NCBI GenBank assembly: GCA_023454175.1
Contig: JAEXRW010000040.1
Location: 1,925-65,924 of the forward strand
Direction: 5' to 3'
DNA length: 64,000 nt
Source of the DNA: Bacillota bacterium
GTDB taxonomy: Bacteria > Bacillota > Clostridia > Christensenellales > JAEXRW01
Translations under genes and position numbers: made by a program
Notes under the pieces: generated by a model
Database searches by the model: none
What the model was told of the DNA's origin: nothing
Seen by the model: the letters and a program-made list of their open reading frames with translations, nothing else
In this document: positions 1 to 64,000 of the stretch, piece by piece
How the letters are laid out: the number at the start of each line of letters is the position of its first letter
Numbering within the stretch: position 1 is the stretch's first letter

Positions 1-44
1 GCAATGAATAGTAAAATTAAAGCGGCGATGGTTCTGTATCTCAT
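1..44 (-). CDS. 5' end (14 codons) of a gene running off the left edge; N-terminus MRYRTIAALILLFI looks like a signal peptide/TM start
   Basis: rc ATG at 44-42 with SD-like GGGAGGGAAGGA just upstream (rc of 45-56). Too short to name. Confidence 0.3.
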   Translation of the reverse strand, partial: MRYRTIAALILLFI

Positions 45-179
45 TTCCTTCCCTCCCGGTCATAAATAGCTATTCCGGCGGGGGATAAGATATGATTATT
101 ATGTTGTTGACCGTGATGTAAGCTTCTTTGCATTTACGTAATGATTACACTAGCATAGGTGTACCGGCATGTTTGCCAA

Positions 180-360
180 CCAAAAGCCTCCCAAAACGGA
201 TGCAGCGCATCCGTATGTAAAGGGAGGTGGCAGCATGCGACCCCATAGGGCCGCAGGCCCATTGGGGTCGCACGGCTGTCGGAGGGATTCGCAGTGTAGT
301 GGGTGCGGATTCTACCGTATTTGCATGCGCGTTTGTGGTATAAATACTTCTGCTTAGTAC
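180..360. repeat. copy 1 of an unclassified ~180-nt hairpin-rich non-coding element (copy 2 at 51358-51530)
   Basis: Blocks shared with copy 2: AAGCCTCCC..AAACGGATG-N5-CATCCGTATGTAA-GGGAGGTGGCAGC ... CGGAGGGATTC ... GTGTAG ... CTTCTGCT. Nested stems 186-192/222-228, 197-202/208-213, 229-234/275-280, 237-245/263-271. ORFs across it are not conserved between copies. Confidence 0.5.
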
Positions 361-400
361 TATCGTACGTAAGCTTTCCGAACGGAATTGAATTCTCTAC

Positions 401-432
401 GAAGAAAAGGCTCTGTTCTGATACAGAGCCTT
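401..432 (-). terminator. intrinsic terminator of 452..841
   Basis: Stem AAGGCTCTGT (407-416)/ACAGAGCCTT (423-432), followed on the minus strand by TTTTCTTC. It sits 20 nt after the stop codon. Confidence 0.75.
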
Positions 433-451
433 GGGATATATACGGATTGTC

Positions 452-841
452 TTATGCCGTCAGGTATCGGTAGACCTCGTTTTTGATCTCCGCCGGCAGC
501 TTGCCCTGCTGGTAGATGCCGATCCCCGAGGTGATGGTGAGCGGCCACAGGATCACCAGGGATACCGCCATGGCCCCCGCCTTGTCGGCCCACTTGGCGT
601 TGCCGATATCCACCATGATCTTGTCCTCCGTAACCCTTTCGATCTTCACGGTGATGGCCTTGTCCATGCCGATCCACTGCTTCCACGTGCCGCCCTTGTC
701 CCGCGCCTGGATGATGACGCTTCCGCCCTCCAGCCGCAGCACCTGCGTGTCCATTTCCTTGGACAGCTTCAGATATGTGTCGATCGCATCCGTCAGGTTC
801 GCTAAGTTTTTTCCCGGTCCCAGTGTGAAAAGATCAGCCAT
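452..841 (-). CDS. 129-aa hypothetical protein, soluble N-domain plus C-terminal hydrophobic segment (paralogue A)
   Basis: ATG with SD AAGGAAG upstream. TM-like AGAMAVSLVILWPLTITSGIGIY. Colinear with 1021..1410, 92/129 identical by hand alignment. No family recognised. Confidence 0.75.
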   Translation of the reverse strand: MADLFTLGPGKNLANLTDAIDTYLKLSKEMDTQVLRLEGGSVIIQARDKGGTWKQWIGMDKAITVKIERVTEDKIMVDIGNAKWADKAGAMAVSLVILWPLTITSGIGIYQQGKLPAEIKNEVYRYLTA

Positions 842-956
842 GATGCATACTTCCTTGTTTAAAGTGTATATATTGTTATATTAATAATATCACCGGTTTG
901 CCATATTGGAAATACCGCTTTATGCCTTTGTTTACCTGTTATCGCCATGCTTGAAT

Positions 957-989
957 GAAAAAAGGGCTTCGCACATGCATGCAAAGCCC
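957..989 (-). terminator. intrinsic terminator of 1021..1410
   Basis: Stem GGGCTT (964-969)/AAGCCC (984-989); minus-strand T-run is the rc of AAAAAA at 958-963. Confidence 0.7.
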
Positions 990-1020
990 CGAAGTGTCGC
1001 TTGAACCAGGATTGTCCTGT

Positions 1021-1410
1021 TTATGCCGTGAGGTACCGGTAGATCTCCAGTTTGATCTCGTTGGGCAGTTTCCCCTGCCGGTACATGCCCACGCCCGAGG
1101 TGATGGCCAGCGGCCACAGCACCACCATGGATACCGCCATCACGCCCGCCTTGTCCGTCCACTTGGCGTTGCCGATGTCCACCAGTACCTTCTCATTGTC
1201 CACCTTGTCGATCTTGACGGTGATCGCCTTGTCCATGCCCACCCACTGCTTGAGCGTGCCGCCCCGGTCCCGGGCCTGGATGATGACGTTGCCGCCTTCC
1301 AGGTTCAGCACCTGCGTCTCCATGTTCTTTGCCAGGCTGAGAAAGTTGTTTACGGTCGTCGACAGTCCCGCGATGTTTTTGCCCGGGCCCAGTGTGAAAA
1401 TGTCTGCCAT
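1021..1410 (-). CDS. 129-aa hypothetical protein (paralogue B of 452..841)
   Basis: Track ORF is 1021..1434. Start moved to ATG 1410 (MADIFTLGPG...) to match the paralogue N-terminus and the SD GGAAGGAAG upstream. Confidence 0.75.
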   Translation of the reverse strand: MADIFTLGPGKNIAGLSTTVNNFLSLAKNMETQVLNLEGGNVIIQARDRGGTLKQWVGMDKAITVKIDKVDNEKVLVDIGNAKWTDKAGVMAVSMVVLWPLAITSGVGMYRQGKLPNEIKLEIYRYLTA

Positions 1411-1580
1411 GTTAAAAATGCTTCCTTCCGTCATTTGTTTTGAGGGGGTTTATCGTCTGGTTTGATATGTGAGATCGCTTTTGCGGGTATCGGATCTGTC
1501 TGCCTGCTGCCCCGTTCGATTTTCCAGGGAAGGATTCCGGTTTCATAACTCGGCATATTGTGTCATGATACCCGGAGTTT

Positions 1581-1609
1581 ATTGTATACGTCTTTATTTG
1601 TATGGTCAA
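1581..1609 (-). promoter_or_regulatory. sigma-A-type promoter for 1021..1410
   Basis: Minus strand reads TTGACC (rc of 1604-1609), 17 nt, TACAAT (rc of 1581-1586). This predicts a ~160-nt leader. Confidence 0.6.
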
Positions 1610-1729
1610 GCATCGTTCTCCTCCCAGGCATTCATGGGTGGGTCCCTGCCAGGAGATAGAAGTGAAGGGCCCCGCGCTTCCCGTCAGAGCCCTTTCAACT
1701 TCCCGTCTGATGGTATACTGTTTTCTCAT

Positions 1730-1792
1730 CCCCCGCGGGCATCATGATCATGCCCGCCAGGGCATTCCGCCATTGTACATTGTACATTTCAA
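1730..1792. repeat. modular intergenic repeat, locus A (C-box + hairpin + heptamer array)
   Basis: CCCCCGCGGG at 1730-1739; hairpin ATGCCC-GCCA-GGGCAT at 1750-1765; ATTGTAC x2 plus degenerate copies at 1772-1792. It abuts the stop codon (1789-1791) of the protease gene. Confidence 0.7.
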
Positions 1793-4700
1793 ATTCGTTT
1801 TATTCGTATCGTGAATGTCCTGTACGTCTTCGCCTGGGATTTCACCTTCACGGTCACCGTAGCCGTCTGCCCGTGCCGGCTCAGGGTGATCGTCTTGCTC
1901 GTGGCCTTGCGCCCGTTGATATACACCGCGGAATACTTGTCGGATGCCTTTGCCTTGATGCTCACGCTCTTTTTGCTGTAGGGCAGCGTGATGGAGTAAG
2001 CCCCCGTCGCGTTGGAAAATCCCGGTGTCAGGTAACTGGCCGTCAGGGAGGACAGGTTCGTGTTGCTGCTCGGCGCCCGCCGTACGGTCACGCTGTAGGT
2101 GTATTTTACCTTCTTGTCCCTGTACACCACAAATTTTACGGTCTTGCTGCTTCCCGGGTTCAGTTTCACCGTCACGCTCGTGGTCTTGCTGCTCCCATTC
2201 ACGTACATCTTGTTTTCCAGGTTCACCTTGATGGGCGTGATGGTGGTGGACGCCGTGTATTCAGAAAGGTTCAGCGTATACCTGAAGGTATTGCTGTTGA
2301 ATTTGGATGAAAGCGTCCCGGCCGTGGATGCGATGTTAAAGAGCTTTCCGTTGAGTTCGGCCGGCACCACCGCGCATATTGCGGTGATGTCCTGGACGTA
2401 ATTTGTTTTATGAACGCCGTCGGTAGCTACGCTGCTGTGCGGGATATCCGCGCCCCGCGGGATATCGGGCAGCCCGTCCCTGTTGGTGTCCCATCCCAGC
2501 AGGTGGTAGCCGGGGTCGGGCCGCACGTACGGCACCGGCTCGTACTGGCCGTAGAAATAGTTGGTGGTGCTCTCGTAGTAAAGACCGTTGTACGGGTTCG
2601 CAGCGCCGATGCTGGAATGGCTGCCGGGATTGTACCGCGTGCGCAACGTCTTCTGCGCGCTGTAGGCTGTACTTCCTGTTGGCAGGTGTGTGAGGATATT
2701 TTTCACGGCCGTACTCGTTGGATTCAGCAGGTTGTAGCTCAGCTCCAGGGAGATGGACCGTCCCGTCGCCTGCCCGAAACGCTGCAGCGCGCTGATATTC
2801 GAGATGTAGTTGTTTTTCAGGTTCAGGGTATACAGCCCGCTCAGGCCCGAAAGCGTTGCGATATCGGAGATCCGGTTCCCCTGCAGGTCCAGGCTCTGCA
2901 GCCGCGTCATCCCGGAGAGACCGCTGATGCCGGTGATCCGGTTCATCCCCGCCTTCAGCGTCCGCAGCCCTCCCAGCGTCTGTACTCCCGTGAGGGCTGT
3001 CAGCTGGTTTGCGCCGAGGTCCAGCGAGTTCAGGTCTTTCAGCGGCGAAAGGTCGGGCAGCGCCGCGATGCTGTTGCCCGAAAGGTTCAGGCTCGTCAGA
3101 CCCGCACAGTACTTCAGCGCGGAGATGTCCGTGATCCCCTTGCCCGAAAGGTTCAGGCTGGGTTGATCGTAGGAAAGCTGGCGGAGTTCGTGTGCGGTGA
3201 TGTTCGTATCGTCATCCGTGTCCACCGCCAGCGGGTAGGCGGATTTCAGCGCGTCATACAGCGGGCCGTTTTCTGAGTGGCTGATGACGTCGAGGTCTTT
3301 CTTGCTCACATGCACCGTATAGGTCCGCGTCGTGGAAAGGTCTTCCGCTGTCACGGTGATGTTCACATCGGCGGTATCGCCGTAGCGCAGGTTCAGCGTG
3401 ATCTCATTGCGCTTGAGGCCGTTGATCACGGTGCTGGCGTTGGGGTCGCTTTGGGTGGCAGAGAGCGTGATGCTGTCGGTGGTCTCAGGGTAGGTCGTGC
3501 TGTATTCCGTGGTCTCGGGGTCAAATGCCAGCGTTCCGGTGGAAAGGGTGATGCCCGAGAGCGTCGCATCGTCGGACGGCTCGCCGTACGAGAGCACGAC
3601 GCGGTAGGTGCGTGTTTTCTGCCAGTCCCTGGACGTCACATCCACCCGCGCCACCCGCGCCGTATCAGGATCCAGCGTATAGTCCCTGCTGGAGGCCACC
3701 TTCCCGTCGATCATGACGAAGGCATCCGTATCCTGCGGCGTCACGTCCAATGTTGTGGTACCGCTTGTGAGCACCGCTCTGTAACGCAGCGTATCCGGGT
3801 CGAAATCCTTGTCCAGGCTCTGCCCCGAAAGCGCCAGGGCGGCAAGGCTTGCGGAGTTGTCCGATGCGGGTGCCTCCGTTTCCAGGTGGAGCCGCGCAGC
3901 GATGGTGGAGCCCCCTTCCGTTCCCGTTGGGTACGTCTGGTACACATAGGTCTTCCCGGCATAGAGGTAGGCCCGCAGGCTCGCTGCCCCGCCCGCATCG
4001 TGATCGCCCGCCCACAGCACCTTGTAGGCCTCGTTCAGGAGTTTGATCGTGCTCTCATCGTTCGTTATGCCGTTTGTGAAAGTATATACGCCCGATTTGG
4101 AGGGTATGAACTTCCATTCGCATATATCCGTGGCGCCCGTGGATTCGGCGTAAACGGTGGTCTCCGGCGGCATGTCCAGCAGGTCCGCTGCCCGGGCGGC
4201 ATACGCCGGTGGGTCCGTTTCGGTGTTTACCACGCCCTTGCCGTCAAACCACTGCACCTTGTGGTATACAGTTATTGGCAGTGAATCCACCGTGCCGAGC
4301 GTCTTCCCCCCCGCGCGGAAGGAAACGGCTGTCACCCGTTGGGACTCGCCCGTGTCGCTTTGTACGGTGTCGCCCACGCCTAGCGAGAGGGTCAGTGCGC
4401 CCCCGGCTTCTTCATAGTTTTCGCCGTAGGCCGCCTCGCTCATATCCACCACGATGGTGCCCGTGCTCGCTGTTTGCGTCCCGGCCAGGGAGTAAGGGCC
4501 TCCCCAGCCCCCGTCAAATACGAAGTCGTGTATGTAGGAGGCCGGCCCCTTGGCCTCGTTCCAGTTCATACCCGCCATCAGGGCCAGTTTGTCCCGCCGC
4601 GCTGTTGTGACGGTCACGTCCGCAGTCGCCTTGGGCTTGTATTCCGCCTGCGCCTGCAGGAAGATGGCCTGCGCGCCCGCGATCACGTTGCGGTGACCGT

Positions 4701-5856
4701 GCGCGTCCAGCAATCCGTCATAACTCAGCCAGATGTATCCGTCGTTCCAGAAGTCATCCCCCCAGGAGTTGGCGATCTTCAATGCGCCCTTCTCAAATGT
4801 ATCCACGGCGCTGTTCCCGTTGATATCCACCCAGATATTGTCGTTGTACCCCACGATGGTCATCGCGTGCCCGTCCTGAGCATATTCGCTGTCCACCACC
4901 ATCCCGTACGCGATGTACTGGTTTGCATAGCTGTCGTCTGCACTGGTGGCGGGGTCGTTGCCCACCCGTCTCTCCGTTTTCCAGTCAAAGACGTGGTCCG
5001 TGCCGAAGACCAGCACGTGCCCGTTGTTGAGCGCTCCTTTGATGTTGGTCAGCCCTTGTGCGGTATTGGTATCGTCAATGACAGTATATCCACGCAGCTT
5101 GTTCTTCAGCGCATCCCGCCAGATCTCCGCGTTCTCCGGATAGGCCAGGTACTGCAGCGGGTTTACCGTGGTGCCCGAAATGAAATCATAGCCGTTATAC
5201 TGGTATCCTGCCATGGACGCTTCGCCGGCAAAGGGCGCGCCGTGGTCCATCATCGTCAGGATGTTGTCGCTGATGGAGGAGCCCATGTCCAGCCCGTCGT
5301 TGCACAGGTTGTAGGTAAAGCGGGGTGAAAGGGTCCTGCCCGGCTCCGCCCGCAGGTCGGTTCCCCGCGCACGCGCCGTTTCGTAGGTCGCCGCATAGTA
5401 GGCGGTGGCAAAGCTCGAACACGAGCCGATGCGCCCCTGGTCGCCGATAGCTGGAAAAAAGGCGCTGTCGCTGTTGTCCACGCTTTTGGGCAGCGCGTCC
5501 AGGATCACGCCGTACAGGGACAGGGTTGCGCCGTATTTTTTATCCATGCCCCCCGCGTTTTGGGCCGTGACCACCTCGTCGCCCTCCCGGGCGGCAAAGG
5601 ATTCCGGCAGCGCATCCAGGCCCAGTTGGATCATTTCTTCGTTGATGCGCTCCAGCCCCTGCTCGTTGGGCAGGATCTTCACGGCCGTCCTGGCGCGCGC
5701 TTTGAATAGTTTGGCGGTATCCGCGCTGGGTGCGATCAGGCCCGTGCGCGGCAGGTCGCCTTCCCCTGCGGCAAACGCCGTGGCTGTCCCCAGGGACGTC
5801 AGAATGAATGCGCAGGTGATCAGGCTCACGAGGCATCTTTTCAGTATTTTTTTCAT
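1789..5856 (-). CDS. secreted multidomain C1 (papain-like) cysteine peptidase with LRR and cadherin-like beta-sandwich modules (1355 aa)
   Basis: Track ORF is 1789..6090. Start moved to ATG 5856 (signal peptide MKKILKRCLVSLITCAFILTSLGTATAFA, SD AAGGAG). Catalytic motifs: GDQGRIGSCSSFA (Cys), DGHAMTIVGYND (His), ANSWG..WNDGYIWLSY (Asn). About 8 LRRs (LTSLNLSGNSIAALPDLSPLKDLNSLDLGANQLTAL...). Repeated LSxLxxSxGxLxPxF..Y modules. Listeria-Bacteroides-type repeat (GYHLLGWDTNRDG). Confidence 0.9.
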   Translation of the reverse strand: MKKILKRCLVSLITCAFILTSLGTATAFAAGEGDLPRTGLIAPSADTAKLFKARARTAVKILPNEQGLERINEEMIQLGLDALPESFAAREGDEVVTAQNAGGMDKKYGATLSLYGVILDALPKSVDNSDSAFFPAIGDQGRIGSCSSFATAYYAATYETARARGTDLRAEPGRTLSPRFTYNLCNDGLDMGSSISDNILTMMDHGAPFAGEASMAGYQYNGYDFISGTTVNPLQYLAYPENAEIWRDALKNKLRGYTVIDDTNTAQGLTNIKGALNNGHVLVFGTDHVFDWKTERRVGNDPATSADDSYANQYIAYGMVVDSEYAQDGHAMTIVGYNDNIWVDINGNSAVDTFEKGALKIANSWGDDFWNDGYIWLSYDGLLDAHGHRNVIAGAQAIFLQAQAEYKPKATADVTVTTARRDKLALMAGMNWNEAKGPASYIHDFVFDGGWGGPYSLAGTQTASTGTIVVDMSEAAYGENYEEAGGALTLSLGVGDTVQSDTGESQRVTAVSFRAGGKTLGTVDSLPITVYHKVQWFDGKGVVNTETDPPAYAARAADLLDMPPETTVYAESTGATDICEWKFIPSKSGVYTFTNGITNDESTIKLLNEAYKVLWAGDHDAGGAASLRAYLYAGKTYVYQTYPTGTEGGSTIAARLHLETEAPASDNSASLAALALSGQSLDKDFDPDTLRYRAVLTSGTTTLDVTPQDTDAFVMIDGKVASSRDYTLDPDTARVARVDVTSRDWQKTRTYRVVLSYGEPSDDATLSGITLSTGTLAFDPETTEYSTTYPETTDSITLSATQSDPNASTVINGLKRNEITLNLRYGDTADVNITVTAEDLSTTRTYTVHVSKKDLDVISHSENGPLYDALKSAYPLAVDTDDDTNITAHELRQLSYDQPSLNLSGKGITDISALKYCAGLTSLNLSGNSIAALPDLSPLKDLNSLDLGANQLTALTGVQTLGGLRTLKAGMNRITGISGLSGMTRLQSLDLQGNRISDIATLSGLSGLYTLNLKNNYISNISALQRFGQATGRSISLELSYNLLNPTSTAVKNILTHLPTGSTAYSAQKTLRTRYNPGSHSSIGAANPYNGLYYESTTNYFYGQYEPVPYVRPDPGYHLLGWDTNRDGLPDIPRGADIPHSSVATDGVHKTNYVQDITAICAVVPAELNGKLFNIASTAGTLSSKFNSNTFRYTLNLSEYTASTTITPIKVNLENKMYVNGSSKTTSVTVKLNPGSSKTVKFVVYRDKKVKYTYSVTVRRAPSSNTNLSSLTASYLTPGFSNATGAYSITLPYSKKSVSIKAKASDKYSAVYINGRKATSKTITLSRHGQTATVTVKVKSQAKTYRTFTIRIKRI

Positions 5857-6493
5857 TTCGCTTACGCTCCTTTGACGCTGTCCAAAAGATAGCACACGTC
5901 GGCATACGGCCACTCCGCCGATGCAAAGGGTGTGGGTGTCTGGAAGATCGTCGGCTTTTGCGTTGTTTTTGCCGCGCTCTCGGAGCATTGGAAAAGACCC
6001 ATATCCCCATCGCAGTTGGAATAGGGACCGGGCTGTTTCGCCGGAAATGCAAAAAAGCCTTTCATGTTCTCCCCGCCTTTCAAAAGTCAAGGTGGGAACG
6101 TTCTGTCAGATGAACGTACCCGGAATGGGAAAGTTCCTTCAAAAAACTCTCCCATTGAACACTGCGGCTTTACTTGGAAGTGTAAAGCCCGTGTCCATTG
6201 GCAACCCGGCTGCCGTACCATTGCATGGGTTAGGCCCGTGGCTTTGCGTCGCCGCTTTTCAGTCGGCTTTGCCTTTTTCAGTTGGAGCACTGGCATATTG
6301 GGTTATAGTTGATTCCACTCTCATATATATCACACCATGAGAGTAGTTGCAACATTCCTAACCACTTATTGGTACTATTCGATAGTATATATCGTCTTTT
6401 TGACCGTGATTGTTAACAGGCATGATCAAAATGAATACTTTTTGAATTGCGCGCAGCAGCGCTGTCCGGGTTGTGGCGTAGCATATCTCCCTC

Positions 6494-7950
6494 TCATTCA
6501 TCCCTTTCGTCCCGCTCGTCCTTCTTTTCACAGTACGTCAGCCAACGTTCATACCGTTTCATCAGGGTGGAATGGTTTTGGGGATCGGGCACGTATTCCC
6601 TGCCGGGCAGGGGTGAGATGTCTTTCAGCGTCGTCCGTTTTCCTATAGCGTATTGGGCCATGTATACGGCGCCCAGCAGCGAGGCGTGCTCTCCCGTATC
6701 TTCGGTCAATGCGGCGCCAAAGATGTCCGCCGCCAGTTGCATCCAAAAAGGCGAATGGGTGATCCCGCCCGAGATGCTGATGCGCTGAGGCTTCACCGCC
6801 TCAAAGGACCTGAGCAGCAGGTAATTTCGGTACAGGCCGAAAATCACGCCCTCCAACACCGCGTAATAGAACTCTCCCGCGCCGTGCATGCCGGTGAGTT
6901 CCATGAATCCGCCCCGTTTCGTATCGTCCCATCCCGGCGCGCCCTCCCGAAAAGGAAGGGCATGAAATACGGCGCGTCCTCCCGGTTGATTCCCACGGCC
7001 AGTTTCTCCAGCGTATCGAGGTCGTATGTGTCGCAAAGCAGTCCTTTGGTCAGCCACTTCACGCAGTTGCCCGCCCCCGGCGCCTGCGCCCCCAGGATGT
7101 ACATCCCCTCCCCGCCGTAGTAGCAGAATGCCGAGGGTTTAGTCGGGATGAGGGGCCTGTCCACCGTATAGCGCACCGCCCCGCTCGTCCCCACCGAGAG
7201 CGTCATCACCTTTTCCCCCAGCCCACCCGCGGCCATATGGTTCAGCGCGCCGTCCGCGCTTGCCACGGTGACGGGTATTCCGGTTTTCGTATTCAATAGC
7301 TTTGCAGCTTCAGTGGTCAATTTGCATGTATGCTCGGGCGGTGTAATCTCCGGCAGCATCCCGCGCTCCAGTCCCGCCAGCTCCAGCGCCTCTTCGTCCC
7401 AGTCCAGCGTTTCCAGCGCCATCATCCCCGTGCCCGAAGCCGCGGTTGACGAAATCTTCCCTTCCCCCGTCAGCCGGTAAATGAGGTATCCCGGCAGGTT
7501 GGACAGGTGTTTAACGGCTGCTATGTCCTTCGTTTGCTTCAGGTGCATCCATTTCCACAGGTCATAGGTGGCGCTCACCGGGCACCCGGTGGATTTGTAC
7601 AGGGAAAAGGCCAGCGCCCTGTCCCGCCTGTATGAGGCTGCCGTCTCCCCCGCGGTCTTGTCCTCCCAGGTGAGCACGGGGGATATAGGCCTTCCGTCTT
7701 CGCCCAGCAGCAATAAGCCGTGCCAGATGGAGCACAGCCCGATGGCTTCGATCAATATGCCGGGATGGCGTTGTACCAATCGCGCCCCGCATGCCAGCAC
7801 CGTTTCTGCGGCTTCGTCCGCATCTATTCTCCCTTGCGATACGATGGTATCCCCGTATGGTTCCGTTTCCACCCCGAGAACACCTTTTTCATCATCATAC
7901 AGCATCGCCTTTGCAGCCGATGTGCTCGCTTCCAGTGCCAGTGTCGCCAT
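6494..7950 (-). pseudogene. FGGY-family carbohydrate kinase interrupted by a -1 frameshift (or an assembly error)
   Basis: ORF 6844..7950 encodes the N-terminal 2/3 up to ..DAPYFMPFLFG. ORF 6494..7057 continues in another frame with ..EGAPGWDDTKRGGFMELTGMHG..ISGGITHSPFWMQLAADIFG. The frames switch at the C-run 6946-6948 (GGG on the coding strand); one extra G restores PFLFGEGAPGWD. Confidence 0.8.
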
Positions 7951-8090
7951 TTTCTGCTCCTTGTGATGATTGATACACTTTATAGTATAATTTCATATTG
8001 CGGCTTTTAAAAGGTTTAAATCAAGGATCATAATAATAGGATGCGTTTTTCTTTCTTCTAAACTTCACCCAATTCTTTTACTCAAGCATA

Positions 8091-8250
8091 GGGAGCCCTG
8101 ATTGAGCGAATACTGCAGGATTTGCGAGGATATTTGACGATCTGGCGAGGAACAAAAACGAAGGAATAGCATCGCTATTTCGAGTTTTTAGTGACAAAGC
8201 CATGCGGCAAATTAACCGCAAAGACGCTGCATGAGCCAAACAGGGCTCCC
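8091..8250. other. 160-nt element closed by a 10-bp inverted repeat (unclassified)
   Basis: GGGAGCCCTG (8091-8100) pairs with CAGGGCTCCC (8241-8250). The interior has inner hairpins (AATAGC-ATC-GCTATT, GCGG-N8-CCGC) and reiterated GCGAGGA-like words. It lies between the amt terminator and the FGGY gene start. Confidence 0.35.
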
Positions 8251-8253
8251 GAA

Positions 8254-8311
8254 CTAAAAAACCAACGCCTGCCTCCGGCGGGTGGCATGCCGTCCGCCCG
8301 CCGGAAGCAGG
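8254..8311 (-). terminator. intrinsic terminator of the glnK-orf96-amt operon
   Basis: 15-bp stem CCTGCCTCCGGCGGG (8268-8282)/CCCGCCGGAAGCAGG (8297-8311). Minus-strand T-run is the rc of CTAAAAAACC (8254-8263). Confidence 0.8.
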
Positions 8312-8375
8312 TGTCCTTTAGGGGGAACTTCGGACATCCGGGCTGCAGGGAAGGCGCAGGCCGGAGCCGAAAAGT

Positions 8376-9986
8376 TTATACTTTCACTTTTTCCCGTTCA
8401 GGTTTCCCGGATGGGACCTTGGGGGCAGGGCCGAAGTTTGAGACCCCGTCGTAATCGATGTTCGTCATCTGGAAGTTGGGGTAGGCCAGGGCCCCCATCT
8501 CGGGGATATCCAGCCCGGCGATCTCCGCTTCCTTCTTCACGCGGATGCCCATGATCTTGTCGAGCGCCTTGTAGAAGAGCCAAGATGTCCCCACGCCCCA
8601 GATGATGAGCGCCGCGATGCAGATCAGCTGCGCATAGAACTGGCCGGGGTCGCCGTAGAAGAGGCCCTTGACCGGTCCCGTTACGCCGTTGAAGCCGTCG
8701 CCGTATGTGCCGTCCGCGAAGAGCCCCAGCGCCAGGATGCCCCAGATACCGTTCACGCCGTGCACCGAGATGGCGCCCACCGGGTCGTCGATCTTGCATT
8801 TCTTTTCAAAGAACACAACGGCCAGGCACACCAGGATGCCGGCGATCGCGCCGATCGCCACCGCGGCGATGCTGTTGACGAAGGCGCAGGGTGCCGTGAT
8901 GGCCACCAGCCCCGCCAGGGCGCCGTTGCATGTCATGGATACGTCGGGCTTGCCGTAGCGCGCCCACATGTAGAACATCGCCACCAGGCCGCCGATCGCG
9001 CCCGCCAGCATGGTGTTCGTCGCCACCACCGCCAGGCGGAAGTCCTGCCCGTTCAGCGTGCTGCCCGCGTTGAATGCAAACCAGCAAAAGAAAAGGATGA
9101 TCGTGCCCAGCACCGCCATGGGGATGTGGTGCCCCGGGAAAGCGTTGGGCGTCCCGTCCTTTTTGAATTTCCCGATGCGCGGTCCGATGATGATCGCGGA
9201 GGCAAAAGCCATCATGCCGCCCATGCCGTGCACTACCGAGGAGCCTGCGAAGTCCAGTGCGCCGTGCCCAAGGCCGAAGTTGCTGCCCAGCGTGGCCAGC
9301 CAGCCGCCGCCCCACATCCAGTTGCCGAAGATGGGGTAGTAGATCATGGATACGAAGAACGAGCCCACGACGATCGCGGAGTATTTCACGCGTTCCGCCA
9401 TCGCGCCCGTGGGGATGGTGCAGGTGGTATCCATAAATACCATCTGGAAGAAAAAGAGTGCGAAGATGCCCGCGTCATAGCCGCTGCCCGAGAGCAGGAA
9501 GCCTTTGTACCCCAGGATCCCGCCGAATCCGGGGATCACGAGCTCCCCGTTCAGTCCTGCAGTGCCTGCGCCCAGGTTCGCGTTGCCCCCGGAGCCGCCG
9601 AATTGCAGGGCGAAACCCACCAGGTAATAGCCGAGTGCGCCCACCAGGAAGACCATCAGATTCATGCCCATGGTGTGCAGCGCGTTTTTGGCCTGTGTGA
9701 AGCCCGTTTCCACCAGGGCAAATCCCGCCTGGAAGAAGAATATCAGCATGCCGCAGATCAGGACCCACACGTAATTGATGCCGACCTTGTTTTTGCCCAC
9801 CTGGTCCGCCAGTTCATCCACCGTCGGCTGGCCCGCGGTCGCCGCGGTCACGTTCGCCACGCCGCCCGTGTTGGCCCCGCCTGGGTCCGCCGTGGAAGTA
9901 TCCGGTGAGATCAGGATTGAAAGAACGATGCCGCCTGCGATGACCAGCAGAAAAACGATCAATAATATCACATTGCGCTTTTTCAT
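8376..9986 (-). CDS. amt: ammonium transporter (Amt family) with N- and C-terminal extensions
   Basis: AGFALVETGFTQAKN and other Amt signature stretches; about 11-12 TM; SD GGGAGGGG upstream of ATG 9986. Confidence 0.95.
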   Translation of the reverse strand: MKKRNVILLIVFLLVIAGGIVLSILISPDTSTADPGGANTGGVANVTAATAGQPTVDELADQVGKNKVGINYVWVLICGMLIFFFQAGFALVETGFTQAKNALHTMGMNLMVFLVGALGYYLVGFALQFGGSGGNANLGAGTAGLNGELVIPGFGGILGYKGFLLSGSGYDAGIFALFFFQMVFMDTTCTIPTGAMAERVKYSAIVVGSFFVSMIYYPIFGNWMWGGGWLATLGSNFGLGHGALDFAGSSVVHGMGGMMAFASAIIIGPRIGKFKKDGTPNAFPGHHIPMAVLGTIILFFCWFAFNAGSTLNGQDFRLAVVATNTMLAGAIGGLVAMFYMWARYGKPDVSMTCNGALAGLVAITAPCAFVNSIAAVAIGAIAGILVCLAVVFFEKKCKIDDPVGAISVHGVNGIWGILALGLFADGTYGDGFNGVTGPVKGLFYGDPGQFYAQLICIAALIIWGVGTSWLFYKALDKIMGIRVKKEAEIAGLDIPEMGALAYPNFQMTNIDYDGVSNFGPAPKVPSGKPEREKVKV

Positions 9987-10001
9987 TGTTACCCCTCCCG
10001 T

Positions 10002-10292
10002 CTATTTGCTTTTACTTTGTTTTTTAAAATTGCTCCAGGAAAATTCCTTGCCCTCGAGCTTCTTGCTCATTTTCATCGTGGACAGGAAAAAACGTACCCC
10101 CAGGAAGATCACCACGGCTGCGAAGATAAAGCCGGGGATGTCGGCGTTCAATACTTTGAAGCTCACTCCATTGAGTATTGAGTAGACCGCGAAGCCCGCG
10201 CCCAGCATCGTGATGATGGTGGATCCCGCGAAGAGTGCGATCACCGCGGCCAGTTTTCCGCCGTTATGCTTTTTCATTTCATATTGCGTCAT
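10002..10292 (-). CDS. 96-aa two-TM membrane protein wedged between glnK and amt
   Basis: ATG 10292 has SD GGGGGAA 7 nt upstream and overlaps the glnK 3' end by 14 nt. The stop lies 15 nt before the amt ATG. Lys-rich C-tail. No family recognised. Confidence 0.6.
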   Translation of the reverse strand: MTQYEMKKHNGGKLAAVIALFAGSTIITMLGAGFAVYSILNGVSFKVLNADIPGFIFAAVVIFLGVRFFLSTMKMSKKLEGKEFSWSNFKKQSKSK

Positions 10293-10617
10293 CGCCGTGT
10301 TCCCCCGTCCTGATGCGTATTGCGTCGATGACGTCGTAGATGAAGATTTTGCCGTCCCCGATGTTGCCCGTGCGGATGCGCTCCAGCAGCAGCTCCACCA
10401 GCGGGCTCACCGTCTGGTCCTTCACCACGGTTTCCACCTTCACCTTGGGCAGCAGGTTGATGTCGTAGGCCACCCCGCGGTACATCTCCCGCCTGCCTTT
10501 CTGCGTGCCGCACCCCGAGACCATGCTCACGGTGATGCCTTTGATATCCAGCTCCCGCAGCGTTTCCTTCACGTCCTCGAGTTTTTCCGGCCGTGTGATG
10601 AGTTCGATCTTCTTCAT
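10279..10617 (-). CDS. glnK: P-II nitrogen regulatory protein
   Basis: Track ORF is 10279..10656. Start moved to ATG 10617 (MKKIELITRPEKLEDVKETL, SD GGGAGG). T-loop region GCGTQKGRREMYRG; C-terminal GDGKIFIY. Confidence 0.95.
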   Translation of the reverse strand: MKKIELITRPEKLEDVKETLRELDIKGITVSMVSGCGTQKGRREMYRGVAYDINLLPKVKVETVVKDQTVSPLVELLLERIRTGNIGDGKIFIYDVIDAIRIRTGEHGDDAI

Positions 10618-10715
10618 TTGATGGACACCTCCCTTTCTTTCTGTGTGTGTATACACACTCCTTGCGGCGGCTGTTCGCCCATGGTCTGTCTAGCACTGTA
10701 ACGCGTTTGACCCGG

Positions 10716-10753
10716 AATAAACAAAAGGCGCTTTTGTTTTTCACAAAAGCGCC
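10716..10753 (-). terminator. terminator-like hairpin inside the glnK leader (possible attenuator)
   Basis: Minus strand reads GGCGCTTTTG (rc of 10744-10753)/CAAAAGCGCC (rc of 10727-10736) followed by TTTTGTTTATT. It sits ~100 nt upstream of the glnK ATG. Confidence 0.5.
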
Positions 10754-10814
10754 ATCGCTTTCACAGCACGGGTCGATGCTCCCCCATCGGGGGGCATGCG
10801 GGTCGTAGGATCAA

Positions 10815-10871
10815 TATAAATAAAGGGTGCTTCTCAATTGAATAGTCTTTGAGAAGCACCCTTGCTTTTTT
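10815..10871. terminator. bidirectional intrinsic terminator
   Basis: 13-bp stem GGGTGCTTCTCAA (10825-10837)/TTGAGAAGCACCC (10849-10861). T-run TTGCTTTTTT on plus, TTTATTTAT on minus. Confidence 0.7.
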
Positions 10872-10934
10872 ACATGGATCGTGTGGCGGGTATTTTCCCG
10901 CCAGTTTAAATGGGTTCTTGCAGTTTCCTTCCCT

Positions 10935-10976
10935 GAAAACAAGAATGGCGCTTCAACGCTTTTGTTGAAACGCCAT
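10935..10976 (-). terminator. intrinsic terminator downstream of the methyltransferase gene
   Basis: Stem ATGGCGCTTCAAC (10945-10957)/GTTGAAACGCCAT (10964-10976, one bulge). Minus strand then reads TCTTGTTTTC. Confidence 0.65.
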
Positions 10977-11144
10977 AGTTTCCAGCCGGTTTTGATGGCA
11001 CTATTATATATGCCTATTTTGCACCTGTCAATACCCTATATTGCACTTTTATTAAATATTTCAAGTCATTTATGCTAATTATGAATAATGTACTTTGCAT
11101 TCCTGCATTTCTTGCCTTGCGTATGATACAGCCATGCTTCCCGG

Positions 11145-11978
11145 TCACCGTTTCTGAAGAAGTACCGCCATCGTCTTCCCCTCGTCCGCGTATGGTTCAC
11201 CGGCGATGTCATCGTACCAGCCGATTGCGCTGAACCCCGCTCCCTCCGCCTCTGCCAGCATGCTTTCCCGCGTGAAGCAATGGTGCCAGATATGGTACGC
11301 CTTCGTCTCCTTCCCGGTAATAACAACATTCAGGTTCAGAAGCGTGTGGTCCTCGTACCTGCGCCGTGCGTTCAGGCAGATGTAAGGCTCCGCGCTCCAG
11401 AATCCCCCGTTTTCGCACAGCTCCCATGTCTGCCCCTCCGTGGATTCGTCGTATTCCCGGATGGTGCTCACATCCAGCAGGAACCGTCCGCCCGGGAGCA
11501 GGCAGTTATACACCTTGCCCATCAATCGTTTCCGGTCCTCCGCGGAGAGCGCGCAGTAGTCGCAGTAGATCATCACCGCCGCGTCATATACCGCTTTCGG
11601 TGCCCACTCCAGGTAGTTTGCCTGCAGGTAGGTGATGGGCAGGTCCATATCCTTTGCGGTTTGAATGGCATGGTCGATGGACCGTCTGGAGAAATCTAAC
11701 CCGGTAACGGCGTACCCGGCTTTTGCGAACCGCTGCGCATACAGTCCCGGCCCGCACCCCAGATCAAGTAACCTTGGATATTTGGAGGGCGGTATAACTG
11801 TACTGATCCATTCCGCCGACCGGTCCATGAAGCCCGGTTTCCGGCTGGCCAGCTCCTCATCCGGGTCCAGGTGCGTCTCCAGCAGCTTCTTGGAGATGTG
11901 CTCGTCCGTCCAGAAGTTGGACACGTCTTTGGTGTAGATCGGGGGATACTTCAGGTGTGTGGCAAGCAGGTCGAACAT
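11145..11978 (-). CDS. class I SAM-dependent methyltransferase
   Basis: Motif I LLDLGCGPGLYA, post-I GLDFS, LLPGGRFLLD. SD AAGGAG. Confidence 0.85.
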   Translation of the reverse strand: MFDLLATHLKYPPIYTKDVSNFWTDEHISKKLLETHLDPDEELASRKPGFMDRSAEWISTVIPPSKYPRLLDLGCGPGLYAQRFAKAGYAVTGLDFSRRSIDHAIQTAKDMDLPITYLQANYLEWAPKAVYDAAVMIYCDYCALSAEDRKRLMGKVYNCLLPGGRFLLDVSTIREYDESTEGQTWELCENGGFWSAEPYICLNARRRYEDHTLLNLNVVITGKETKAYHIWHHCFTRESMLAEAEGAGFSAIGWYDDIAGEPYADEGKTMAVLLQKR

Positions 11979-12000
11979 CTTTGCAGCTCCTTTACTCCGA

Positions 12001-12031
12001 ATTGAAAAGCCGCAGGTTTGGTCCTGCGGCT
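12001..12031 (-). terminator. intrinsic terminator of the giant surface-protein gene
   Basis: Stem AGCCGCAGG (12008-12016)/CCTGCGGCT (12023-12031). Minus strand then reads TTTTCAAT. Confidence 0.7.
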
Positions 12032-12051
12032 TGTACGTAACTTGACGTGTT

Positions 12052-15000
12052 TCAACTGTCTGTTTCCGTTTTCCTTGTCCTGCGCATCCGGTGCAGCGTC
12101 AGTGCGATGAGCAGCCCGGCGAAGATCAGCAGGATGCTGCCGATCACGATATAGTCATACGATGGGTCCGCCGTGGCCCCGCCCGAGCCTTTGTATACGC
12201 CCGCGTCAATGGTCACGTTGTTGTCGCCCGAGACCAGGTCCACCGGCGTCGTGTCTCCGTTCACATCCGCATTGCTGTCCGTTCCGCTGGCGGGGTCCGT
12301 CCCTGTGATGGTAAATACATACCCCGGCGGCAGGATGAATTTCACGCGGTAGTCTCCCGGCATGAGGCCTGTGAACATGTAGTCGCCCTTGGCGTCCGTT
12401 ACCGTCGTCCCCACCAAGTTCCCTTCGCTGTCATAGAGCAGCACCGTCACGCCCTTCACGCCTTTTTCCTTCTTGTCCTGGATGCCGTCCTTGTCCGTGT
12501 CGATCCATATCCGGCTCCCCAGCGCAGCCAGCTTGTACAGCCCCGCGTCCCACGTCATATCGCTCTGCCCCGTTGCCAGGCTGGTGAGCACGCTCTTGCC
12601 TGTGGTGGTATCCATGTCGCTGTCCAGCGCGTCGTCGCTTCCTGCGTCTTTGGGTGTGAATCCGGCATAGGCGGCAGGTTTCGTCACCTGGACGGAGTAA
12701 TCGCCCGGGGTCAGCTGCGTGAAGCTGTAATGCCCGCCCGCGTCCGTCGTCGCCGTGCGCAGCTGTACGCCGGCGGAGCTGAGCAGTTTAACGGTGACGC
12801 CGGGGATCCCCGCCTCTCCCGCGTCCTGGATGCCGTTGATGTTGAAATCATCCCACACCGTATCCCCCAGGGATGCATAGTAGTAGATGCCCGCGTCCCG
12901 CGTCAGGTCGTTCTGCCCCGATGCCAGGGCAAACGCCGCAGTTTTCCCGGTGCTGGTGTTTGCATCGCTGTCTGTGGCGTCATTGGTGCCCGCGTCCTGC
13001 AGGGTGGTATAGGCTCCGTTTACCGGCAGCGCGAAGTGGACGGAGTAGTTGCCGGGCGCGAGGTTCGGGAAGAGGTATTTCCCGTCCGTATCCGTTGTCG
13101 TGGTTGCGAGCGGGCTGCTTGCGCCCAGCTTGTGCGCGCCGTAGGATACGGTTTCGCTGTACAGCCTTACGGTGATGTTGGGCACGCCTGCTTCATCCGC
13201 GTCCTGCAGGCCATCCAGGTTGTCATCATGCCAGACGAAATCGCCCAAGCTCGCGTAATGGTACACGCCCGCGTCCCATGTCCAGTCCCGCTGCCCAGCC
13301 GCCAGGGTGATGGTTCCCGTACGGCCCGAACTGTTCACGTCGCTGTCCTTGGCGTTGTCGCTGCCTGCGTCACGCGCGGTGAATGCGTCATAGCCCGCTG
13401 GCTTGCTGACGGATATGAAATATTGCCCCGCATCCACGTCTATGAATGCGTAGTATCCGGCCGTGCTGGACGGCCCGCCGGTGATGGTCGTAGTGGATGC
13501 CACCAGGCTGTCGTCGCCCGCCGCGCGCAGTTCCACCGTCACATCGTTGATGCCCGTTTCCCCCGCGTCCTGGATGCCGTTTCCGTTGGCGTCGTGCCAG
13601 ATATAGTCGCCCAGCGCCGCCCTGTGCATCCCCGCGTCCCACGTCAGTTCCGTTTCCTCCGGGGACAGGGTGGTGTTTGCCGTATATCCGGTCGAGGTGT
13701 TTGCATCGCTATCCCTGGCGTCATTCCCGCCCGCGTCCTGCGTGCTGAATGCGTATCCGGCGGGCAGTGTGAATTTCGCATAATAGGTACCCGCCATCAG
13801 GTGGTCAAAGGAATAATATCCGCCTGCGTCCGTCGTATCCGTCCCGGCTGTCGTATCGTCCCCCGTCAGTGCGGTCCCGTCCGGCCCCGCGCTGTAAAGC
13901 GTAACGGCCACGCCCGGGATGCCGCCTTCCCCTGTATCTTGTATGCCGTCCGCGTTGAGGTCGTTCCATACGAAGTCTCCATAGGAGGCCATCATGTATA
14001 TCCCGGCGTCATTTGTCCAGTCCCGCTGCCCCGCCGCGAGGGTAATGGTGCCCGTTACGCCGGAACTGTTCACATCGCTGTCTTTGGCGTCATCCCCTGC
14101 ATTCCGCAGCGTGAAAAGGTCGTCCCCGGATGGCTTGATGACGGTGATGGTATACTGGCCGGCCGGGAGGTCGAGGAATTCATAGTATCCGGTGGCACTG
14201 GAAGGCCCTCCCGTCGCCGTTGTGGTGCTGGCGATAAGGCCGCCGCCAGGCGCCGCGTGGAGTTCTACGGTCACGCCGTTGATGCCCGCCTCCCCCGTAT
14301 CCTGGATGCCGTTGGCATTGATGTCATACCACACGTAGTCGCCCAGCGCCGCCTTGTGGATCCCGGCGTCCCACGTGTCGTCATATTCGTCGTATGCCAG
14401 GCTGGTGGCGGCCGTGTAACCGGTCGAGGTGTCCGCGTCGCTGTCCGTTGTATCCGCCGTTGCGTTCGCCGGGGAGAAAGCATAGCCTGTCGGCAGGGTA
14501 AATCCGATATAATAGGAGCCCGGCGTCAGGTGGTCGAAAAGGTACGCTCCGCTGGCGTTCGTCGTCGCGGTCCCCGCCGTTGTATCGTCGCCGGTGTGCG
14601 GCGTCCCGTCCTCTCCTACGTTATAGAGTGTGACGGTCACGCCCGAAACGCCTGTCTCGCCTGTATCCTGCACGCCGTCGGCGTCCATGTCGTTCCATAC
14701 GAAATTCCCGATGCTGGGCTGCTTGTACATCCCCGCGTCCCGCGTCAGGTCGATCTCACCCGCATCCTGGGTGAATGTGGCCGATGCGCCCGTTGCGTCC
14801 ACGTCGCTGTCCTTCGCGTCATCGCCGCCCGCATCTGCTGAGGTGAATGTGTCATAACCTGCGCCCAGCGTCATCTTGACGGAGTAGTTCCCCGCGTCCA
14901 AATCGGTGAACTGATAGGATCCCGAAGCATTTGTATTTGTCGTTCTGAGGGGCGTCGGGTTGCCGTTCAGGTACAGGGCTACGGGGATGTTGTTGACGCC

Positions 15001-18000
15001 CGTTTCCCCGGTATCCTGTATGCCGTTCCCGTTTCCGTCATGCCATACGAAATCCCCGATGATCCCCTTGTGGATGCCGGCGTCCCAGGAGGTATCGTTG
15101 GCATTCGGCCCCAGGTAGGATGTGACCGCCGTATAGCCCGTGCTGGTGTCCGCGTCGCTGTCCGTCGTATCCGCCGTCGCGTCCGCCGGGGAGAATACAT
15201 AGTTGGCGGGCAGCGTGAAGAGCAGGTAGTACCGGCCCAGTTCCAGGCTTGTGAAGGTGTAGATCCCGCTCGCGTTCGTCTGCTTTGTCCCCACCAGCGT
15301 ATCGTCGCCGGTCAGGGCGGTATTGTCCGCGCCCGCGTTGTAGCAGGTCACGGTTACGTTGGCCACGCCCGTCTCCCCGCCATCCTGTATGCCGTTGGCG
15401 TTGATGTCCTTCCATACCCGGTCGCCGAGCCTGGGCAGACGGTACATCCCCGCGTCCCGCGTCATGTCCCATTCCCCCGCGTCCTGCGTGAAAACGGCTG
15501 AAACGCCTGTGGCGTCCGTGTCGCTGTCCTTGGTGTCATCCGCTCCCTGGTCCTGCAGGGCAAACCTGTATTCCAATGGCAGTGTTGCGGTGACGGTTAT
15601 GTAATAATCTCCCGCATCCAGCTCGGTGAAAAGGTAGTTTCCCGAGCTGTTCGTCGTGGTCGTGCCCACCGTCGTGTCGTCCCCGGTATATGGCGTTGTG
15701 TCCGGCCCTACGCCATGCAGGACCACGGTGGCGCCCGGGATATTGGCCTCCCCGTTGTCCTGGATGCCGTTGTTGCTGTTGTCGTTCCATACGCGGTCCC
15801 CCACCCGGCCCTTGTGCATGCCGCAGTCCCAGCTTATATCGTCCTCGCCCGACTGCAGGGTGGTCGTGATGGTCCAGCCCGTGGCATCCGCATCGCTGTC
15901 CGTCCCGTCGTTTCCGCCTGCGTCCTGTGGAGACATTGCATAGTTTGCCGGGAGCGTAAAGTGTACCTTGTAGTCGCCCGGTGCCAGGTTGTCAAAGGTA
16001 TAGATTCCGGAGCTGTTCGTCGTCTTATCCGTTACCGGATTCCCGTCCGCGTCGGTCACAGGGTCGCCCGAGGCGTCCGCCAGGGAGACCGTTACACCCT
16101 GGATGTTGGGTTCACCGCCGTCCTGTATTCCGTCCGCATCCTGGTCGTTCCATACCCGGTCGCCGATGCTGGCGGGTATGTAAAGGCCCGCGTCCATGTC
16201 CATGTTATCGCTGGACAGCGTGATGGTCCTTGTTTCTCCCGTATAGAAGCTCCCTGCATGCGAAGCACCGGTGTCCAGGTCCGAATCTGCAGCGTCGTTG
16301 GAGCCGCCCCCCGTCCGGTAGACCGTTGCGCGGTAGCTGTCGGGGTATGTAAATGTCATGAAATAGTTCCCGCTCGGCAGGTCGGGGAAAAGGTACCATC
16401 CGGCTCCCTGTCCCGCCTCGTCGAAATGGTCGCCTGTCCGTGTATAGGCGAGGGGTTCGTCCGTATCCGGGTCGGCCCCGCCGTTGAATAGCTTGATGAG
16501 CACGCCATTGATGCCCGGCTCCCCCGTATCCTGGATGCCGTTGCGGTTTTTGTCCTCCCATACACGGTTGCCCAGGTTCAGCGGCTCCTCGTTGTGGATC
16601 TCGAATCCCACCTTCTGCGGTTCGGAGGGCAGGAATGGCTGGTCGATCTCCGCTTCGTCGGCATAGTCTTCGTATGTGGCACCGTAGCCAAAGCTGTTCC
16701 AGGCCACCAGCCCCGGCGTCGTGCCGTAGGGCGCGCGCATGGGCCATTCAAAGGTGACCGAGTCGTTGGGCTGCAGTACCGTATCCCCCAGGTCTATTTT
16801 GATGGACCGCACCGTGGTGATGTCCGCCGGTGGTGTCTCCGTCCACCCGTCCCCGCCCGAGCCGTTGTTGTTGGCCGGGTCCGCCAGCTCCGTGCACGAG
16901 GGGTTCGCGTTGGTACTGTAATAGATTTTATAATCGTCCAGCAGTCCCGCGCCGGCCACGCACGTGATCTCGTTCACCAGGTAGGGCCGCCACTGCGACT
17001 CCCTCGCGGTGGGATCCACCACGCCTGTGTCCCCGATGCGCGGTAGTTTGTCGATCAGCACGATGTTGGAGATGGGTCCGTTCGAGCCGCTGTTTCTCAC
17101 CGTCAGCCGGTAGTCCGCCTTGCCGCCCGCCACGGTCTCCCCCAGGCCGGGGCTGGCGAGCGTATAATGGTGCCACGCGCTGTCCAGTTCGCCCTTCACC
17201 CATTTCTGCGACTCCAGGCTCCCCTGGAATTTTACGAAGATGTCCCGGGTCGCCGGCACCATGATGTCGTCGGTGTGTCCGTCCCCGTCCAGGTCTTCTG
17301 TATCGGTGGTGCGCCCCGTATAGGGTTTGATGTTGTTGGTGATATCCGTTGTCAGGTAATAGGTGTTGCGCACGCTGCCCACCAGGGTCTGGTCCTTGAT
17401 GCGTGCCGAGAATTTGATATCGTAATACTGCCCCGGTTCCAGTGTCACGGGGTCCATCGTGCTCCCGATACGCCATACGTAGACCGGCCTCCCCGCGCTG
17501 TCCGTTTTGGTGGAGGTCATCGCGCCCGGGGTGAAATTCGTCCCCGTCGGCGCGGGCAGTCCGCTGCTCCCCGTCACGCTGATGAACTGCGGGTCTTCCA
17601 GCTGCACCGGCAGCGCCTCGATGGCGATGGGGTTCGTCAGGTTCCCTGTGGCGTAGTCGTGGTTCTTCACGCGCAGCGTGTAGGTCACGCGCGTCCCGTA
17701 GTAATACGTGGCTGCGTCCGCGCTCTTGGAGGGGTTCAGCCAGGGGATGGCGTTGATGATATCAAAATGCGCGCTGGCGTTGATCACATGCTCCGATCCG
17801 CCGTAGCTCCAGTGCAGGTACGCGTAGTTCGTTACCGTATGGGGCAGCGGGTCGGGGCTGGGGTCCAGCACCGTTCCCCGTATCTCCATGGACTGGTAGG
17901 GTGCGAAGCCCACCGGCACGTGCGTCGTCCCGTCCCCGAAGTCCCATTTCAGGTTTGTGATGGTGTCGCCGGGGGTGAGCCCCAGGTCCGCCACATACAG

Positions 18001-19194
18001 CGTGGTGTTCGTGTTGCCCGTGGTCAGGGGGCTCCCCCAGGGCGTCCATTCCGTGTCCATGGGATCGGTCTTGTAGGATATTTGCAGGGGCACTTCGTCG
18101 TTGTAGCGCCCCGTGGTGATGCTCGTCAGGGTGATGTCGTGTGGCACGTCGTCTTCCACGGCGAAAAGGTCCAGCGGTACGTTGCCCGTGTTGGCCGCGT
18201 TGTTGATGTAGAATATCGCCGTCTGGCCGATGGAGTATTCGTCGTCGTTCTGGCGGTTGCTCTTGGAAAAGCTGGCCGACGCCTGCGGGGCTGGAGTAGA
18301 GAAGCCGTGCGTGTATTCCGCATCCTTGGGGATGTCCGTGGTATCCCCGTATAGTTGCGCCGTGACGTCCGCGTGGTTGGTCACGGTATCCGATACGTCG
18401 AAGTCTGTGGATGAATAGCGCACCGTCACAAACCGGTCGGCAGTGGCGCCCACGTTCAGGTTGGCTATCTCGTCCCACGTCACCTTGTTGGTGTCGGGGT
18501 CGTAGGTGCCCGCCGGGCTGGAGGATACGTACTGTGCGCCCGTGGGCAGCGTGTCGGTTACGATGATATTGTGCAGGTTCAGTCCGCCGGATGAGTTTCC
18601 TGTGACTCTCACCCGATATGTCACGTTGGAGTCCAGCACCGGCACGACCGAGCCGGAAGGGAATGTTTTGGTCTTGGAAACGTTCCAGTCTTCGGGCTTT
18701 ACGTGCGCCGTGACCGTAACGTGGTTGCTTTCCACCGCAGGGGAGTTGTCCCCGTCGATGGTGGCGTAATTGGTCGCCGTGGTGCCGTCCAGCGTCACCC
18801 CGTCCTTGAATTTGGCGCTGATTTTCAATATCCCTGTCACGCCCGCCGGCAGCGGGTCTATGAAGGTAAACGTCACCGTCCGCGTGTCCGCGTCGTAGGC
18901 GGCGTTTTGGATGTGGATGGAGGTGTCCAGCCCCACGTAGTCCAGTTCGGGCGGCAGCACGTCCGTGATCACCACATTGCGCGCATCCGTCGTGACGCTC
19001 GGGTTGGCGTATTTCAGCGTATATACAAAGTTCTGGCCCGGCGCCACGTTCGTCAGGTTCACCGTCTTTTGGATCTGCAGCGTGATGTCGTCTGCGGCAA
19101 AAGCGGTCATGAGCGGTGCCGTAAGGGAGAATTGCAATACCATGCACAGGGAAATGAAAAATACCAGGGCCTTCCTTCCGAACGTCCTTTTCAT
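12052..19194 (-). CDS. 2380-aa surface protein: signal peptide, DUF11-type repeats, 12 SdrD-B-like repeats, C-terminal TM anchor
   Basis: Signal peptide MKRTFGRKALVFFISLCMVLQFSLTAPLMTAFA. DUF11-like units (..ITDVLPPELDYV, ..VTDTLPTGAQYVSS). 12 copies of G[DN]xVWxDxNxNGIQDxGExG...SGxYxFxxLxxGxY. C-terminus IVIGSILLIFAGLLIALTLHRMRRTRK with no LPXTG. Confidence 0.9.
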   Translation of the reverse strand: MKRTFGRKALVFFISLCMVLQFSLTAPLMTAFAADDITLQIQKTVNLTNVAPGQNFVYTLKYANPSVTTDARNVVITDVLPPELDYVGLDTSIHIQNAAYDADTRTVTFTFIDPLPAGVTGILKISAKFKDGVTLDGTTATNYATIDGDNSPAVESNHVTVTAHVKPEDWNVSKTKTFPSGSVVPVLDSNVTYRVRVTGNSSGGLNLHNIIVTDTLPTGAQYVSSSPAGTYDPDTNKVTWDEIANLNVGATADRFVTVRYSSTDFDVSDTVTNHADVTAQLYGDTTDIPKDAEYTHGFSTPAPQASASFSKSNRQNDDEYSIGQTAIFYINNAANTGNVPLDLFAVEDDVPHDITLTSITTGRYNDEVPLQISYKTDPMDTEWTPWGSPLTTGNTNTTLYVADLGLTPGDTITNLKWDFGDGTTHVPVGFAPYQSMEIRGTVLDPSPDPLPHTVTNYAYLHWSYGGSEHVINASAHFDIINAIPWLNPSKSADAATYYYGTRVTYTLRVKNHDYATGNLTNPIAIEALPVQLEDPQFISVTGSSGLPAPTGTNFTPGAMTSTKTDSAGRPVYVWRIGSTMDPVTLEPGQYYDIKFSARIKDQTLVGSVRNTYYLTTDITNNIKPYTGRTTDTEDLDGDGHTDDIMVPATRDIFVKFQGSLESQKWVKGELDSAWHHYTLASPGLGETVAGGKADYRLTVRNSGSNGPISNIVLIDKLPRIGDTGVVDPTARESQWRPYLVNEITCVAGAGLLDDYKIYYSTNANPSCTELADPANNNGSGGDGWTETPPADITTVRSIKIDLGDTVLQPNDSVTFEWPMRAPYGTTPGLVAWNSFGYGATYEDYADEAEIDQPFLPSEPQKVGFEIHNEEPLNLGNRVWEDKNRNGIQDTGEPGINGVLIKLFNGGADPDTDEPLAYTRTGDHFDEAGQGAGWYLFPDLPSGNYFMTFTYPDSYRATVYRTGGGSNDAADSDLDTGASHAGSFYTGETRTITLSSDNMDMDAGLYIPASIGDRVWNDQDADGIQDGGEPNIQGVTVSLADASGDPVTDADGNPVTDKTTNSSGIYTFDNLAPGDYKVHFTLPANYAMSPQDAGGNDGTDSDADATGWTITTTLQSGEDDISWDCGMHKGRVGDRVWNDNSNNGIQDNGEANIPGATVVLHGVGPDTTPYTGDDTTVGTTTTNSSGNYLFTELDAGDYYITVTATLPLEYRFALQDQGADDTKDSDTDATGVSAVFTQDAGEWDMTRDAGMYRLPRLGDRVWKDINANGIQDGGETGVANVTVTCYNAGADNTALTGDDTLVGTKQTNASGIYTFTSLELGRYYLLFTLPANYVFSPADATADTTDSDADTSTGYTAVTSYLGPNANDTSWDAGIHKGIIGDFVWHDGNGNGIQDTGETGVNNIPVALYLNGNPTPLRTTNTNASGSYQFTDLDAGNYSVKMTLGAGYDTFTSADAGGDDAKDSDVDATGASATFTQDAGEIDLTRDAGMYKQPSIGNFVWNDMDADGVQDTGETGVSGVTVTLYNVGEDGTPHTGDDTTAGTATTNASGAYLFDHLTPGSYYIGFTLPTGYAFSPANATADTTDSDADTSTGYTAATSLAYDEYDDTWDAGIHKAALGDYVWYDINANGIQDTGEAGINGVTVELHAAPGGGLIASTTTATGGPSSATGYYEFLDLPAGQYTITVIKPSGDDLFTLRNAGDDAKDSDVNSSGVTGTITLAAGQRDWTNDAGIYMMASYGDFVWNDLNADGIQDTGEGGIPGVAVTLYSAGPDGTALTGDDTTAGTDTTDAGGYYSFDHLMAGTYYAKFTLPAGYAFSTQDAGGNDARDSDANTSTGYTANTTLSPEETELTWDAGMHRAALGDYIWHDANGNGIQDAGETGINDVTVELRAAGDDSLVASTTTITGGPSSTAGYYAFIDVDAGQYFISVSKPAGYDAFTARDAGSDNAKDSDVNSSGRTGTITLAAGQRDWTWDAGVYHYASLGDFVWHDDNLDGLQDADEAGVPNITVRLYSETVSYGAHKLGASSPLATTTTDTDGKYLFPNLAPGNYSVHFALPVNGAYTTLQDAGTNDATDSDANTSTGKTAAFALASGQNDLTRDAGIYYYASLGDTVWDDFNINGIQDAGEAGIPGVTVKLLSSAGVQLRTATTDAGGHYSFTQLTPGDYSVQVTKPAAYAGFTPKDAGSDDALDSDMDTTTGKSVLTSLATGQSDMTWDAGLYKLAALGSRIWIDTDKDGIQDKKEKGVKGVTVLLYDSEGNLVGTTVTDAKGDYMFTGLMPGDYRVKFILPPGYVFTITGTDPASGTDSNADVNGDTTPVDLVSGDNNVTIDAGVYKGSGGATADPSYDYIVIGSILLIFAGLLIALTLHRMRRTRKTETDS
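12195..16580 (-). repeat. tandem coding repeats (12 SdrD-B/Cna-B-like units, two alternating subtypes)
   Basis: Periodic recurrence of GTCTGGAATGA-type DNA and of the protein motif listed above. Boundaries are approximate. Confidence 0.8.
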
Positions 19195-19337
19195 GAGTGT
19201 TACCCCCGCATCCCATAGATAATTTCATCATATACTTTATATTTCCATTTCTCAACAAAAACCTTGTTAATTATACATGGTGTTTTATAGATATAAAAAG
19301 CGCGGCCCGGCGTTCAGAGTGGGGAAACAATCATTAC

Positions 19338-19367
19338 AAAACAAAAAGAGCGGTGTTTTGCCGCTCT
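19338..19367 (-). terminator. intrinsic terminator of the MacAB-like operon
   Basis: Stem AGAGCGG (19347-19353)/CCGCTCT (19361-19367). Minus strand then reads TTTTTGTTTTG. Confidence 0.75.
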
Positions 19368-19383
19368 TAAGCTGTATAGGACC

Positions 19384-19448
19384 CAGCAGGTCTATATATT
19401 CCCCCCCGCAGGGTTAATTGTCAATTGTTAATTGTCAATTTTCAATTG
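19384..19448. repeat. modular intergenic repeat, locus B
   Basis: CAGCAGGTCTATATATT, then C-box CCCCCCCGCAGGG (19401-19413), then five heptamers TYAATTG (19414-19448). The last two heptamers encode the C-terminus and stop of the ABC ATPase. Confidence 0.75.
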
Positions 19449-20118
19449 AAAAGACCCTTCCGTCCCGTACGTGCACCACGCGTCCCGCCTGCCTGGCGAT
19501 ATTGGGGTCGTGCGTGATCAGCACGATGGTTGTCCCGGAGTTGTTTAGCTCCTGCAATAATTTCAGCAGTTCCAGCCCCGTCGCCTGGTCCAGCGCGCCC
19601 GTCGGTTCGTCCGCCAGGATCAGCCCCGCGTCCCCCGCCAGCGCCCGCGCGATGGCCACGCGCTGCTGCTGCCCGCCCGAGAGCTTGGTGGGGATGTAGT
19701 CCACCCGGTCCTCCAGCCCCATTTTGACGAGCAGTTCCTGCGCCTTCTCCACCGCGTCCTTCTTTGTTTCCCCGCGCAGGATCAAGGGCAGGGCCACGTT
19801 GTACAGCGCGGTGTATTTGGGGATCAGGTTAAATTTCTGGAAGACGAAGCCCAGCAGCCGGTTGCGGATGTCCGAGCATTCGTTGTCGTCCTTGCCCAGC
19901 ACGTCCTCCCCGTCCAGCAGATAGGTCCCGCTGTCGGGCGTGTCGATCAGGCCGATGAGGTTCATCAGCGTCGTCTTGCCCGAGCCTGAGGGCCCCTGCA
20001 CCGCCACGAATTCCCCTTTTTCCACCCGGAAGTCCACGTCGGACAGCACCTGCACCCGCGCGTCGCCCTCGCCGTAAGACTTGCAGATCCCCTTCATGTC
20101 GATCGCCGCTTCAGCCAT
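19435..20118 (-). CDS. ABC transporter ATP-binding protein (MacB/LolD-type)
   Basis: Walker A GPSGSGKTT, signature LSGGQQQRVAIARAL, Walker B LILADEPT. Confidence 0.95.
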   Translation of the reverse strand: MAEAAIDMKGICKSYGEGDARVQVLSDVDFRVEKGEFVAVQGPSGSGKTTLMNLIGLIDTPDSGTYLLDGEDVLGKDDNECSDIRNRLLGFVFQKFNLIPKYTALYNVALPLILRGETKKDAVEKAQELLVKMGLEDRVDYIPTKLSGGQQQRVAIARALAGDAGLILADEPTGALDQATGLELLKLLQELNNSGTTIVLITHDPNIARQAGRVVHVRDGRVFSIEN

Positions 20119-20120
20119 GG

Positions 20121-20885
20121 TTAATTTCCTCCCCGGTTGCCGCCCGGCCCGCCCTGGCCTCCGGGGAAGTCGCCGCCCGGGAAACCGCCCGGGAAGAATC
20201 CGCCGTTGTTGCCGTTGCCGGATGTGGACTGGATGCTCACCCGTGCGATGGCCGTATTGTCCTTTTGGGAGTACCAGATGGAGAGGATGTCCCCGACCTT
20301 GATGTCCTTGAAGTCCATCTGCACGGTCTGCACCGATGCACGCGGCATGTTCCCGCCCTGGGTTCCTCTGTTGTTCCCGCCGTTGTTCCCGGCATTGTTG
20401 CCACCGGTATTGTTGCCGTTTGTCCCCGTCGTAGAACGCTGAACGGTCGTGATAGGCACGCCCGGCGGGATCACGATGGTTTTCTCCTCACCCGTGAAGT
20501 TCATGCCAAATCCCCGCCTGCCTCCCTGGCTGCCGCTTGGGGCAGGGCTTTGGCCGGGCGCCAAACTTGCCACAGGATTCTGCGAGCTGTCGCCGGGAGA
20601 CGGTGTCTGCCGGGGTTCGCCGCTGGGCCTCGGGGAGCGCTGCCACCCGCTGGGCCGCGGCGAGCGCTGGCCCGGGCTGAAGGAGGGTATATTCGGGAGT
20701 TCGATTACCTTGATGGTCACCTCGTTGCCTGCGATGGCGGTCACCTGTCCCATCATGTCGGGCCGCTGGTATCCCTGCCCGTTGGGGTTGTTTGCGTTGG
20801 CGTTGTTCGCGCTGCAGGATGCCAGCGTCAGCATGGAGACAGCTGCGATTACTGTTGCGATAATGGGTATGATCCGCTTTTTCAT
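20121..20885 (-). CDS. low-complexity G/N/P-rich lipoprotein
   Basis: Lipobox MLTLASC. Tandem QRSPRPSG repeat; GNN/GGF-rich tracts. Stop lies 2 nt before the ATPase ATG. Confidence 0.7.
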   Translation of the reverse strand: MKKRIIPIIATVIAAVSMLTLASCSANNANANNPNGQGYQRPDMMGQVTAIAGNEVTIKVIELPNIPSFSPGQRSPRPSGWQRSPRPSGEPRQTPSPGDSSQNPVASLAPGQSPAPSGSQGGRRGFGMNFTGEEKTIVIPPGVPITTVQRSTTGTNGNNTGGNNAGNNGGNNRGTQGGNMPRASVQTVQMDFKDIKVGDILSIWYSQKDNTAIARVSIQSTSGNGNNGGFFPGGFPGGDFPGGQGGPGGNRGGN

Positions 20886-20920
20886 CTATGTTCAGCTCCG
20901 TTTCGGCGCGCGCACGCGCT

Positions 20921-22108
20921 TTATTCATAGTTCAGCGAGTCGATCGGTTTCAGCCGTGAAGCCTTCAGCGCCGGGTAATAGCCAAAGAACGTCCCCGTCG
21001 CCACCGAGAAGAGCAGTCCGAGGAGCACGCCCTCCACCGAAGGCAGCGCGCTGATGCCCAGCAGTCCCAGCAGAGGCATACCGGCCAACCCTACGATCGT
21101 GCCGATGACGCCCCCCGCCACACTGATCACGATAGCCTCCAGCAGAAACTCCAGCAGGATGTCCCGCCGCCTCGCCCCGATGCTTTTCAATATTCCGATC
21201 TCCCTGGTTCTTTCCTTGATGGAGACGAATAGTACGTTCATGATCCCGATGCCCCCCACGATCAGCACGATGGCCGCCACGGATATTAATAACGTGGACA
21301 TCTGCCGCGCCGTCTCCTGCGCGCTCGAGAGCCTGCTTCCGGCGTCCGTGATGTTGTAGGCTTCGTTGTCGTTCAGGGTATCCCCCAGGAAGTCCTTCAC
21401 ATCCTCCATCGCCGCCGCCACCGAGTTCACGTCGTTGGCCTGCACCACGAAGGTCGCCTGCATCCTGCGCCCTAGGGTGTATTGCTGGGCCACCGCGTAC
21501 GGGATAAATACGCCGTTGTCGATGCCTCCGCTCGCCATGCCCCCGCCCGTGTCCCCCACGCGCTGCAGCGTGCCCGCCACCGTGTACTTCCGGCCCGATA
21601 TCGTCACGGTGCTGCCCACAGCCTGGGTGATGTCGTCCGGGAAAAGGGTGCTGGCCACCGTATAGCCCAGTACGGCCACCTTGTTCTTCTTCGTGCCGTC
21701 CTCATCCGTAAACTTTTCGCCGTTTTCGATGATGAGGTTCTGCATGTCGAAGTAGGATTCGCTGATGCCCCCGATCTGGGCGTTGGTCGTAGTCCCGGAG
21801 TACCCCACGCTGCCAAATGTATTGATGGTGGCGCCCACCGAATGGATGTTGCCCATCTCGGTCATCCGCATCGCCTGCTCCAGCGTCAGGTCCTTGCCCG
21901 TATAGCTCCTGTTTTTGGTGAGCATGATGGTCTCCACGCTCAGCCGCCTGTACTGGCTGGCCACCGCCGCCTCGCTGCCCTTGCCGATCCCCACCACCAT
22001 GATGATGGTGAAAGCGCCGATGATGATGCCCAGGGATGTCAGGAATACGCGGGATTTGTTGGCCTTCAGGTTGAGCAGGATGGACCGGAATATCTCACTT
22101 AGCCGCAC
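20921..22108 (-). CDS. ABC transporter permease (FtsX/MacB-type)
   Basis: N-terminal TM, large extracytoplasmic domain, C-terminal 3 TM with ERTREIGILKSIGARRRDIL. Track start is GTG 22117; the in-frame GTG 22108 has better SD spacing (GAGGA + 8 nt). Confidence 0.9.
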   Translation of the reverse strand: MRLSEIFRSILLNLKANKSRVFLTSLGIIIGAFTIIMVVGIGKGSEAAVASQYRRLSVETIMLTKNRSYTGKDLTLEQAMRMTEMGNIHSVGATINTFGSVGYSGTTTNAQIGGISESYFDMQNLIIENGEKFTDEDGTKKNKVAVLGYTVASTLFPDDITQAVGSTVTISGRKYTVAGTLQRVGDTGGGMASGGIDNGVFIPYAVAQQYTLGRRMQATFVVQANDVNSVAAAMEDVKDFLGDTLNDNEAYNITDAGSRLSSAQETARQMSTLLISVAAIVLIVGGIGIMNVLFVSIKERTREIGILKSIGARRRDILLEFLLEAIVISVAGGVIGTIVGLAGMPLLGLLGISALPSVEGVLLGLLFSVATGTFFGYYPALKASRLKPIDSLNYE

Positions 22109-23492
22109 TTGACCCACTCCTCACGATCACCGTTTCGCCCCGTTCCAATCCGGTACTGACCTCCACGTTTGTTCCGTCCGAGAGTCCCGTCTTGACCTGG
22201 CGCTTTTCGGTGGAGCCGTCTTCTTTCACCATATCCACGTACTGGATGCCGTCTTCCATGTATACCGCCCTGTAGTGGATGTACAGTACGTTCTGCACCT
22301 GCTTGGAGATGAAGTTGATGGTGCATGTCATCCCCTGCATGATCTTGCCGGCATTGTCGTTGCTGTCGAGCTTCGCCGTCACCGAGTAGGATACGAGGCC
22401 TGTATTGTCCACCTTGGGCACGCTTCTGATGTCCGCCACCTTGCCCGTGAATGCCGTGTCCCCCACGCCGTCAAAGGTGACGCTTACGAATTGGTCCAGC
22501 TGCACCTGGGCGATGTCCGTTTCGGATATGCTCGCTGTGATTTGTATGGTCCTCGCATCCGGGACGAATACGATGAACCCGGTAGTTGCGTTCTGCCCTG
22601 AGGTGGTGGTCCCGGCAGCGGTGATGGCGTCCCCCACGGATTTTGTGATGTTCAGGATCGTGCCGTCCGCCGGCGCCGTCAGCTGGGACTTGCTCATGTT
22701 CGCCTGGGCGTCGGTCTGGTTCTTGGTGGCCGTGTCCACGTTCACCTGCGCGTTGTCCACAGAGACCGTGTTGCCCGATGTGATGCTGTAACGCTGCTTC
22801 TGGATGCTGTAGCTCGTATAGGCGCTGGATGTGCTCTTGTCTGCGCTGGATTTTACTTTGTTGTATTTGGTCTGCTCTGCGTCCATCGCATCCTTTGCAT
22901 CGTCCATTGCCTTCTTCTTAACCGTATCGCCTGGGTCACCGGCTTCGTATTCAGTTTTGGCAGTGTTGTAAGCAGCTATGGCGGTGTCTAATATTGCCTT
23001 CTCGTCCGCTACCTTCTGGTCGTTCTGCGCCTTGGTGCTCACATACTGGTCATATGCCTGGTCCACCTGCTGCTTCGAGCTGAGCAGGTTCAGCGAGCGC
23101 TGCGCCTTTGCGTCCTTCAGGCTCAGCTTCGCCTTTGTCAGCGCGTCGTTGGCCTCGTCCAATTGGTCCTGCAGCTCGTCCGTGCTCACCTCGGCCAGCA
23201 CGTCCCCGGCCTTTACCTTCTGCCCCGAGACTACGTTGATGGCTTTCACTGTGCCGCTCACCGAGAAATCCAGGTTTTGAACAGGTAATGCCGCCGTGCC
23301 GTCCGATGTGAATCCTAGCGTCAGGTCCCCCTGCCGTACCTGCGATTCCGTCGTTTTTGCGTTCGCCGCCTTCGTACCTGCGTTTGTGGTCAAAAGCACC
23401 ACCGTAACGGCGGCCGCCACCACGATGATGCCTGCTGCTATGATGACGTTCCTGACTTTTTTAGATATGCCTTTTTTCTTCTCCGCGGCCAT
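22095..23492 (-). CDS. efflux transporter periplasmic adaptor (HlyD/MacA-like)
   Basis: N-terminal TM anchor, long coiled-coil (ELQDQLDEANDALTKAKLSLKDAKAQ..), beta-barrel C-terminal part. Confidence 0.9.
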   Translation of the reverse strand: MAAEKKKGISKKVRNVIIAAGIIVVAAAVTVVLLTTNAGTKAANAKTTESQVRQGDLTLGFTSDGTAALPVQNLDFSVSGTVKAINVVSGQKVKAGDVLAEVSTDELQDQLDEANDALTKAKLSLKDAKAQRSLNLLSSKQQVDQAYDQYVSTKAQNDQKVADEKAILDTAIAAYNTAKTEYEAGDPGDTVKKKAMDDAKDAMDAEQTKYNKVKSSADKSTSSAYTSYSIQKQRYSITSGNTVSVDNAQVNVDTATKNQTDAQANMSKSQLTAPADGTILNITKSVGDAITAAGTTTSGQNATTGFIVFVPDARTIQITASISETDIAQVQLDQFVSVTFDGVGDTAFTGKVADIRSVPKVDNTGLVSYSVTAKLDSNDNAGKIMQGMTCTINFISKQVQNVLYIHYRAVYMEDGIQYVDMVKEDGSTEKRQVKTGLSDGTNVEVSTGLERGETVIVRSGSSAAK

Positions 23493-23796
23493 ATCCGCAT
23501 TCAGCCCCTTCTACTTGCATTTTCCAGTTTATCATAGCTTCCATTTGTGTCCATCCTGTGAACTTTCTATAAACGTGCTGTTAATAAACAGGGCCCGGTA
23601 CTCCATCAGATAGTCCTGCGTCAGCTGGAAATCCATATGTCTTGTAAAAAGCGGTACGAATGGTACCCAAATTCCCATAGATCAGTCATAAGAGGCATCA
23701 GATCATGTTGCACACATAAGCAACTCGCATATGATTCAGATATGGGCAGATACTGCAAGGGATGGGTGCTGGAAGGCAGCCCATGCTGTTCGATTA

Positions 23797-23825
23797 TTGC
23801 ATCAGCGCACAAAATATGCAATAAT
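23797..23825 (+). promoter_or_regulatory. candidate sigma-A promoter for the RCC1 lipoprotein gene
   Basis: TTGCAT (23797-23802), 17 nt, AATAAT (23820-23825), with TG at -15/-14. Embedded in the inverted repeat ATTGCAT..ATGCAAT. Confidence 0.5.
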
Positions 23826-23937
23826 TGCTATGGAGTGCTAATTATTGGTCTGCCTTGCGGCGCACTGCCGCCATGCTACACGATGGTCCGGGCGTGAAAA
23901 CAGTTCCACGAATATTGCATTCAGGAGGAAAAAGCCT

Positions 23938-25332
23938 ATGAAACGGGTATGGGTATGCATATTGGCTGTTTTGGCTGTACTCACCCTGGGCGGATGTGCG
24001 CAGCAGGCTGCGCCTGCGGCATCGCCGTCACCGTCTGTAAAAGTCTATATGCCCACGATGGCCCCGTTGCCTTCGCTCGTAATGCCGCAGGTGATAAGGA
24101 CCGCCCCGCCGCTGAACATCCGGAATCCATATGGATACACGGAATACCCGGCGCCTTCGCCGCAGAATGCCGCCGTCACGCTCCCAGAAAGCGGGGCAGC
24201 GCGGGTGACCGCCGTCTATTCGGGCTGCAGCGCCACTTCCTGTTTCCTGCTCAAAAGCGATGGCAGCATGTGGGCCTGGGGTTATAACGAGCGCGGCGAG
24301 TTGGGTGACGGTACGGGGAAGACCCCACCGCCGCCTTCAAATGGTGCTTATGTGAAGACTGCCGTGAAAGTCATGGACGGCGTGAAAGAGGTGGCAGCAG
24401 GAAAACACCACACGCTGATGCTCAAACAGGACGGGAGCCTGTGGGGATGCGGCAGCAACGAATACGGACAGTTGGGCTCGTTGAATAGGCAGGATGCCCT
24501 GGTACCTGTCAAGATCATGGACCATGTGCTCACAGCAGCCGCGGGCGGCATGCATTCGCTGGCGGTGAGCGGTGATGGAAGCCTATGGGCATGGGGCAGG
24601 AACGAAAACGGGCAGCTGGGCGATGGCAGCACGAAAGACAGCGCGGCGCCCGTCAGGATATTCAGTGGTGTGAAAGCGGTTGCTGCGGGTGAAAATCATT
24701 CGATGGCGCTGCTGGCGGACGGCACGCTGTGGACCTGGGGGGACAACGCTTCCGGGCAGTTGGGCGACGGCACCACGAAAGATCGGCTAAAACCCAAAAA
24801 GATCATGAAAGGTGTGGCGGGACTGGCCGCCGGGGACGGGCAGGGGATCACAAAATCCACGCCCGCGACCTACATCACTACATACCAGCTGAAAAAGAAG
24901 CACGGATTCTGGATGATGGTACCCCATAGGAGTCCGTTAACGTATACGTATTACCCCGGACGGGACGGGGACTTTTCACTGGCGGTCAAGGCCGACGGCA
25001 CCCTGTGGGCGTGGGGATGCAACGGACACGGCCAGCTGGGCAACGGAAAAACAAAAAACAGCGCAAAGCCCGTTAAGGTGCTGGGCGGCGTCAAAACAGC
25101 GGTAGCGGGCGGCAGCTTTGCTTTGGCTTTAAAAGAAGACGGCAGCCTGTGGGTCTGGGGCACGCGGGACTTTGCACAGCTGGCGGGGGGCAGCGCCGCT
25201 GCTGCGGCCAAACCGAAGCAGCTGATGCAGGGAGTGGCTTGCGTAGCTGCGAGCTATACGGGCGTGATCGTACTCCGGTACGATGGAAGCATCGCGGAAT
25301 GCCTGACTGCCGCTACGACGCCCGCGCCATAA
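23938..25332 (+). CDS. RCC1-repeat (beta-propeller) lipoprotein
   Basis: Track ORF is 23845..25332. Start moved to ATG 23938 (SD AGGAGG; MKRVWVCILAVLAVLTLGGC lipobox). Repeats GYNERGELGDGTG, GSNEYGQLG, GRNENGQLGDGST, GDNASGQLGDGTT, GCNGHGQLGNGKT. Confidence 0.9.
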   Translation: MKRVWVCILAVLAVLTLGGCAQQAAPAASPSPSVKVYMPTMAPLPSLVMPQVIRTAPPLNIRNPYGYTEYPAPSPQNAAVTLPESGAARVTAVYSGCSATSCFLLKSDGSMWAWGYNERGELGDGTGKTPPPPSNGAYVKTAVKVMDGVKEVAAGKHHTLMLKQDGSLWGCGSNEYGQLGSLNRQDALVPVKIMDHVLTAAAGGMHSLAVSGDGSLWAWGRNENGQLGDGSTKDSAAPVRIFSGVKAVAAGENHSMALLADGTLWTWGDNASGQLGDGTTKDRLKPKKIMKGVAGLAAGDGQGITKSTPATYITTYQLKKKHGFWMMVPHRSPLTYTYYPGRDGDFSLAVKADGTLWAWGCNGHGQLGNGKTKNSAKPVKVLGGVKTAVAGGSFALALKEDGSLWVWGTRDFAQLAGGSAAAAAKPKQLMQGVACVAASYTGVIVLRYDGSIAECLTAATTPAP

Positions 25333-25572
25333 ACCCCGGGAAATCGGTTTAAAGCGTCTTTTAGCCAATGAACAGAATTGATTTTATACTTATAAAGACG
25401 GACAGGGAAATGGTCTCATTAAGGGCGTGGCAGTCTTTGCTTCCCCGCTCTTCCTTTATTCATGATCCGGTCGCATGACTTACGGTTTATAAGCGCACTT
25501 CACAAATTATTGAAAAGTGAAAGGAACGTGGCTGCGTGCATTTCCATATGATGGTTATGGAGATGATTATAT

Positions 25573-25863
25573 ATGTCTGATAGACTGCATACGCATAACT
25601 ATATTGATGAGACCACTTTCGTCGATGGCCACCTGCATCGCATGTGGGGGGTGACGAGCGCGGAGCCCTTCACGCCCGGCCACGTTCACCATATGTCCGG
25701 CAATACCACGCTGGATGACGGACATTTTCATGTTTATGATGTCATTACCTCTCCCGGCAGGCGGAAAGGCCCCCACGGCCATTTTCATGAGTACCGGGGG
25801 GATACGCAGGTCGCCGAGGAGCATACCCACGGTTTCAGGGGCTTTACTTCATTGGCCTTGTGA
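25573..25863 (+). CDS. ymaF: YmaF-family His-rich small protein
   Basis: Reiterated HxH/GHxH units (DGHLHRM, GHVHHM, DGHFHVY, HGHFHEY, EHTHGF). Confidence 0.75.
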   Translation: MSDRLHTHNYIDETTFVDGHLHRMWGVTSAEPFTPGHVHHMSGNTTLDDGHFHVYDVITSPGRRKGPHGHFHEYRGDTQVAEEHTHGFRGFTSLAL

Positions 25864-25881
25864 AGGTTACTTTAATTGCAT

Positions 25882-25911
25882 GGAAAAGGCGCGGATGACC
25901 GCGCCTTTTCC
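25882..25911. terminator. bidirectional terminator shared by ymaF and the convergent permease gene
   Basis: GGAAAAGGCGCGG (25882-25894), ATGA, CCGCGCCTTTTCC (25899-25911). The GC core is flanked by A/T runs on both sides. Confidence 0.8.
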
Positions 25912-25936
25912 ATATGAGTAATGTATGATTGCTTTT

Positions 25937-27337
25937 TTATTTATCCGCCGTCCGCTTGTCGATTGCCGCTTCTTCTTCCCGGTCGTTGGTCAGTTTCAGC
26001 TTGTCCAGGATGTAGAAGACCAGGCTCAGCAGCATGCCCACCAGCGCCGCCAGGATCATGCCCGTTATCGGCACGCCAAAGAGATCGATGGAGATGCCCG
26101 AAAGCCCGATGACGAAGATGACGGCTGTGAGCACCAGGTTGCGGGATTTGGAGAAATCCACCTTCGAGTCCACCATCACGCGGATACCGGATGCGGCGAT
26201 CATGCCGTACAGCAGGATGGATACACCGCCGATGACGGCCCAGGGGATGGTGTTGATGAAAGCCGTGAATTTGCCGATGAATGCGATGACCATGGAGATG
26301 ACCGCCGCGCCGCCGATGACGCGCACGCTGTACACCTTTGTCACCGCCATCACGCCGATATTCTCGCCGTATGTCGTCGTCGGCACCGCGCCTACCAGGC
26401 CCGAGATGGTGGTGGAGACGTAGTCGGCCAGCATCGAGCGGTGCAGGCCGGGGTCTTTGATGAGGTCCCTGCCCACCACTTCGCTCGTCACGATCTGATG
26501 GCCGATATGCTCCGTGGTCAATACCAGTATGGCAGGAATGATGGCGATGATCGAGCCGATGTCAAACATGGGCAGCTGCACATGGGGCAGCGCGACCCAG
26601 GGTGCCGCACTCAGCTTTGTGAAGTCTGCAAGCCCGAAGCAGATCGCTGCGATATAGCCCGCCACGATGGCCAGCAGGATGGGGATCACCGCGAAGAATT
26701 TCCGCAGGCATACCGAGCCGAATACTGCCACGGCGAGCGTGATGAGGAATACCCATACATTAGCACCCGAGATGGGCGTGATAACCGAGGATAATTGCAG
26801 TGTGGTGTCGCCTTTGGCGATGGCGTCGAAAAGAGGGTTCAGGTTCACGGGCAATAGCCCTGCGTTTTTCGCGGCCGTGCCCGCCAGTTCGAGGCCGATG
26901 AGCGCCACCACAGGGCCCATGGCCGCCGGGGGCATTACGACCTTGATCCAGTTCGTGCCGAATTTCCAGATGATCACGGCGATGATCATGCCCACCACAC
27001 CCACGGCGATATAGCCGCCCTGCGCGTAAGCAAATGCCTGGTCATATCCGCCGGGCTCGGGGCGGACGATGCCGTTCTTCATGGCCATGGCCAGTACCGC
27101 AAAGGTGGGCGAAAGAAAGGCGAAACTGGAACCAAGGAAAGCGGGTGCCTTGCCCTTTGTGAAGAGGATGAAAAGGAGGGTGCCTACGCCGTTCATGATG
27201 AGGACGATGCCGGGGTCGATGCCGAAAAGGATGGGGACGAGGATGGATGCGCCGAACATGGCGAAAAGGTGCTGGAGACTCAGGGGGATCCATTGGGAAA
27301 GGGGCACTTTGTCCTGGACCTGGATGATTTTTCGCAA
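25937..27337 (-). CDS. NCS2-family nucleobase permease, most likely uracil permease
   Basis: TTG start with SD AGGAGG. LQHLFAMFGASILVP, GVGTLLFI..APAFLGSSFAF, about 12-14 TM. Confidence 0.85.
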   Translation of the reverse strand: MRKIIQVQDKVPLSQWIPLSLQHLFAMFGASILVPILFGIDPGIVLIMNGVGTLLFILFTKGKAPAFLGSSFAFLSPTFAVLAMAMKNGIVRPEPGGYDQAFAYAQGGYIAVGVVGMIIAVIIWKFGTNWIKVVMPPAAMGPVVALIGLELAGTAAKNAGLLPVNLNPLFDAIAKGDTTLQLSSVITPISGANVWVFLITLAVAVFGSVCLRKFFAVIPILLAIVAGYIAAICFGLADFTKLSAAPWVALPHVQLPMFDIGSIIAIIPAILVLTTEHIGHQIVTSEVVGRDLIKDPGLHRSMLADYVSTTISGLVGAVPTTTYGENIGVMAVTKVYSVRVIGGAAVISMVIAFIGKFTAFINTIPWAVIGGVSILLYGMIAASGIRVMVDSKVDFSKSRNLVLTAVIFVIGLSGISIDLFGVPITGMILAALVGMLLSLVFYILDKLKLTNDREEEAAIDKRTADK

Positions 27338-27385
27338 AATTCCCTACCTCCTGTTATGAAATTTGTAACGGGCACATTGTCGAAA

Positions 27386-27394
27386 ATTATAACA
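27386..27394 (-). promoter_or_regulatory. extended -10 box upstream of the permease gene
   Basis: Minus strand reads TGTTATAAT. It would give a ~40-nt leader. No convincing -35. Confidence 0.45.
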
Positions 27395-27493
27395 TAATGT
27401 CGACTGCTCGTCATGACGTTTCGCGAAACTTGAAGCAGATATGTATTATGTTGCACGCATGTAAATCAGATATGTGTGTTTTGCCACAGACAT

Positions 27494-27517
27494 GGAAAAG
27501 CCCGCATTTCCTGCGGG
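27494..27517 (-). terminator. candidate terminator after the sortase gene
   Basis: Stem CCCGCA (27501-27506)/TGCGGG (27512-27517). Minus strand then reads CTTTTCC. Confidence 0.5.
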
Positions 27518-27589
27518 TTCCCTGTGAGGTTTCACATGCCGTTTTTCAATCATAAAACGCAACGATTTGTGTTTGTTGGCTGCGGCTTT

Positions 27590-28309
27590 TTATGGCTGCG
27601 AAAATATACACCGTACCAGCAGCCTCCGGTTGCCCTGGCTGGTGCAAGTCACCAGCGTCAGGACTGTATCCCCCGTATACCTGTCCAGCGCCTCGGGCTC
27701 GTCGGGCTTGATCACCTGCGTCTCATACACGGAGTAATGGTATGCCTTCCCGCCGGGTGCGTCGAATTCCACAGCGTCCCCGGCCTTCAGCTGGTCCAGC
27801 TTGCCGAAGTGCGCGCCGTTTGCGTAGTTGTGGCCGGTGATGATGGTATTTCCCTTCTCTCCCGGCAGCACTCCGCCGAAAAAGCAGATGGATACTTTCA
27901 ATGCCTTGTCTGTGGTTTTTGAAATGACCGGAAGCTCCACGCCGATTTTCCCGATTATCAGTTTGCCGATCACGTCATACCCGGGCAGCGATATGGCAGC
28001 CTGTTGCGGTTCCACTTCCGGCTTGTCTGGCTGTACATAGCCTTCCTCGGTCGCGGCGGGAGAGGCCGGTGGGGATGCCTGGGCCGCCTTCTGCTCGTAC
28101 GCACCCAGCAGGGACTTTGCGCTTTGCGCAGCGGTATCCCCCTCGCTGTAGATGCACCAGTATGTGATGCCCGCGGCGATGAGCAGTAAAAGCCATAACC
28201 CGCCCAGCAACAGGATGATGTTGTTTCGGCGGTCCTTAAAAGGCATACGCCGCATCAGCCTGTGCCAGTGTCCCATGTGTTTTTCCTTTGCCCGAAGCAG
28301 ATCGTCCAT
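27590..28309 (-). CDS. sortase (membrane-anchored transpeptidase)
   Basis: N-terminal TM IILLLGGLWLLLLIAAGITYW; catalytic His in ITGHNY; TLVTC motif; downstream Arg (RRLLVRC). Confidence 0.85.
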   Translation of the reverse strand: MDDLLRAKEKHMGHWHRLMRRMPFKDRRNNIILLLGGLWLLLLIAAGITYWCIYSEGDTAAQSAKSLLGAYEQKAAQASPPASPAATEEGYVQPDKPEVEPQQAAISLPGYDVIGKLIIGKIGVELPVISKTTDKALKVSICFFGGVLPGEKGNTIITGHNYANGAHFGKLDQLKAGDAVEFDAPGGKAYHYSVYETQVIKPDEPEALDRYTGDTVLTLVTCTSQGNRRLLVRCIFSQP

Positions 28310-28416
28310 TTTCCTCGCTTCCTGTGGGTTGAATGGCTTTATCTTACCATCGTCTGGTGAAAATAAAAAGCGGTGTCTGCTTTCACAGTACGGTCGGCAG
28401 GCGTCCCCGGCTTATG

Positions 28417-28448
28417 CAAAAAGCCAGCCCGCTGGGGATTCCGGCTGG
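28417..28448 (-). terminator. candidate terminator after the M15 peptidase gene
   Basis: Stem CCAGCC (28424-28429)/GGCTGG (28443-28448). Minus strand then reads CTTTTTGC. Confidence 0.55.
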
Positions 28449-28476
28449 ATTTTCATGCCTGGGGAAGGTGGAAGCT

Positions 28477-29358
28477 TTATAGGGCCTTTGCGAAGTGCTG
28501 GTAGTCCGGCTCCTTCCAGCTCCCGCCCCACGAAAAGCCGTGGTCGAGGAAAAGTTTGTAGAGCAGGTCGCCTTTTCGGATGATATAGGGCAGGTCCAGC
28601 TTCCGGTCCACATAGGGTTTGCTCTCGGGCGGCTCGATCTTTTTCTTCCCGTTGATGGTCACGATATAGGGGTTGTACAGCGGGTTGATGTCGATGGCCA
28701 GCCCCAGCGCGTGCTTGGACAGCGTTTTGGTCCCCTCCACATAGCGGAAATTGAAGCTCGAAGTGTTATTGTCCGCCATCGAGAGGTCGTCGTCCGCGTC
28801 GTAGTCGTCTGCCAGCTTCATTTTCTCAATGGGATATTTGTTTTTGTACAATTGCCGGAAGATCTTCACGATATCCTTTGCGATGCCTTTGTTGACCACC
28901 AGTTCCCCCGCGTGCGTCTTCCCGTCGAAGCCGTAGTGCAGCACCCGCACGTAGCGCAGGTCGCTCCGCTTCGTCGTGCACTTCTTGCCAAATGTCTTCC
29001 CGTCCATCCGCGCAAAGACTGCTTCGGGTATCGTTTGCGCTGCAAAACAGGCGTCCAGCGTCTTTTCGTCCACGTCCGTGATATCGATGGCCGTAGTGGC
29101 GGGCACGCTTTTTGTATGTTGGATAAACGCCGCCTTCCCCTCCGACCCGCTCGTTTGCTCTGGTGTAGGCATCGTGGTGGCCGTGCTGCTCAGCGCCTCC
29201 TCCGGTGTGTCCGCAGGCAGGGACGTCGTGGCAGCAGGCGTTGCGGTGGTCGTAGGCGTAACGGTTTCGGATGGTTTTTCATCCATGTCTTTCACCCCGC
29301 AGGATGTGAATAGCAGTGAGAGTATGATGCTTGCAGATAATAAGTACCTTGCCTTCAT
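28477..29358 (-). CDS. M15-family (VanY/D-Ala-D-Ala carboxypeptidase-like) metallopeptidase lipoprotein
   Basis: Lipobox LLFTSC. T/P-rich linker. SKHALGLAIDINP and DHGFSWGG..DYQHF zinc-ligand motifs. Confidence 0.8.
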   Translation of the reverse strand: MKARYLLSASIILSLLFTSCGVKDMDEKPSETVTPTTTATPAATTSLPADTPEEALSSTATTMPTPEQTSGSEGKAAFIQHTKSVPATTAIDITDVDEKTLDACFAAQTIPEAVFARMDGKTFGKKCTTKRSDLRYVRVLHYGFDGKTHAGELVVNKGIAKDIVKIFRQLYKNKYPIEKMKLADDYDADDDLSMADNNTSSFNFRYVEGTKTLSKHALGLAIDINPLYNPYIVTINGKKKIEPPESKPYVDRKLDLPYIIRKGDLLYKLFLDHGFSWGGSWKEPDYQHFAKAL

Positions 29359-29408
29359 GTTTGCATGCCTCTGTGGTTATAGCGGTTCGGGAGTGTGGTA
29401 AACAACAC

Positions 29409-30296
29409 TTATGTATCCCTGTTTAATACATAATCGCACAGTTGCGCGAAAAACCCATGTCTGTCGATGGGTTGTACCATTCGTTTGGCGGTGTCCATAT
29501 GCGCTTTCGCCTCTGCCCTCGCCTTGTCCACCCCTAATAGTGAGGAATATGTGGTCTTGTGGTTTTTCTGGTCCAGCCCCGTATCCTTCCCCAGCTTCGC
29601 CGCGTCCCCCGTCTCGTCCAGGATGTCGTCGGTGATCTGGAAGGCCACCCCGAAATGATACGCGTATTCCCCCATCGTTGTGATGTCCTGTTCGCTCCCC
29701 CCGCCGATGGCCGCTCCCGCCTTCACCGCGCCCATGAACATGGCCGCAGTCTTGCGGTGGTGGATCTCTTCCAGAAGAACGATGTCCTTCGGCTTGTCTT
29801 CGGTTTGCACGTCGGTGGCCTGCCCCAGCAGCATGCCCGTGACCCCCGCCCCCTTTGCGACCTCGTAGATGGCCCGCATGTATGCGGCGCTTTTCTCTGG
29901 GTTTTGGATGGCGTGTTTCGTCATGATTTCGAAGGCGTAGCTGAGTAATCCATCCCCGGCTAATATCGCCATGTCCTCGCCGTAAGCGAGGTGGTTGCAG
30001 GGCTTTCCCCTGCGCAGCGTCCCGTTGTCCATCGCCGGAAGGTCGTCGTGGATCAGCGAATACGCGTGGATCATCTCCATCGCGCACCCGAAAGGCACGC
30101 TGTCTGCAGGATCGACATTGAACAGCCTGCACGCTTCGGTGAGCATCGTCATCCGCAGCCGCTTTCCCCCCGCCTCGATGCTGTACCGCATCGCCTCGTA
30201 GATAGTGGAATGGCTGGTTTTCAGCCCGTCGAAATACCTGTTGATGTATCGGTTGCCCTCTTCAGCTTTTTCTTTCAGGTACTGCCCGAAGTCCAA
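29409..30296 (-). CDS. ispA: polyprenyl (farnesyl/geranylgeranyl) diphosphate synthase
   Basis: TTG start with SD AGGAGG. First DDxxD LIHDDLPAMDNGTLRRG; second FQITDDILD. Confidence 0.9.
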   Translation of the reverse strand: MDFGQYLKEKAEEGNRYINRYFDGLKTSHSTIYEAMRYSIEAGGKRLRMTMLTEACRLFNVDPADSVPFGCAMEMIHAYSLIHDDLPAMDNGTLRRGKPCNHLAYGEDMAILAGDGLLSYAFEIMTKHAIQNPEKSAAYMRAIYEVAKGAGVTGMLLGQATDVQTEDKPKDIVLLEEIHHRKTAAMFMGAVKAGAAIGGGSEQDITTMGEYAYHFGVAFQITDDILDETGDAAKLGKDTGLDQKNHKTTYSSLLGVDKARAEAKAHMDTAKRMVQPIDRHGFFAQLCDYVLNRDT

Positions 30297-30330
30297 ATTT
30301 GGATGCCTCCTGCTGGTTCAGTTTGGGCTT

Positions 30331-30339
30331 ATTATACCA
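30331..30339 (-). promoter_or_regulatory. extended -10 box for ispA
   Basis: Minus strand reads TGGTATAAT, ~35 nt upstream of the TTG start and just after the upstream terminator. Confidence 0.55.
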
Positions 30340-30353
30340 CGTTGCATTATAAT

Positions 30354-30384
30354 ATCAAAAAACCATGCCTTTTGCGGCATGGTT
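30354..30384 (-). terminator. intrinsic terminator of 30403..31785
   Basis: Stem AACCATGCC (30361-30369)/GGCATGGTT (30376-30384). Minus strand then reads TTTTTTG. Confidence 0.75.
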
Positions 30385-30402
30385 CCTGATCTGCCTGCAT
30401 TC

Positions 30403-31785
30403 TTATTCGCCACTGTCTTCGCTGTAGAAGCCCGTGTCCACCTTTTCCACGTTTCCCCCTGTCATTTGGATGCGGTAGTGCCCACAGTAGAGTGTGCTGG
30501 GCCCTTCATCGGTGATTTCATATTCGAAATAGACCCAGCCGTCCCTTGCATCGTAGACATGAACGAATGTTTCCCCCGGATAGTCCAGTTTCTGTTGGAT
30601 CGCTTTTTCATCCGGCACTTTCACTTTCATCTTTTTAACGTTCTCGCATTTTGTGTCGGAGATATAAAATGCGCTTTCGTTAAAAAGGGAGAAATAGAGC
30701 TTGCCGTCCTTTGAAAAGCGCTCCATATCGCCGTATTTCAGCTTTTTCCTTCCCGAGCCGTCCTGGTTGTAGCGGTAGGTGTCCCAATGTCCGAAATCCC
30801 CGAAAGACAGGTTTTCGTCCGCATAAAGGTACCGCCCTGCCATATCGAAACGGAAGCCTTTGACCTTCAGATTCTTATCCCCGCTGCCATCCTGTTTCAT
30901 GCGGTGGATGTAATAGTAGTTTTCTCCGCTCCCCGGGTCTTCCATGGGGTTGTCTATGTCGAAATAGTATATCCACCCGTCCAGGTATACCCTGCTGTCC
31001 GTATACCAGCTGCCTCCGTCTCCCCTCTCCGCCGCGCCGCCGCCTGCTTTCATTGTGTAGTAACCGGTGAAAAGGATATTGCCCGCGCCGTCTTCCAGTT
31101 CATAGGTGAAGCGCAGCTTTCCGTCTTCGAGATGCAAATAGGATATCTGGATGACGGGGTCGGTTTTGATCATCTTTTTCACTTCGGGCAGGGGGTCTCT
31201 TTCCTCCGGCGGGGTGATGGGATAACGCTGCACGTTTTTGAAATCCAGGTCCGTTTTGTAGATGGCTCCTTCATAGGTGGTGTAATAGATGCTCTCCGGG
31301 CTGGTATATTGTATCTGTATGTCTTTGCCGACCGGTTCCTTTCCGGTCCCGTCCGGGTTCACCCGGTACGTATCCCAGTGGGGTATGGCAGCGCCCTCTG
31401 TTTCCATGTTTACATAGAGATGGTCTCCGCAGACGAAAATGCGGCTGCAGGCGATGCCCAGGTTCTCATCCTCGCTACCGCTCTTTTTCTTCCGGTGCAG
31501 CGCGAAGTTCTGTTCCCCGTTGCTTCCCTTATTGGTGTTGCCTGTATCCAGGTAATAGTACCAGTCGCCGTATTCGGTTTGGTATTCAGATGTGGTCTCC
31601 CCATTTTCCGGTTCCGTGGTTTCCGGGGTCGGCCTGGCCGGGCTGGATGCAAGGGATTGTTCAGGCGGACTGCCCTGTGAGGGCGGCGCGCTTGCAGGCA
31701 ACAGGCCTGCCGGTGTGCTGCATCCCGCCAGCGCCAGCGTGAAAAGGATCAGCCATGTTGCCGGGATCACTATGTGCCGTTTCAT
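30403..31785 (-). CDS. lipoprotein with YY-rich beta-propeller-like repeats (DUF5050-like)
   Basis: Lipobox LALAGC. Reiterated ..YYY.., IYYT, LYV, GKLYF segments. Similar build to 55610..56767. Confidence 0.7.
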   Translation of the reverse strand: MKRHIVIPATWLILFTLALAGCSTPAGLLPASAPPSQGSPPEQSLASSPARPTPETTEPENGETTSEYQTEYGDWYYYLDTGNTNKGSNGEQNFALHRKKKSGSEDENLGIACSRIFVCGDHLYVNMETEGAAIPHWDTYRVNPDGTGKEPVGKDIQIQYTSPESIYYTTYEGAIYKTDLDFKNVQRYPITPPEERDPLPEVKKMIKTDPVIQISYLHLEDGKLRFTYELEDGAGNILFTGYYTMKAGGGAAERGDGGSWYTDSRVYLDGWIYYFDIDNPMEDPGSGENYYYIHRMKQDGSGDKNLKVKGFRFDMAGRYLYADENLSFGDFGHWDTYRYNQDGSGRKKLKYGDMERFSKDGKLYFSLFNESAFYISDTKCENVKKMKVKVPDEKAIQQKLDYPGETFVHVYDARDGWVYFEYEITDEGPSTLYCGHYRIQMTGGNVEKVDTGFYSEDSGE

Positions 31786-31838
31786 CGCTTCATCCCCACC
31801 CTTTCAATTCCTTTATTTGAATAATATAAAATAGCGAG

Positions 31839-32627
31839 TCAATAATGCGATCTTTGGCTTATTGCAGTTCTTATGAATTCACAGATACGTTCATACATCG
31901 GCCCCGCCTCGGTGGGATGGAAATAGCTGTGGCCCGACCGTTCCAGCATCATTACCTCCGGGCGGCAATGGATCAATCCCCGTTCCAGTATCCCTGCGCT
32001 CTTCCACGCCACCGTCTGGTCGCTTTTGGACTGGATGATGAGCACGGGTGCCTGCACCCTGCTCAGCGACTTCCTTGTCCCGCGCATCAGCCGCAGCAGG
32101 TCCATCCCGCGCGGCCAGGACGAAAGGTGGTGCCGTATGGGCTTCAGCGCGATGCTGAATACGCTGCGTTCAAATCGCATGAGGTCGTCGTCCTTCTCCG
32201 GGTCGCCCCAAAACATCCGGATCGATTGGGGCAGCACATGGTAGTTGTTGCGCAGCCGCATGGGTACGGATATCAGCACGATCCCGTCCGCCCCGCTTTG
32301 CATGGCTTCGTTCAGGGACAGCAACCCCCCCAGCGAGTGCCCGATGAAGATGATCCGCTTGTATTTTTGACGAAGTTCCGCCGCGGTTTGTTCCACGGCC
32401 CGCATCCATGCGTCCCGGCCCTCCTGGGCAAACTCCTTCGCGCTCCCCCCGTGTCCCGGCAGCAGGATGGCCCTGGCTGTGTACCCCTGTTCGTGCAATA
32501 TCCGCGCCAGCGGTTTGAATTGCACCGGGCTCCCCAGGAACCCGTGCACCATCAGCACGGCCGTCTCCGCCCCCGCGCACTCCAGCAGATAGGGGCGGTG
32601 CGGGTTTTCAGTCGTTCGCATGTCCAT
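31839..32627 (-). CDS. alpha/beta hydrolase (carboxylesterase/lysophospholipase-like)
   Basis: VLMVHGFLGSP oxyanion region, nucleophile elbow GHSLGG, C-terminal SGH. Confidence 0.85.
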   Translation of the reverse strand: MDMRTTENPHRPYLLECAGAETAVLMVHGFLGSPVQFKPLARILHEQGYTARAILLPGHGGSAKEFAQEGRDAWMRAVEQTAAELRQKYKRIIFIGHSLGGLLSLNEAMQSGADGIVLISVPMRLRNNYHVLPQSIRMFWGDPEKDDDLMRFERSVFSIALKPIRHHLSSWPRGMDLLRLMRGTRKSLSRVQAPVLIIQSKSDQTVAWKSAGILERGLIHCRPEVMMLERSGHSYFHPTEAGPMYERICEFIRTAISQRSHY

Positions 32628-32674
32628 TTGTTATAACCCAACCCAGATTTTGATCGTATGCGCATAATTTTCCG

Positions 32675-32897
32675 CGCCCCGCAGAGTTTCCAAAGAGGTT
32701 CCCACGTATCACTTTGACAAAGGGTTATCCCTGCGGTTTCACATGATCATGCCCGCAAGGCATACCATAATTATACATTTCCCCCGCAGGCCCTATCGCA
32801 TGGCGCCCTGGAACGGGTGTAATGCACCTGTTTATAGGGTGATCTGGCGCCTAAGCAACCCGTAGGGTTGCATGTGCCTTGAGGGTTGTCCCCGAGA
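32675..32897. repeat. modular intergenic repeat, locus C
   Basis: GCCCCGCAGAG (32677-32687); inverted CCCTGCGG (32729-32736); hairpin ATGCCC-GCAA-GGCAT (32749-32763); degenerate heptamers; C-box CCCCCGCAGG (32781-32790); hairpin GCAACC-CGTA-GGTTGC (32865-32880) homologous to locus D. It directly follows the HK stop codon. Confidence 0.65.
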
Positions 32898-34439
32898 TTA
32901 ACTCTCCATTGCCAGTTCCATCGTGAACCAGAACTCGACCCCCCCCGCCACGTTCCGCGCCCCGCATGATTCTCCGTGGGCGTCGATCACGGCTTTCACG
33001 ATGGAAAGTCCCAACCCCGTGCCTCCCAGTTCCCGTGTGCGCGCCTTGTCCGCCTTGTAAAAACTCGTCCAGATCTTTTCCATCTCCTCCTCGGGGATCC
33101 CTTTCCCCGAGTTGAATACCGACAGGATCGCTTTCCCGTCCTCGCGTTTCGCGGATATCCGGATGGTCTTTTGGGCGTTCGCGTGGCGTATGGCGTTGCT
33201 CAGGTAGTTGTCCAGCGCCCGCTCCATCATCTCGAAGTCGGCGTGCACCATGATATCTGCTTCTATATTTTTAACGAGTTGGATCCCGGCTTTTTCAAAT
33301 TCGATCCGGTGCTTTTTCGTAGCCCGTTCGACCAGTTCCAGCAGGTTGAAATCCTCCCACGAAAGCTTCATCTGCCCGGACTCCATCTTGGAGAGGTCCA
33401 GCAGCTGCTTCACCAGCTTGTCCATCTTCTTTGTCTCGTCCATGATGACGTCGCAGTATTCCTTCCTGCTCGCTTCATCCACATGGATGTTCAGCGCCAG
33501 CCCTTCCGCGTAGCCCTGGATGAGCGCCAGCGGCGTCTTCAGTTCGTGGGAGGCGCTGGAGAGGAATTCCCTGCGCATTTTGTCCGTCTCCTCCTTGCGC
33601 AGCACATCCTCCTTCAAAGCTTCGTTCGCCTGCTCCAGTTCCGTGATATGCTTGTGCAGCTGGTCCGAGAGTGCATTGATGGAGTCCCCCAGCACCGTGA
33701 TCTCGTCTTTCGGCCTGCGCGTGAATTTTGCGTTGAAGTCCAGCTTCTCCATCCGCTTGGCGATGGCGGAAAGCTCCGTGATGGGCCGCGCAAATCCCCG
33801 CGATACAAAAAGGACGATCACCACGCCCAGTATCAGCGTCAATATGCCCGTATACAGGTAAAAGGTGTTGGCCACGCCCACGCTCTCCTGGATGGCCGCC
33901 ACCGCCGTTCGCAGGTAGACCATGGTATCGACGTTCAGCTTCGCGCCCAGTTGGAGCAGGCCCATGTTCTGCCCCCGGTTCTGTCCGCGGTCCTGCCCGA
34001 TGCGTTCGATCACCACGCCCTGCGTATTTATTCTTTCCGCTATCCGCTTGAGCTGGTTTGCTTCGAAGTTAAAAGGCCCCCCGCGCGGTTCCTCCGGTTC
34101 GCTTTCCTCTCCCTGCCTGGGTGAAAGCGAGGGTGCCGGGTTTTGTTCATTCTGCCCCCGGATGGGCCGTGAAGTATACTGGATATCCAGGTTCTTGTTA
34201 AAGATGGTGATATGGATGCTGCTTTCCGATTCGATGGCGTCGAGTTGCTCCGCCAGGTCCGCCGGGTTCGCGGCATACAGCCGGGAAACGGTATTGAATG
34301 TATCCTTGAGCTGCCCTTCCTTGCGGTAGATGTAGTAGTCGTTCAGGAAAAGGCTGCTCAACAGGATGGATACCGCCACAAACAGGATGATGACCGCGCC
34401 CAGGATGGCCGCCATTTTCAGCCGTATGGATATTCTCAT
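32898..34439 (-). CDS. sensor histidine kinase (2 TM, HAMP, HisKA, HATPase)
   Basis: H-box SASHELKTPLALIQGY, N-box LSNAIRHA, G-boxes GKGIP / GGTGLGLSIVK. Confidence 0.9.
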   Translation of the reverse strand: MRISIRLKMAAILGAVIILFVAVSILLSSLFLNDYYIYRKEGQLKDTFNTVSRLYAANPADLAEQLDAIESESSIHITIFNKNLDIQYTSRPIRGQNEQNPAPSLSPRQGEESEPEEPRGGPFNFEANQLKRIAERINTQGVVIERIGQDRGQNRGQNMGLLQLGAKLNVDTMVYLRTAVAAIQESVGVANTFYLYTGILTLILGVVIVLFVSRGFARPITELSAIAKRMEKLDFNAKFTRRPKDEITVLGDSINALSDQLHKHITELEQANEALKEDVLRKEETDKMRREFLSSASHELKTPLALIQGYAEGLALNIHVDEASRKEYCDVIMDETKKMDKLVKQLLDLSKMESGQMKLSWEDFNLLELVERATKKHRIEFEKAGIQLVKNIEADIMVHADFEMMERALDNYLSNAIRHANAQKTIRISAKREDGKAILSVFNSGKGIPEEEMEKIWTSFYKADKARTRELGGTGLGLSIVKAVIDAHGESCGARNVAGGVEFWFTMELAMES

Positions 34440-34500
34440 TTCCCCGCCATCCTTTCTTCAGCAATGGTTTCTGTCTTTGTTCTCCCACGTGGGTCCATAT

Positions 34501-34810
34501 GATTATGCCGAAGGCATTCCGAAACTATCAACTATCAACTTGAGGGTTTCCCTCGCAGGGTTAACCTGGTTCCCTCAGACGCGCGTTACGCGCGTTTGTG
34601 AGTGGAGCTGTCACCCAAGCAGCCCGTTGGCTGCATGTGGCTTGAAGGAGGGATCACATATATCAATTGTTGCTTGCCTGTGTTGGCGTCCTGATGATGC
34701 CGCTGTTATGCGTATCTTCCCCTCACAGGATAATTGTCAATTGTCCATTGTCAATTAGAAATATGCCCCCGCAGGATAACTTTCCACTCTCAACTCTCAA
34801 TTTTCAACTT
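34501..34810. repeat. modular intergenic repeat, locus D (three concatenated modules)
   Basis: Hairpin ATGCC-GAA-GGCAT (34505-34517); ACTATCA x2-3 (34524-34544); CCCTCGCAGGG (34550-34560); hairpins ACGCGCG-TTA-CGCGCGT and GCAGCC-CGT-TGGCTGC; CCCCTCACAGG (34719-34729); ATTGTCA x3-4 (34733-34760); CCCCCGCAGG (34766-34775); TCAACTC-like x4 (34783-34810). Confidence 0.75.
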
Positions 34811-35473
34811 ATACCCAACGCCCCGCACCGTCTGGATGTAGTCCTCCGCGCTCCCCAGCTTGGCCCGCAGCTTCTTGATGTGCGTATCCACCGTGCGCGT
34901 GTCCCCCTCGTAGTCGTATTCCCACACCGCGCCCAGGATCTGCCCGCGTGTCAGCGCGATACCCTCGTTTTTTACCAGGTACAGCAGCAGTTCATATTCC
35001 TTCAGGCTCAGCTGCATGCCTTCCCCGTCCAGCGCCACATGGTGCGCCGCCTCGTCGATCTCCAGCCGCCCCAGGCTGGACTTTTTCGCCGCTGGGCCAG
35101 CCGTGCGCCGCAGCAGCGCCTCCGCCCGCGCCACCAGGATCGTGGGGCTGAAGGGCTTGGAGATATATTCGTCCGCCCCCATCGAAAAGCCGCGCAGCTC
35201 GTCCTGCTCCTCCCCCCGCGCCGTCAGCATGATGATGGGCACGGCGGACAGGTCCCGTATCGTCCGGCATGCCGACCAGCCATCCATCACCGGCATCATC
35301 ACGTCCAGGATCACGAGGCTGATGTCCCTGCTGCCTTTGAACGTCTCCACTGCTCCCCTGCCGTCCTCCGCCTCCAGGATGGCGTAGCCTTCCTTTGAAA
35401 GGAAGTCCGAGAGGAGCTTTCGCATCCGGGGTTCGTCATCCGCGATGAGCACCTTTTTGTCCACGCTTCTCAC
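34790..35473 (-). CDS. OmpR-family response regulator
   Basis: GTG start. Receiver motifs (LIADDEP, LVILDVMMPVMDG, MLTARG). Winged-helix C-terminus (TVDTHIKKLRAKLG..VRGVGYKL). Confidence 0.95.
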   Translation of the reverse strand: MRSVDKKVLIADDEPRMRKLLSDFLSKEGYAILEAEDGRGAVETFKGSRDISLVILDVMMPVMDGWSACRTIRDLSAVPIIMLTARGEEQDELRGFSMGADEYISKPFSPTILVARAEALLRRTAGPAAKKSSLGRLEIDEAAHHVALDGEGMQLSLKEYELLLYLVKNEGIALTRGQILGAVWEYDYEGDTRTVDTHIKKLRAKLGSAEDYIQTVRGVGYKLKIES

Positions 35474-35584
35474 CCGTCCTGCATTTCAGTTAACTTCATT
35501 TTACCATATTTTCAGGTCTTCAAGCGAAGCGCAGGTTCCCCGGCTGTAAACGCGTTGTAAACCTTTCCATTTCCGCCCTGCCTC

Positions 35585-35593
35585 TGTTATAAT
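35585..35593 (+). promoter_or_regulatory. extended -10 box for the MBL hydrolase gene
   Basis: TGTTATAAT (TG 35585-35586, TATAAT 35588-35593), ~17 nt before ATG 35610. Weak -35 TTCCAT. Confidence 0.5.
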
Positions 35594-35609
35594 ATGGAGG
35601 CTGGAGGGA

Positions 35610-36266
35610 ATGCGTATGAAAATTCAAATGATCAAAAACAGGAGCATGCTTTTTACCGAAACGGTCGGCGGGCCGGATGGCTGGGCGCTGAATATCCACC
35701 TCATCCGGGGGAGCCGGTATGATTACCTCATCGATACAGGCCTCGGCGCCCGCTCCGTCGAACCGGTCATGGAATACTTGGATGTGCATAAACCGCTTTT
35801 CATCATCAATACCCACCACCACTGGGATCACACCTGGGGCAACGGCGCGCTCGAAAGGGCCGTCATCGTGGCGCACGCAGCCTGCCCCGCCCTCATGCAG
35901 GAAAAATGGAGCGGTGCCGTTGAAAAGTTCGGCAGGTTCCAGTCTGGAGAGGTGTCCATGCGCCTCCCCGACCTCCTCTTTGAAAATACGCTCGCTTTCC
36001 CCGGCGACGGTATCCGCCTCTTCCACACCCCCGGCCACACCGAGGATTCCATCAGCATATTGGATGAAAAGGACGGCGTGCTGAATCTGGCGGATAATAT
36101 CGGGGATAACATGGACGAGCTGGTCCCCAGCCTGGCCTGTGATAACGAAGTGTATCGAACAACGCTCGGACTCTATCAGCAGTTGGATTTTGATACTGTC
36201 CTATCAGGCCACAATGTCGTCCTGGGCAGGGAAGTATTGGATAAAATTCTGAACGAACTAAAATAA
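35610..36266 (+). CDS. MBL-fold metallo-hydrolase
   Basis: INTHHHWDHTWGN motif and a later HTPGHT. The alternative ATG 35616 is equally plausible. Confidence 0.85.
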   Translation: MRMKIQMIKNRSMLFTETVGGPDGWALNIHLIRGSRYDYLIDTGLGARSVEPVMEYLDVHKPLFIINTHHHWDHTWGNGALERAVIVAHAACPALMQEKWSGAVEKFGRFQSGEVSMRLPDLLFENTLAFPGDGIRLFHTPGHTEDSISILDEKDGVLNLADNIGDNMDELVPSLACDNEVYRTTLGLYQQLDFDTVLSGHNVVLGREVLDKILNELK

Positions 36267-36420
36267 ACGAGCGGTATCAACAGTCTCCGTTCTTTATATG
36301 GCCTTGAATATTTAACCTCAAATGATATAATTTTGTTGGTATTCTTCTCTGCCTGCCGTTGCTTTTCATCTTTGCAGTACATCCGGCATTTTTTCCTATA
36401 TATATTGGAGTGTGGACTAC

Positions 36421-39400
36421 ATGGTTATTAAGCGTATTGCCCTGGCATGTCTCTCGGTATTGTTGATTCTCAGTCTCCTGCCTACAGCCTCTGCTGCAGG
36501 AATTAGTCTACACGGAAGCAAAATTGCCGGTTTGAAAGCCAGGTATGCATCTGCATCTTCGAGTCCATTCGCTAGTGATGCTTTGCCTGAAGCCGTGGAT
36601 AACAGTACATCAAATTACTTTCCATCGATAGGTCAAGCATATGGATATGATGATATGGAATTTGCAACTACATACTATCTGATGACTTATGAGACTGCTA
36701 AAGCAAGAGATTGGGATGTAAAGGCAGGGGGACATAGTAGAATTTTTTCACCCACATGGACGAAGAACTTATCACATAATGGTAATGCTAGTATAGGAAA
36801 TGCCATTGACATATTATCCAATTACGGAGCTTTGTTTTGGGATGATCTTCCATATTACTCGAGCAGTCAGGCATGGCCAACTACAGCAGAGCAATGGCGG
36901 GAAGCTCTTAGGTACCGAATTAAAAGTGATTACGTTCATGATATTGATTCTCAGTCGTTAAAAGAGTCTTTGAGTGCCGGTAAGATATGCGTGATTGAAA
37001 CTGATATAAATAGTTGGCACTGGGAATCAATTAAAGATAATACAGATTCAACTTCTGACGATAATGAAATTAATAAATTTGCTGCCAGTTACATGGACAA
37101 CACAGACTTTATTTTCGGTGCACTAGTCATCGTAGGTTACAACGATTCAATTTGGATTGACAGGAATGATGATAATACCATTCAACTAGATGAATTAGGG
37201 GCATTTAAGGTAGCAAATTCAGCAGGGACAAGCTGGAAGAATGATGGTTTTGCGTGGTTTGCATATTCAGCTATAAATGATAATGATAATGGACATAAAG
37301 GAATTATTGCTAATAATGGAGCTTTGTTTTTTGAAGCTGATTCAAAAGATTATACCCCCCTTGTTACAGCGGAAATCAATATAACAACAAGTAATAGACA
37401 ATCTCTTCTGGTTTTCAAAGGAATAAATTGGTCTGAAGCTGCTACACCCAACACGCTTGAAGTCGGGGAGCAGTATGGTGCTGGTGGCTTTTTGAAAGTA
37501 TGTAATTATGATAAGGTTTTTTATTATAATGGCGGTTCTTATTCATTACAAGGTAATACAACTTTAGAAACCGGAACGATTGTAGTAGATTTAACAGATT
37601 TAATAAAGGGAGGCGGGGATATTTTCCCGAACAACTGGCAGTCTTACGGAGGACCCTTGAGCTACTGTATTGGAATATACAATCCATATGATGTTTCTTA
37701 TAAAATAAACAGTGTAATATTCCAGATAGAATCAACGGGTGCACGTATCGATGCACAAATACCGGATGATACATTAAGTTATCATGAAATGCAATGGTAT
37801 AATGGTGTTGGAGTCTTAAATCCAGATAAAGCTGCCCCTTATTCCGATCCAAGTATTAATGCTCTTCCATCAATAACTGAAAATGTCCCTGCGCATGCTA
37901 GTTTAAGTCAAGCCTCCCCGGTCGTTGAATGGAAATTTGTCCCGTCAAAAACAGGTTCGTATATTTTCTCCAATGATGGGGGAGAGAATGTAGAATACTC
38001 TATCTTGAACGATGCAAGAAATATCCTTTATACCGGAAATAAATCCCGTGAAGGATGGAGCTTTGCTACTGCTGAATTCATCAGGGCTTCTTTGATCGCA
38101 GGTAAAACATATGTTATTAATATCTCCTTAGGAGGGCCCGTTGCTCCAAGAATAGTTAACGCACTTATAAGGAAAGTTGACTTGCAAAGTGATGCGGATT
38201 TGTTCGGCTATGGATGGGATGGATATAATACATATTTAACGCAACAGTGTCTTTATAATTACGATATCAATCTTTCGCCAGAGGGTGATGGCAGTTTTTC
38301 CATAAGGCCGATTCGGGAATCTGATAACACTTCATTCCTGATTGACGGTGAACAAGTAGGATATAAACTCCTGCTCATGAAATGGCAGGAAACCAAGCAT
38401 ATTCAGATAACTACCACTTCAGGTGATGGGAGCGCCACCAGACAATATAATCTTACTATTAAGAGACCATATTCTACAAATGCAGGGCTTGATTGGGTGA
38501 CTAGTAGTGATGAAAGAGGCTTTCATTGGGAAGATGACTCAAGCTTTAAAACAGATTTGCCAGAAAATGTGGGAAGCGTAACGTTTACACCGCATCCCAG
38601 CAGTAAACATGCATCCTACACCATTGATGGTGTTAAACAAACCAGCAAGACTGTCAATGTAAAAAGAGGCGAGACGGTTACTTCCATCGTTGAGGTGACA
38701 GCGGTAGATGGCATAACGAAAAAGACCTACAGGGTTACGGTCAGCAGGGCGGTCAGACAGCCGCGCCTGATATCATTTGGGCAATCCGTGGGCCAGTTTG
38801 TTGACGGTTCCAAATCGGATCCGCAAGTTTTGGGTGGTAATTTATTGGTGCTTCCAAAAAACTGCTATACCGTGACGCTCACCCCAAAATGTTCTTTTGA
38901 CGGTGTGACAGTTTATTTCGATGGGGTTCCTGCCAAAAGCCGGACGTATACGATAAAACCGAACGTTTTAACGAGTGTGAAAATAAAACTGGCTGCTGAC
39001 GAGGGGAAATCCGTACAGGAATATTCACTGACTATAAAAAATACTGAAACCGTGTATGGTTTGCTTGCTGGCCTGAAAGCTTCATTTGGTAAACTCAGTC
39101 CATCCTTTGATCCTCTGAAGCATGACTATACTTTGACGCTCGACGAAAACATTTCAGCTACCAGGATCACGCCTATCATGGACTATCTTACGACGAAGAT
39201 TACCATCGATGGAAGCCGGGCTACGAGCAAGGCGTATTCATTGTCGCCCGGAACGCATCGGCATGTAACGATCTGTGTATACTACACATCCAGGAAATAT
39301 GGAACATATCACTTAACGATCGTCCGTTCACCCAAAACAAATTCCAGCTTGTCATCGCTCAGCGTCCGATATGGGGTCTTAACCCCCAAATTCGGGCAGA

Positions 39401-39930
39401 ATACCCCAGCATATTCTGTGTTAGTCCCTGCCAACAGGAGTTACGTCACAGTACAGGCAACGAAGGCCGACAAATATGCGACCACTATCATAGACGGATC
39501 AAAAACCTCCCGTAAAAACATCAAGGTTGCATACGGGCAAAAAAAGGTGATTACCGTCACCTGCAGGGCGCAAGCCGGGGGCAGTTACAGTAAAAACTGG
39601 ACCCTCACATTGATCAGGCCGCCAAAAATCAATACATTCGAGGTGAGTCCCAAGATTTTAGGTAAACCGACTGTCCAGACAGGCGTTAAGCCGGTTACGT
39701 TCCTCTATTCTCTTTATGGGGCAGGAGGCAATACAAAGCTGGAGATCCTGACTTCTTCCGGCTGGGTTACTTTGAAGGAAGAATACGTTTCAACGCATAC
39801 CAGGAAGTTTGTTTGGGATGGTACTGTGGGTGGCAGTCCTTTGCCAGCCGGTATCTATACGGTGAGATTAAGCGCATCAAGCAACGGCTATGATTCAGCA
39901 GTTAAAACGATTGCAGTAAGAATCAAATGA
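36421..39930 (+). CDS. secreted, catalytically inactive paralogue of the C1 peptidase/cadherin-like protein (1169 aa) with FlgD-Ig-like C-terminus
   Basis: Track start is GTG 36412; ATG 36421 has better SD spacing (GGAG + 10 nt). Signal peptide MVIKRIALACLSVLLILSLLPTASA. Colinear with 1789..5856, but the Cys motif reads IGQAYGYDDMEFATTYY and the His motif reads FIFGALVIVGYND. Shares VEWKFVPSKTGSY and several LSxL..G.L.P.F modules. AT-rich codon usage. Confidence 0.85.
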   Translation: MVIKRIALACLSVLLILSLLPTASAAGISLHGSKIAGLKARYASASSSPFASDALPEAVDNSTSNYFPSIGQAYGYDDMEFATTYYLMTYETAKARDWDVKAGGHSRIFSPTWTKNLSHNGNASIGNAIDILSNYGALFWDDLPYYSSSQAWPTTAEQWREALRYRIKSDYVHDIDSQSLKESLSAGKICVIETDINSWHWESIKDNTDSTSDDNEINKFAASYMDNTDFIFGALVIVGYNDSIWIDRNDDNTIQLDELGAFKVANSAGTSWKNDGFAWFAYSAINDNDNGHKGIIANNGALFFEADSKDYTPLVTAEINITTSNRQSLLVFKGINWSEAATPNTLEVGEQYGAGGFLKVCNYDKVFYYNGGSYSLQGNTTLETGTIVVDLTDLIKGGGDIFPNNWQSYGGPLSYCIGIYNPYDVSYKINSVIFQIESTGARIDAQIPDDTLSYHEMQWYNGVGVLNPDKAAPYSDPSINALPSITENVPAHASLSQASPVVEWKFVPSKTGSYIFSNDGGENVEYSILNDARNILYTGNKSREGWSFATAEFIRASLIAGKTYVINISLGGPVAPRIVNALIRKVDLQSDADLFGYGWDGYNTYLTQQCLYNYDINLSPEGDGSFSIRPIRESDNTSFLIDGEQVGYKLLLMKWQETKHIQITTTSGDGSATRQYNLTIKRPYSTNAGLDWVTSSDERGFHWEDDSSFKTDLPENVGSVTFTPHPSSKHASYTIDGVKQTSKTVNVKRGETVTSIVEVTAVDGITKKTYRVTVSRAVRQPRLISFGQSVGQFVDGSKSDPQVLGGNLLVLPKNCYTVTLTPKCSFDGVTVYFDGVPAKSRTYTIKPNVLTSVKIKLAADEGKSVQEYSLTIKNTETVYGLLAGLKASFGKLSPSFDPLKHDYTLTLDENISATRITPIMDYLTTKITIDGSRATSKAYSLSPGTHRHVTICVYYTSRKYGTYHLTIVRSPKTNSSLSSLSVRYGVLTPKFGQNTPAYSVLVPANRSYVTVQATKADKYATTIIDGSKTSRKNIKVAYGQKKVITVTCRAQAGGSYSKNWTLTLIRPPKINTFEVSPKILGKPTVQTGVKPVTFLYSLYGAGGNTKLEILTSSGWVTLKEEYVSTHTRKFVWDGTVGGSPLPAGIYTVRLSASSNGYDSAVKTIAVRIK

Positions 39931-39968
39931 TCGGCTTGCTGTAGCTATGAAGTTTCTGGCATCGGTTG

Positions 39969-40000
39969 GAAAGTGCACGTGAAAGGTGCACTTTCTTATT
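39969..40000 (+). terminator. intrinsic terminator of 36421..39930
   Basis: Stem GAAAGTGCAC (39969-39978)/GTGCACTTTC (39986-39995), then TTATT. Confidence 0.65.
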
Positions 40001-40088
40001 GCATATATTTTCACATCTCCCCCTTGTTATCCCTGTTCAAATATGCCCGTATATGCTATAATTTTTTAAAATATCGCGCAGTTGTTCC

Positions 40089-40898
40089 TTGGGGGTATTT
40101 TTTCTTTTGTACGATTTCCATGTCCATACCTGTTTTTCCTACGATGGCAGCGTGCCCCTTTCCGCCTGGGTCTCCGAGGCGCAGGAAAAGGGGCTGCAGG
40201 GGATATGTTTCACTGACCATATGGAGATGTTCCACAATATGCCCGAGTGGGCCACGCCTCTGGACATCCCCGCATACCGCGCCGCTTTCGAAGCGGAAAA
40301 AGCACGCAGCCCCATCCCCCTCTTTTTCGGTATGGAGCTGGGTATGCAGGCCGGTTTTGCCAAAGGCGCCGCGGCCAAAGCGGCGGAAGGCGCGTTCGAT
40401 TTTGTCATAGCCTCCCTGCACCTTTTTAATGGCAGGGACCCCTATTATGAAGACCTTTCCCTGGAGATGGACCGCGAGAGCATTATTGATCTGATGATAT
40501 CCGAGACGATGGCTGCGTTGGAGGATCTGGAATGTTTTTCCGTCCTCGGCCATCTGGACTATATATTCAAACACCATCCCGCAAAGCCCCGCGCGCTGGA
40601 TTATGCCGAGGCCCCGGAAAAGCTGGATGCCCTCCTCCTTTCCCTAATCCAAAAGGGCAAGGGCATCGAGGTCAATACCTCGGGCTACGGGCATACCGGC
40701 AGTTCCATGCCGGGCCGGAGCATTGTGAAGCGGTACCGGGAGCTGGGCGGTGAAATTGTTACGCTGGGGTCCGATTCGCACCGGGCCGGGGAGCTGGGAA
40801 GGGATTTTCGGGAAACCATGGACATGCTGGCTGCTTCGGGATTCAGGTATTATACGTATTTTCAGCATATGGAGCCGTATTTTCTGCCCATTAAATAA
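40089..40898 (+). CDS. PHP-family histidinol-phosphatase-like hydrolase
   Basis: YDFHVHTCFSYDG, CFTDHME, ASLH, LGHLDY, GSDSH metal-ligand motifs. TTG start uncertain (40089 or 40107). Confidence 0.85.
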   Translation: MGVFFLLYDFHVHTCFSYDGSVPLSAWVSEAQEKGLQGICFTDHMEMFHNMPEWATPLDIPAYRAAFEAEKARSPIPLFFGMELGMQAGFAKGAAAKAAEGAFDFVIASLHLFNGRDPYYEDLSLEMDRESIIDLMISETMAALEDLECFSVLGHLDYIFKHHPAKPRALDYAEAPEKLDALLLSLIQKGKGIEVNTSGYGHTGSSMPGRSIVKRYRELGGEIVTLGSDSHRAGELGRDFRETMDMLAASGFRYYTYFQHMEPYFLPIK

Positions 40899-40918
40899 AA
40901 CCGGGAGTGCATGTTGCC

Positions 40919-41416
40919 ATGAAGGTGAGATTCAGCGCCCTCGTCAAGCCCTCGATGAAAAGCTTTGCCCAGTTGGAGCTGCCCCCCTCCGCGGTGAACG
41001 GATTGAAGCTGGAAGGAAACCGCCTTCGCGTCCACGGGACCATAGACGGCTGCAGTTTTTCCGAGGAGATCCATCCCGAGGACAATGGCATGTACGTCAT
41101 ATACCTCACCAGCGTGATCTGCCGCACCATCCGCACCGAGATGGGCAGGACGGTGGATCTCGTGCTGGAAGCGGCGGAGGATGACCGCGCTATCAATCTC
41201 CCCGCGGATTTCAGGCGGGCCCTGGAGATCAATGACGATTCAAGGCGTATGTTCGAGATGTATTCCTATTCCAATAAAAAGGATATCCTTGAGTGGATAG
41301 GGGATGCGCTGACGGAAAATGTCCGTTCCAGCAGGGTAGAGCGCGCCATGGTAAAGCTGGGTCAGGAGTATCTGGAGTACCTGGACAGCCTCCCCAAGCC
41401 CGACGATGATAAATAA
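40919..41416 (+). CDS. DUF1905 / YdeI-OmpD-associated family protein
   Basis: Track start is GTG 40907; ATG 40919 (MKVRFSALV..) is preferred. N-terminal beta-barrel-like part, then DFRRALE...F..YSYSNKKDILEWI. Confidence 0.7.
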   Translation: MKVRFSALVKPSMKSFAQLELPPSAVNGLKLEGNRLRVHGTIDGCSFSEEIHPEDNGMYVIYLTSVICRTIRTEMGRTVDLVLEAAEDDRAINLPADFRRALEINDDSRRMFEMYSYSNKKDILEWIGDALTENVRSSRVERAMVKLGQEYLEYLDSLPKPDDDK

Positions 41417-41422
41417 TAGGAA

Positions 41423-41446
41423 GCGCCCGCAAGGGCGTTTTTTTTG
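41423..41446 (+). terminator. intrinsic terminator (GCAA tetraloop hairpin + T8)
   Basis: GCGCCC-GCAA-GGGCGT followed by TTTTTTTT. It lies in the convergent gap next to the 3' end of 41477..42250. Confidence 0.8.
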
Positions 41447-41476
41447 CTCGCGGGGCTTCCCCTATGGCCCTGCCTT

Positions 41477-42250
41477 CTAAAACCCGCCTGCCAGGACCTT
41501 CTCGTTGCGGATTCGGATATCTTCGGGGACATACTGCTCATAGGCGGCTGTGAAATTATCCTCGTCCTCAGGCCCTTCATCCGGGACTTGCAGCACGGTG
41601 AACCACCGGTTCAGCAGGCAGAAATGGCCGATCAGCCATGTCAGTTCCACGATCTGGGAATCGATATGGCGGTCCATCTCTTCATCCGAAAGCTTTTTCA
41701 CGCGCGGGTTCCCCCTGTTGTGCAGCCTCAGCACATGCCGCAGGTTCTGGAATTCTTCGTCCGTGACCAGGTGGGCGTCCGTCGTCACTTTTACAGTATA
41801 ATTCAGGATGGCCCGCTCCCGTTCGGTGTATACCTCGGGATGCAGGTGGTGCTCATGCAGGTGCAGCAGTTTCATATGCCCCTCCTCCCGGCGGCCCGCA
41901 TCGGTGAAAAGCTTTGCGCCGATGAAGGAGTGGTGCGTCACGGAATACCGCGATCGGTTTTGCAGGGAAGTTCTGGATATCACCAGTTCCTTGATGAACC
42001 GGTCGTTGAACCCGGCCTCCTGGACATCTCCGCGAAATGTTTCGGCGTCGAAGATGAAGGTGTTGCAGTATTCCACCTCGGTTTGGAGGAGGCGCGGTGT
42101 GTGGGCCATTACCTTGGTCAGGTTGTTCCTGAAATGTCCCCATGTCAGATCGCCCGCAGCCATGCCCGCTTCCGTATAGGGATCGATCTCATCGTGCTGC
42201 AGCGGGCGGATGCGGGTCCACGGTCCCTGGGATATATCGGTCTTTTTCAT
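41477..42250 (-). CDS. AhpD/carboxymuconolactone-decarboxylase-like protein (last gene of the candidate operon)
   Basis: SD AGGAGG. All-helical, His-rich (HLHEHHLH). The CMD-like core recognition (..TSLQNRSRYSVTHHSFIG..) is weak. Confidence 0.6.
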   Translation of the reverse strand: MKKTDISQGPWTRIRPLQHDEIDPYTEAGMAAGDLTWGHFRNNLTKVMAHTPRLLQTEVEYCNTFIFDAETFRGDVQEAGFNDRFIKELVISRTSLQNRSRYSVTHHSFIGAKLFTDAGRREEGHMKLLHLHEHHLHPEVYTERERAILNYTVKVTTDAHLVTDEEFQNLRHVLRLHNRGNPRVKKLSDEEMDRHIDSQIVELTWLIGHFCLLNRWFTVLQVPDEGPEDEDNFTAAYEQYVPEDIRIRNEKVLAGGF

Positions 42251-42320
42251 GGTAGTACCTCCTGTCAGAAATCTTGTTCTTGCTTATCCAAATATATGTG
42301 TCTTAGTGGCCCCGGACTCC

Positions 42321-43970
42321 TCAATACCCCCGAAACAAAAGTTTCTGCTTTTCCTTGGAATGTCCGGGGGTAAAGAATTCCTTTGTCCAGGAATCATCCG
42401 GGGCCAGGTACGTCGAGGGGCGGGTGCCTTTTGCGTATGTCACTTCCGCGTCTCTTGTGATGCCGCGGAAACGGTAGTGATCGAAGAGCCGCATGAATTC
42501 GCCCAGGTAGATATCCATCACGCGCTTGTCTCCCCGGATGATGATCATGTTCTCATCGTTGTTTTTGGTGGAGTTCTCACTGAAATTCGCGGAGCCGGTG
42601 ATGGCCATCGGGTCATCGCCCAGGGGATCGATGAGCAGGTACTTGGTATGGATATACTGGACGTGCTTGTTGAGTCCGGTAAGCCTCTCATCCTTCCATT
42701 TGCCTCTGTACCAGCTTTCCAGCATGTTGCTCTTCAGGATCCCGCCTACGGAGATCATGTTGTCCTGATCCCGTTTGATGATGTCCAGGCTTTCCCCGGC
42801 TTTATCCAGCAATACATACCGGAGGTATGGTTTGTCTTCCTCCAATACAGATCGGAATTGGCTGCATATCCCGAATGCCGCAGTCAGAAAAACGCTGGAT
42901 TTCGCTTCATCCATTTTCCTCGCATACCATTCCAGCGCCTCCAGGGAGGATCTGGGGCTGAAGACCGGATGGATGTATTTCATAGGGGCGTCATCGGCCG
43001 GCAGGGGGCTCGCCTTTTCGTTATAGGGGCGGATCGTTTTCGCACTCGGGTCGCCGCTGAGCATTCTCCAGTATCCGTAATATGTGCCGGCTGTTTCTTC
43101 GTTGCGTATGATATGGCCCACATTGGAATGGCCGTATATCCCGCCTTCGGTTATATTGGTGGATCCCGTCCATACCTGCAGGGGCTTCCCCTCATGCACC
43201 AAAATGACGAATTTGTTGTGTGAGATGGCTGAAGGATCGGCATTGCGCGGGATGGCGTTTGGGTAGATGTCGGCTGTTTTCATCGCCGTGCTGGTTTCCG
43301 CGCCGGGCCCTTTTGCCTTGTTGTCGAAGATGATGCGCACATCGGCGCCGCGGTCCGAGGCCTTTTTGAATTCTTCCAGTACAGGCAGGAAATCGAATTC
43401 GTATACGGAAGCGTATAACCCCCATCCCTTGCCCTCCGCCTGGTTGATAAATGCCACCAGCGCTTCCTGCAGGCCGCGGGACAGCCATTCAAACGCGGGA
43501 GGACCCACTTCGTCGGGCGCGAAATTCCCGAACCTGCGGATATATGCCTGCGATCCCGCAACGCCGCGGTTGAAATACACGGCATGCTCCCCCTGTTCAT
43601 TGTCTTCGGTAGATATGGCGATGCTGATCCCCTTGTCATAGGTCAGTTTGCCCGGCGTTCCGCGCACAGGTGTGATATCATACGTATACGCGTGATCCGG
43701 TTTTGCTGTATAGTCTCCCCAGTTGAAATCCTGTATGGGGTTCCCCCACGTGCTGACCAGAGCGCCCGGAAGATGGGAGGAAGCGTTTATCTTGAAGGTG
43801 AGGAATCCTTTCAGCCAGTAACTCTCATCTTCGGTATGGTCCGTGCGCTTGACCGCGAAGCCCAGCAGCCCTTTTTCCTTTCCGTTTCTGGCGTCCATAT
43901 TCAGCAGCACGGTATTGAGACCGGCGATGGCGTGCACGGAGATGTCGCCGCTGTCGTTTAACCGTCTCAT
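42321..43970 (-). CDS. cytoplasmic PLD-superfamily protein with two HKD motifs and an N-terminal beta-rich domain
   Basis: HKD-1 is HNKFVILV..WTGSTNIT (Asp absent). HKD-2 is HTKYLLID..ITGSANFS (canonical). No signal peptide. The ATG overlaps the upstream stop (ATGA, 43967-43970). Confidence 0.9.
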   Translation of the reverse strand: MRRLNDSGDISVHAIAGLNTVLLNMDARNGKEKGLLGFAVKRTDHTEDESYWLKGFLTFKINASSHLPGALVSTWGNPIQDFNWGDYTAKPDHAYTYDITPVRGTPGKLTYDKGISIAISTEDNEQGEHAVYFNRGVAGSQAYIRRFGNFAPDEVGPPAFEWLSRGLQEALVAFINQAEGKGWGLYASVYEFDFLPVLEEFKKASDRGADVRIIFDNKAKGPGAETSTAMKTADIYPNAIPRNADPSAISHNKFVILVHEGKPLQVWTGSTNITEGGIYGHSNVGHIIRNEETAGTYYGYWRMLSGDPSAKTIRPYNEKASPLPADDAPMKYIHPVFSPRSSLEALEWYARKMDEAKSSVFLTAAFGICSQFRSVLEEDKPYLRYVLLDKAGESLDIIKRDQDNMISVGGILKSNMLESWYRGKWKDERLTGLNKHVQYIHTKYLLIDPLGDDPMAITGSANFSENSTKNNDENMIIIRGDKRVMDIYLGEFMRLFDHYRFRGITRDAEVTYAKGTRPSTYLAPDDSWTKEFFTPGHSKEKQKLLFRGY

Positions 43971-44893
43971 GTCACACGCATCTCGTCTTCTGCCGACCTG
44001 CGGTCCGGGGCGTCAAATATCAGCCACTCGGGGTTCTCCACATACTTGTTTCGTTCCAGGTCATACCGTTTGGGGAGCGCTTCGTTCAGCTTTTCCAGGT
44101 AGGGCAGGAGCGGCCGGCGGGGCGGAAACCGGTCTTCGCGCTCGTCCAGCGGCCCGTAGGCCCAGTTGTATTTACGCATATAGGGTTTGAAGCCAAACCC
44201 GTCAAAGAAGTAATGCGCGTCGATCATGGCCATGTACCACATGCTGGGGATCCCCTGGGGGTTTGTATGCAGCGGCAGTTCGTTCGCCAGCTTTTCCAGC
44301 AGGTCCCCGCCCTTGTTGTCCCGTTTCATCTCCAGATGCTCCTGAAGTTCTTCCAGTGCAGGGTAGGATATGGACGGGCTCACAAAGAGGACGGGTTTAT
44401 TTTCCAGCCGGGCCATGACGATCTCGTGCACTGTCCCGACACTGTAGATGTTGGTGGGGCAATAGGAGATCAGGAAATCGGAGGAGTTCACCATCCGCAG
44501 GTCGATGTGCAGCGTCGGCCAGAATTCGGCGCAGAGTTCCGCACGCACGCGGTCGCCGCGCGGGGAGTCCTCATACGTCCATTCATACCGCTTGTCGGCC
44601 GAGAATTCATCTTCCTTGCCATAATGGGGCATGCCCGCCACTTCCGGTTTGTTCCAGGGGTCGTATACGGTCGTTTGGAATCCCATGAGAAATTGCGATA
44701 GCCTGCTGCGCCATCCCGTGCGCTTTTCCGTTTCCCGGGAGGAAACGAAATCCATCGGTCCGGACAGATATACGCGCGCTTCGGACAGGATCTTCTTCTT
44801 TTGTTCCGCGAGCCCGGATTGGGCAGCCGGCGTGTTTTGCATGTTGCCTGCGCCAGATTGTGATCCGCCAGGATATTCTTCCAGTGTAGCCAT
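43967..44893 (-). CDS. nucleoside 2-deoxyribosyltransferase-like (NDT/N-glycosidase fold) protein with a long C-terminal extension
   Basis: ARVYLSGPMDF and SDFLISYCPTNIYSVGTVHEIVMA resemble the two signature strands of NDT-like Rossmannoid enzymes, with Glu at the nucleophile position. SD GGAGAGG. Confidence 0.65.
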   Translation of the reverse strand: MATLEEYPGGSQSGAGNMQNTPAAQSGLAEQKKKILSEARVYLSGPMDFVSSRETEKRTGWRSRLSQFLMGFQTTVYDPWNKPEVAGMPHYGKEDEFSADKRYEWTYEDSPRGDRVRAELCAEFWPTLHIDLRMVNSSDFLISYCPTNIYSVGTVHEIVMARLENKPVLFVSPSISYPALEELQEHLEMKRDNKGGDLLEKLANELPLHTNPQGIPSMWYMAMIDAHYFFDGFGFKPYMRKYNWAYGPLDEREDRFPPRRPLLPYLEKLNEALPKRYDLERNKYVENPEWLIFDAPDRRSAEDEMRVT

Positions 44894-44936
44894 TGTTTTT
44901 ACCTCTCCAAACGTACATTGAACGGCGCCGGCCGGC

Positions 44937-47300
44937 CTATTTCATGGAAGCCCAGGCTTCGGCGACCTGATCCCTTACTTTTTTGAAACTCATTTTGATG
45001 AGGGCATGGTATGCGCAGAATTCAGTGTAAAAAACGCCCCATGCCTCTCTGTATTCCTCCAACGCCGCGGCCGTATCATCGCCGGGGGTGGGGCCGAGCC
45101 TTTTTTGTTCTTCAAAGTATTTTTCCTGGAGCATGTTCAGCCTTTCGCGTTTTTCCAGCAGCACCCCGCGTAATTCTTCATCCCCCATCCCTTTGGACGC
45201 CAGGAACTTCAGCCAGCCGTTCAGTTTGGCATGGGATTCCATGGTGCGGTTTATGATGCACAGGTATGGCATGATGGACGCACGGCGCTGGGACTGCAGG
45301 TCTCCCTGCAGCGATGAACCGTCGGCCTTTCGCAGCACCCGTTCGGTTTCAGCCGTCCATATCGCGGTCGCCGGGTTCATCCCGTCCTGGGCCGCCTCGG
45401 CGGTTGTTTCGCTCATGATGCGGAAGATCTGGTCGGCCTCGATGGAGCCCGCCTGGCCCATGAGTATCCCCGCTTCCCTCGCCATCTTTTCGCATTCCAT
45501 GAATTTTTTGCTGCCTATCAGGGGGATGGCGCCAATGGCTTCGCGCACATGCGGCACCATGTCCTGGTCTGCCGACCCCAGCAGCACCCACTTGTGCTTG
45601 TGGCGGGTGTCCGTCAGCAGGGATGGCGTCCCCAGGATTTTCGCTTCCTCGATCATGAATTTGATTTTGTCAAATGGGTCGAGGATGGGGCGGGGGGTCT
45701 TTTTCCGGTTCCGGTTGTCTACGAATGCGCTGAAAGGTTCGATGATGCCGATGGGCATCAGGAGCATGCGCTCCGGGATATGGGGATTTTTGATGATCTC
45801 CCGCCACACGCGCCTCGCCGTCAGCGCATCCAGGCAAAGCCACATCCCCATCTTCAGGATGTCTACAGAAAGCGTGGAGTAAACGGATTGGATCCGCTGT
45901 GCCGCTGTCGCCGCAGTATAAACGGGGTCCACAGGGCGTCCATCGCATACGATGACGCCTGCCTTATCCGAATAATCGGCCAGGTATGTCAGCTCCGAAG
46001 CGGTGAAGTATTCCAGCAGGTTCGGCAGCCACGCATCCTCGTTCTGGTCGCATACCGCTACATATTTGAGTCCCGCTTCCCTGGCTGCGTCGATGACCCG
46101 GCAGGTTTTTTCCACGCGCGGCGTCATATGGAAAGTGGTCTCTGTAGCCAGTGAATCTTCTTTTGCAACATCCAGCAAAAGGAACAGTGCCGTCACTGCT
46201 TTTTCCGGTTTGTCGATCCCCTGCATCACGGCCCGTGCAAAGGGGACCATTTCTTTGATATCGCTGATGTCGATGGCACCGCCGATATCCGGCAGGAACT
46301 CCCGCTCATCAGCCGGTACCCGCTGCACATACTCCCTGTACCTGTTCAGCTGCTCCCGCAGTTCCTTCTGCGCATATTCCACCCTGTCGCCCATCACACT
46401 TGGTTTGGGACGGAATAGGTGGCCGCGTTCCGGCGCGATATCCTGGATCCCCGGGTGCGAAAAGCCGCTGTAGGGGATGGATTGTATGTCTTCGGAGATG
46501 TTGCTGCTGGTAGGGATGGATGCCGCAAAAAGCCGCGTGGCCAGTGCCAGGGTTGGGGCGATCGGGGCTACCGCCTGCCCGGGTACGATCAGCTCGCCGT
46601 CGAGCCCATAAGTGAGGTCCATTTCCCCCAGGGATTGGGCCTCAGGGGAGAGGGCGATCCCCATGGTATAAAAATAGCCAGCGTCGCCATCGCTGGCGGA
46701 GACGAAATGCATCATCCCGGCGGGGTTTTCATGCAGCTTGTTCACCCGGGCCCGCCCCTTTGGCGGCAGGGGGAATCGGCCGTGCTTCGCCATGGCTTCC
46801 CAGCCCAATCGCAGGGCTATCTTCGCCCTGTCCGTAAAAAGGAAGCGGATTTCGCTGAAAGGCCCCACATTCAGGAGGTCCCTCTGGGCGCGGTCAATGA
46901 TCTTCACCGCCACCAGCGCGATTTTTTCGAGATGATGGCTGACATCCATCTCCCCGAACTGGACCGATTCATCGGCAGGACGGCAGGAATTCAGGAGTTT
47001 TTGTTCCAGGTCCGCGGGACAGGCCAGCTTGTATAGCGTCCTTGCTTCTTCCAGCACCGCAAGCACATCCTCTTTGGAGAGTCCGCCGCCTGCAAGTCCG
47101 GCAAAAATGATATCCAGTTCGGAGATTTTCACGCCGGCATGGATGGTCACGATGTTGAGGTCCAGCCGCCCAAGGTCGCCGGGCGGCTCCGGCCGGAACA
47201 CCAGCCCGGCATCGGGAGCTTCTTTGCTCCCTTTCATGGCCAGTGAAATGATATTCGGATGATATCTGGCTTTGCGCCTTCCCGTATATGTTGTTTCCAT
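44937..47300 (-). CDS. 787-aa protein of unknown function (first gene of the candidate operon)
   Basis: Uninterrupted ORF with host-like codon usage and SD AGAGGG. No signal peptide, TM, Walker A, metal-cluster or other motif that I recognise. Confidence 0.8.
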   Translation of the reverse strand: METTYTGRRKARYHPNIISLAMKGSKEAPDAGLVFRPEPPGDLGRLDLNIVTIHAGVKISELDIIFAGLAGGGLSKEDVLAVLEEARTLYKLACPADLEQKLLNSCRPADESVQFGEMDVSHHLEKIALVAVKIIDRAQRDLLNVGPFSEIRFLFTDRAKIALRLGWEAMAKHGRFPLPPKGRARVNKLHENPAGMMHFVSASDGDAGYFYTMGIALSPEAQSLGEMDLTYGLDGELIVPGQAVAPIAPTLALATRLFAASIPTSSNISEDIQSIPYSGFSHPGIQDIAPERGHLFRPKPSVMGDRVEYAQKELREQLNRYREYVQRVPADEREFLPDIGGAIDISDIKEMVPFARAVMQGIDKPEKAVTALFLLLDVAKEDSLATETTFHMTPRVEKTCRVIDAAREAGLKYVAVCDQNEDAWLPNLLEYFTASELTYLADYSDKAGVIVCDGRPVDPVYTAATAAQRIQSVYSTLSVDILKMGMWLCLDALTARRVWREIIKNPHIPERMLLMPIGIIEPFSAFVDNRNRKKTPRPILDPFDKIKFMIEEAKILGTPSLLTDTRHKHKWVLLGSADQDMVPHVREAIGAIPLIGSKKFMECEKMAREAGILMGQAGSIEADQIFRIMSETTAEAAQDGMNPATAIWTAETERVLRKADGSSLQGDLQSQRRASIMPYLCIINRTMESHAKLNGWLKFLASKGMGDEELRGVLLEKRERLNMLQEKYFEEQKRLGPTPGDDTAAALEEYREAWGVFYTEFCAYHALIKMSFKKVRDQVAEAWASMK

Positions 47301-48112
47301 TGTGCCCTCTTTTCTGTTCGCCTATGCCGCGCGGTGGTCTCCTTGCTTTCGTTTATACAGGTTCGTTTGCATCGCTTTTCCCTTGAAATGGATGCGCAAA
47401 TATACAGGTGTGGCATCCACAGGGCGCTCGCTGATTGTATCGTTGCGACGGCACATACGGTCAGGTCCGCGTTTTATTACCACCTTTCTACATGTATATG
47501 CAATTTATTGCTGTATGTGACATTATACAAACGGGTATATAGATAGAACTCTTTGTAATATCTAATAGGGATCGACCCTCGGTTCTTTCCTTTTGGCGCG
47601 GAAAGGGTGTGGGCTGATTCAGGCAATGTAGCCCGTTTGCCCCGCATTTGCTCTGAGTAATGCGGTCATTGGGAAGCAGTCGCAAGCCGGTGGTTGCGTT
47701 TGTAGCCCGTAAACTGCTTCATCTAAATATAGATCCATGCCGAGCAGCGGTTTGTGTAGTGATATGTGTTTGATAATGCACCAGTGATGCATTCTTTCTG
47801 AGTGCAATATATCTTTAGGCGGTCCAGAATGGCCAGCGCGCGAGCTGCGCGTATGCAAGGCATAGTGAGTATTGGGAAGGAAATTGACAACACTCGAATG
47901 TTATCAAATTCAATCATGCCGAGAAGCGACATGTGCGGTGCGAGGCATACCTTAAGGGAAAGGGGGTATCCGGGCGGCCGCGCGCGCAGCCCGGTATCTA
48001 GGGGGCAGCCAAGGCTCCCCGGAAAACAAGAAAAAGCGGCATCAGCCGCCTTTCCTGCAATAATATGCGTATCAAGCCGTTGCGCTATGACTGCAACGTA
48101 TGTAAGTAGTGC
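47301..48112. other. ~0.8-kb hairpin-dense non-coding region (possible leader/ncRNA)
   Basis: No credible ORF. Hairpins at 47611-47634, 47642-47665 and 47673-47720. GTAGCCCGT twice. 14-nt direct repeat CATGCCGAG[C/A]AGCG at 47736-47749 and 47915-47928. Confidence 0.35.
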
Positions 48113-48148
48113 AATCGTAAAAGCGGGATGGTTTCCGATCCTCCCGCT
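48113..48148 (-). terminator. intrinsic terminator of the RsfA-like gene
   Basis: Stem AGCGGGA (48122-48128)/TCCCGCT (48142-48148) with inner pairing. Minus strand then reads TTTTACGATT. Confidence 0.65.
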
Positions 48149-48169
48149 TTTATCCTTTTGTACGGCGTC

Positions 48170-49147
48170 CTATTCCCGCGCGATCAGTTTCTCGCATTCT
48201 TCCACGTTCCGGGACAGTTCGTCGATATACCGGCCCAGGCTGGATACCTTGTTCACCTGGTTCTGCATCAGGAAGTCCCTGTTCACGTTCATCAGCTGCC
48301 TCAGCATCGCCAGCAGGCTGTTCATCTGCTCCCGCATCTTTTCGTTGCGCGAGGACTGCGTGAGGATCCGGGAGAGCAGCTTATCCTGTTCGTCCTTCAG
48401 TTCGCCGATCTTCCGCTGCATAGTGGCTTCCCTGCGCAGCGCCTCCTCCAGCGCCTCGTGGTCGGTGGCGTCGCCTGCTTCCAGGTTTTTCTGCACGGTC
48501 TCGGAGGCCAGCGCCGCCAGCATCCCCAGCCCCTTGAAGAAGGATTGTGCGTCCATCCCTAGCGTGGTGTGGATGTCGTCCACCATCCGTCCCATCACCT
48601 CCACCAGGTCGTACCTGCGCTTCTCGTAGGTGTGGGACTCGCGGTGCCTCGCCGCCCGGCCCTCGTACGGGTCGAACCAGCTCTTGCCTTCCTCTTTCAT
48701 CTTCTCCATCACGTGGTGCACCATGTCGGGGTTGGTCTTCAGGATGTTCCTGTACTTGTTCTGGTAGCGGAGCATCATCTTCTTGTCCCCGCTGCCCAGG
48801 CGCATCGTGCACGAGCGCACCGAGATGCCGTTGGCCTGTGCGCTGAGCACCTCTTCCACCAGGTCTTCGATCTCCATGTCCGAAAAGGGAACAAACGCCG
48901 CGGGTTTCTTCAGTTCGGGGTCGTTTTCCTCCCCCGCCGTCGCATAGTAAAAGTTGCGCACGCTGTTGGGCCGGCGTTTGGTCGTGCTGGCCACGCGTTC
49001 AAAGACAGTCCGGAGCGGCCTGTTGTCCTCGCGCGCCTTTTTCACTTCATCCCACAGCAATGCTTTTTCGCTTTCGCTCCAGCCTGCTTTCTTTGCCCGG
49101 AGTAAATTTTCTATCCCTTGAGCGGGCTGCATGCCAGCAGTGTCCAT
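48170..49147 (-). CDS. Myb/SANT-like (RsfA-family-like) DNA-binding protein with C-terminal coiled coil
   Basis: SD AGGAGG. GWSESEKALLWDEVKKA...LRTVFERVA...RRPNSVRNFYY resembles the RsfA N-terminal domain. C-terminal heptad-rich region. Confidence 0.6.
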   Translation of the reverse strand: MDTAGMQPAQGIENLLRAKKAGWSESEKALLWDEVKKAREDNRPLRTVFERVASTTKRRPNSVRNFYYATAGEENDPELKKPAAFVPFSDMEIEDLVEEVLSAQANGISVRSCTMRLGSGDKKMMLRYQNKYRNILKTNPDMVHHVMEKMKEEGKSWFDPYEGRAARHRESHTYEKRRYDLVEVMGRMVDDIHTTLGMDAQSFFKGLGMLAALASETVQKNLEAGDATDHEALEEALRREATMQRKIGELKDEQDKLLSRILTQSSRNEKMREQMNSLLAMLRQLMNVNRDFLMQNQVNKVSSLGRYIDELSRNVEECEKLIARE

Positions 49148-49580
49148 ATACGATTCCTCCTATTTGTCGGTCTCATTTTTATACTGGATATTATTCTCAT
49201 GGGCAGCCCTCAATATTCCTTGTGTATCATAAAATTCCATTATTTTTTCAATAAAAAAGCAATGGATACTTCCCACTGCTTTGGTGTGGTATATATTATG
49301 CCTTTATATGCGGCGTTTAGAACGGCGTCCAGGCCCTGTGAAACGCGCTTTTCCCGCATTTTTTGCTGTGAATCCTCCACAGGTATGATGTGTCACGTCG
49401 GCCTACCAATGCGGTGAAGCCTCGCCCGTGTGTTATGAAATGGCAGGGTTTTTACAGGGAGGATATGCTGTAATAGCCATTTGCCCGGTCACTTGTGGAT
49501 AGACTGCATTGCAAACCTTCACCCAGCATCTGCTTCATTGCCAGAATACAGGATTCCACGCAACACGGACATCGCTTTTG

Positions 49581-49610
49581 TATAGCAAAAGGCGGCTTAT
49601 TACAGCCGCC
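49581..49610 (-). terminator. intrinsic terminator of asnS
   Basis: Stem GGCGGCT (49591-49597)/AGCCGCC (49604-49610). Minus strand then reads TTTTGCTATA. It sits ~145 nt after the stop, beyond repeat locus E. Confidence 0.7.
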
Positions 49611-49635
49611 CATGAATCTATCTCTTTATGTGTCA

Positions 49636-49750
49636 GCAGGCTCCCCAAAACGAATCTGTGAGTCGCTTTGGGCTGGGGGTAACCCCCGCAGGTCTATAGC
49701 CCAAAGGGCATACCATGATTCTTAATTATTAATTATTAATTCTTAATTTT
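49636..49750. repeat. modular intergenic repeat, locus E
   Basis: Hairpin CCAAAACGA..TCGCTTTGG; C-box CCCCCGCAGG (49683-49692); TCTATAGCCCAAAGGGCATACC; heptamers TTAATTM x4-5 (49715-49749) ending 4 nt before the asnS stop codon. Confidence 0.75.
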
Positions 49751-49753
49751 TTA

Positions 49754-51148
49754 TCAGAATTGAGCGTTTCCCACGGTACGCGGGAACGGGACGCAGTCCC
49801 GTATGTTCTGCATCCCCGTGATATACATCAGCGCCCGCTCAAAGCCCAGCCCGTACCCCGCGTGCGGCGTCCCGCCGAACCTGCGCAGGTCCAGGTACCA
49901 CCAATACGCGCTCTCGTCCATCCCCGTCTCACGGATGCGGCGCTGTAATACATCCAGCCGTTCCTCCCTCTGGCTCCCGCCGATGATCTCTCCCACGCCC
50001 GGGACGAGGAGGTCCATGGCCGCAACGGTTTTATCATCATTATTTAACCGCATGTAAAATGCCTTGATCTCTTTCGGGTAGTCGATCACGAAAACCGGTT
50101 TCTTCACCAGTTTCTCCGTCAGGTAGCGTTCGTGCTCCGTCTGCAGGTCCGTCCCCCAGGATACGGGGTAAGCGAACGGTTCGCCGGATTTTTGCAGTTG
50201 CTTGACCGCCTCTGTATAGGTCATGCGCTCGAAGTCTGAATTAACAATGAAGTTTAATCGCTCCAGGATCCCTTCCTGTACAAACTTGTTGAAGAATTCC
50301 ATCTCCTGCGGCGCCTTGTCCAGCACGTACCGGATGGTGTATTTCATCATGTCCTCGGCCAGCTGCATGTCGTCGGTGATGTCCGCAAACGCGATCTCGG
50401 GCTCGATCATCCAGAATTCCGCCGCGTGCCTAGTGGTGTTCGAGTTTTCCGCGCGGAACGTGGGCCCAAAGGTATATACCTTGCCGAAGGCCAGCGCGTA
50501 CGTTTCCGCGTTCAGCTGCCCGCTCACTGTCAGGCTCGCCTTCTTCCCGAAGAAGTCGGCCTCATAATCGATCTCCCCGCCCTCTTTTCTGGGCGGGTTG
50601 CCCACATCCAGCGTGGTCACCTGAAACATCTCCCCCGCGCCCTCGCAGTCGCTGCAGGTGATGATCGGGGAATGTACGTAGACGAATCCGCGCTTCTGGA
50701 AAAATTCATGGATGGCCGCCGCCAGCAGCGAGCGCACGCGGAATACGGCGGAAAATGTATTGGTCCGCGGCCTCAGGTGTGCGATCTCGCGCAGGTATTC
50801 GAAGGAATGCCGCTTCTTCTGCAGCGGGTACTCCTCAGGGCTCGATCCGATGAGTTCCACCGCCGATGCCTTGACTTCGTAGGGCTGCTTGGCTTCGGGC
50901 GTCAGTATGAATGTGCCCGTGACCTTTACGGCGCTTCCCGTGCCACTGCGTCTGCCTTCTTCGAAATTCTTCGTTCCTTCGTCCATCACGATCTGCATCC
51001 CCGTGAAGCTCGTCCCGTCGTTGATCTCCAGGAAGGCCAGGCTCTTTGCATCCCGCAGCGTGCGCACCCACCCGCAGAGCGTTACTTCCTGTCCGCCGTA
51101 CTTTTCCGGTTCCCTGTGCAGTTCCCTGATCTCATGCGTATACAGCAT
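49754..51148 (-). CDS. asnS: asparagine--tRNA ligase
   Basis: N-terminal OB fold ([21 protein letters not shown]). Class II motifs ([42 protein letters not shown]). Confidence 0.95.
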
Positions 51149-51230
51149 TCCTTACACCTCGTCTATCGATTATGTTTATTTTTGCGTAGTCAAAGGTTAT
51201 TATCCCGGGTAAGAGCAGCAAACCTCATTA

Positions 51231-51275
51231 ATCTCCGCAGGGCATTCCAAAACAGCCAACTGTCAACTCTACTTG
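51231..51275. repeat. modular intergenic repeat, locus F1 (short)
   Basis: CTCCGCAGGGCATTCC, then CCAACTG/TCAACTC heptamers. Enclosed by the ATTCCAAA/TTTGGAAT stem. Confidence 0.5.
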
Positions 51276-51357
51276 AAATACTTTGGAATTATCCGATTAT
51301 CCTTATATAACATGATACAGGATATTGGTATTTGCCCTGTTCCGACGCTTCTCATCC

Positions 51358-51530
51358 TAAAGCCTCCCTTAAACGGATGTATAGCATCCGTATGTAATGG
51401 GAGGTGGCAGCCTCAAAGCGACCCAAAATGATCCGCAAATGGGCCGTGTTCCTATGGCGTCGCATACTGCCGGAGGGATTCCAAGCATAAGTGTAGATGA
51501 GTCCAACAATATTAACAGTCTTCTGCTGGT
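51358..51530. repeat. copy 2 of the ~180-nt hairpin-rich element (copy 1 at 180-360)
   Basis: Same block order as copy 1. The CGGATG/CATCCG stem is kept while its loop differs (CAGCG vs TATAG). The GGCAG/CTGCC and GCGAC/GTCGC stems are kept around a different-length insert. Confidence 0.5.
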
Positions 51531-51560
51531 GCCGTGTCAGGCATGCATGTATCAACTGCT

Positions 51561-51638
51561 ACCCCCGCAGGCCATTAAACCATGCCCGCAAGGGCATTCC
51601 GCAATTATACATTGTACATTATACATTATACATTTTTA
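51561..51638. repeat. modular intergenic repeat, locus F2
   Basis: C-box ACCCCCGCAGG (51561-51571); hairpin ATGCCC-GCAA-GGGCAT (51582-51597); heptamers ATTRTAC x4-5 (51604-51638). Confidence 0.75.
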
Positions 51639-51773
51639 TTTACCCCAAGACAGTATGCTGCACTTGCCATGTCCACCGGGCAAACCCATTCTATCATAAA
51701 TCAATACGAATATACATGTGTGTATATTGAATATATATAGGGGAGGATCATATTGGCATCGGAGGATGTGCCC

Positions 51774-52862
51774 ATGGCCGAGACGCCCCCCCTCATTGTG
51801 ATGTTCGTGAAGGAAGGCAGCTTCCTTGCCTATATCGATGGCTCCCCTTTGGGGGAAGTCACCGCCGGCGCCGACCCCCTGTGCATCCCCTTCGCACCCG
51901 AAGGCACGCACTACATCCTCATGATCCCCCTGCACAGCGACGAATACACCCCCTGGCTCCCCTCCGCCTACAAGCTGAATTTTTCCCGGGGCGAGCTCGT
52001 TCTCCCTGTTTCGGGGCAGATGGAGGTCATCCACTGGCCCGGCCATATTTTCTCCGTGGAGATCTCCCCTTCCCGCGCACAGGCAGGCGCCTCTTCCGGC
52101 CATATCGTGCGGCAGCTGGAGTGGCGTCCGCGCGCGCAGCAAAGCCTGCTGGCCACCCTGTATTATGATGGCAGCCTCCACCTGGCCCTGGAGGATACCG
52201 CGCACGGCGAGACGGTCTGGCAGAGCGACTTCCGTTCCATGCACTCCGGCACGCTGGAGACCGTACAGATAGTCTCCCCGGAGTCCCGCGAGCTGGTCGT
52301 ACAGGCCCAGGGAAAAGGCAGCGGCAGGAGCCTGGTGCTTTCATGGGATTCATCCGTCGTAGCCTTGCTGGATGAGGAGAGCGACAGCCTCACCTTTTCG
52401 GGCGGGCAGGGCGGCGCGCAGGCCGTCTGCGTGAAAAAGCTGGGGGATCTTGCCGGCCACACCTGCACCAAAACGTTTGTCATGGAGGAGGGTGCGTTTA
52501 CGCTCAGGTCCGCCGAATACGTCGCCCCGCAGCCGCCTGTGAAGGCGGATTCCCCGCTGAAGGTCGCCACGGCTTTCCTCGATGCGGTCGTGCTGGGTCT
52601 GAAGGACGAGGCCATGTCCTTTTTGACCTCCTCCCTGAAAAGCGGTCTGTCCATGGACGACCTGAAGGCATATTTTGACGGTTACGCCCGCCACGCGCGC
52701 CCGCCCTTCATCCAGGCGTGCGAGGGCTGCTCCATGGCCTGCCTGGGCCTGCTTTACCAGAAGGCCCCCCGTTTCTGCAAGGCGCGCATCTTCAAATTCG
52801 AGATGCAGAAGACCGATGCTCCCCATACCGCCTTCCTCATTTCAAATATCGATGAATCCTGA
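51774..52862 (+). CDS. hypothetical cytoplasmic protein (362 aa)
   Basis: Track start is TTG 51753; ATG 51774 has SD GGAGGA + 7 nt. Host-like composition. No motif recognised. Confidence 0.7.
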   Translation: MAETPPLIVMFVKEGSFLAYIDGSPLGEVTAGADPLCIPFAPEGTHYILMIPLHSDEYTPWLPSAYKLNFSRGELVLPVSGQMEVIHWPGHIFSVEISPSRAQAGASSGHIVRQLEWRPRAQQSLLATLYYDGSLHLALEDTAHGETVWQSDFRSMHSGTLETVQIVSPESRELVVQAQGKGSGRSLVLSWDSSVVALLDEESDSLTFSGGQGGAQAVCVKKLGDLAGHTCTKTFVMEEGAFTLRSAEYVAPQPPVKADSPLKVATAFLDAVVLGLKDEAMSFLTSSLKSGLSMDDLKAYFDGYARHARPPFIQACEGCSMACLGLLYQKAPRFCKARIFKFEMQKTDAPHTAFLISNIDES

Positions 52863-52918
52863 ACAAAGAGTCTGACCGACCGTACGGTTGATAAACCATG
52901 TATTGTGTTGCCCGTATA

Positions 52919-52927
52919 TGGTATAAT
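52919..52927 (+). promoter_or_regulatory. extended -10 box for 52978..53811
   Basis: TGGTATAAT (TG 52919-52920, TATAAT 52922-52927), ~50 nt upstream of the ATG. Confidence 0.5.
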
Positions 52928-52977
52928 CATCTTGATATTTACATCTTTCACGCAAAAGAAGAAAGGGGATTGTCACC

Positions 52978-53811
52978 ATGCGAAGCATCCACAATAGGTC
53001 AGCCTCCATATCTGCCCGTACCGTTTTCATGCGCTTAGCCGTGCTTCTGGCTGTCATTGCCATGCTTGCTGCGCTATTCCCCGGTTGTTCAGCGGTATCG
53101 CTTTCCGGGGCCTGGCACAATGAAGACCTGCAGCAGGTGCTGCGGTTCCATGATGACGGCACCGTGGTCATCCGTACCGCAGAAGGGGACTTCGAAGCCA
53201 AATACATCTTTGACGGCAAGACCGGCCAGGGCATGGTCTCGCTGGACGACCAGGCCCTCACCCTTCAGCTGGCCGGGGATGATCTCGTCCTGTCTGATAA
53301 AGGCGTCGAAAGTACGTTTGTCCGCGGCGAGATGGATATCCAGGTCGCCGCCGCCTCGCCTTCGCAGGAGCAGTCTCAGGCACCGTCGCCCACACCGGAG
53401 CCCTCCGCCACCGTATCGGCCGAAGCGTCCCCCTCGCCATCGAATGCGCCGCCTACGCCCAAACCGTCTGCCAGCATATCCGTATCCAAGCCATCCATAA
53501 AGCCCATTGCATCCAAACTGCCCAAGATCAGCGGCCTGATATCAGGGGATATCATCAATAAGCTTGTGGGCTCCATCGTTGGCAGCTGGGTATGGCAGGA
53601 TGACAGTGACGTGGTGCTCACGTTGAAGTCCGATAAGTCCTTCGTTTTGAAAATGGCTGGTCAGCCTACACAGGCAACCGGCACCTATAAATACAATGCA
53701 ACCACCAAAACCGGCCAGTTGGACAGCGACCCGCCCGCCTCGGATATGTCATTTACCGTAGATGGAGACACCATGACGTGGCATGACGGAAAAGTATTTA
53801 AGCGCAAATAA
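52978..53811 (+). CDS. lipoprotein with two lipocalin-like modules joined by a P/S-rich linker
   Basis: Lipobox LFPGC. Modules GAWHNED..LRFHDDGTVV..KYIFDGKTGQG and GSWVWQDDSD..LKSDKSF..TYKYNATTKTG. Linker SPSQEQSQAPSPTPEPS. Confidence 0.7.
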   Translation: MRSIHNRSASISARTVFMRLAVLLAVIAMLAALFPGCSAVSLSGAWHNEDLQQVLRFHDDGTVVIRTAEGDFEAKYIFDGKTGQGMVSLDDQALTLQLAGDDLVLSDKGVESTFVRGEMDIQVAAASPSQEQSQAPSPTPEPSATVSAEASPSPSNAPPTPKPSASISVSKPSIKPIASKLPKISGLISGDIINKLVGSIVGSWVWQDDSDVVLTLKSDKSFVLKMAGQPTQATGTYKYNATTKTGQLDSDPPASDMSFTVDGDTMTWHDGKVFKRK

Positions 53812-53830
53812 GCTCACAGACGGGGCAAAA

Positions 53831-53861
53831 AGGCATGCATCCCGGGATGCATGCCTTTTTT
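53831..53861 (+). terminator. strong intrinsic terminator
   Basis: Palindrome AGGCATGCATCCCGGGATGCATGCCT followed by TTTTT, preceded by AAAAA. Confidence 0.85.
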
Positions 53862-53972
53862 GTTGCACATTTGCCGGATTTTCTTTTTGTTTTCGGTATC
53901 CGTCCTTCCGCTTTTGCCATACTAAGTGCATGGAGGTGCACTGCTGAAGATAGAACAATAAACAAATAACGA

Positions 53973-55580
53973 ATGATTTTCGGCACACGGATGAAGATAC
54001 TGCTGCTGTATCCCGAAATACCCGATACGTTCTGGAGTTTCAATTATGCCCTGAAATTCATTTTGCGTAAAGCCAACTTCCCCCCGTTGGGCTTGCTGAC
54101 GGTCGCTTCTCTGCTGCCCGAAGGCTGGGATATCCGTCTGCTGGATATGAATGCCGGCAGACTCCAAAATAGTGATCTTTTATGGGCGGATTATGTGTTT
54201 ATCAGCGCCATGTCCATCCAAAGCAAATCCGTGGAGGATGTTTTGGAAAGATGCCGGCGCCTCGGGGCAAAGACCGTGGGCGGAGGTCCCCTTTTCACAG
54301 CATGGTACGATAAATATGAGCAGGTGGACCACCTCGTATTGAACGAGGCCGAGCTCACGCTGCCCTTTTTTCTCAAAGACCTGCAGGATGGCAAGGCACG
54401 CCATTTGTACCGCACGGATGGGTTCGCGGATATCCGAGCCACACCCATCCCCCGCTGGGACCTCATCAGCAAGCGCAAGTACGCCTCCATGAATATCCAG
54501 TACTCCCGCGGCTGCCCGTTCAATTGCGAGTTTTGTGATATCGTTTCCCTGTATGGGCATGAGCCCCGGCTGAAGGCAAAAGACCAGATCATTGCGGAGC
54601 TGGAGTCGCTGTACCGGTGGGGCTGGAGGGGGAACGTCTTCTTTGTCGATGATAATTTCATCGGGAACAGGGCTGTATTGAAGCAAGAGATTTTGCCCGC
54701 CATCGTGGAGTGGATGAAGGCGCGCGGCTATCCCTTTTCCTTTTTCACCGAAGCCTCCGTGAATCTGTCCGATGATGACGAGCTCATCCGCCTCATGGTG
54801 GAAGCCGGGTTTAATATGGTCTTCATCGGCATCGAGACGCCCAACGAGGAGAGCCTCGCCGAGTGCGGCAAGCACCAGAACAGGAACCGGGATCTGGTAT
54901 CCTGCGTGAAAAAGCTCCACCGGTCCGGACTGCAGGTGCAGGGCGGCTTCATCGTGGGGTTTGATAGCGATCCCGAGTCCATCTTCAAAACGGTGGTGGA
55001 TTTCATTCAGGAAAGCGGCATCGTCACCGCCATGGTGGGCCTGCTCACGGCGCTGCGTGGGACGCGCCTGTACAAAAGGCTGCAGGGCGAAGGCCGTATT
55101 TTGAAAAGGGACTCGGGGGACAATACCGGCTTTTCCCTGAACTTCATCCCCCGCATGGATGCCGGTACCCTGGTGGCAGGATACCAGGGCATTATAAAGG
55201 ATATTTACTCGCCCAAGAACTACTATGCCAGGGTCAGGCAGTTCCTTCAGGACTTTCATTTGAAGGCCAGGCGCACGGTCCGCCTGCCAGGCTGGCGGGA
55301 TATCTATGCGCTATTTAAGTCGATCTTTCATCTCGGGTTTGTGGATAGGGATTATAAGGAGTATTGGAAGTTCATGTTCTGGGCCCTTTCCCGCCGTCCC
55401 CTGCTTTTCCCCATGGCCGTCTCGTTTGCCATATACGGCTATCACTTCCGCAAGGTATACGAGTCCAACGTGGCGTTTGAATCTTCTGAAGCATCCGGGG
55501 AATCTGATATGGCAAAGGATGGGAAGGCGGATCTGGCCTCAGGCATGGTATTGACGAAAGAGCCGCCCATGGGGCAGTAA
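53973..55580 (+). CDS. B12-binding-domain radical SAM protein with DUF4070-like C-terminus
   Basis: N-terminal cobalamin-binding-like Rossmann (MKILLLYPE..GLLTVASLLPEGWDIRLLD). Radical SAM cluster motif CPFNCEFC. The likely true start is ATG 53991. Confidence 0.9.
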   Translation: MIFGTRMKILLLYPEIPDTFWSFNYALKFILRKANFPPLGLLTVASLLPEGWDIRLLDMNAGRLQNSDLLWADYVFISAMSIQSKSVEDVLERCRRLGAKTVGGGPLFTAWYDKYEQVDHLVLNEAELTLPFFLKDLQDGKARHLYRTDGFADIRATPIPRWDLISKRKYASMNIQYSRGCPFNCEFCDIVSLYGHEPRLKAKDQIIAELESLYRWGWRGNVFFVDDNFIGNRAVLKQEILPAIVEWMKARGYPFSFFTEASVNLSDDDELIRLMVEAGFNMVFIGIETPNEESLAECGKHQNRNRDLVSCVKKLHRSGLQVQGGFIVGFDSDPESIFKTVVDFIQESGIVTAMVGLLTALRGTRLYKRLQGEGRILKRDSGDNTGFSLNFIPRMDAGTLVAGYQGIIKDIYSPKNYYARVRQFLQDFHLKARRTVRLPGWRDIYALFKSIFHLGFVDRDYKEYWKFMFWALSRRPLLFPMAVSFAIYGYHFRKVYESNVAFESSEASGESDMAKDGKADLASGMVLTKEPPMGQ

Positions 55581-55609
55581 ACTGCCTGCAAGCCTGGACC
55601 TCGCGTCTG

Positions 55610-56767
55610 CTATTGTATCAGTTCGGCTGTTTGCCGGATCTTGGCGAGGCCGTTGTCGATCGTGATCTGGTTGATGGAAAATGTCCCGTCCGGATAGGTG
55701 ATATTGATGTATGCATTGTCCTGTGTCGTACCCAGCCAGATATAGCCTTCATCCCCTGCCAGGCTGTACAGGCTGGTCACGTCCGCCGCCCTGTATGTCT
55801 TTCCCGTATCCGTGTCCAGGGCGGTAAGGATCATACTGGCGCCGTCCTTTGCCACGTACAGGATATATTGCCCGTACCGGGAAAAGGTGAAATCCCGGTC
55901 GATGTTTCTGCAGATCACCCGCTGCTTCCCCGAAGCCAGGTCCTGGGACACGAAGCTTTCTTCGTTATAATAATAGATCCTTCCGCTGATGGTTTCGTAT
56001 GCGTCCCATTCGGCGATATAGCTGGTGATCTGTCTCGACCTTTTGGTTTTTTCGTTGTATTCGTATATGTAGTCACCCTCCGCGCCGTAGGGTTCGGTAT
56101 GGTAGATCTTCCCGCCGATTGTTTGGATGCTGGATGCCTCCTGCAGGATCTTCTTCAGATGATTCCCGTCCAGGTCCATGGAGTACAGGCTGCTCCTGTC
56201 TGCGCGGTCCGGCTTGCGTGTGTCCAGGCACAGGTACATCGTCTTGCCGTCGGTGAATAGTTCGTAGATATTGTATGGCAGGGTTGCCGTTTTCACATTC
56301 TGCCCCGTGGCGGTGTTGTATGTCCACACTTCGTTGAATACGTTCTTATCGCTGTTGCTGTAAGGGACCCAGTAGATCATACCTTTGTCCCATGTGTAGG
56401 TGGCGCACTCGTCCAGTATCTTGTCCACGGCGTGGGTCTTTTTGTGTATAGCGTAGACGGCGTTGGTCGAGCCGTTGTTGCTCATCGTATAAAAGTAGAT
56501 GCTGTTTTTATCTTCATACATATCCCTGTCCGAGGGCAGGCGCGAGATTACTTTGGCGTCGGGGATATCCTTGTCCAGCAGCATCGCGCGCGGTGGCGTC
56601 TTGGATGGTCCTGCGATGGCCACGGTGTCATCAGGGATGCTCGTTACCGAAGCTGTACCGGGGTCAGGCGTGCTGGCGCATGCGCTCAGGCACAGGGCGC
56701 TGAATATGATGATTGCGGTTGACAGTATTCTTTTCAAGGATGCCATCTCCTCCGGCTGTCGTTGCAT
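55610..56767 (-). CDS. lipoprotein with YY-rich beta-propeller-like repeats (DUF5050-like), second copy
   Basis: Lipobox LCLSAC. Segments SIYFYT, MIYWVPY, GKIYHT, GRIYYYN, ILYVAKDG. Start 56767 or 56746. Confidence 0.7.
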   Translation of the reverse strand: MQRQPEEMASLKRILSTAIIIFSALCLSACASTPDPGTASVTSIPDDTVAIAGPSKTPPRAMLLDKDIPDAKVISRLPSDRDMYEDKNSIYFYTMSNNGSTNAVYAIHKKTHAVDKILDECATYTWDKGMIYWVPYSNSDKNVFNEVWTYNTATGQNVKTATLPYNIYELFTDGKTMYLCLDTRKPDRADRSSLYSMDLDGNHLKKILQEASSIQTIGGKIYHTEPYGAEGDYIYEYNEKTKRSRQITSYIAEWDAYETISGRIYYYNEESFVSQDLASGKQRVICRNIDRDFTFSRYGQYILYVAKDGASMILTALDTDTGKTYRAADVTSLYSLAGDEGYIWLGTTQDNAYINITYPDGTFSINQITIDNGLAKIRQTAELIQ

Positions 56768-56929
56768 GTTCCATATATTATATCGTATTTTAAGTTTATA
56801 TTGTTAACTTACGGCATTTTCATGCGCGTCTGTTGATACATCCTTTACATTCCTTTCGATTAATGCCGCCCGTTTGGTGATAATATATATTATATAAAAG
56901 TCTATCTTGTCTAAGGAGGTTTTCGGGGT

Positions 56930-57637
56930 ATGTTCATGCCCTTTGCATACTGGTACGATCCCACGTGGCTCATTCTGATCCCCGCCGTCATCCTGGCTAT
57001 CTACGCGCAGGTACGCGTGTCTTCCACGTTCAATCGTTACAGCCAAATCATGTCCGAGCGCGGATTCACAGCTGCAGAGGTGGCATCCCACATGCTGCGC
57101 CACCACGGCCTGGGGGATGTGCCGGTGGAAATGGCCCAGGGAAGGTTGACCGACCATTACGACCCGAAAAAGCGTGTGCTGCGCCTTTCGCAGAGCACAT
57201 TCTCCAGCAGCTCCGTCGCCGCGCTGGGCGTGGCTGCCCATGAGGTGGGCCATGCCATCCAGCATCAGCAGGGTTATACGCCCATGAAGGTGCGCACCGC
57301 CCTCGTGCCGCTGGCCAATATCGGTACCTATGCCGCCTTCCCGCTGCTCATCCTGGGATTGATTTTGCAGTTGGTCGGCCTCGTTTATGTCGGTATCGGC
57401 GTCTTTGCGCTCGCCGTTTTGTTTCAATTGGTGACGCTGCCCGTGGAGTATGATGCCAGCCGCCGTGCCCGTACGCTGCTGCAGGATGGCGGGTATCTCA
57501 CGGTGCAGGAAACAGCCGACGCGCGGAAGGTGCTCAGCGCCGCCGCGCTCACCTACCTCGCCGCCACCCTCATGAGCCTGCTCCAGCTCCTCCGTTTCAT
57601 CCTTCTTGCCGGGGCCATGGGCCGCCGCCGCGATTGA
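56930..57637 (+). CDS. membrane zinc metallopeptidase (PF04298-type)
   Basis: SD AAGGAGG. YWYDPTWLILIPAVILAIYAQ, HEVGH zinc motif, C-terminal TM helices. Confidence 0.85.
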   Translation: MFMPFAYWYDPTWLILIPAVILAIYAQVRVSSTFNRYSQIMSERGFTAAEVASHMLRHHGLGDVPVEMAQGRLTDHYDPKKRVLRLSQSTFSSSSVAALGVAAHEVGHAIQHQQGYTPMKVRTALVPLANIGTYAAFPLLILGLILQLVGLVYVGIGVFALAVLFQLVTLPVEYDASRRARTLLQDGGYLTVQETADARKVLSAAALTYLAATLMSLLQLLRFILLAGAMGRRRD

Positions 57638-57696
57638 TTGCATTGCCTGGTGATGTATAATAAATGCATCAATTTGTTTGAGGTGGGTCGCGCTCA

Positions 57697-58380
57697 ATGA
57701 TAAAAGCCGTTGTTTTCGATATGGATGGCCTCATGTTTGATACCGAGCGTCTCGTGAGGATTGCCTGGGATCATGCGGGCCGTCAGATGGGTTATGATAT
57801 ACCGTCCGACCTCTTTTCGCTGACCGCCGGGATGGACATCCCCAATACCCGGCGTATTTTTGTCCAGCGTCTGGGAGGGGATTTTGATTTCTTTGCCTGC
57901 CGGAAGCTGCGCGTGGATTACATGATGCAGTACATTCTCGATCACGGCCTGCCCGTGAAACGCGGTTTGTATGAATTGCTGGATTTTCTCAAAGGGAATG
58001 GGTACGATATGGCCATCGCCTCCTCCACCGAAGCCGACAAGGTGGAATTCAATCTCGCCAAGGCGGGCGTTTCTCATTATTTTTCGCATTTGGTCTGCGG
58101 GGGCATGGTGCCACGCGGCAAGCCCGCGCCCGATATCTACCTGAAAGCCGTGGAATTGCTTGGGTTGGAGCCCGGCGAATGCATCGCGTTGGAGGACGCG
58201 CCTGCCGGCATCCTTTCCGCATATCGCGCCGGCCTCAGGCCCGTCATGGTGCCGGACCTGGTGGAGCCTGATGAAGCGACAGACCGTATTCTTTATGCAA
58301 AAGTGTCATCCCTATCCGATGTGGTCGGTTTGCTTATCCGCGAAGGCACAGCTGGATTTACCCTTCCCGTTATTTCTTGA
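57697..58380 (+). CDS. HAD-superfamily hydrolase (beta-phosphoglucomutase-like subfamily)
   Basis: Motif I VVFDMDGLMFDTE; motif II ASST; motif III/IV K..GKPAPD, ALEDAPAGI. Confidence 0.9.
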   Translation: MIKAVVFDMDGLMFDTERLVRIAWDHAGRQMGYDIPSDLFSLTAGMDIPNTRRIFVQRLGGDFDFFACRKLRVDYMMQYILDHGLPVKRGLYELLDFLKGNGYDMAIASSTEADKVEFNLAKAGVSHYFSHLVCGGMVPRGKPAPDIYLKAVELLGLEPGECIALEDAPAGILSAYRAGLRPVMVPDLVEPDEATDRILYAKVSSLSDVVGLLIREGTAGFTLPVIS

Positions 58381-58382
58381 TA

Positions 58383-58391
58383 TGGTATAAT
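58383..58391 (+). promoter_or_regulatory. extended -10 box for 58417..59313
   Basis: TGGTATAAT immediately after the HAD stop codon. Confidence 0.5.
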
Positions 58392-58416
58392 GTAGGCGTA
58401 TCATGAATGGGGGTAT

Positions 58417-59313
58417 ATGTGGGTGAGGAAACCGCTGTCCTTTCTTTTTGGCATTGCCCTTGTGCTCGGTATGGTCGTTGTTTCCACCGGCTGCATGAAT
58501 GAAGCGGTGGCTAAGGTCTCCCGCGTGCTGGATACCCTCTCCGCTAGTAAAGCCCGACATGTCGTCATGACCGCGGAAAACCGCCTCGGCAAGGTGGAAG
58601 GCATCACAGAGGCAGAAATCGTTATGGATTCCTTTGAGGATTTCACATTGAGTGGCGATGATGCGGTATTGAAGGCAGGCTACAATGTTGCAGGTGTACC
58701 CTCGGATCTCCAGCAGGAAACCATGCCGGACGCATTTATCAAGGATGGTTTTTATTATTACTTATATCTCGATCCTGACTCATTGCAGCAAAGGTACATA
58801 AAGCAGCCTGTGGGCGATACCGGTATGAAATCGTACAAGAAGCTGTTTTTGCCGCCAAAACTGGTTGGTCAGGCTGTGCAGGCTGGCCGGGTAAAAATAA
58901 CAGTGGCAGGACGCGATGTAGATGCCGAAGTCTACAATGTAGCTCTTTCGCAGGATTACCTCGATAAACTAATTCAGCGCAATGGCCCTGGCGCGGCCGG
59001 TTCGCTTCTGTCCTTATATCCCGAGAAAGCCCGTGCTCGCACAGAAATGGAAGTACCCCCAGATGTTTATAAATTCCACGGGTATACCTGCCGCATTTAT
59101 CTGGAGGATGGACGTTTTGTGCGGTATGAATTCAGTTTCAGCCTCACCCTGGATAATTCGAAATTCCTTGTCTACCCGGGAAACGTTTCGGGTTTCACGG
59201 ATTACCAATACAAAGAAACGATTGATGTATTGGAAACTGGGGATTACTTGCCGATAGACTTCCCGGCCTTCACGGACGAAAACACCATGCCGCCCCCTTC
59301 TTTCGGGGATTGA
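58417..59313 (+). CDS. hypothetical lipoprotein
   Basis: Signal peptide plus lipobox VVVSTGC. No family recognised. Confidence 0.7.
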   Translation: MWVRKPLSFLFGIALVLGMVVVSTGCMNEAVAKVSRVLDTLSASKARHVVMTAENRLGKVEGITEAEIVMDSFEDFTLSGDDAVLKAGYNVAGVPSDLQQETMPDAFIKDGFYYYLYLDPDSLQQRYIKQPVGDTGMKSYKKLFLPPKLVGQAVQAGRVKITVAGRDVDAEVYNVALSQDYLDKLIQRNGPGAAGSLLSLYPEKARARTEMEVPPDVYKFHGYTCRIYLEDGRFVRYEFSFSLTLDNSKFLVYPGNVSGFTDYQYKETIDVLETGDYLPIDFPAFTDENTMPPPSFGD

Positions 59314-59393
59314 ACAGAATTGCAGCTCGTTTCCAACGGAATGAACGTAACTTTTCTTTCATAATTTTGTATCATTTCTGTCTATACTGATTA

Positions 59394-59402
59394 TGGTATA
59401 AT
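59394..59402 (+). promoter_or_regulatory. extended -10 box for 59433..60914
   Basis: TGGTATAAT (TG 59394-59395, TATAAT 59397-59402). Confidence 0.5.
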
Positions 59403-59432
59403 GTTCATAATCTCTTTGGGAGTGCGATCCGT

Positions 59433-60914
59433 TTGAGAAGATTTTTGCGTCCTGCCTTGTCGGTCATTTTGATTCTGGCAGTCCTGGTGCTTCCGGGCTG
59501 TTTCATGTTCTTCCAGCTGGACGACCCGTCCGGCTTTTCGGTTGTGGGCCCCACACCTTCCGTGGGTATCGCGGCGTCGCCGCATCCTTCCGAGGCTGGC
59601 TCAGACCAGCCTTCAACGGCATCTCCAGCGCCCACAGAGACGCCTGCCGCGCCGCCCGCTTCGTTTGATTTGCGGGCGCTGGGCGCCGCGCCCACCGTGG
59701 AGGATCAGGGGGACAGCAACGACTGCTGGGCCTATGCCGCCCTGGCCGCCCTGGAGTCCGACCTGGCCTATCAGAACGGTGTGGCCGTGGATCTCTCCGA
59801 AAACCACCTCACGTTTTCCTGCGATACCGGGCGGGGCAATACCTGGGGTTTTTATGATGTGCTCAATGACGGGGGCAACAGCGATATCGCCGCGGCCTAT
59901 TTTGCGCGCCGCAGCGGCCCTGTCGATGAGTCCGCCTTCAAATACGCCTCCCCTCCCAGGGTCGATGTGACCCGCTCGGCGAAGCCTTCCTATGTCGCCC
60001 GCCAGGTCCTCTATATCCCCTCCCACGTGGATGATGACCACCCCGTGGCCAGCAGTGAGGACGTCCAAACGGTGAAGCAGGCCCTCATGCGCTACGGTGC
60101 GGTTTGTACCGATATCCGCATGGATGAGCGCTATTTTTCCGATAGATCGGATTCCTACTATTTCCCGGAGAAGCAGGCCACATCCCGGAGGCCCGCGGAC
60201 CACAGTGTGGTGCTGGTGGGCTGGGATGATGCCTTCCCGGCCGAAAAATTCCTGAAAAAGCCCCCGGGGGATGGCGCCTGGATCGCACAAAATAGCTACG
60301 GTTCCAAATGGGGCGATGGCGGCTATTTCTATATCTCATACAGTGACGCCTACGTATGCTCCTTCCCCGTGGCCTTTGCAGGTATCGTGCCGGCGCAGCC
60401 ATCCGGGCGCGCGTATGTCTATGATCCCCTAGGCGTGAACCAGCTGTATACCCCCAGGAATGCCGCAGTGGTCTATGGCGCCAATGTTTTCGACCGCCAG
60501 CAGGATGGCGTCATTGTGGATGGGGAAGCGCTGGATTCCGTCTCTGTGTATCTGGAAGATCCCGGTACCACCGTCACCGTATCCGTCGGCCAGGCGGGCA
60601 TTGCGGCTGACCCTTCCGCGTTTGTGCTGAAAGAGGTGGGTTCAGCCACGTTTGCCGAGCCGGGGTACCGTACCCTCGTGCTGGACCGGCCCCTGCCCCT
60701 CATGCAGCGCTGGTTCTGTGTCTCCGTGCGTTTCTCGGGCAGGGACGGCGTGGAGCTCCCCATCGAATCGCGTATTGAAAACTACTCCAGGGCCGCAGCC
60801 TCCCCCGGCCAGAGCTGGTACAGTTCCAGCGGGGATAAATGGACGGATATAACGTCTGTGAAAAAGGACTCAAACCTCTGCATCAAGGCCTTCACAACTG
60901 TACCCCTGCAGTGA
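59433..60914 (+). CDS. C1-family (papain-like) cysteine peptidase lipoprotein
   Basis: TTG start; lipobox LVLPGC. DQGDSNDCWAYAALAALE (Cys), DHSVVLVGWDD (His), AQNSYGSKWGDGGYFYISY (Asn). Confidence 0.85.
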   Translation: MRRFLRPALSVILILAVLVLPGCFMFFQLDDPSGFSVVGPTPSVGIAASPHPSEAGSDQPSTASPAPTETPAAPPASFDLRALGAAPTVEDQGDSNDCWAYAALAALESDLAYQNGVAVDLSENHLTFSCDTGRGNTWGFYDVLNDGGNSDIAAAYFARRSGPVDESAFKYASPPRVDVTRSAKPSYVARQVLYIPSHVDDDHPVASSEDVQTVKQALMRYGAVCTDIRMDERYFSDRSDSYYFPEKQATSRRPADHSVVLVGWDDAFPAEKFLKKPPGDGAWIAQNSYGSKWGDGGYFYISYSDAYVCSFPVAFAGIVPAQPSGRAYVYDPLGVNQLYTPRNAAVVYGANVFDRQQDGVIVDGEALDSVSVYLEDPGTTVTVSVGQAGIAADPSAFVLKEVGSATFAEPGYRTLVLDRPLPLMQRWFCVSVRFSGRDGVELPIESRIENYSRAAASPGQSWYSSSGDKWTDITSVKKDSNLCIKAFTTVPLQ

Positions 60915-60936
60915 TATAGATCAAGCCATATATTAT

Positions 60937-60967
60937 AAGGAGCAGGTTTAACTGCTCCTTTTATTTG
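60937..60967 (+). terminator. intrinsic terminator of 59433..60914
   Basis: Stem AAGGAGCAG (60937-60945)/CTGCTCCTT (60952-60960), then TTATTTG. Confidence 0.8.
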
Positions 60968-61167
60968 TTAACGCGTCGATATTCTTAAAAACAAGTTGCC
61001 TGTTCCAATGCTATTTGGTTGAAAAAGCCCGTAGGGGCCGATGCCCGTCATCGGCCCATTATTGATGATGCCTCTGTAAATTCAACGATGGTCATATTGC
61101 TAAACCGATACTTGCTCTTGCTTTTCCATTATGCTATATTTATCCAAATATATTTTGGGTGGTTGCC

Positions 61168-61857
61168 ATGGATAAGATGGACCATGTCAGGGATCATTTC
61201 GAGGGCGAGGCGCCCGTGTATGATGGTGTGATCAGAAACCTCATCCCGTATTACCCGCAGATGGTAGAAGCCCTCGTCTCTGCCCTGCCGTTTGACCATG
61301 ATGATGCGTTTAACGTGCTGGATCTTGGTTGTGGCACGGGCACGGTCTCCCGCGCCGTGCTGGATGCCTTCCCGTGCGCCCGCCTCACCTGCCTGGATAT
61401 CGCGGAAAACATGCTGGGCATTGCCCGCCGAAGGCTGTCCAGTGCTCAGGATGCGCGGTTCGTCCATGCCGACTTCTATCACTACGGGTTTGACAGGCAG
61501 TACCATGCCGTTGTGTCCTCCCTGGCGCTCCATCACCTGGTGACGCCGCAGGACAAGCTGGACTTCTATGAGAAGATATATGATGCGCTCAAACCCGGCG
61601 GCATCCTGGTCAATGCCGACGTCGTACTGGCCTCTACGGATACACTTCAGCGGCAGTACATGGAGCATTGGAAATCATTCATGTTGCGCGCTTTGCCGCA
61701 GGATGAAGTGGAAAACGTCTGGATTCCAAAGCATTACGAAGAGGACAGGCCCGTATCCCTTCTCGACCATCTGGCGATGCTGAAGGAAGCGGGATTCACT
61801 GCGATGGATGTGGTCTGGAAGTATTATAATTTCTGCGTCTACATGGCCGTAAAATGA
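61168..61857 (+). CDS. class I SAM-dependent methyltransferase
   Basis: Track start is GTG 61159; ATG 61168 preferred. Motif I VLDLGCGTGTVS, CLDIAENML, LKPGGILV. Confidence 0.85.
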   Translation: MDKMDHVRDHFEGEAPVYDGVIRNLIPYYPQMVEALVSALPFDHDDAFNVLDLGCGTGTVSRAVLDAFPCARLTCLDIAENMLGIARRRLSSAQDARFVHADFYHYGFDRQYHAVVSSLALHHLVTPQDKLDFYEKIYDALKPGGILVNADVVLASTDTLQRQYMEHWKSFMLRALPQDEVENVWIPKHYEEDRPVSLLDHLAMLKEAGFTAMDVVWKYYNFCVYMAVK

Positions 61858-61904
61858 TTCAAGGGATATGCATTGGGCAGATTACAGTTCGGAAAGGGCT
61901 CCCC

Positions 61905-62870
61905 TTATTCGGGTTTCAATTCATTGCATATTTTCCCCGGCGCCTTTGCAAAAGCCTTCATGATATATCTGAATCTCTTTTCCAGTGCTGCGATGTCATC
62001 GGGCAGGCTTAACCTGTATCGTTTGATGATGGGCTCCGCCTTTTCGGTTTCCGCCTGCTCCTCCGCCTCCTGTACCATCTCCGCCTGTTCGATAGCTTTC
62101 ACTTCTTCCATCTGAGCGATGGCCTCTTCCTGTGCGGCCGCTGCTGCCGCTGCTTCCCCTTCCTTTTTCTCCAGCCGCTTCATGATGAGCCTGTTGATGA
62201 GGATGCCGATGCCCGCCACCACCGCCGTAGCCCCATAGATGATGACGAATTTCCAGATGTCCCCCTCCAGCAGGATGGAGCCTGCGTATGTGGAGGTGAT
62301 CACCGATGGGATGCGCGCCAGCGTCGCGATCAGGATGAACCTTAGCGGTTTGATGGGTGTCAGCCCGGCGAAGTACGTCAGCACGTCCTTCGGTGTCCCC
62401 GGGATGAAAAACAGGATGAACGTCACCAGCTCCAGCCTTTTTGTGTTCTGGAGGAACTTCATCTTCTGGAACTTTTCCTTTTTGATGAACGTGCTCACAA
62501 AGGAGTACCCCAGCCAGCGCGTCAGGAAAAAGATGCCCGTCGTCCCGATCACCACGCCCAGCAGGCAGGTGAGCAGCCCGCCGAAGGTCCCGTAGATCAC
62601 GCCCGCCAGCACCTCGATGGGTTCGCCGGGGATGATGGCCACCACGATCTGCATCACCTGGATGCCCAGCAGCGTCAGCCACCCCAGCACGCCCTGCCCC
62701 TGCAGCGAGGCCCGCAGCTTCTCGCGCTCCGCCGTATCGTTCAGGGATAGGATAAAGGGCATGAACTGGATGGCCAGCCACACCACCACCCCCAGGAAGA
62801 TGGCGATGGCGGCAATCTTGATGATGATCCCCCTGTGCCGTTTGATGAATTCCCAGATTTTCTTCCCCAT
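61905..62870 (-). CDS. TVP38/TMEM64 (DedA-related) membrane protein with acidic/Ala-rich C-terminal tail
   Basis: IIPGEPIEVLAGVIYG, GTTGIFFLTRWLG, FIPGTPKDVLTYFAG. C-tail EGEAAAAAAAQEEAIAQMEE. Confidence 0.85.
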   Translation of the reverse strand: MGKKIWEFIKRHRGIIIKIAAIAIFLGVVVWLAIQFMPFILSLNDTAEREKLRASLQGQGVLGWLTLLGIQVMQIVVAIIPGEPIEVLAGVIYGTFGGLLTCLLGVVIGTTGIFFLTRWLGYSFVSTFIKKEKFQKMKFLQNTKRLELVTFILFFIPGTPKDVLTYFAGLTPIKPLRFILIATLARIPSVITSTYAGSILLEGDIWKFVIIYGATAVVAGIGILINRLIMKRLEKKEGEAAAAAAAQEEAIAQMEEVKAIEQAEMVQEAEEQAETEKAEPIIKRYRLSLPDDIAALEKRFRYIMKAFAKAPGKICNELKPE

Positions 62871-63313
62871 GTTTTACCCCGACATCATTCGTTGTTGAAT
62901 AGCATTCCCCGTGCTCCTGTTTCCCGTGGAACACTTGTCACTATTCTATCAGATTCCTCCCTTTCCTGCCACTTGCATAGACGTTAGATGACAACCCACC
63001 CTCCCATGCAAATACAGCTGGAAGTTTTATGCCGTTGATAGACATGGGAGGGGCAGGGGAGGGAACAAGCCCTGCATTTATGGGACGTTCGATCAGTAAC
63101 TCCGGTTCATACCTGTTTGCTGTTATATTACCAACGTGGGGTCCGGGGCCTTTCGATGAAGCGAGCAGCGTACCGTGGCACGGTCGCACCGTGTGATGCC
63201 GCTGAATCGGGCCCCGGGCGGTATGCGCAGCGTTACTTATTGTTCGTAGATAAATAGTTTGAACTGGCCTGCGCATCATCCCGATTATTGTCACAGGCAG
63301 GAATAGAATTTTT

Positions 63314-63355
63314 ATGTCAAGCATACTTGACATCTTTAGCTAACAGCGTTATACT
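63314..63355 (+). promoter_or_regulatory. sigma-A promoter with an overlapping palindromic operator
   Basis: TTGACA (63327-63332), 17 nt, TATACT (63350-63355). Perfect palindrome ATGTCAAG-CATA-CTTGACAT (63314-63333) spans the -35. A further CTTGACA half-site is at 63372-63378. Confidence 0.7.
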
Positions 63356-63366
63356 CTGCGTGTAAA

Positions 63367-63603
63367 GTGAACTTGACACGAAAGGGGCTGTTCGCCATCG
63401 ACAACATTGTCCGGAGGCTGCGCGAGGATATGGGCCTCACGCAGGCCGAGCTTGCCGCGCACACCAACGTTTCGCGCCAGACCATCAATGCCATCGAGAC
63501 GGGGAAATACGACCCTTCCATCTGGCTCGCGTATTCGCTGTCCAGGGTATTCGGCCGACCCATCGAGCAGATTTTTATTTTTGAAGAAGGTGTTCAGTTA
63601 TGA
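63367..63603 (+). CDS. XRE-family helix-turn-helix transcriptional regulator (YozG-like)
   Basis: LTQAELAAHTNVSRQTINAIETGKYDPSIWLAYSLSRVFGRPIEQIF. Start uncertain (GTG 63367 or TTG 63373). Confidence 0.85.
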   Translation: MNLTRKGLFAIDNIVRRLREDMGLTQAELAAHTNVSRQTINAIETGKYDPSIWLAYSLSRVFGRPIEQIFIFEEGVQL

Positions 63604-64000
63604 AAGCAAATAATCTTCGCAAGCTGTATCTGGTCTATATGATCGTCATCGGAGAGCTTTTCTGCGGGGTCTTCATCGCCTGTTCCTGGTTCGTTCAGGC
63701 TGAATTGCTGCAGACACTCCTGCGGGTGGTCGGCTTTGCCGGCGCCGCGCTCATCCCCGTTATCATGTTCATTTTCTACAAGTGGCTGGCCAAAGACGGC
63801 TCGGCCACCAGTGACGAGCGTGAGCAGTTAGTCCTTCGGAAGGCGTTTTCAGTCACGGGGTTCGTGGCGCTCACCTCGCTGCCCCTCGTCGTGCTGTTTG
63901 CCTTCCTGTTTCCCTCGGCGGCATTGTATTTCCTGCTTGCCTATGGCATCGCCATTGGCGGCACGTGCAAGCTCTGTGTTTTCTACTTTTATAAAAAGTA
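63600..64000 (+). CDS. partial membrane protein (DUF2178-like partner of the HTH regulator), continues beyond the window
   Basis: ATG 63600 overlaps the HTH stop (ATGA). Open to the window end (133 codons), at least 4 hydrophobic segments, SDEREQLV loop. Not in the ORF track because it is open-ended. Confidence 0.6.
   Translation, partial: MKANNLRKLYLVYMIVIGELFCGVFIACSWFVQAELLQTLLRVVGFAGAALIPVIMFIFYKWLAKDGSATSDEREQLVLRKAFSVTGFVALTSLPLVVLFAFLFPSAALYFLLAYGIAIGGTCKLCVFYFYKK

Follow-up and report, generated by a model that had tools for sequence, protein, structure and literature searches.

BIME/REP elements of enterobacteria are extragenic and transcribed, typically lie between a stop codon and a terminator or between cistrons, and are mosaics whose few short motifs vary in order, with small G/C-rich palindromes. 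Pneumococcal BOX elements are modular (A-Bn-C) with a variable number of internal repeats, intergenic, co-transcribed and predicted to form stable RNA folds; no transposase is known for them. Correia elements of Neisseria are short non-coding repeats beside genes, bringing outward promoter hexamers and RNA hairpins, and carry terminal inverted repeats of 26 bp together with a TA duplication. Mobile promoters are promoter-like sequences common to the upstream regions of unrelated genes (Matus-Garcia et al. 2012, PMC3488235). Intergenic heptameric tandem repeats have been described in Xanthomonas (GGGAATC) and Nostoc/Anabaena (GGGGAYT) (Rehm et al. 2015, PMC4692102), and the STRR of Calothrix, as cited there, are also heptanucleotide repeats. 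The Xanthomonas and Nostoc heptamers are 89-93% intergenic, lie far nearer to the upstream than to the downstream ORF (at 28 nt on average, and as a rule within 0-50 bp of the stop codon when read on the coding strand), vary in length and sequence between close relatives and are mostly transcribed; slippage was proposed as the cause of the heptamer excess (PMC4692102).

The window analysed here is a stretch of 64,000 nt of contig JAEXRW010000040.1 from Bacillota bacterium (Clostridia; Christensenellales; JAEXRW01; assembly GCA_023454175.1); in all, the family was followed over ~73 kb of the host genome and 6 kb of one relative. The host is a gut-type member of the Clostridia whose genome is rarely sampled. 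The repeats are probably (probability roughly 0.55) a family of short mosaic units, lineage-specific, non-coding and non-autonomous, which lie at gene ends and leaders and follow the direction of transcription. The family is new, of a known general kind and not a new class of system, and its behaviour is best read as BIME/BOX/Correia-like, apparently built around slippage-prone heptamer microsatellites.

With the Xanthomonas and Nostoc repeats the family shares the 7-nt period, several related words, proximity to stop codons, intergenic location and variability between relatives. Those repeats, however, are G-rich and quadruplex-forming, occur on both strands in hosts of different phyla, and are not reported to be accompanied by a constant box beside the tract, a hairpin or a structured module, whereas the tracts in the window are AT-rich (66-92% A+T), lie on one strand and have such companions. 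The first-pass annotation had regarded a conserved architecture with a varying repeat word as unusual, a view at odds with these known stop-proximal intergenic heptamers (PMC4692102). Like BIME/REP, the units are mosaic and extragenic with small G/C-rich palindromes, but they lack the 35-40-nt REP palindrome and the GTAG head, do not alternate in orientation and contain a microsatellite part absent from BIMEs; the window showed no RAYT-type gene. They resemble BOX in being modular and intergenic with a variable internal repeat and predicted RNA folds, the variable part being, by description, a 45-nt unit in BOX and 7 nt here. As with Correia elements and mobile promoters, they are gene-adjacent and non-coding, with predicted promoter-like hexamers and hairpins, but without 26-bp terminal inverted repeats or a TA duplication.

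Architecture and orientation of the units

A C-rich box, small hairpin and heptamers had been proposed at seven or more loci, and in all seven of those listed these blocks were indeed recovered at the coordinates given. They had been described on the plus strand, which had to be reversed: the flanking genes are on the minus strand, all units share one orientation, and the regular placing of the tract at the stop codon, with the box downstream of it, makes sense only on the minus strand. The order there is heptamer tract, linker and G/C-rich palindromic box CCTGCGGGGG. On this gene-sense strand, S units consist of a heptamer tract, TTAWC and a box; P units of a heptamer tract, NNNGGWATG, a box-like hairpin and CAT, with a second box ~10 nt on; and M units of a ~95-nt two-hairpin module and a box. 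All of them terminate in the partly palindromic G/C-rich box (CCTGCGGGGG and variants). The range first given, 1730-51638, holds for the loci then listed and leaves out module copies at 187-286 and in a related genome. The features are as follows.

187..286, minus: two-hairpin module, leader of a gene truncated by the window start (70 bits with model R1; folding z-score -5.5)
1772..1786, minus: unit A tract, TGTACAA x2 plus T, directly behind the stop codon TGA (1791-1789) that ends the 1433-aa surface-protein gene
1750-1765, minus: unit A hairpin, ATGCCC-UGGC-GGGCAT
1730-1739, minus: unit A box, CCCGCGGGGG; hairpin and box can pair mutually (16-nt arms, 81% complementary)
19413..19445, minus: unit B tract, TTGAAAA TTGACAA TTAACAA TTGACAA TTAAC, including the TGA stop (19437-19435) of the ABC ATPase gene
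19379..19413, minus: unit B box CCCTGCGGGGGGG and another box-like hairpin GACCTGCTGGGTCC, with the intrinsic terminator 19368-19346 downstream of both
32677..32906, minus: composite C, between a histidine-kinase stop and a hydrolase gene
32890-32906, minus: C, degenerate stop-side unit
32802-32885, minus: C, two-hairpin module
32781-32790, minus: C, box
32770-32777, minus: C, lone heptamer TGTATAAT
32749-32763, minus: C, hairpin ATGCC-UUGCG-GGCAT
32729-32736, minus: C, inverted box
32677-32686, minus: C, box-like CTCTGCGGGG
34459..34807, minus: composite D, 349 nt inserted among the final codons of the response-regulator gene, with AAG at both flanks
34766-34807, minus: D, first tract and box
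34719-34754, minus: D, second tract and box
34568-34652, minus: D, two-hairpin module
34550-34560, minus: D, box
34522-34538, minus: D, tract
34505-34517, minus: D, hairpin
34484-34493, minus: D, palindromic box CCCACGTGGG
49639..49746, minus: composite E, asnS 3' UTR, upstream of the terminator 49611-49590
49718-49746, minus: E, tract TTAAGAA/TTAATAA x4, starting 3-8 nt past the stop depending on how the A-rich lead-in is counted
49696-49711, minus: E, hairpin
49683-49692, minus: E, box within a long stem-loop (49666-49706)
49639-49666, minus: E, truncated remnant of a two-hairpin module
51233..51266, minus: unit F, degenerate, ~2 heptamers then GGAATG fused to box CCCTGCGGAG, 85-120 nt upstream of the asnS start
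51363..51477, minus: two-hairpin module, asnS leader copy (model R1, 84 bits)
51562..51632, minus: unit G, with tract TGTATAA x3 plus TGTACAA, each reading as an extended -10 (TGnTATAAT)
51582-51597, minus: G, hairpin ATGCCC-UUGC-GGGCAT
51562-51571, minus: G, box

The units contain no terminal inverted repeats of a classic MITE, and the tracts are contiguous 7-mers free of spacers, so that the earlier exclusion of MITEs and of a CRISPR array is upheld. No transposase or recombinase was found among the 37 window proteins scanned against Pfam, and there was no clear target duplication in the units, only the AAG on either side of D. No intrinsic terminator lies within the units, and composites C and D are internally terminator-free. 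The units at B, E and L092 lie between a stop codon and an intrinsic terminator, and are therefore expected to be co-transcribed with the upstream gene.

Frequency and lineage restriction

With tandem arrays defined by at least 3 copies and at least 12 of 14 lag matches, the window contained six arrays of period 7 and none of periods 5, 6 or 8-12; all six were intergenic, AT-rich and adjoining a C-rich box. Among 80 other Clostridia loci (1.25 Mb), period-7 arrays occurred at 0.92 per 64 kb, none with a box beside it. The box CCCYSRCAGG was found eight times in the window against 2.1 expected, a number reached in none of 100 shuffles; seven matches were on the plus strand, all seven intergenic and inside the listed loci, and the sole minus-strand match was within a gene. 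The two-hairpin module had no match in 1.27 Mb of other Clostridia, and the family was absent from a 45%-identity relative and from phage, plasmid and viral collections, and was also found in a second, related genome. Genes of the window are GC-rich (third-codon-position GC 0.7-0.86) and its intergenic DNA is far more AT-rich, a contrast from which such repeats might arise as a chance by-product. This is hardly credible and is refuted by the enrichment of period 7 alone, the excess and strand bias of the boxes, the extended identity shared between units, and the second genome. The family is real and far from chance, and the modular, singly oriented family first proposed is genuine, its occurrence in the window exceeding that expected from composition.

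Heptamer tracts

In register on the minus strand, 33 heptamers fit one degenerate word, T-K-D-A-N-A-R, with T1, G/T2 and A/G7 in 33/33, A4 and A6 each in 31/33, and never C at position 3. That the word varies while the architecture is kept had thus been overstated, all words being variants of TKDANAR. Three to five tandem heptamers, as first proposed, do not hold for every locus: C (32675-32897) has a single full heptamer (TGTATAAT, minus strand) and no array, and F (51231-51275) just ~2 imperfect units. A positional bias was observed. The tract starts 0-8 nt past the upstream stop codon, or includes it, for five genes of the window, namely those of the 1433-aa protein, the ABC ATPase and the response regulator, asnS and, with a degenerate unit only, the kinase gene, and likewise for the relative's kinase; tracts D2, D3 and G lie inside composites, away from gene ends.

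It is conceivable that the tracts are cut-and-paste footprints, i.e. 7-bp target duplications of a local 7-mer stacked beside a fixed end (the box) through repeated insertion and excision at one spot, as the constant period with locus-specific words, the gene's own stop codon inside the tract in B and D1, and the box always on one side would suggest. However, five constrained positions are common to the words, which are thus not arbitrary local sequence, neither a transposase nor an element with 7-bp duplications was seen in the window, and D2, D3 and G are off gene ends; this origin is very unlikely.

Two-hairpin module and small hairpins

The compensatory change noted between hairpins of C and D was confirmed, and the hairpin proved to be part of the ~95-nt module, present in five copies, the fourth in the window at 187-286 and the fifth in the related genome. 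Over these copies both partners had changed in 7 of 20 pairs; shuffles gave 2.9, with 7 reached by 3 of 500, and sliding the partners by 1-3 columns gave 0-3. By direct reading of the sequences, the small hairpin ATGCC(C)/(G)GGCAT becomes UGUCC/GGACG in L093. The hairpins are maintained through compensatory changes. A GNRA-type loop, proposed earlier, applies to two GCAA loops on the plus strand only, the others being GCCA, GAA and AAA; on the gene-sense (minus) strand the loops are UUGC, UGGC, UUC and UUU. No Rfam family matches the elements, the module included, in agreement with the earlier remark that no known RNA class was recognised.

These data bear on whether the units act mainly as RNA, namely as structured 3'-UTR/5'-leader elements, processing/stability sites or sRNA from E and B, with the module as an undescribed cis-regulatory RNA masking the Shine-Dalgarno-like GGGAGG. 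Consistent with this are the compensatory changes, which fall in three helices, the folding z-scores of three copies (-5.5, -3.7 and -2.8), the pairing of CCUCCC with GGGAGG 7 nt before the start codon in the two best copies, and the location of units within predicted transcripts. It is nevertheless doubtful: copy C (z -0.7) folds no better than shuffles; the module, unlike a riboswitch, accompanies unrelated genes at varied positions, namely in leaders, in 3' UTRs and between cistrons; the putative downstream peptides, read directly from the sequence, are unconserved; single-stranded DNA of mobile elements conserves hairpins equally well; and the heptamer tracts are left unexplained.

Comparison with relatives

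In L093 the regulator gene overlaps that of the kinase (ATGA), whereas 349 nt separate the two genes of the window, where the former regulator tail (ATGGCGGGGAAATGA) persists ahead of the kinase start. Since two outgroups have a 12-nt gap or a 4-nt overlap at this junction, the insertion is the derived state, and the 349-nt composite entered an overlapping junction of a two-component gene pair, the inserted tract providing a new in-frame regulator stop (…GVGY-KLKIES*). At the shared-terminator site, downstream of asnS in the window and of a gene not identified in L092, the window has 4-5 heptamers and a truncated module, and L092 1-2 heptamers and the full module. Copy number also varied between genomes at the kinase 3' end, with one heptamer in the window and four in the relative; a ~95-nt module is present there in the window only. 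Whole units and composites are gained and lost among close relatives, and units have also been resized since the host diverged from its closest sampled relative. This insertion polymorphism is the most informative property of the family; it had been missed in the first-pass annotation.

Possible mechanism

Under the preferred reading as a mosaic repeat family, units would colonise gene ends and leaders along the direction of transcription, copied by a trans-acting enzyme encoded elsewhere or through recombination between dispersed boxes, either of which could be the agent. Copy-number differences suggest that replication slippage would expand, contract and homogenise tracts in place, and each locus would have its own word because of such homogenisation. 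The sense-strand word would bring in TGA or TAA and, its period being coprime with 3, a tract would close all reading frames, which would make insertion into gene 3' ends tolerable; tracts closed 26/36 frames in sense and 10/36 in antisense. Tracts are predicted to resemble sigma-A promoter signals, either the -35 (TTGACA) or an extended -10 (TGTATAAT). Promoter-like matches lie on the sense strand in D1, D2, D3 and B, and TGnTATAAT is also used by the host genome's own strong candidate promoters. In P units the predicted transcript start is ~1 nt ahead of a 5'-terminal hairpin. Units may thus serve as outward promoters that are portable and also stabilise transcripts; if so, the survival of the gene-sense orientation alone would be accounted for. 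The terminators that follow B and E, in place of a gene, do not suit such a role for all units. Any AT-rich word would be expected to supply part of the promoter-like and stop-rich content, and several TGTATAAT units are possibly kin by descent, not independent evidence.

Alternatively, the elements could be cis-regulatory DNA selected per locus and not copied, i.e. sigma-A promoters and/or arrays bound by a regulator, predicted to be one DNA-binding protein recognising the palindromic box as well as heptamers like TTGACAA. The sense strand matches TTGACA-16/18-TATCCT/CATAAT and TGTATAAT, units A, C, D3, F and G are upstream of co-directional genes, and the boxes are partly palindromic, like dimer-binding sites, all of which point in this direction. 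Selection per locus is unlikely, however: units share ~20 nt of near-identity that exceeds any promoter motif (e.g. CATGCCCGCMAGGGCATTCC in A and G), the units at B, E and L092 lead into a terminator instead of a gene, the 7-bp period is out of step with helical phasing (B-DNA has about 10.5 bp per turn), and one composite occupies an operon junction whose genes formerly overlapped.

Abundance of the box and of the heptamer arrays

The first-pass annotation had described shared building blocks at seven intergenic loci, and reading of the following sequences revealed these blocks as described, except that the heptamer arrays are weaker than claimed in C (a single heptamer) and F (about two).

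A, 1730-1792 (-), repeat unit
B, 19384-19448 (-), repeat unit
C, 32675-32897 (-), repeat unit
D, 34501-34810 (-), units D1, D2 and D3 within a composite (34459-34807) between response-regulator and histidine-kinase genes
E, 49636-49750 (-), repeat unit
F, 51231-51275 (-), repeat unit
G, 51561-51638 (-), repeat unit

The box, CCCYSRCAGG (C-rich on the plus strand and G-rich on the minus strand), matched 8 times in the window versus 2.1 expected, and 0 of 100 shuffles reached 8; 7 of the 8 matches were on the plus strand, all seven within the loci listed here. Arrays of at least three tandem copies numbered six at period 7 and zero at periods 5, 6 and 8-12. Head-to-tail 7-nt units in three or more copies, in excess over other periods, are thus present, as in heptameric microsatellites. 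In other Clostridia (1.25 Mb, 80 asnS loci), period-7 arrays occurred at 0.92 per 64 kb and none was near a box. The counts of boxes and of period-7 arrays therefore indicate that the pattern is real and specific, and the proposal of a repeat family in excess of composition was upheld. The "GNRA" designation of the hairpin loop applies to the GCAA loops, and to these in the plus-strand reading only; the other loops do not fit it.

The heptamer word

A set of 33 heptamers from the window and two related contigs was placed in sense-strand register (consensus TKDANAR), giving T at position 1 (33/33), G or T at position 2 (33/33), A at positions 4 and 6 (31/33 each) and A or G at position 7 (33/33), while position 3 was never C and position 5 could be any base. 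A single degenerate word underlies all the heptamers, and its variants are homogenised inside each tract; thus, of the earlier idea that the architecture is kept as the word varies, it is correct that the words differ per locus, but all belong to this single degenerate word. The words are AT-rich (TTGACAA, TGTATAA, TTAATAA) and not of the G-rich, quadruplex-forming kind. Because TGA or TAA is usually part of the word, and its length of 7 has no common factor with 3, the tracts closed 26 of 36 reading frames in the sense direction, versus 10 of 36 in antisense. In the heptamer words, TTGACA (-35) or TGTATAAT (extended -10) can also be recognised, the latter in G, C and L093 (a contig of a related genome). 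For the sigma-A consensus (-35 and -10 hexamers 16-18 nt apart, or an extended -10 TGnTATAAT), a scan picked out sense-strand matches in units B, D1, D2 and D3, such a match being no proof of activity.

Position relative to genes

Gene calling by third-position GC (0.7-0.86 in true genes) and Pfam placed all flanking genes on the minus strand. An ORF at 1412-1729, seemingly starting at box A, was non-coding by third-position GC and is no gene. The units do lie on one strand only, as had been claimed from a plus-strand reading, but the genes are on the minus strand, where the gene stop is followed by the heptamer tract, a linker and the G-rich box. Like heptameric microsatellites, which are intergenic and near the stop of the upstream ORF, the tracts were found 0-8 nt past a stop or containing it in six cases, the five window genes listed next and the kinase gene of the related genome.

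Gene stops and associated tracts
1433-aa surface protein gene (-), tract directly after or spanning the stop
ABC ATPase gene (-), tract directly after or spanning the stop
Response regulator gene (-), tract directly after or spanning the stop
asnS (-), tract 3-8 nt after the stop, depending on whether an A-rich lead-in is counted
Histidine kinase gene (-), degenerate unit only

Units B and E are located between the stop and an intrinsic terminator, and so inside the predicted 3' UTR; the units themselves contain no internal terminator. For A, B and E, each with an edge within 5 nt of a stop, the joint probability under random placement in the gap is roughly 5e-6, as estimated from intergenic gap lengths. 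The expected positional bias relative to stops was thereby found, with tracts at stop codons, followed by a terminator in B and E.

Unit types and the two-hairpin module

Three types of unit were distinguished, each ending in the box.

Type S: tract, TTAWC and box (units B, D1 and D2; also, in degenerate form, at the stop of the kinase gene)
Type P: tract, NNNGGWATG, box-like hairpin and CAT, with a second box about 10 nt further on (A, C, D3, E and G, and also F, where the parts are fused and degenerate)
Type M: two-hairpin module of about 95 nt, then box (includes the hairpin common to C and D)

Copies of the two-hairpin module
Window, 187-286
Window, 51363-51477
Window, 32802-32885
Window, 34568-34652
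L092 (second contig of the related genome), 80-177

A covariance model built from these five copies scored the same copies at 70-87 bits and gave no credible match in 1.27 Mb from other Clostridia. In the alignment, for which the tip of the first hairpin was trimmed by hand in two rows for MAFFT, 7 of 20 pairs were changed on both sides, versus 2.9 in shuffles (7 was reached in 3 of 500) and 0-3 in slid-partner controls. The compensatory change noted earlier between the hairpins of C and D is therefore borne out over all five copies. The module may be a structured motif, of RNA or DNA, that is new. It was also noticed that the two best copies (51363-51400 and 187-215, minus strand) have AUG or UUG 7 nt after GGGAGG, opening short, non-conserved reading frames of 28 and 9 codons; in the predicted fold GGGAGG is paired with CCUCCC, which looks like a masked ribosome-binding site.

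Insertion and turnover among relatives

The organism is poorly sampled: among about 15 billion proteins the next AsnRS was 72% identical, and that of the best GTDB representative 69%, so that no close relative is available at the asnS locus. Cluster look-ups of 23 window proteins yielded one useful relative. The Logan contigs L092 and L093 (runs SRR29758288/9) come from a relative.

In L093, whose kinase is 69% identical to that of the window at the protein level, the regulator gene (product ending …GVGYRMEVEGK, then stop) and the kinase gene share an ATGA overlap. The window regulator has the end …GVGYKLKIES, and its stop codon lies within tract D1; 349 nt of units come next, and a decayed copy of the former tail, ATGGCGGGGAAATGA, immediately precedes the start of the kinase gene. 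In two outgroups this junction has a 12-nt gap (L095/L096) or a 4-nt overlap (L097); therefore, the 349-nt insertion is the derived state. As for a target-site duplication of fixed length, AAG flanks the insertion on both sides, although in a single filled/empty pair 3 nt can be chance.

After the kinase stop, L093 carries a P-like unit (TGTATAA TTTATAA TGAATAA TGTATAA, CGCGG and a hairpin UGUCC/GGACG with compensatory changes relative to ATGCC/GGCAT), whereas the window has a module and a box with just one TGTATAAT, i.e. one heptamer versus four. Near a gene 87% identical to that of the window at the DNA level, L092 combines, before a shared terminator, 1-2 heptamers with a complete module between two boxes, whereas E in the window has 4-5 heptamers and one more hairpin, but no more than a remnant of the module. 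Copy number thus varies between close relatives at two sites, as in heptameric microsatellites, and these differences indicate a much quicker change of tract length and module content than of the genes beside them. Gene order also differs between L092 (1863-4054) and the window (41.4-48.2 kb): in L092 two other genes separate a 325-aa gene from the DUF1905 neighbourhood, and in the window four different genes stand between them.

Comparison with known repeats and RNA classes

The view that the units are not REP/BIME, a CRISPR array or a MITE was in the main supported. Their stems are of 4-6 bp (ATGCCC/GGGCAT) in one orientation, unlike the imperfect REP/BIME palindromes of 35-40 nt, which have a conserved 5' tetranucleotide and are often in inverted pairs, and the 7-mers are contiguous, unlike CRISPR repeats of 24-48 nt with unique spacers of similar length. 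The regulator-kinase junction has the presence/absence polymorphism between related genomes expected of a MITE; an inverted-repeat scan of six loci revealed internal hairpins and no terminal inverted repeats. No transposase or recombinase, including RAYT (IS200/IS605-like), was present among 37 window proteins scanned, and no tRNA or tmRNA genes were found. Integron attC sites or gene cassettes were rejected on reading the loci, which had no paired RYYYAAC/GTTRRRY cores around an imperfect palindrome and are flanked by housekeeping genes (asnS, two-component pair).

Rfam 15 covariance models matched no unit at gathering thresholds or permissive E-values, in agreement with the earlier statement that no known RNA class is involved, and gave nothing up to E 10 in the asnS leader; a T-box leader for asnS and group II intron domains were rejected for want of an Rfam match. 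Guide pairing of linker and heptamer of the IS200/IS605 type was rejected, units sharing a heptamer having different linkers, as were HutP/TRAP-like RNA repeats (no triplet in common), Spo0A or OmpR-type binding arrays (wrong spacing) and DNA uptake sequences (too few copies, intergenic only).

No family members were found in 80 asnS loci of other Clostridia, in the 45%-identity relative L094 or in an 8.9-kb contig extension, nor relevant copies in two viral-contig scans, plasmid BLAST and phage BLAST. The exact 20-nt pattern CATGCCCGCMAGGGCATTCC had 7 matches in JGI metagenomes, about the number estimated by chance; none had a box or tract, and they were judged unrelated small hairpins.

Nature of the units

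The units most likely form a mosaic repeat family restricted to this lineage, with slippage-prone heptameric microsatellites at its core. The family has a non-random architecture and one consensus word, sits at stop codons, shows insertion and turnover between relatives and has compensated hairpins; it behaves like BIME, BOX and Correia elements in being short, non-coding, modular, presumably co-transcribed, and gained and lost. Heptameric intergenic repeats of Xanthomonas and Nostoc, of unknown function, lie 0-50 bp from the upstream stop and vary between close relatives, and polymerase slippage has been suggested as the cause of their excess (PMC4692102). The present tracts share the stop proximity and the variation, but are AT-rich, on one strand only and tied to a fixed box, hairpin and structured module. 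Slippage may have given rise to the locus-specific words, and the three-frame stop tract may make insertions tolerable at the 3' ends of genes. Outward promoter activity, predicted from the consensus matches and joined to a hairpin at the 5' end of the transcript, would explain the survival of one orientation only; that promoters spread between unrelated genes is an established idea (PMC3488235).

A bolder reading, which we consider improbable, is that the units are a new kind of mobile element aimed at gene stop codons, bringing a three-frame stop tract and an outward promoter, with the module or box as a handle, or even guide RNA, for an enzyme choosing the insertion site.

Heptameric intergenic repeats are in excess beside stop codons for reasons that are poorly understood; as a mosaic repeat family, the units are an AT-rich case of this from a Firmicute. 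Unlike in earlier cases, the tracts are tied to fixed flanking motifs, and an insertion is documented that split an overlapping operon junction with neither gene destroyed. If the promoter and three-frame-stop readings are true, the units would amount to a natural "insulator plus promoter" cassette of compact size, and would also be useful for tracking genome dynamics in a lineage that is not in culture.

Other features of the window

The sole Rfam match window-wide up to E 0.5 was a c-di-GMP-I riboswitch, unrelated to the units. It and other features are as follows.

452-841 and 1021-1434 (-), tandem paralogous small genes (129 and 137 aa; DNA 81% identical), no Pfam match, own terminator after each
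1789-6090 (-), gene of the 1433-aa cadherin-like/LRR surface protein, with unit A after its stop
6197-6283 (-), c-di-GMP-I riboswitch (81.6 bits) in the leader of that gene
12052-19194 (-), 2380-aa SdrD_B/SpaA-repeat surface protein
36412-39930 (+), low-GC island (GC 0.37-0.47 in a 55-60% GC genome)
47301-48169, 869 nt without genes

The low-GC island, probably recently acquired DNA, encodes a 1172-aa cadherin-like/FlgD-Ig protein (third-position GC 0.38). The gene-free stretch contains a local repeat of its own, ATCATGCCGAG…, near positions 47737 and 47913, a family-hairpin variant at 47913-47952 (GATCATGCC…GGCATACC, loop expanded to 23 nt) and a weak module match at 47697-47808 (E 0.12); these elements are perhaps decayed members of the family, or else other small RNAs. 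The gene of the 2380-aa protein has about a dozen internal DNA repeats of 348-375 nt, which dominate the direct-repeat list of the window.
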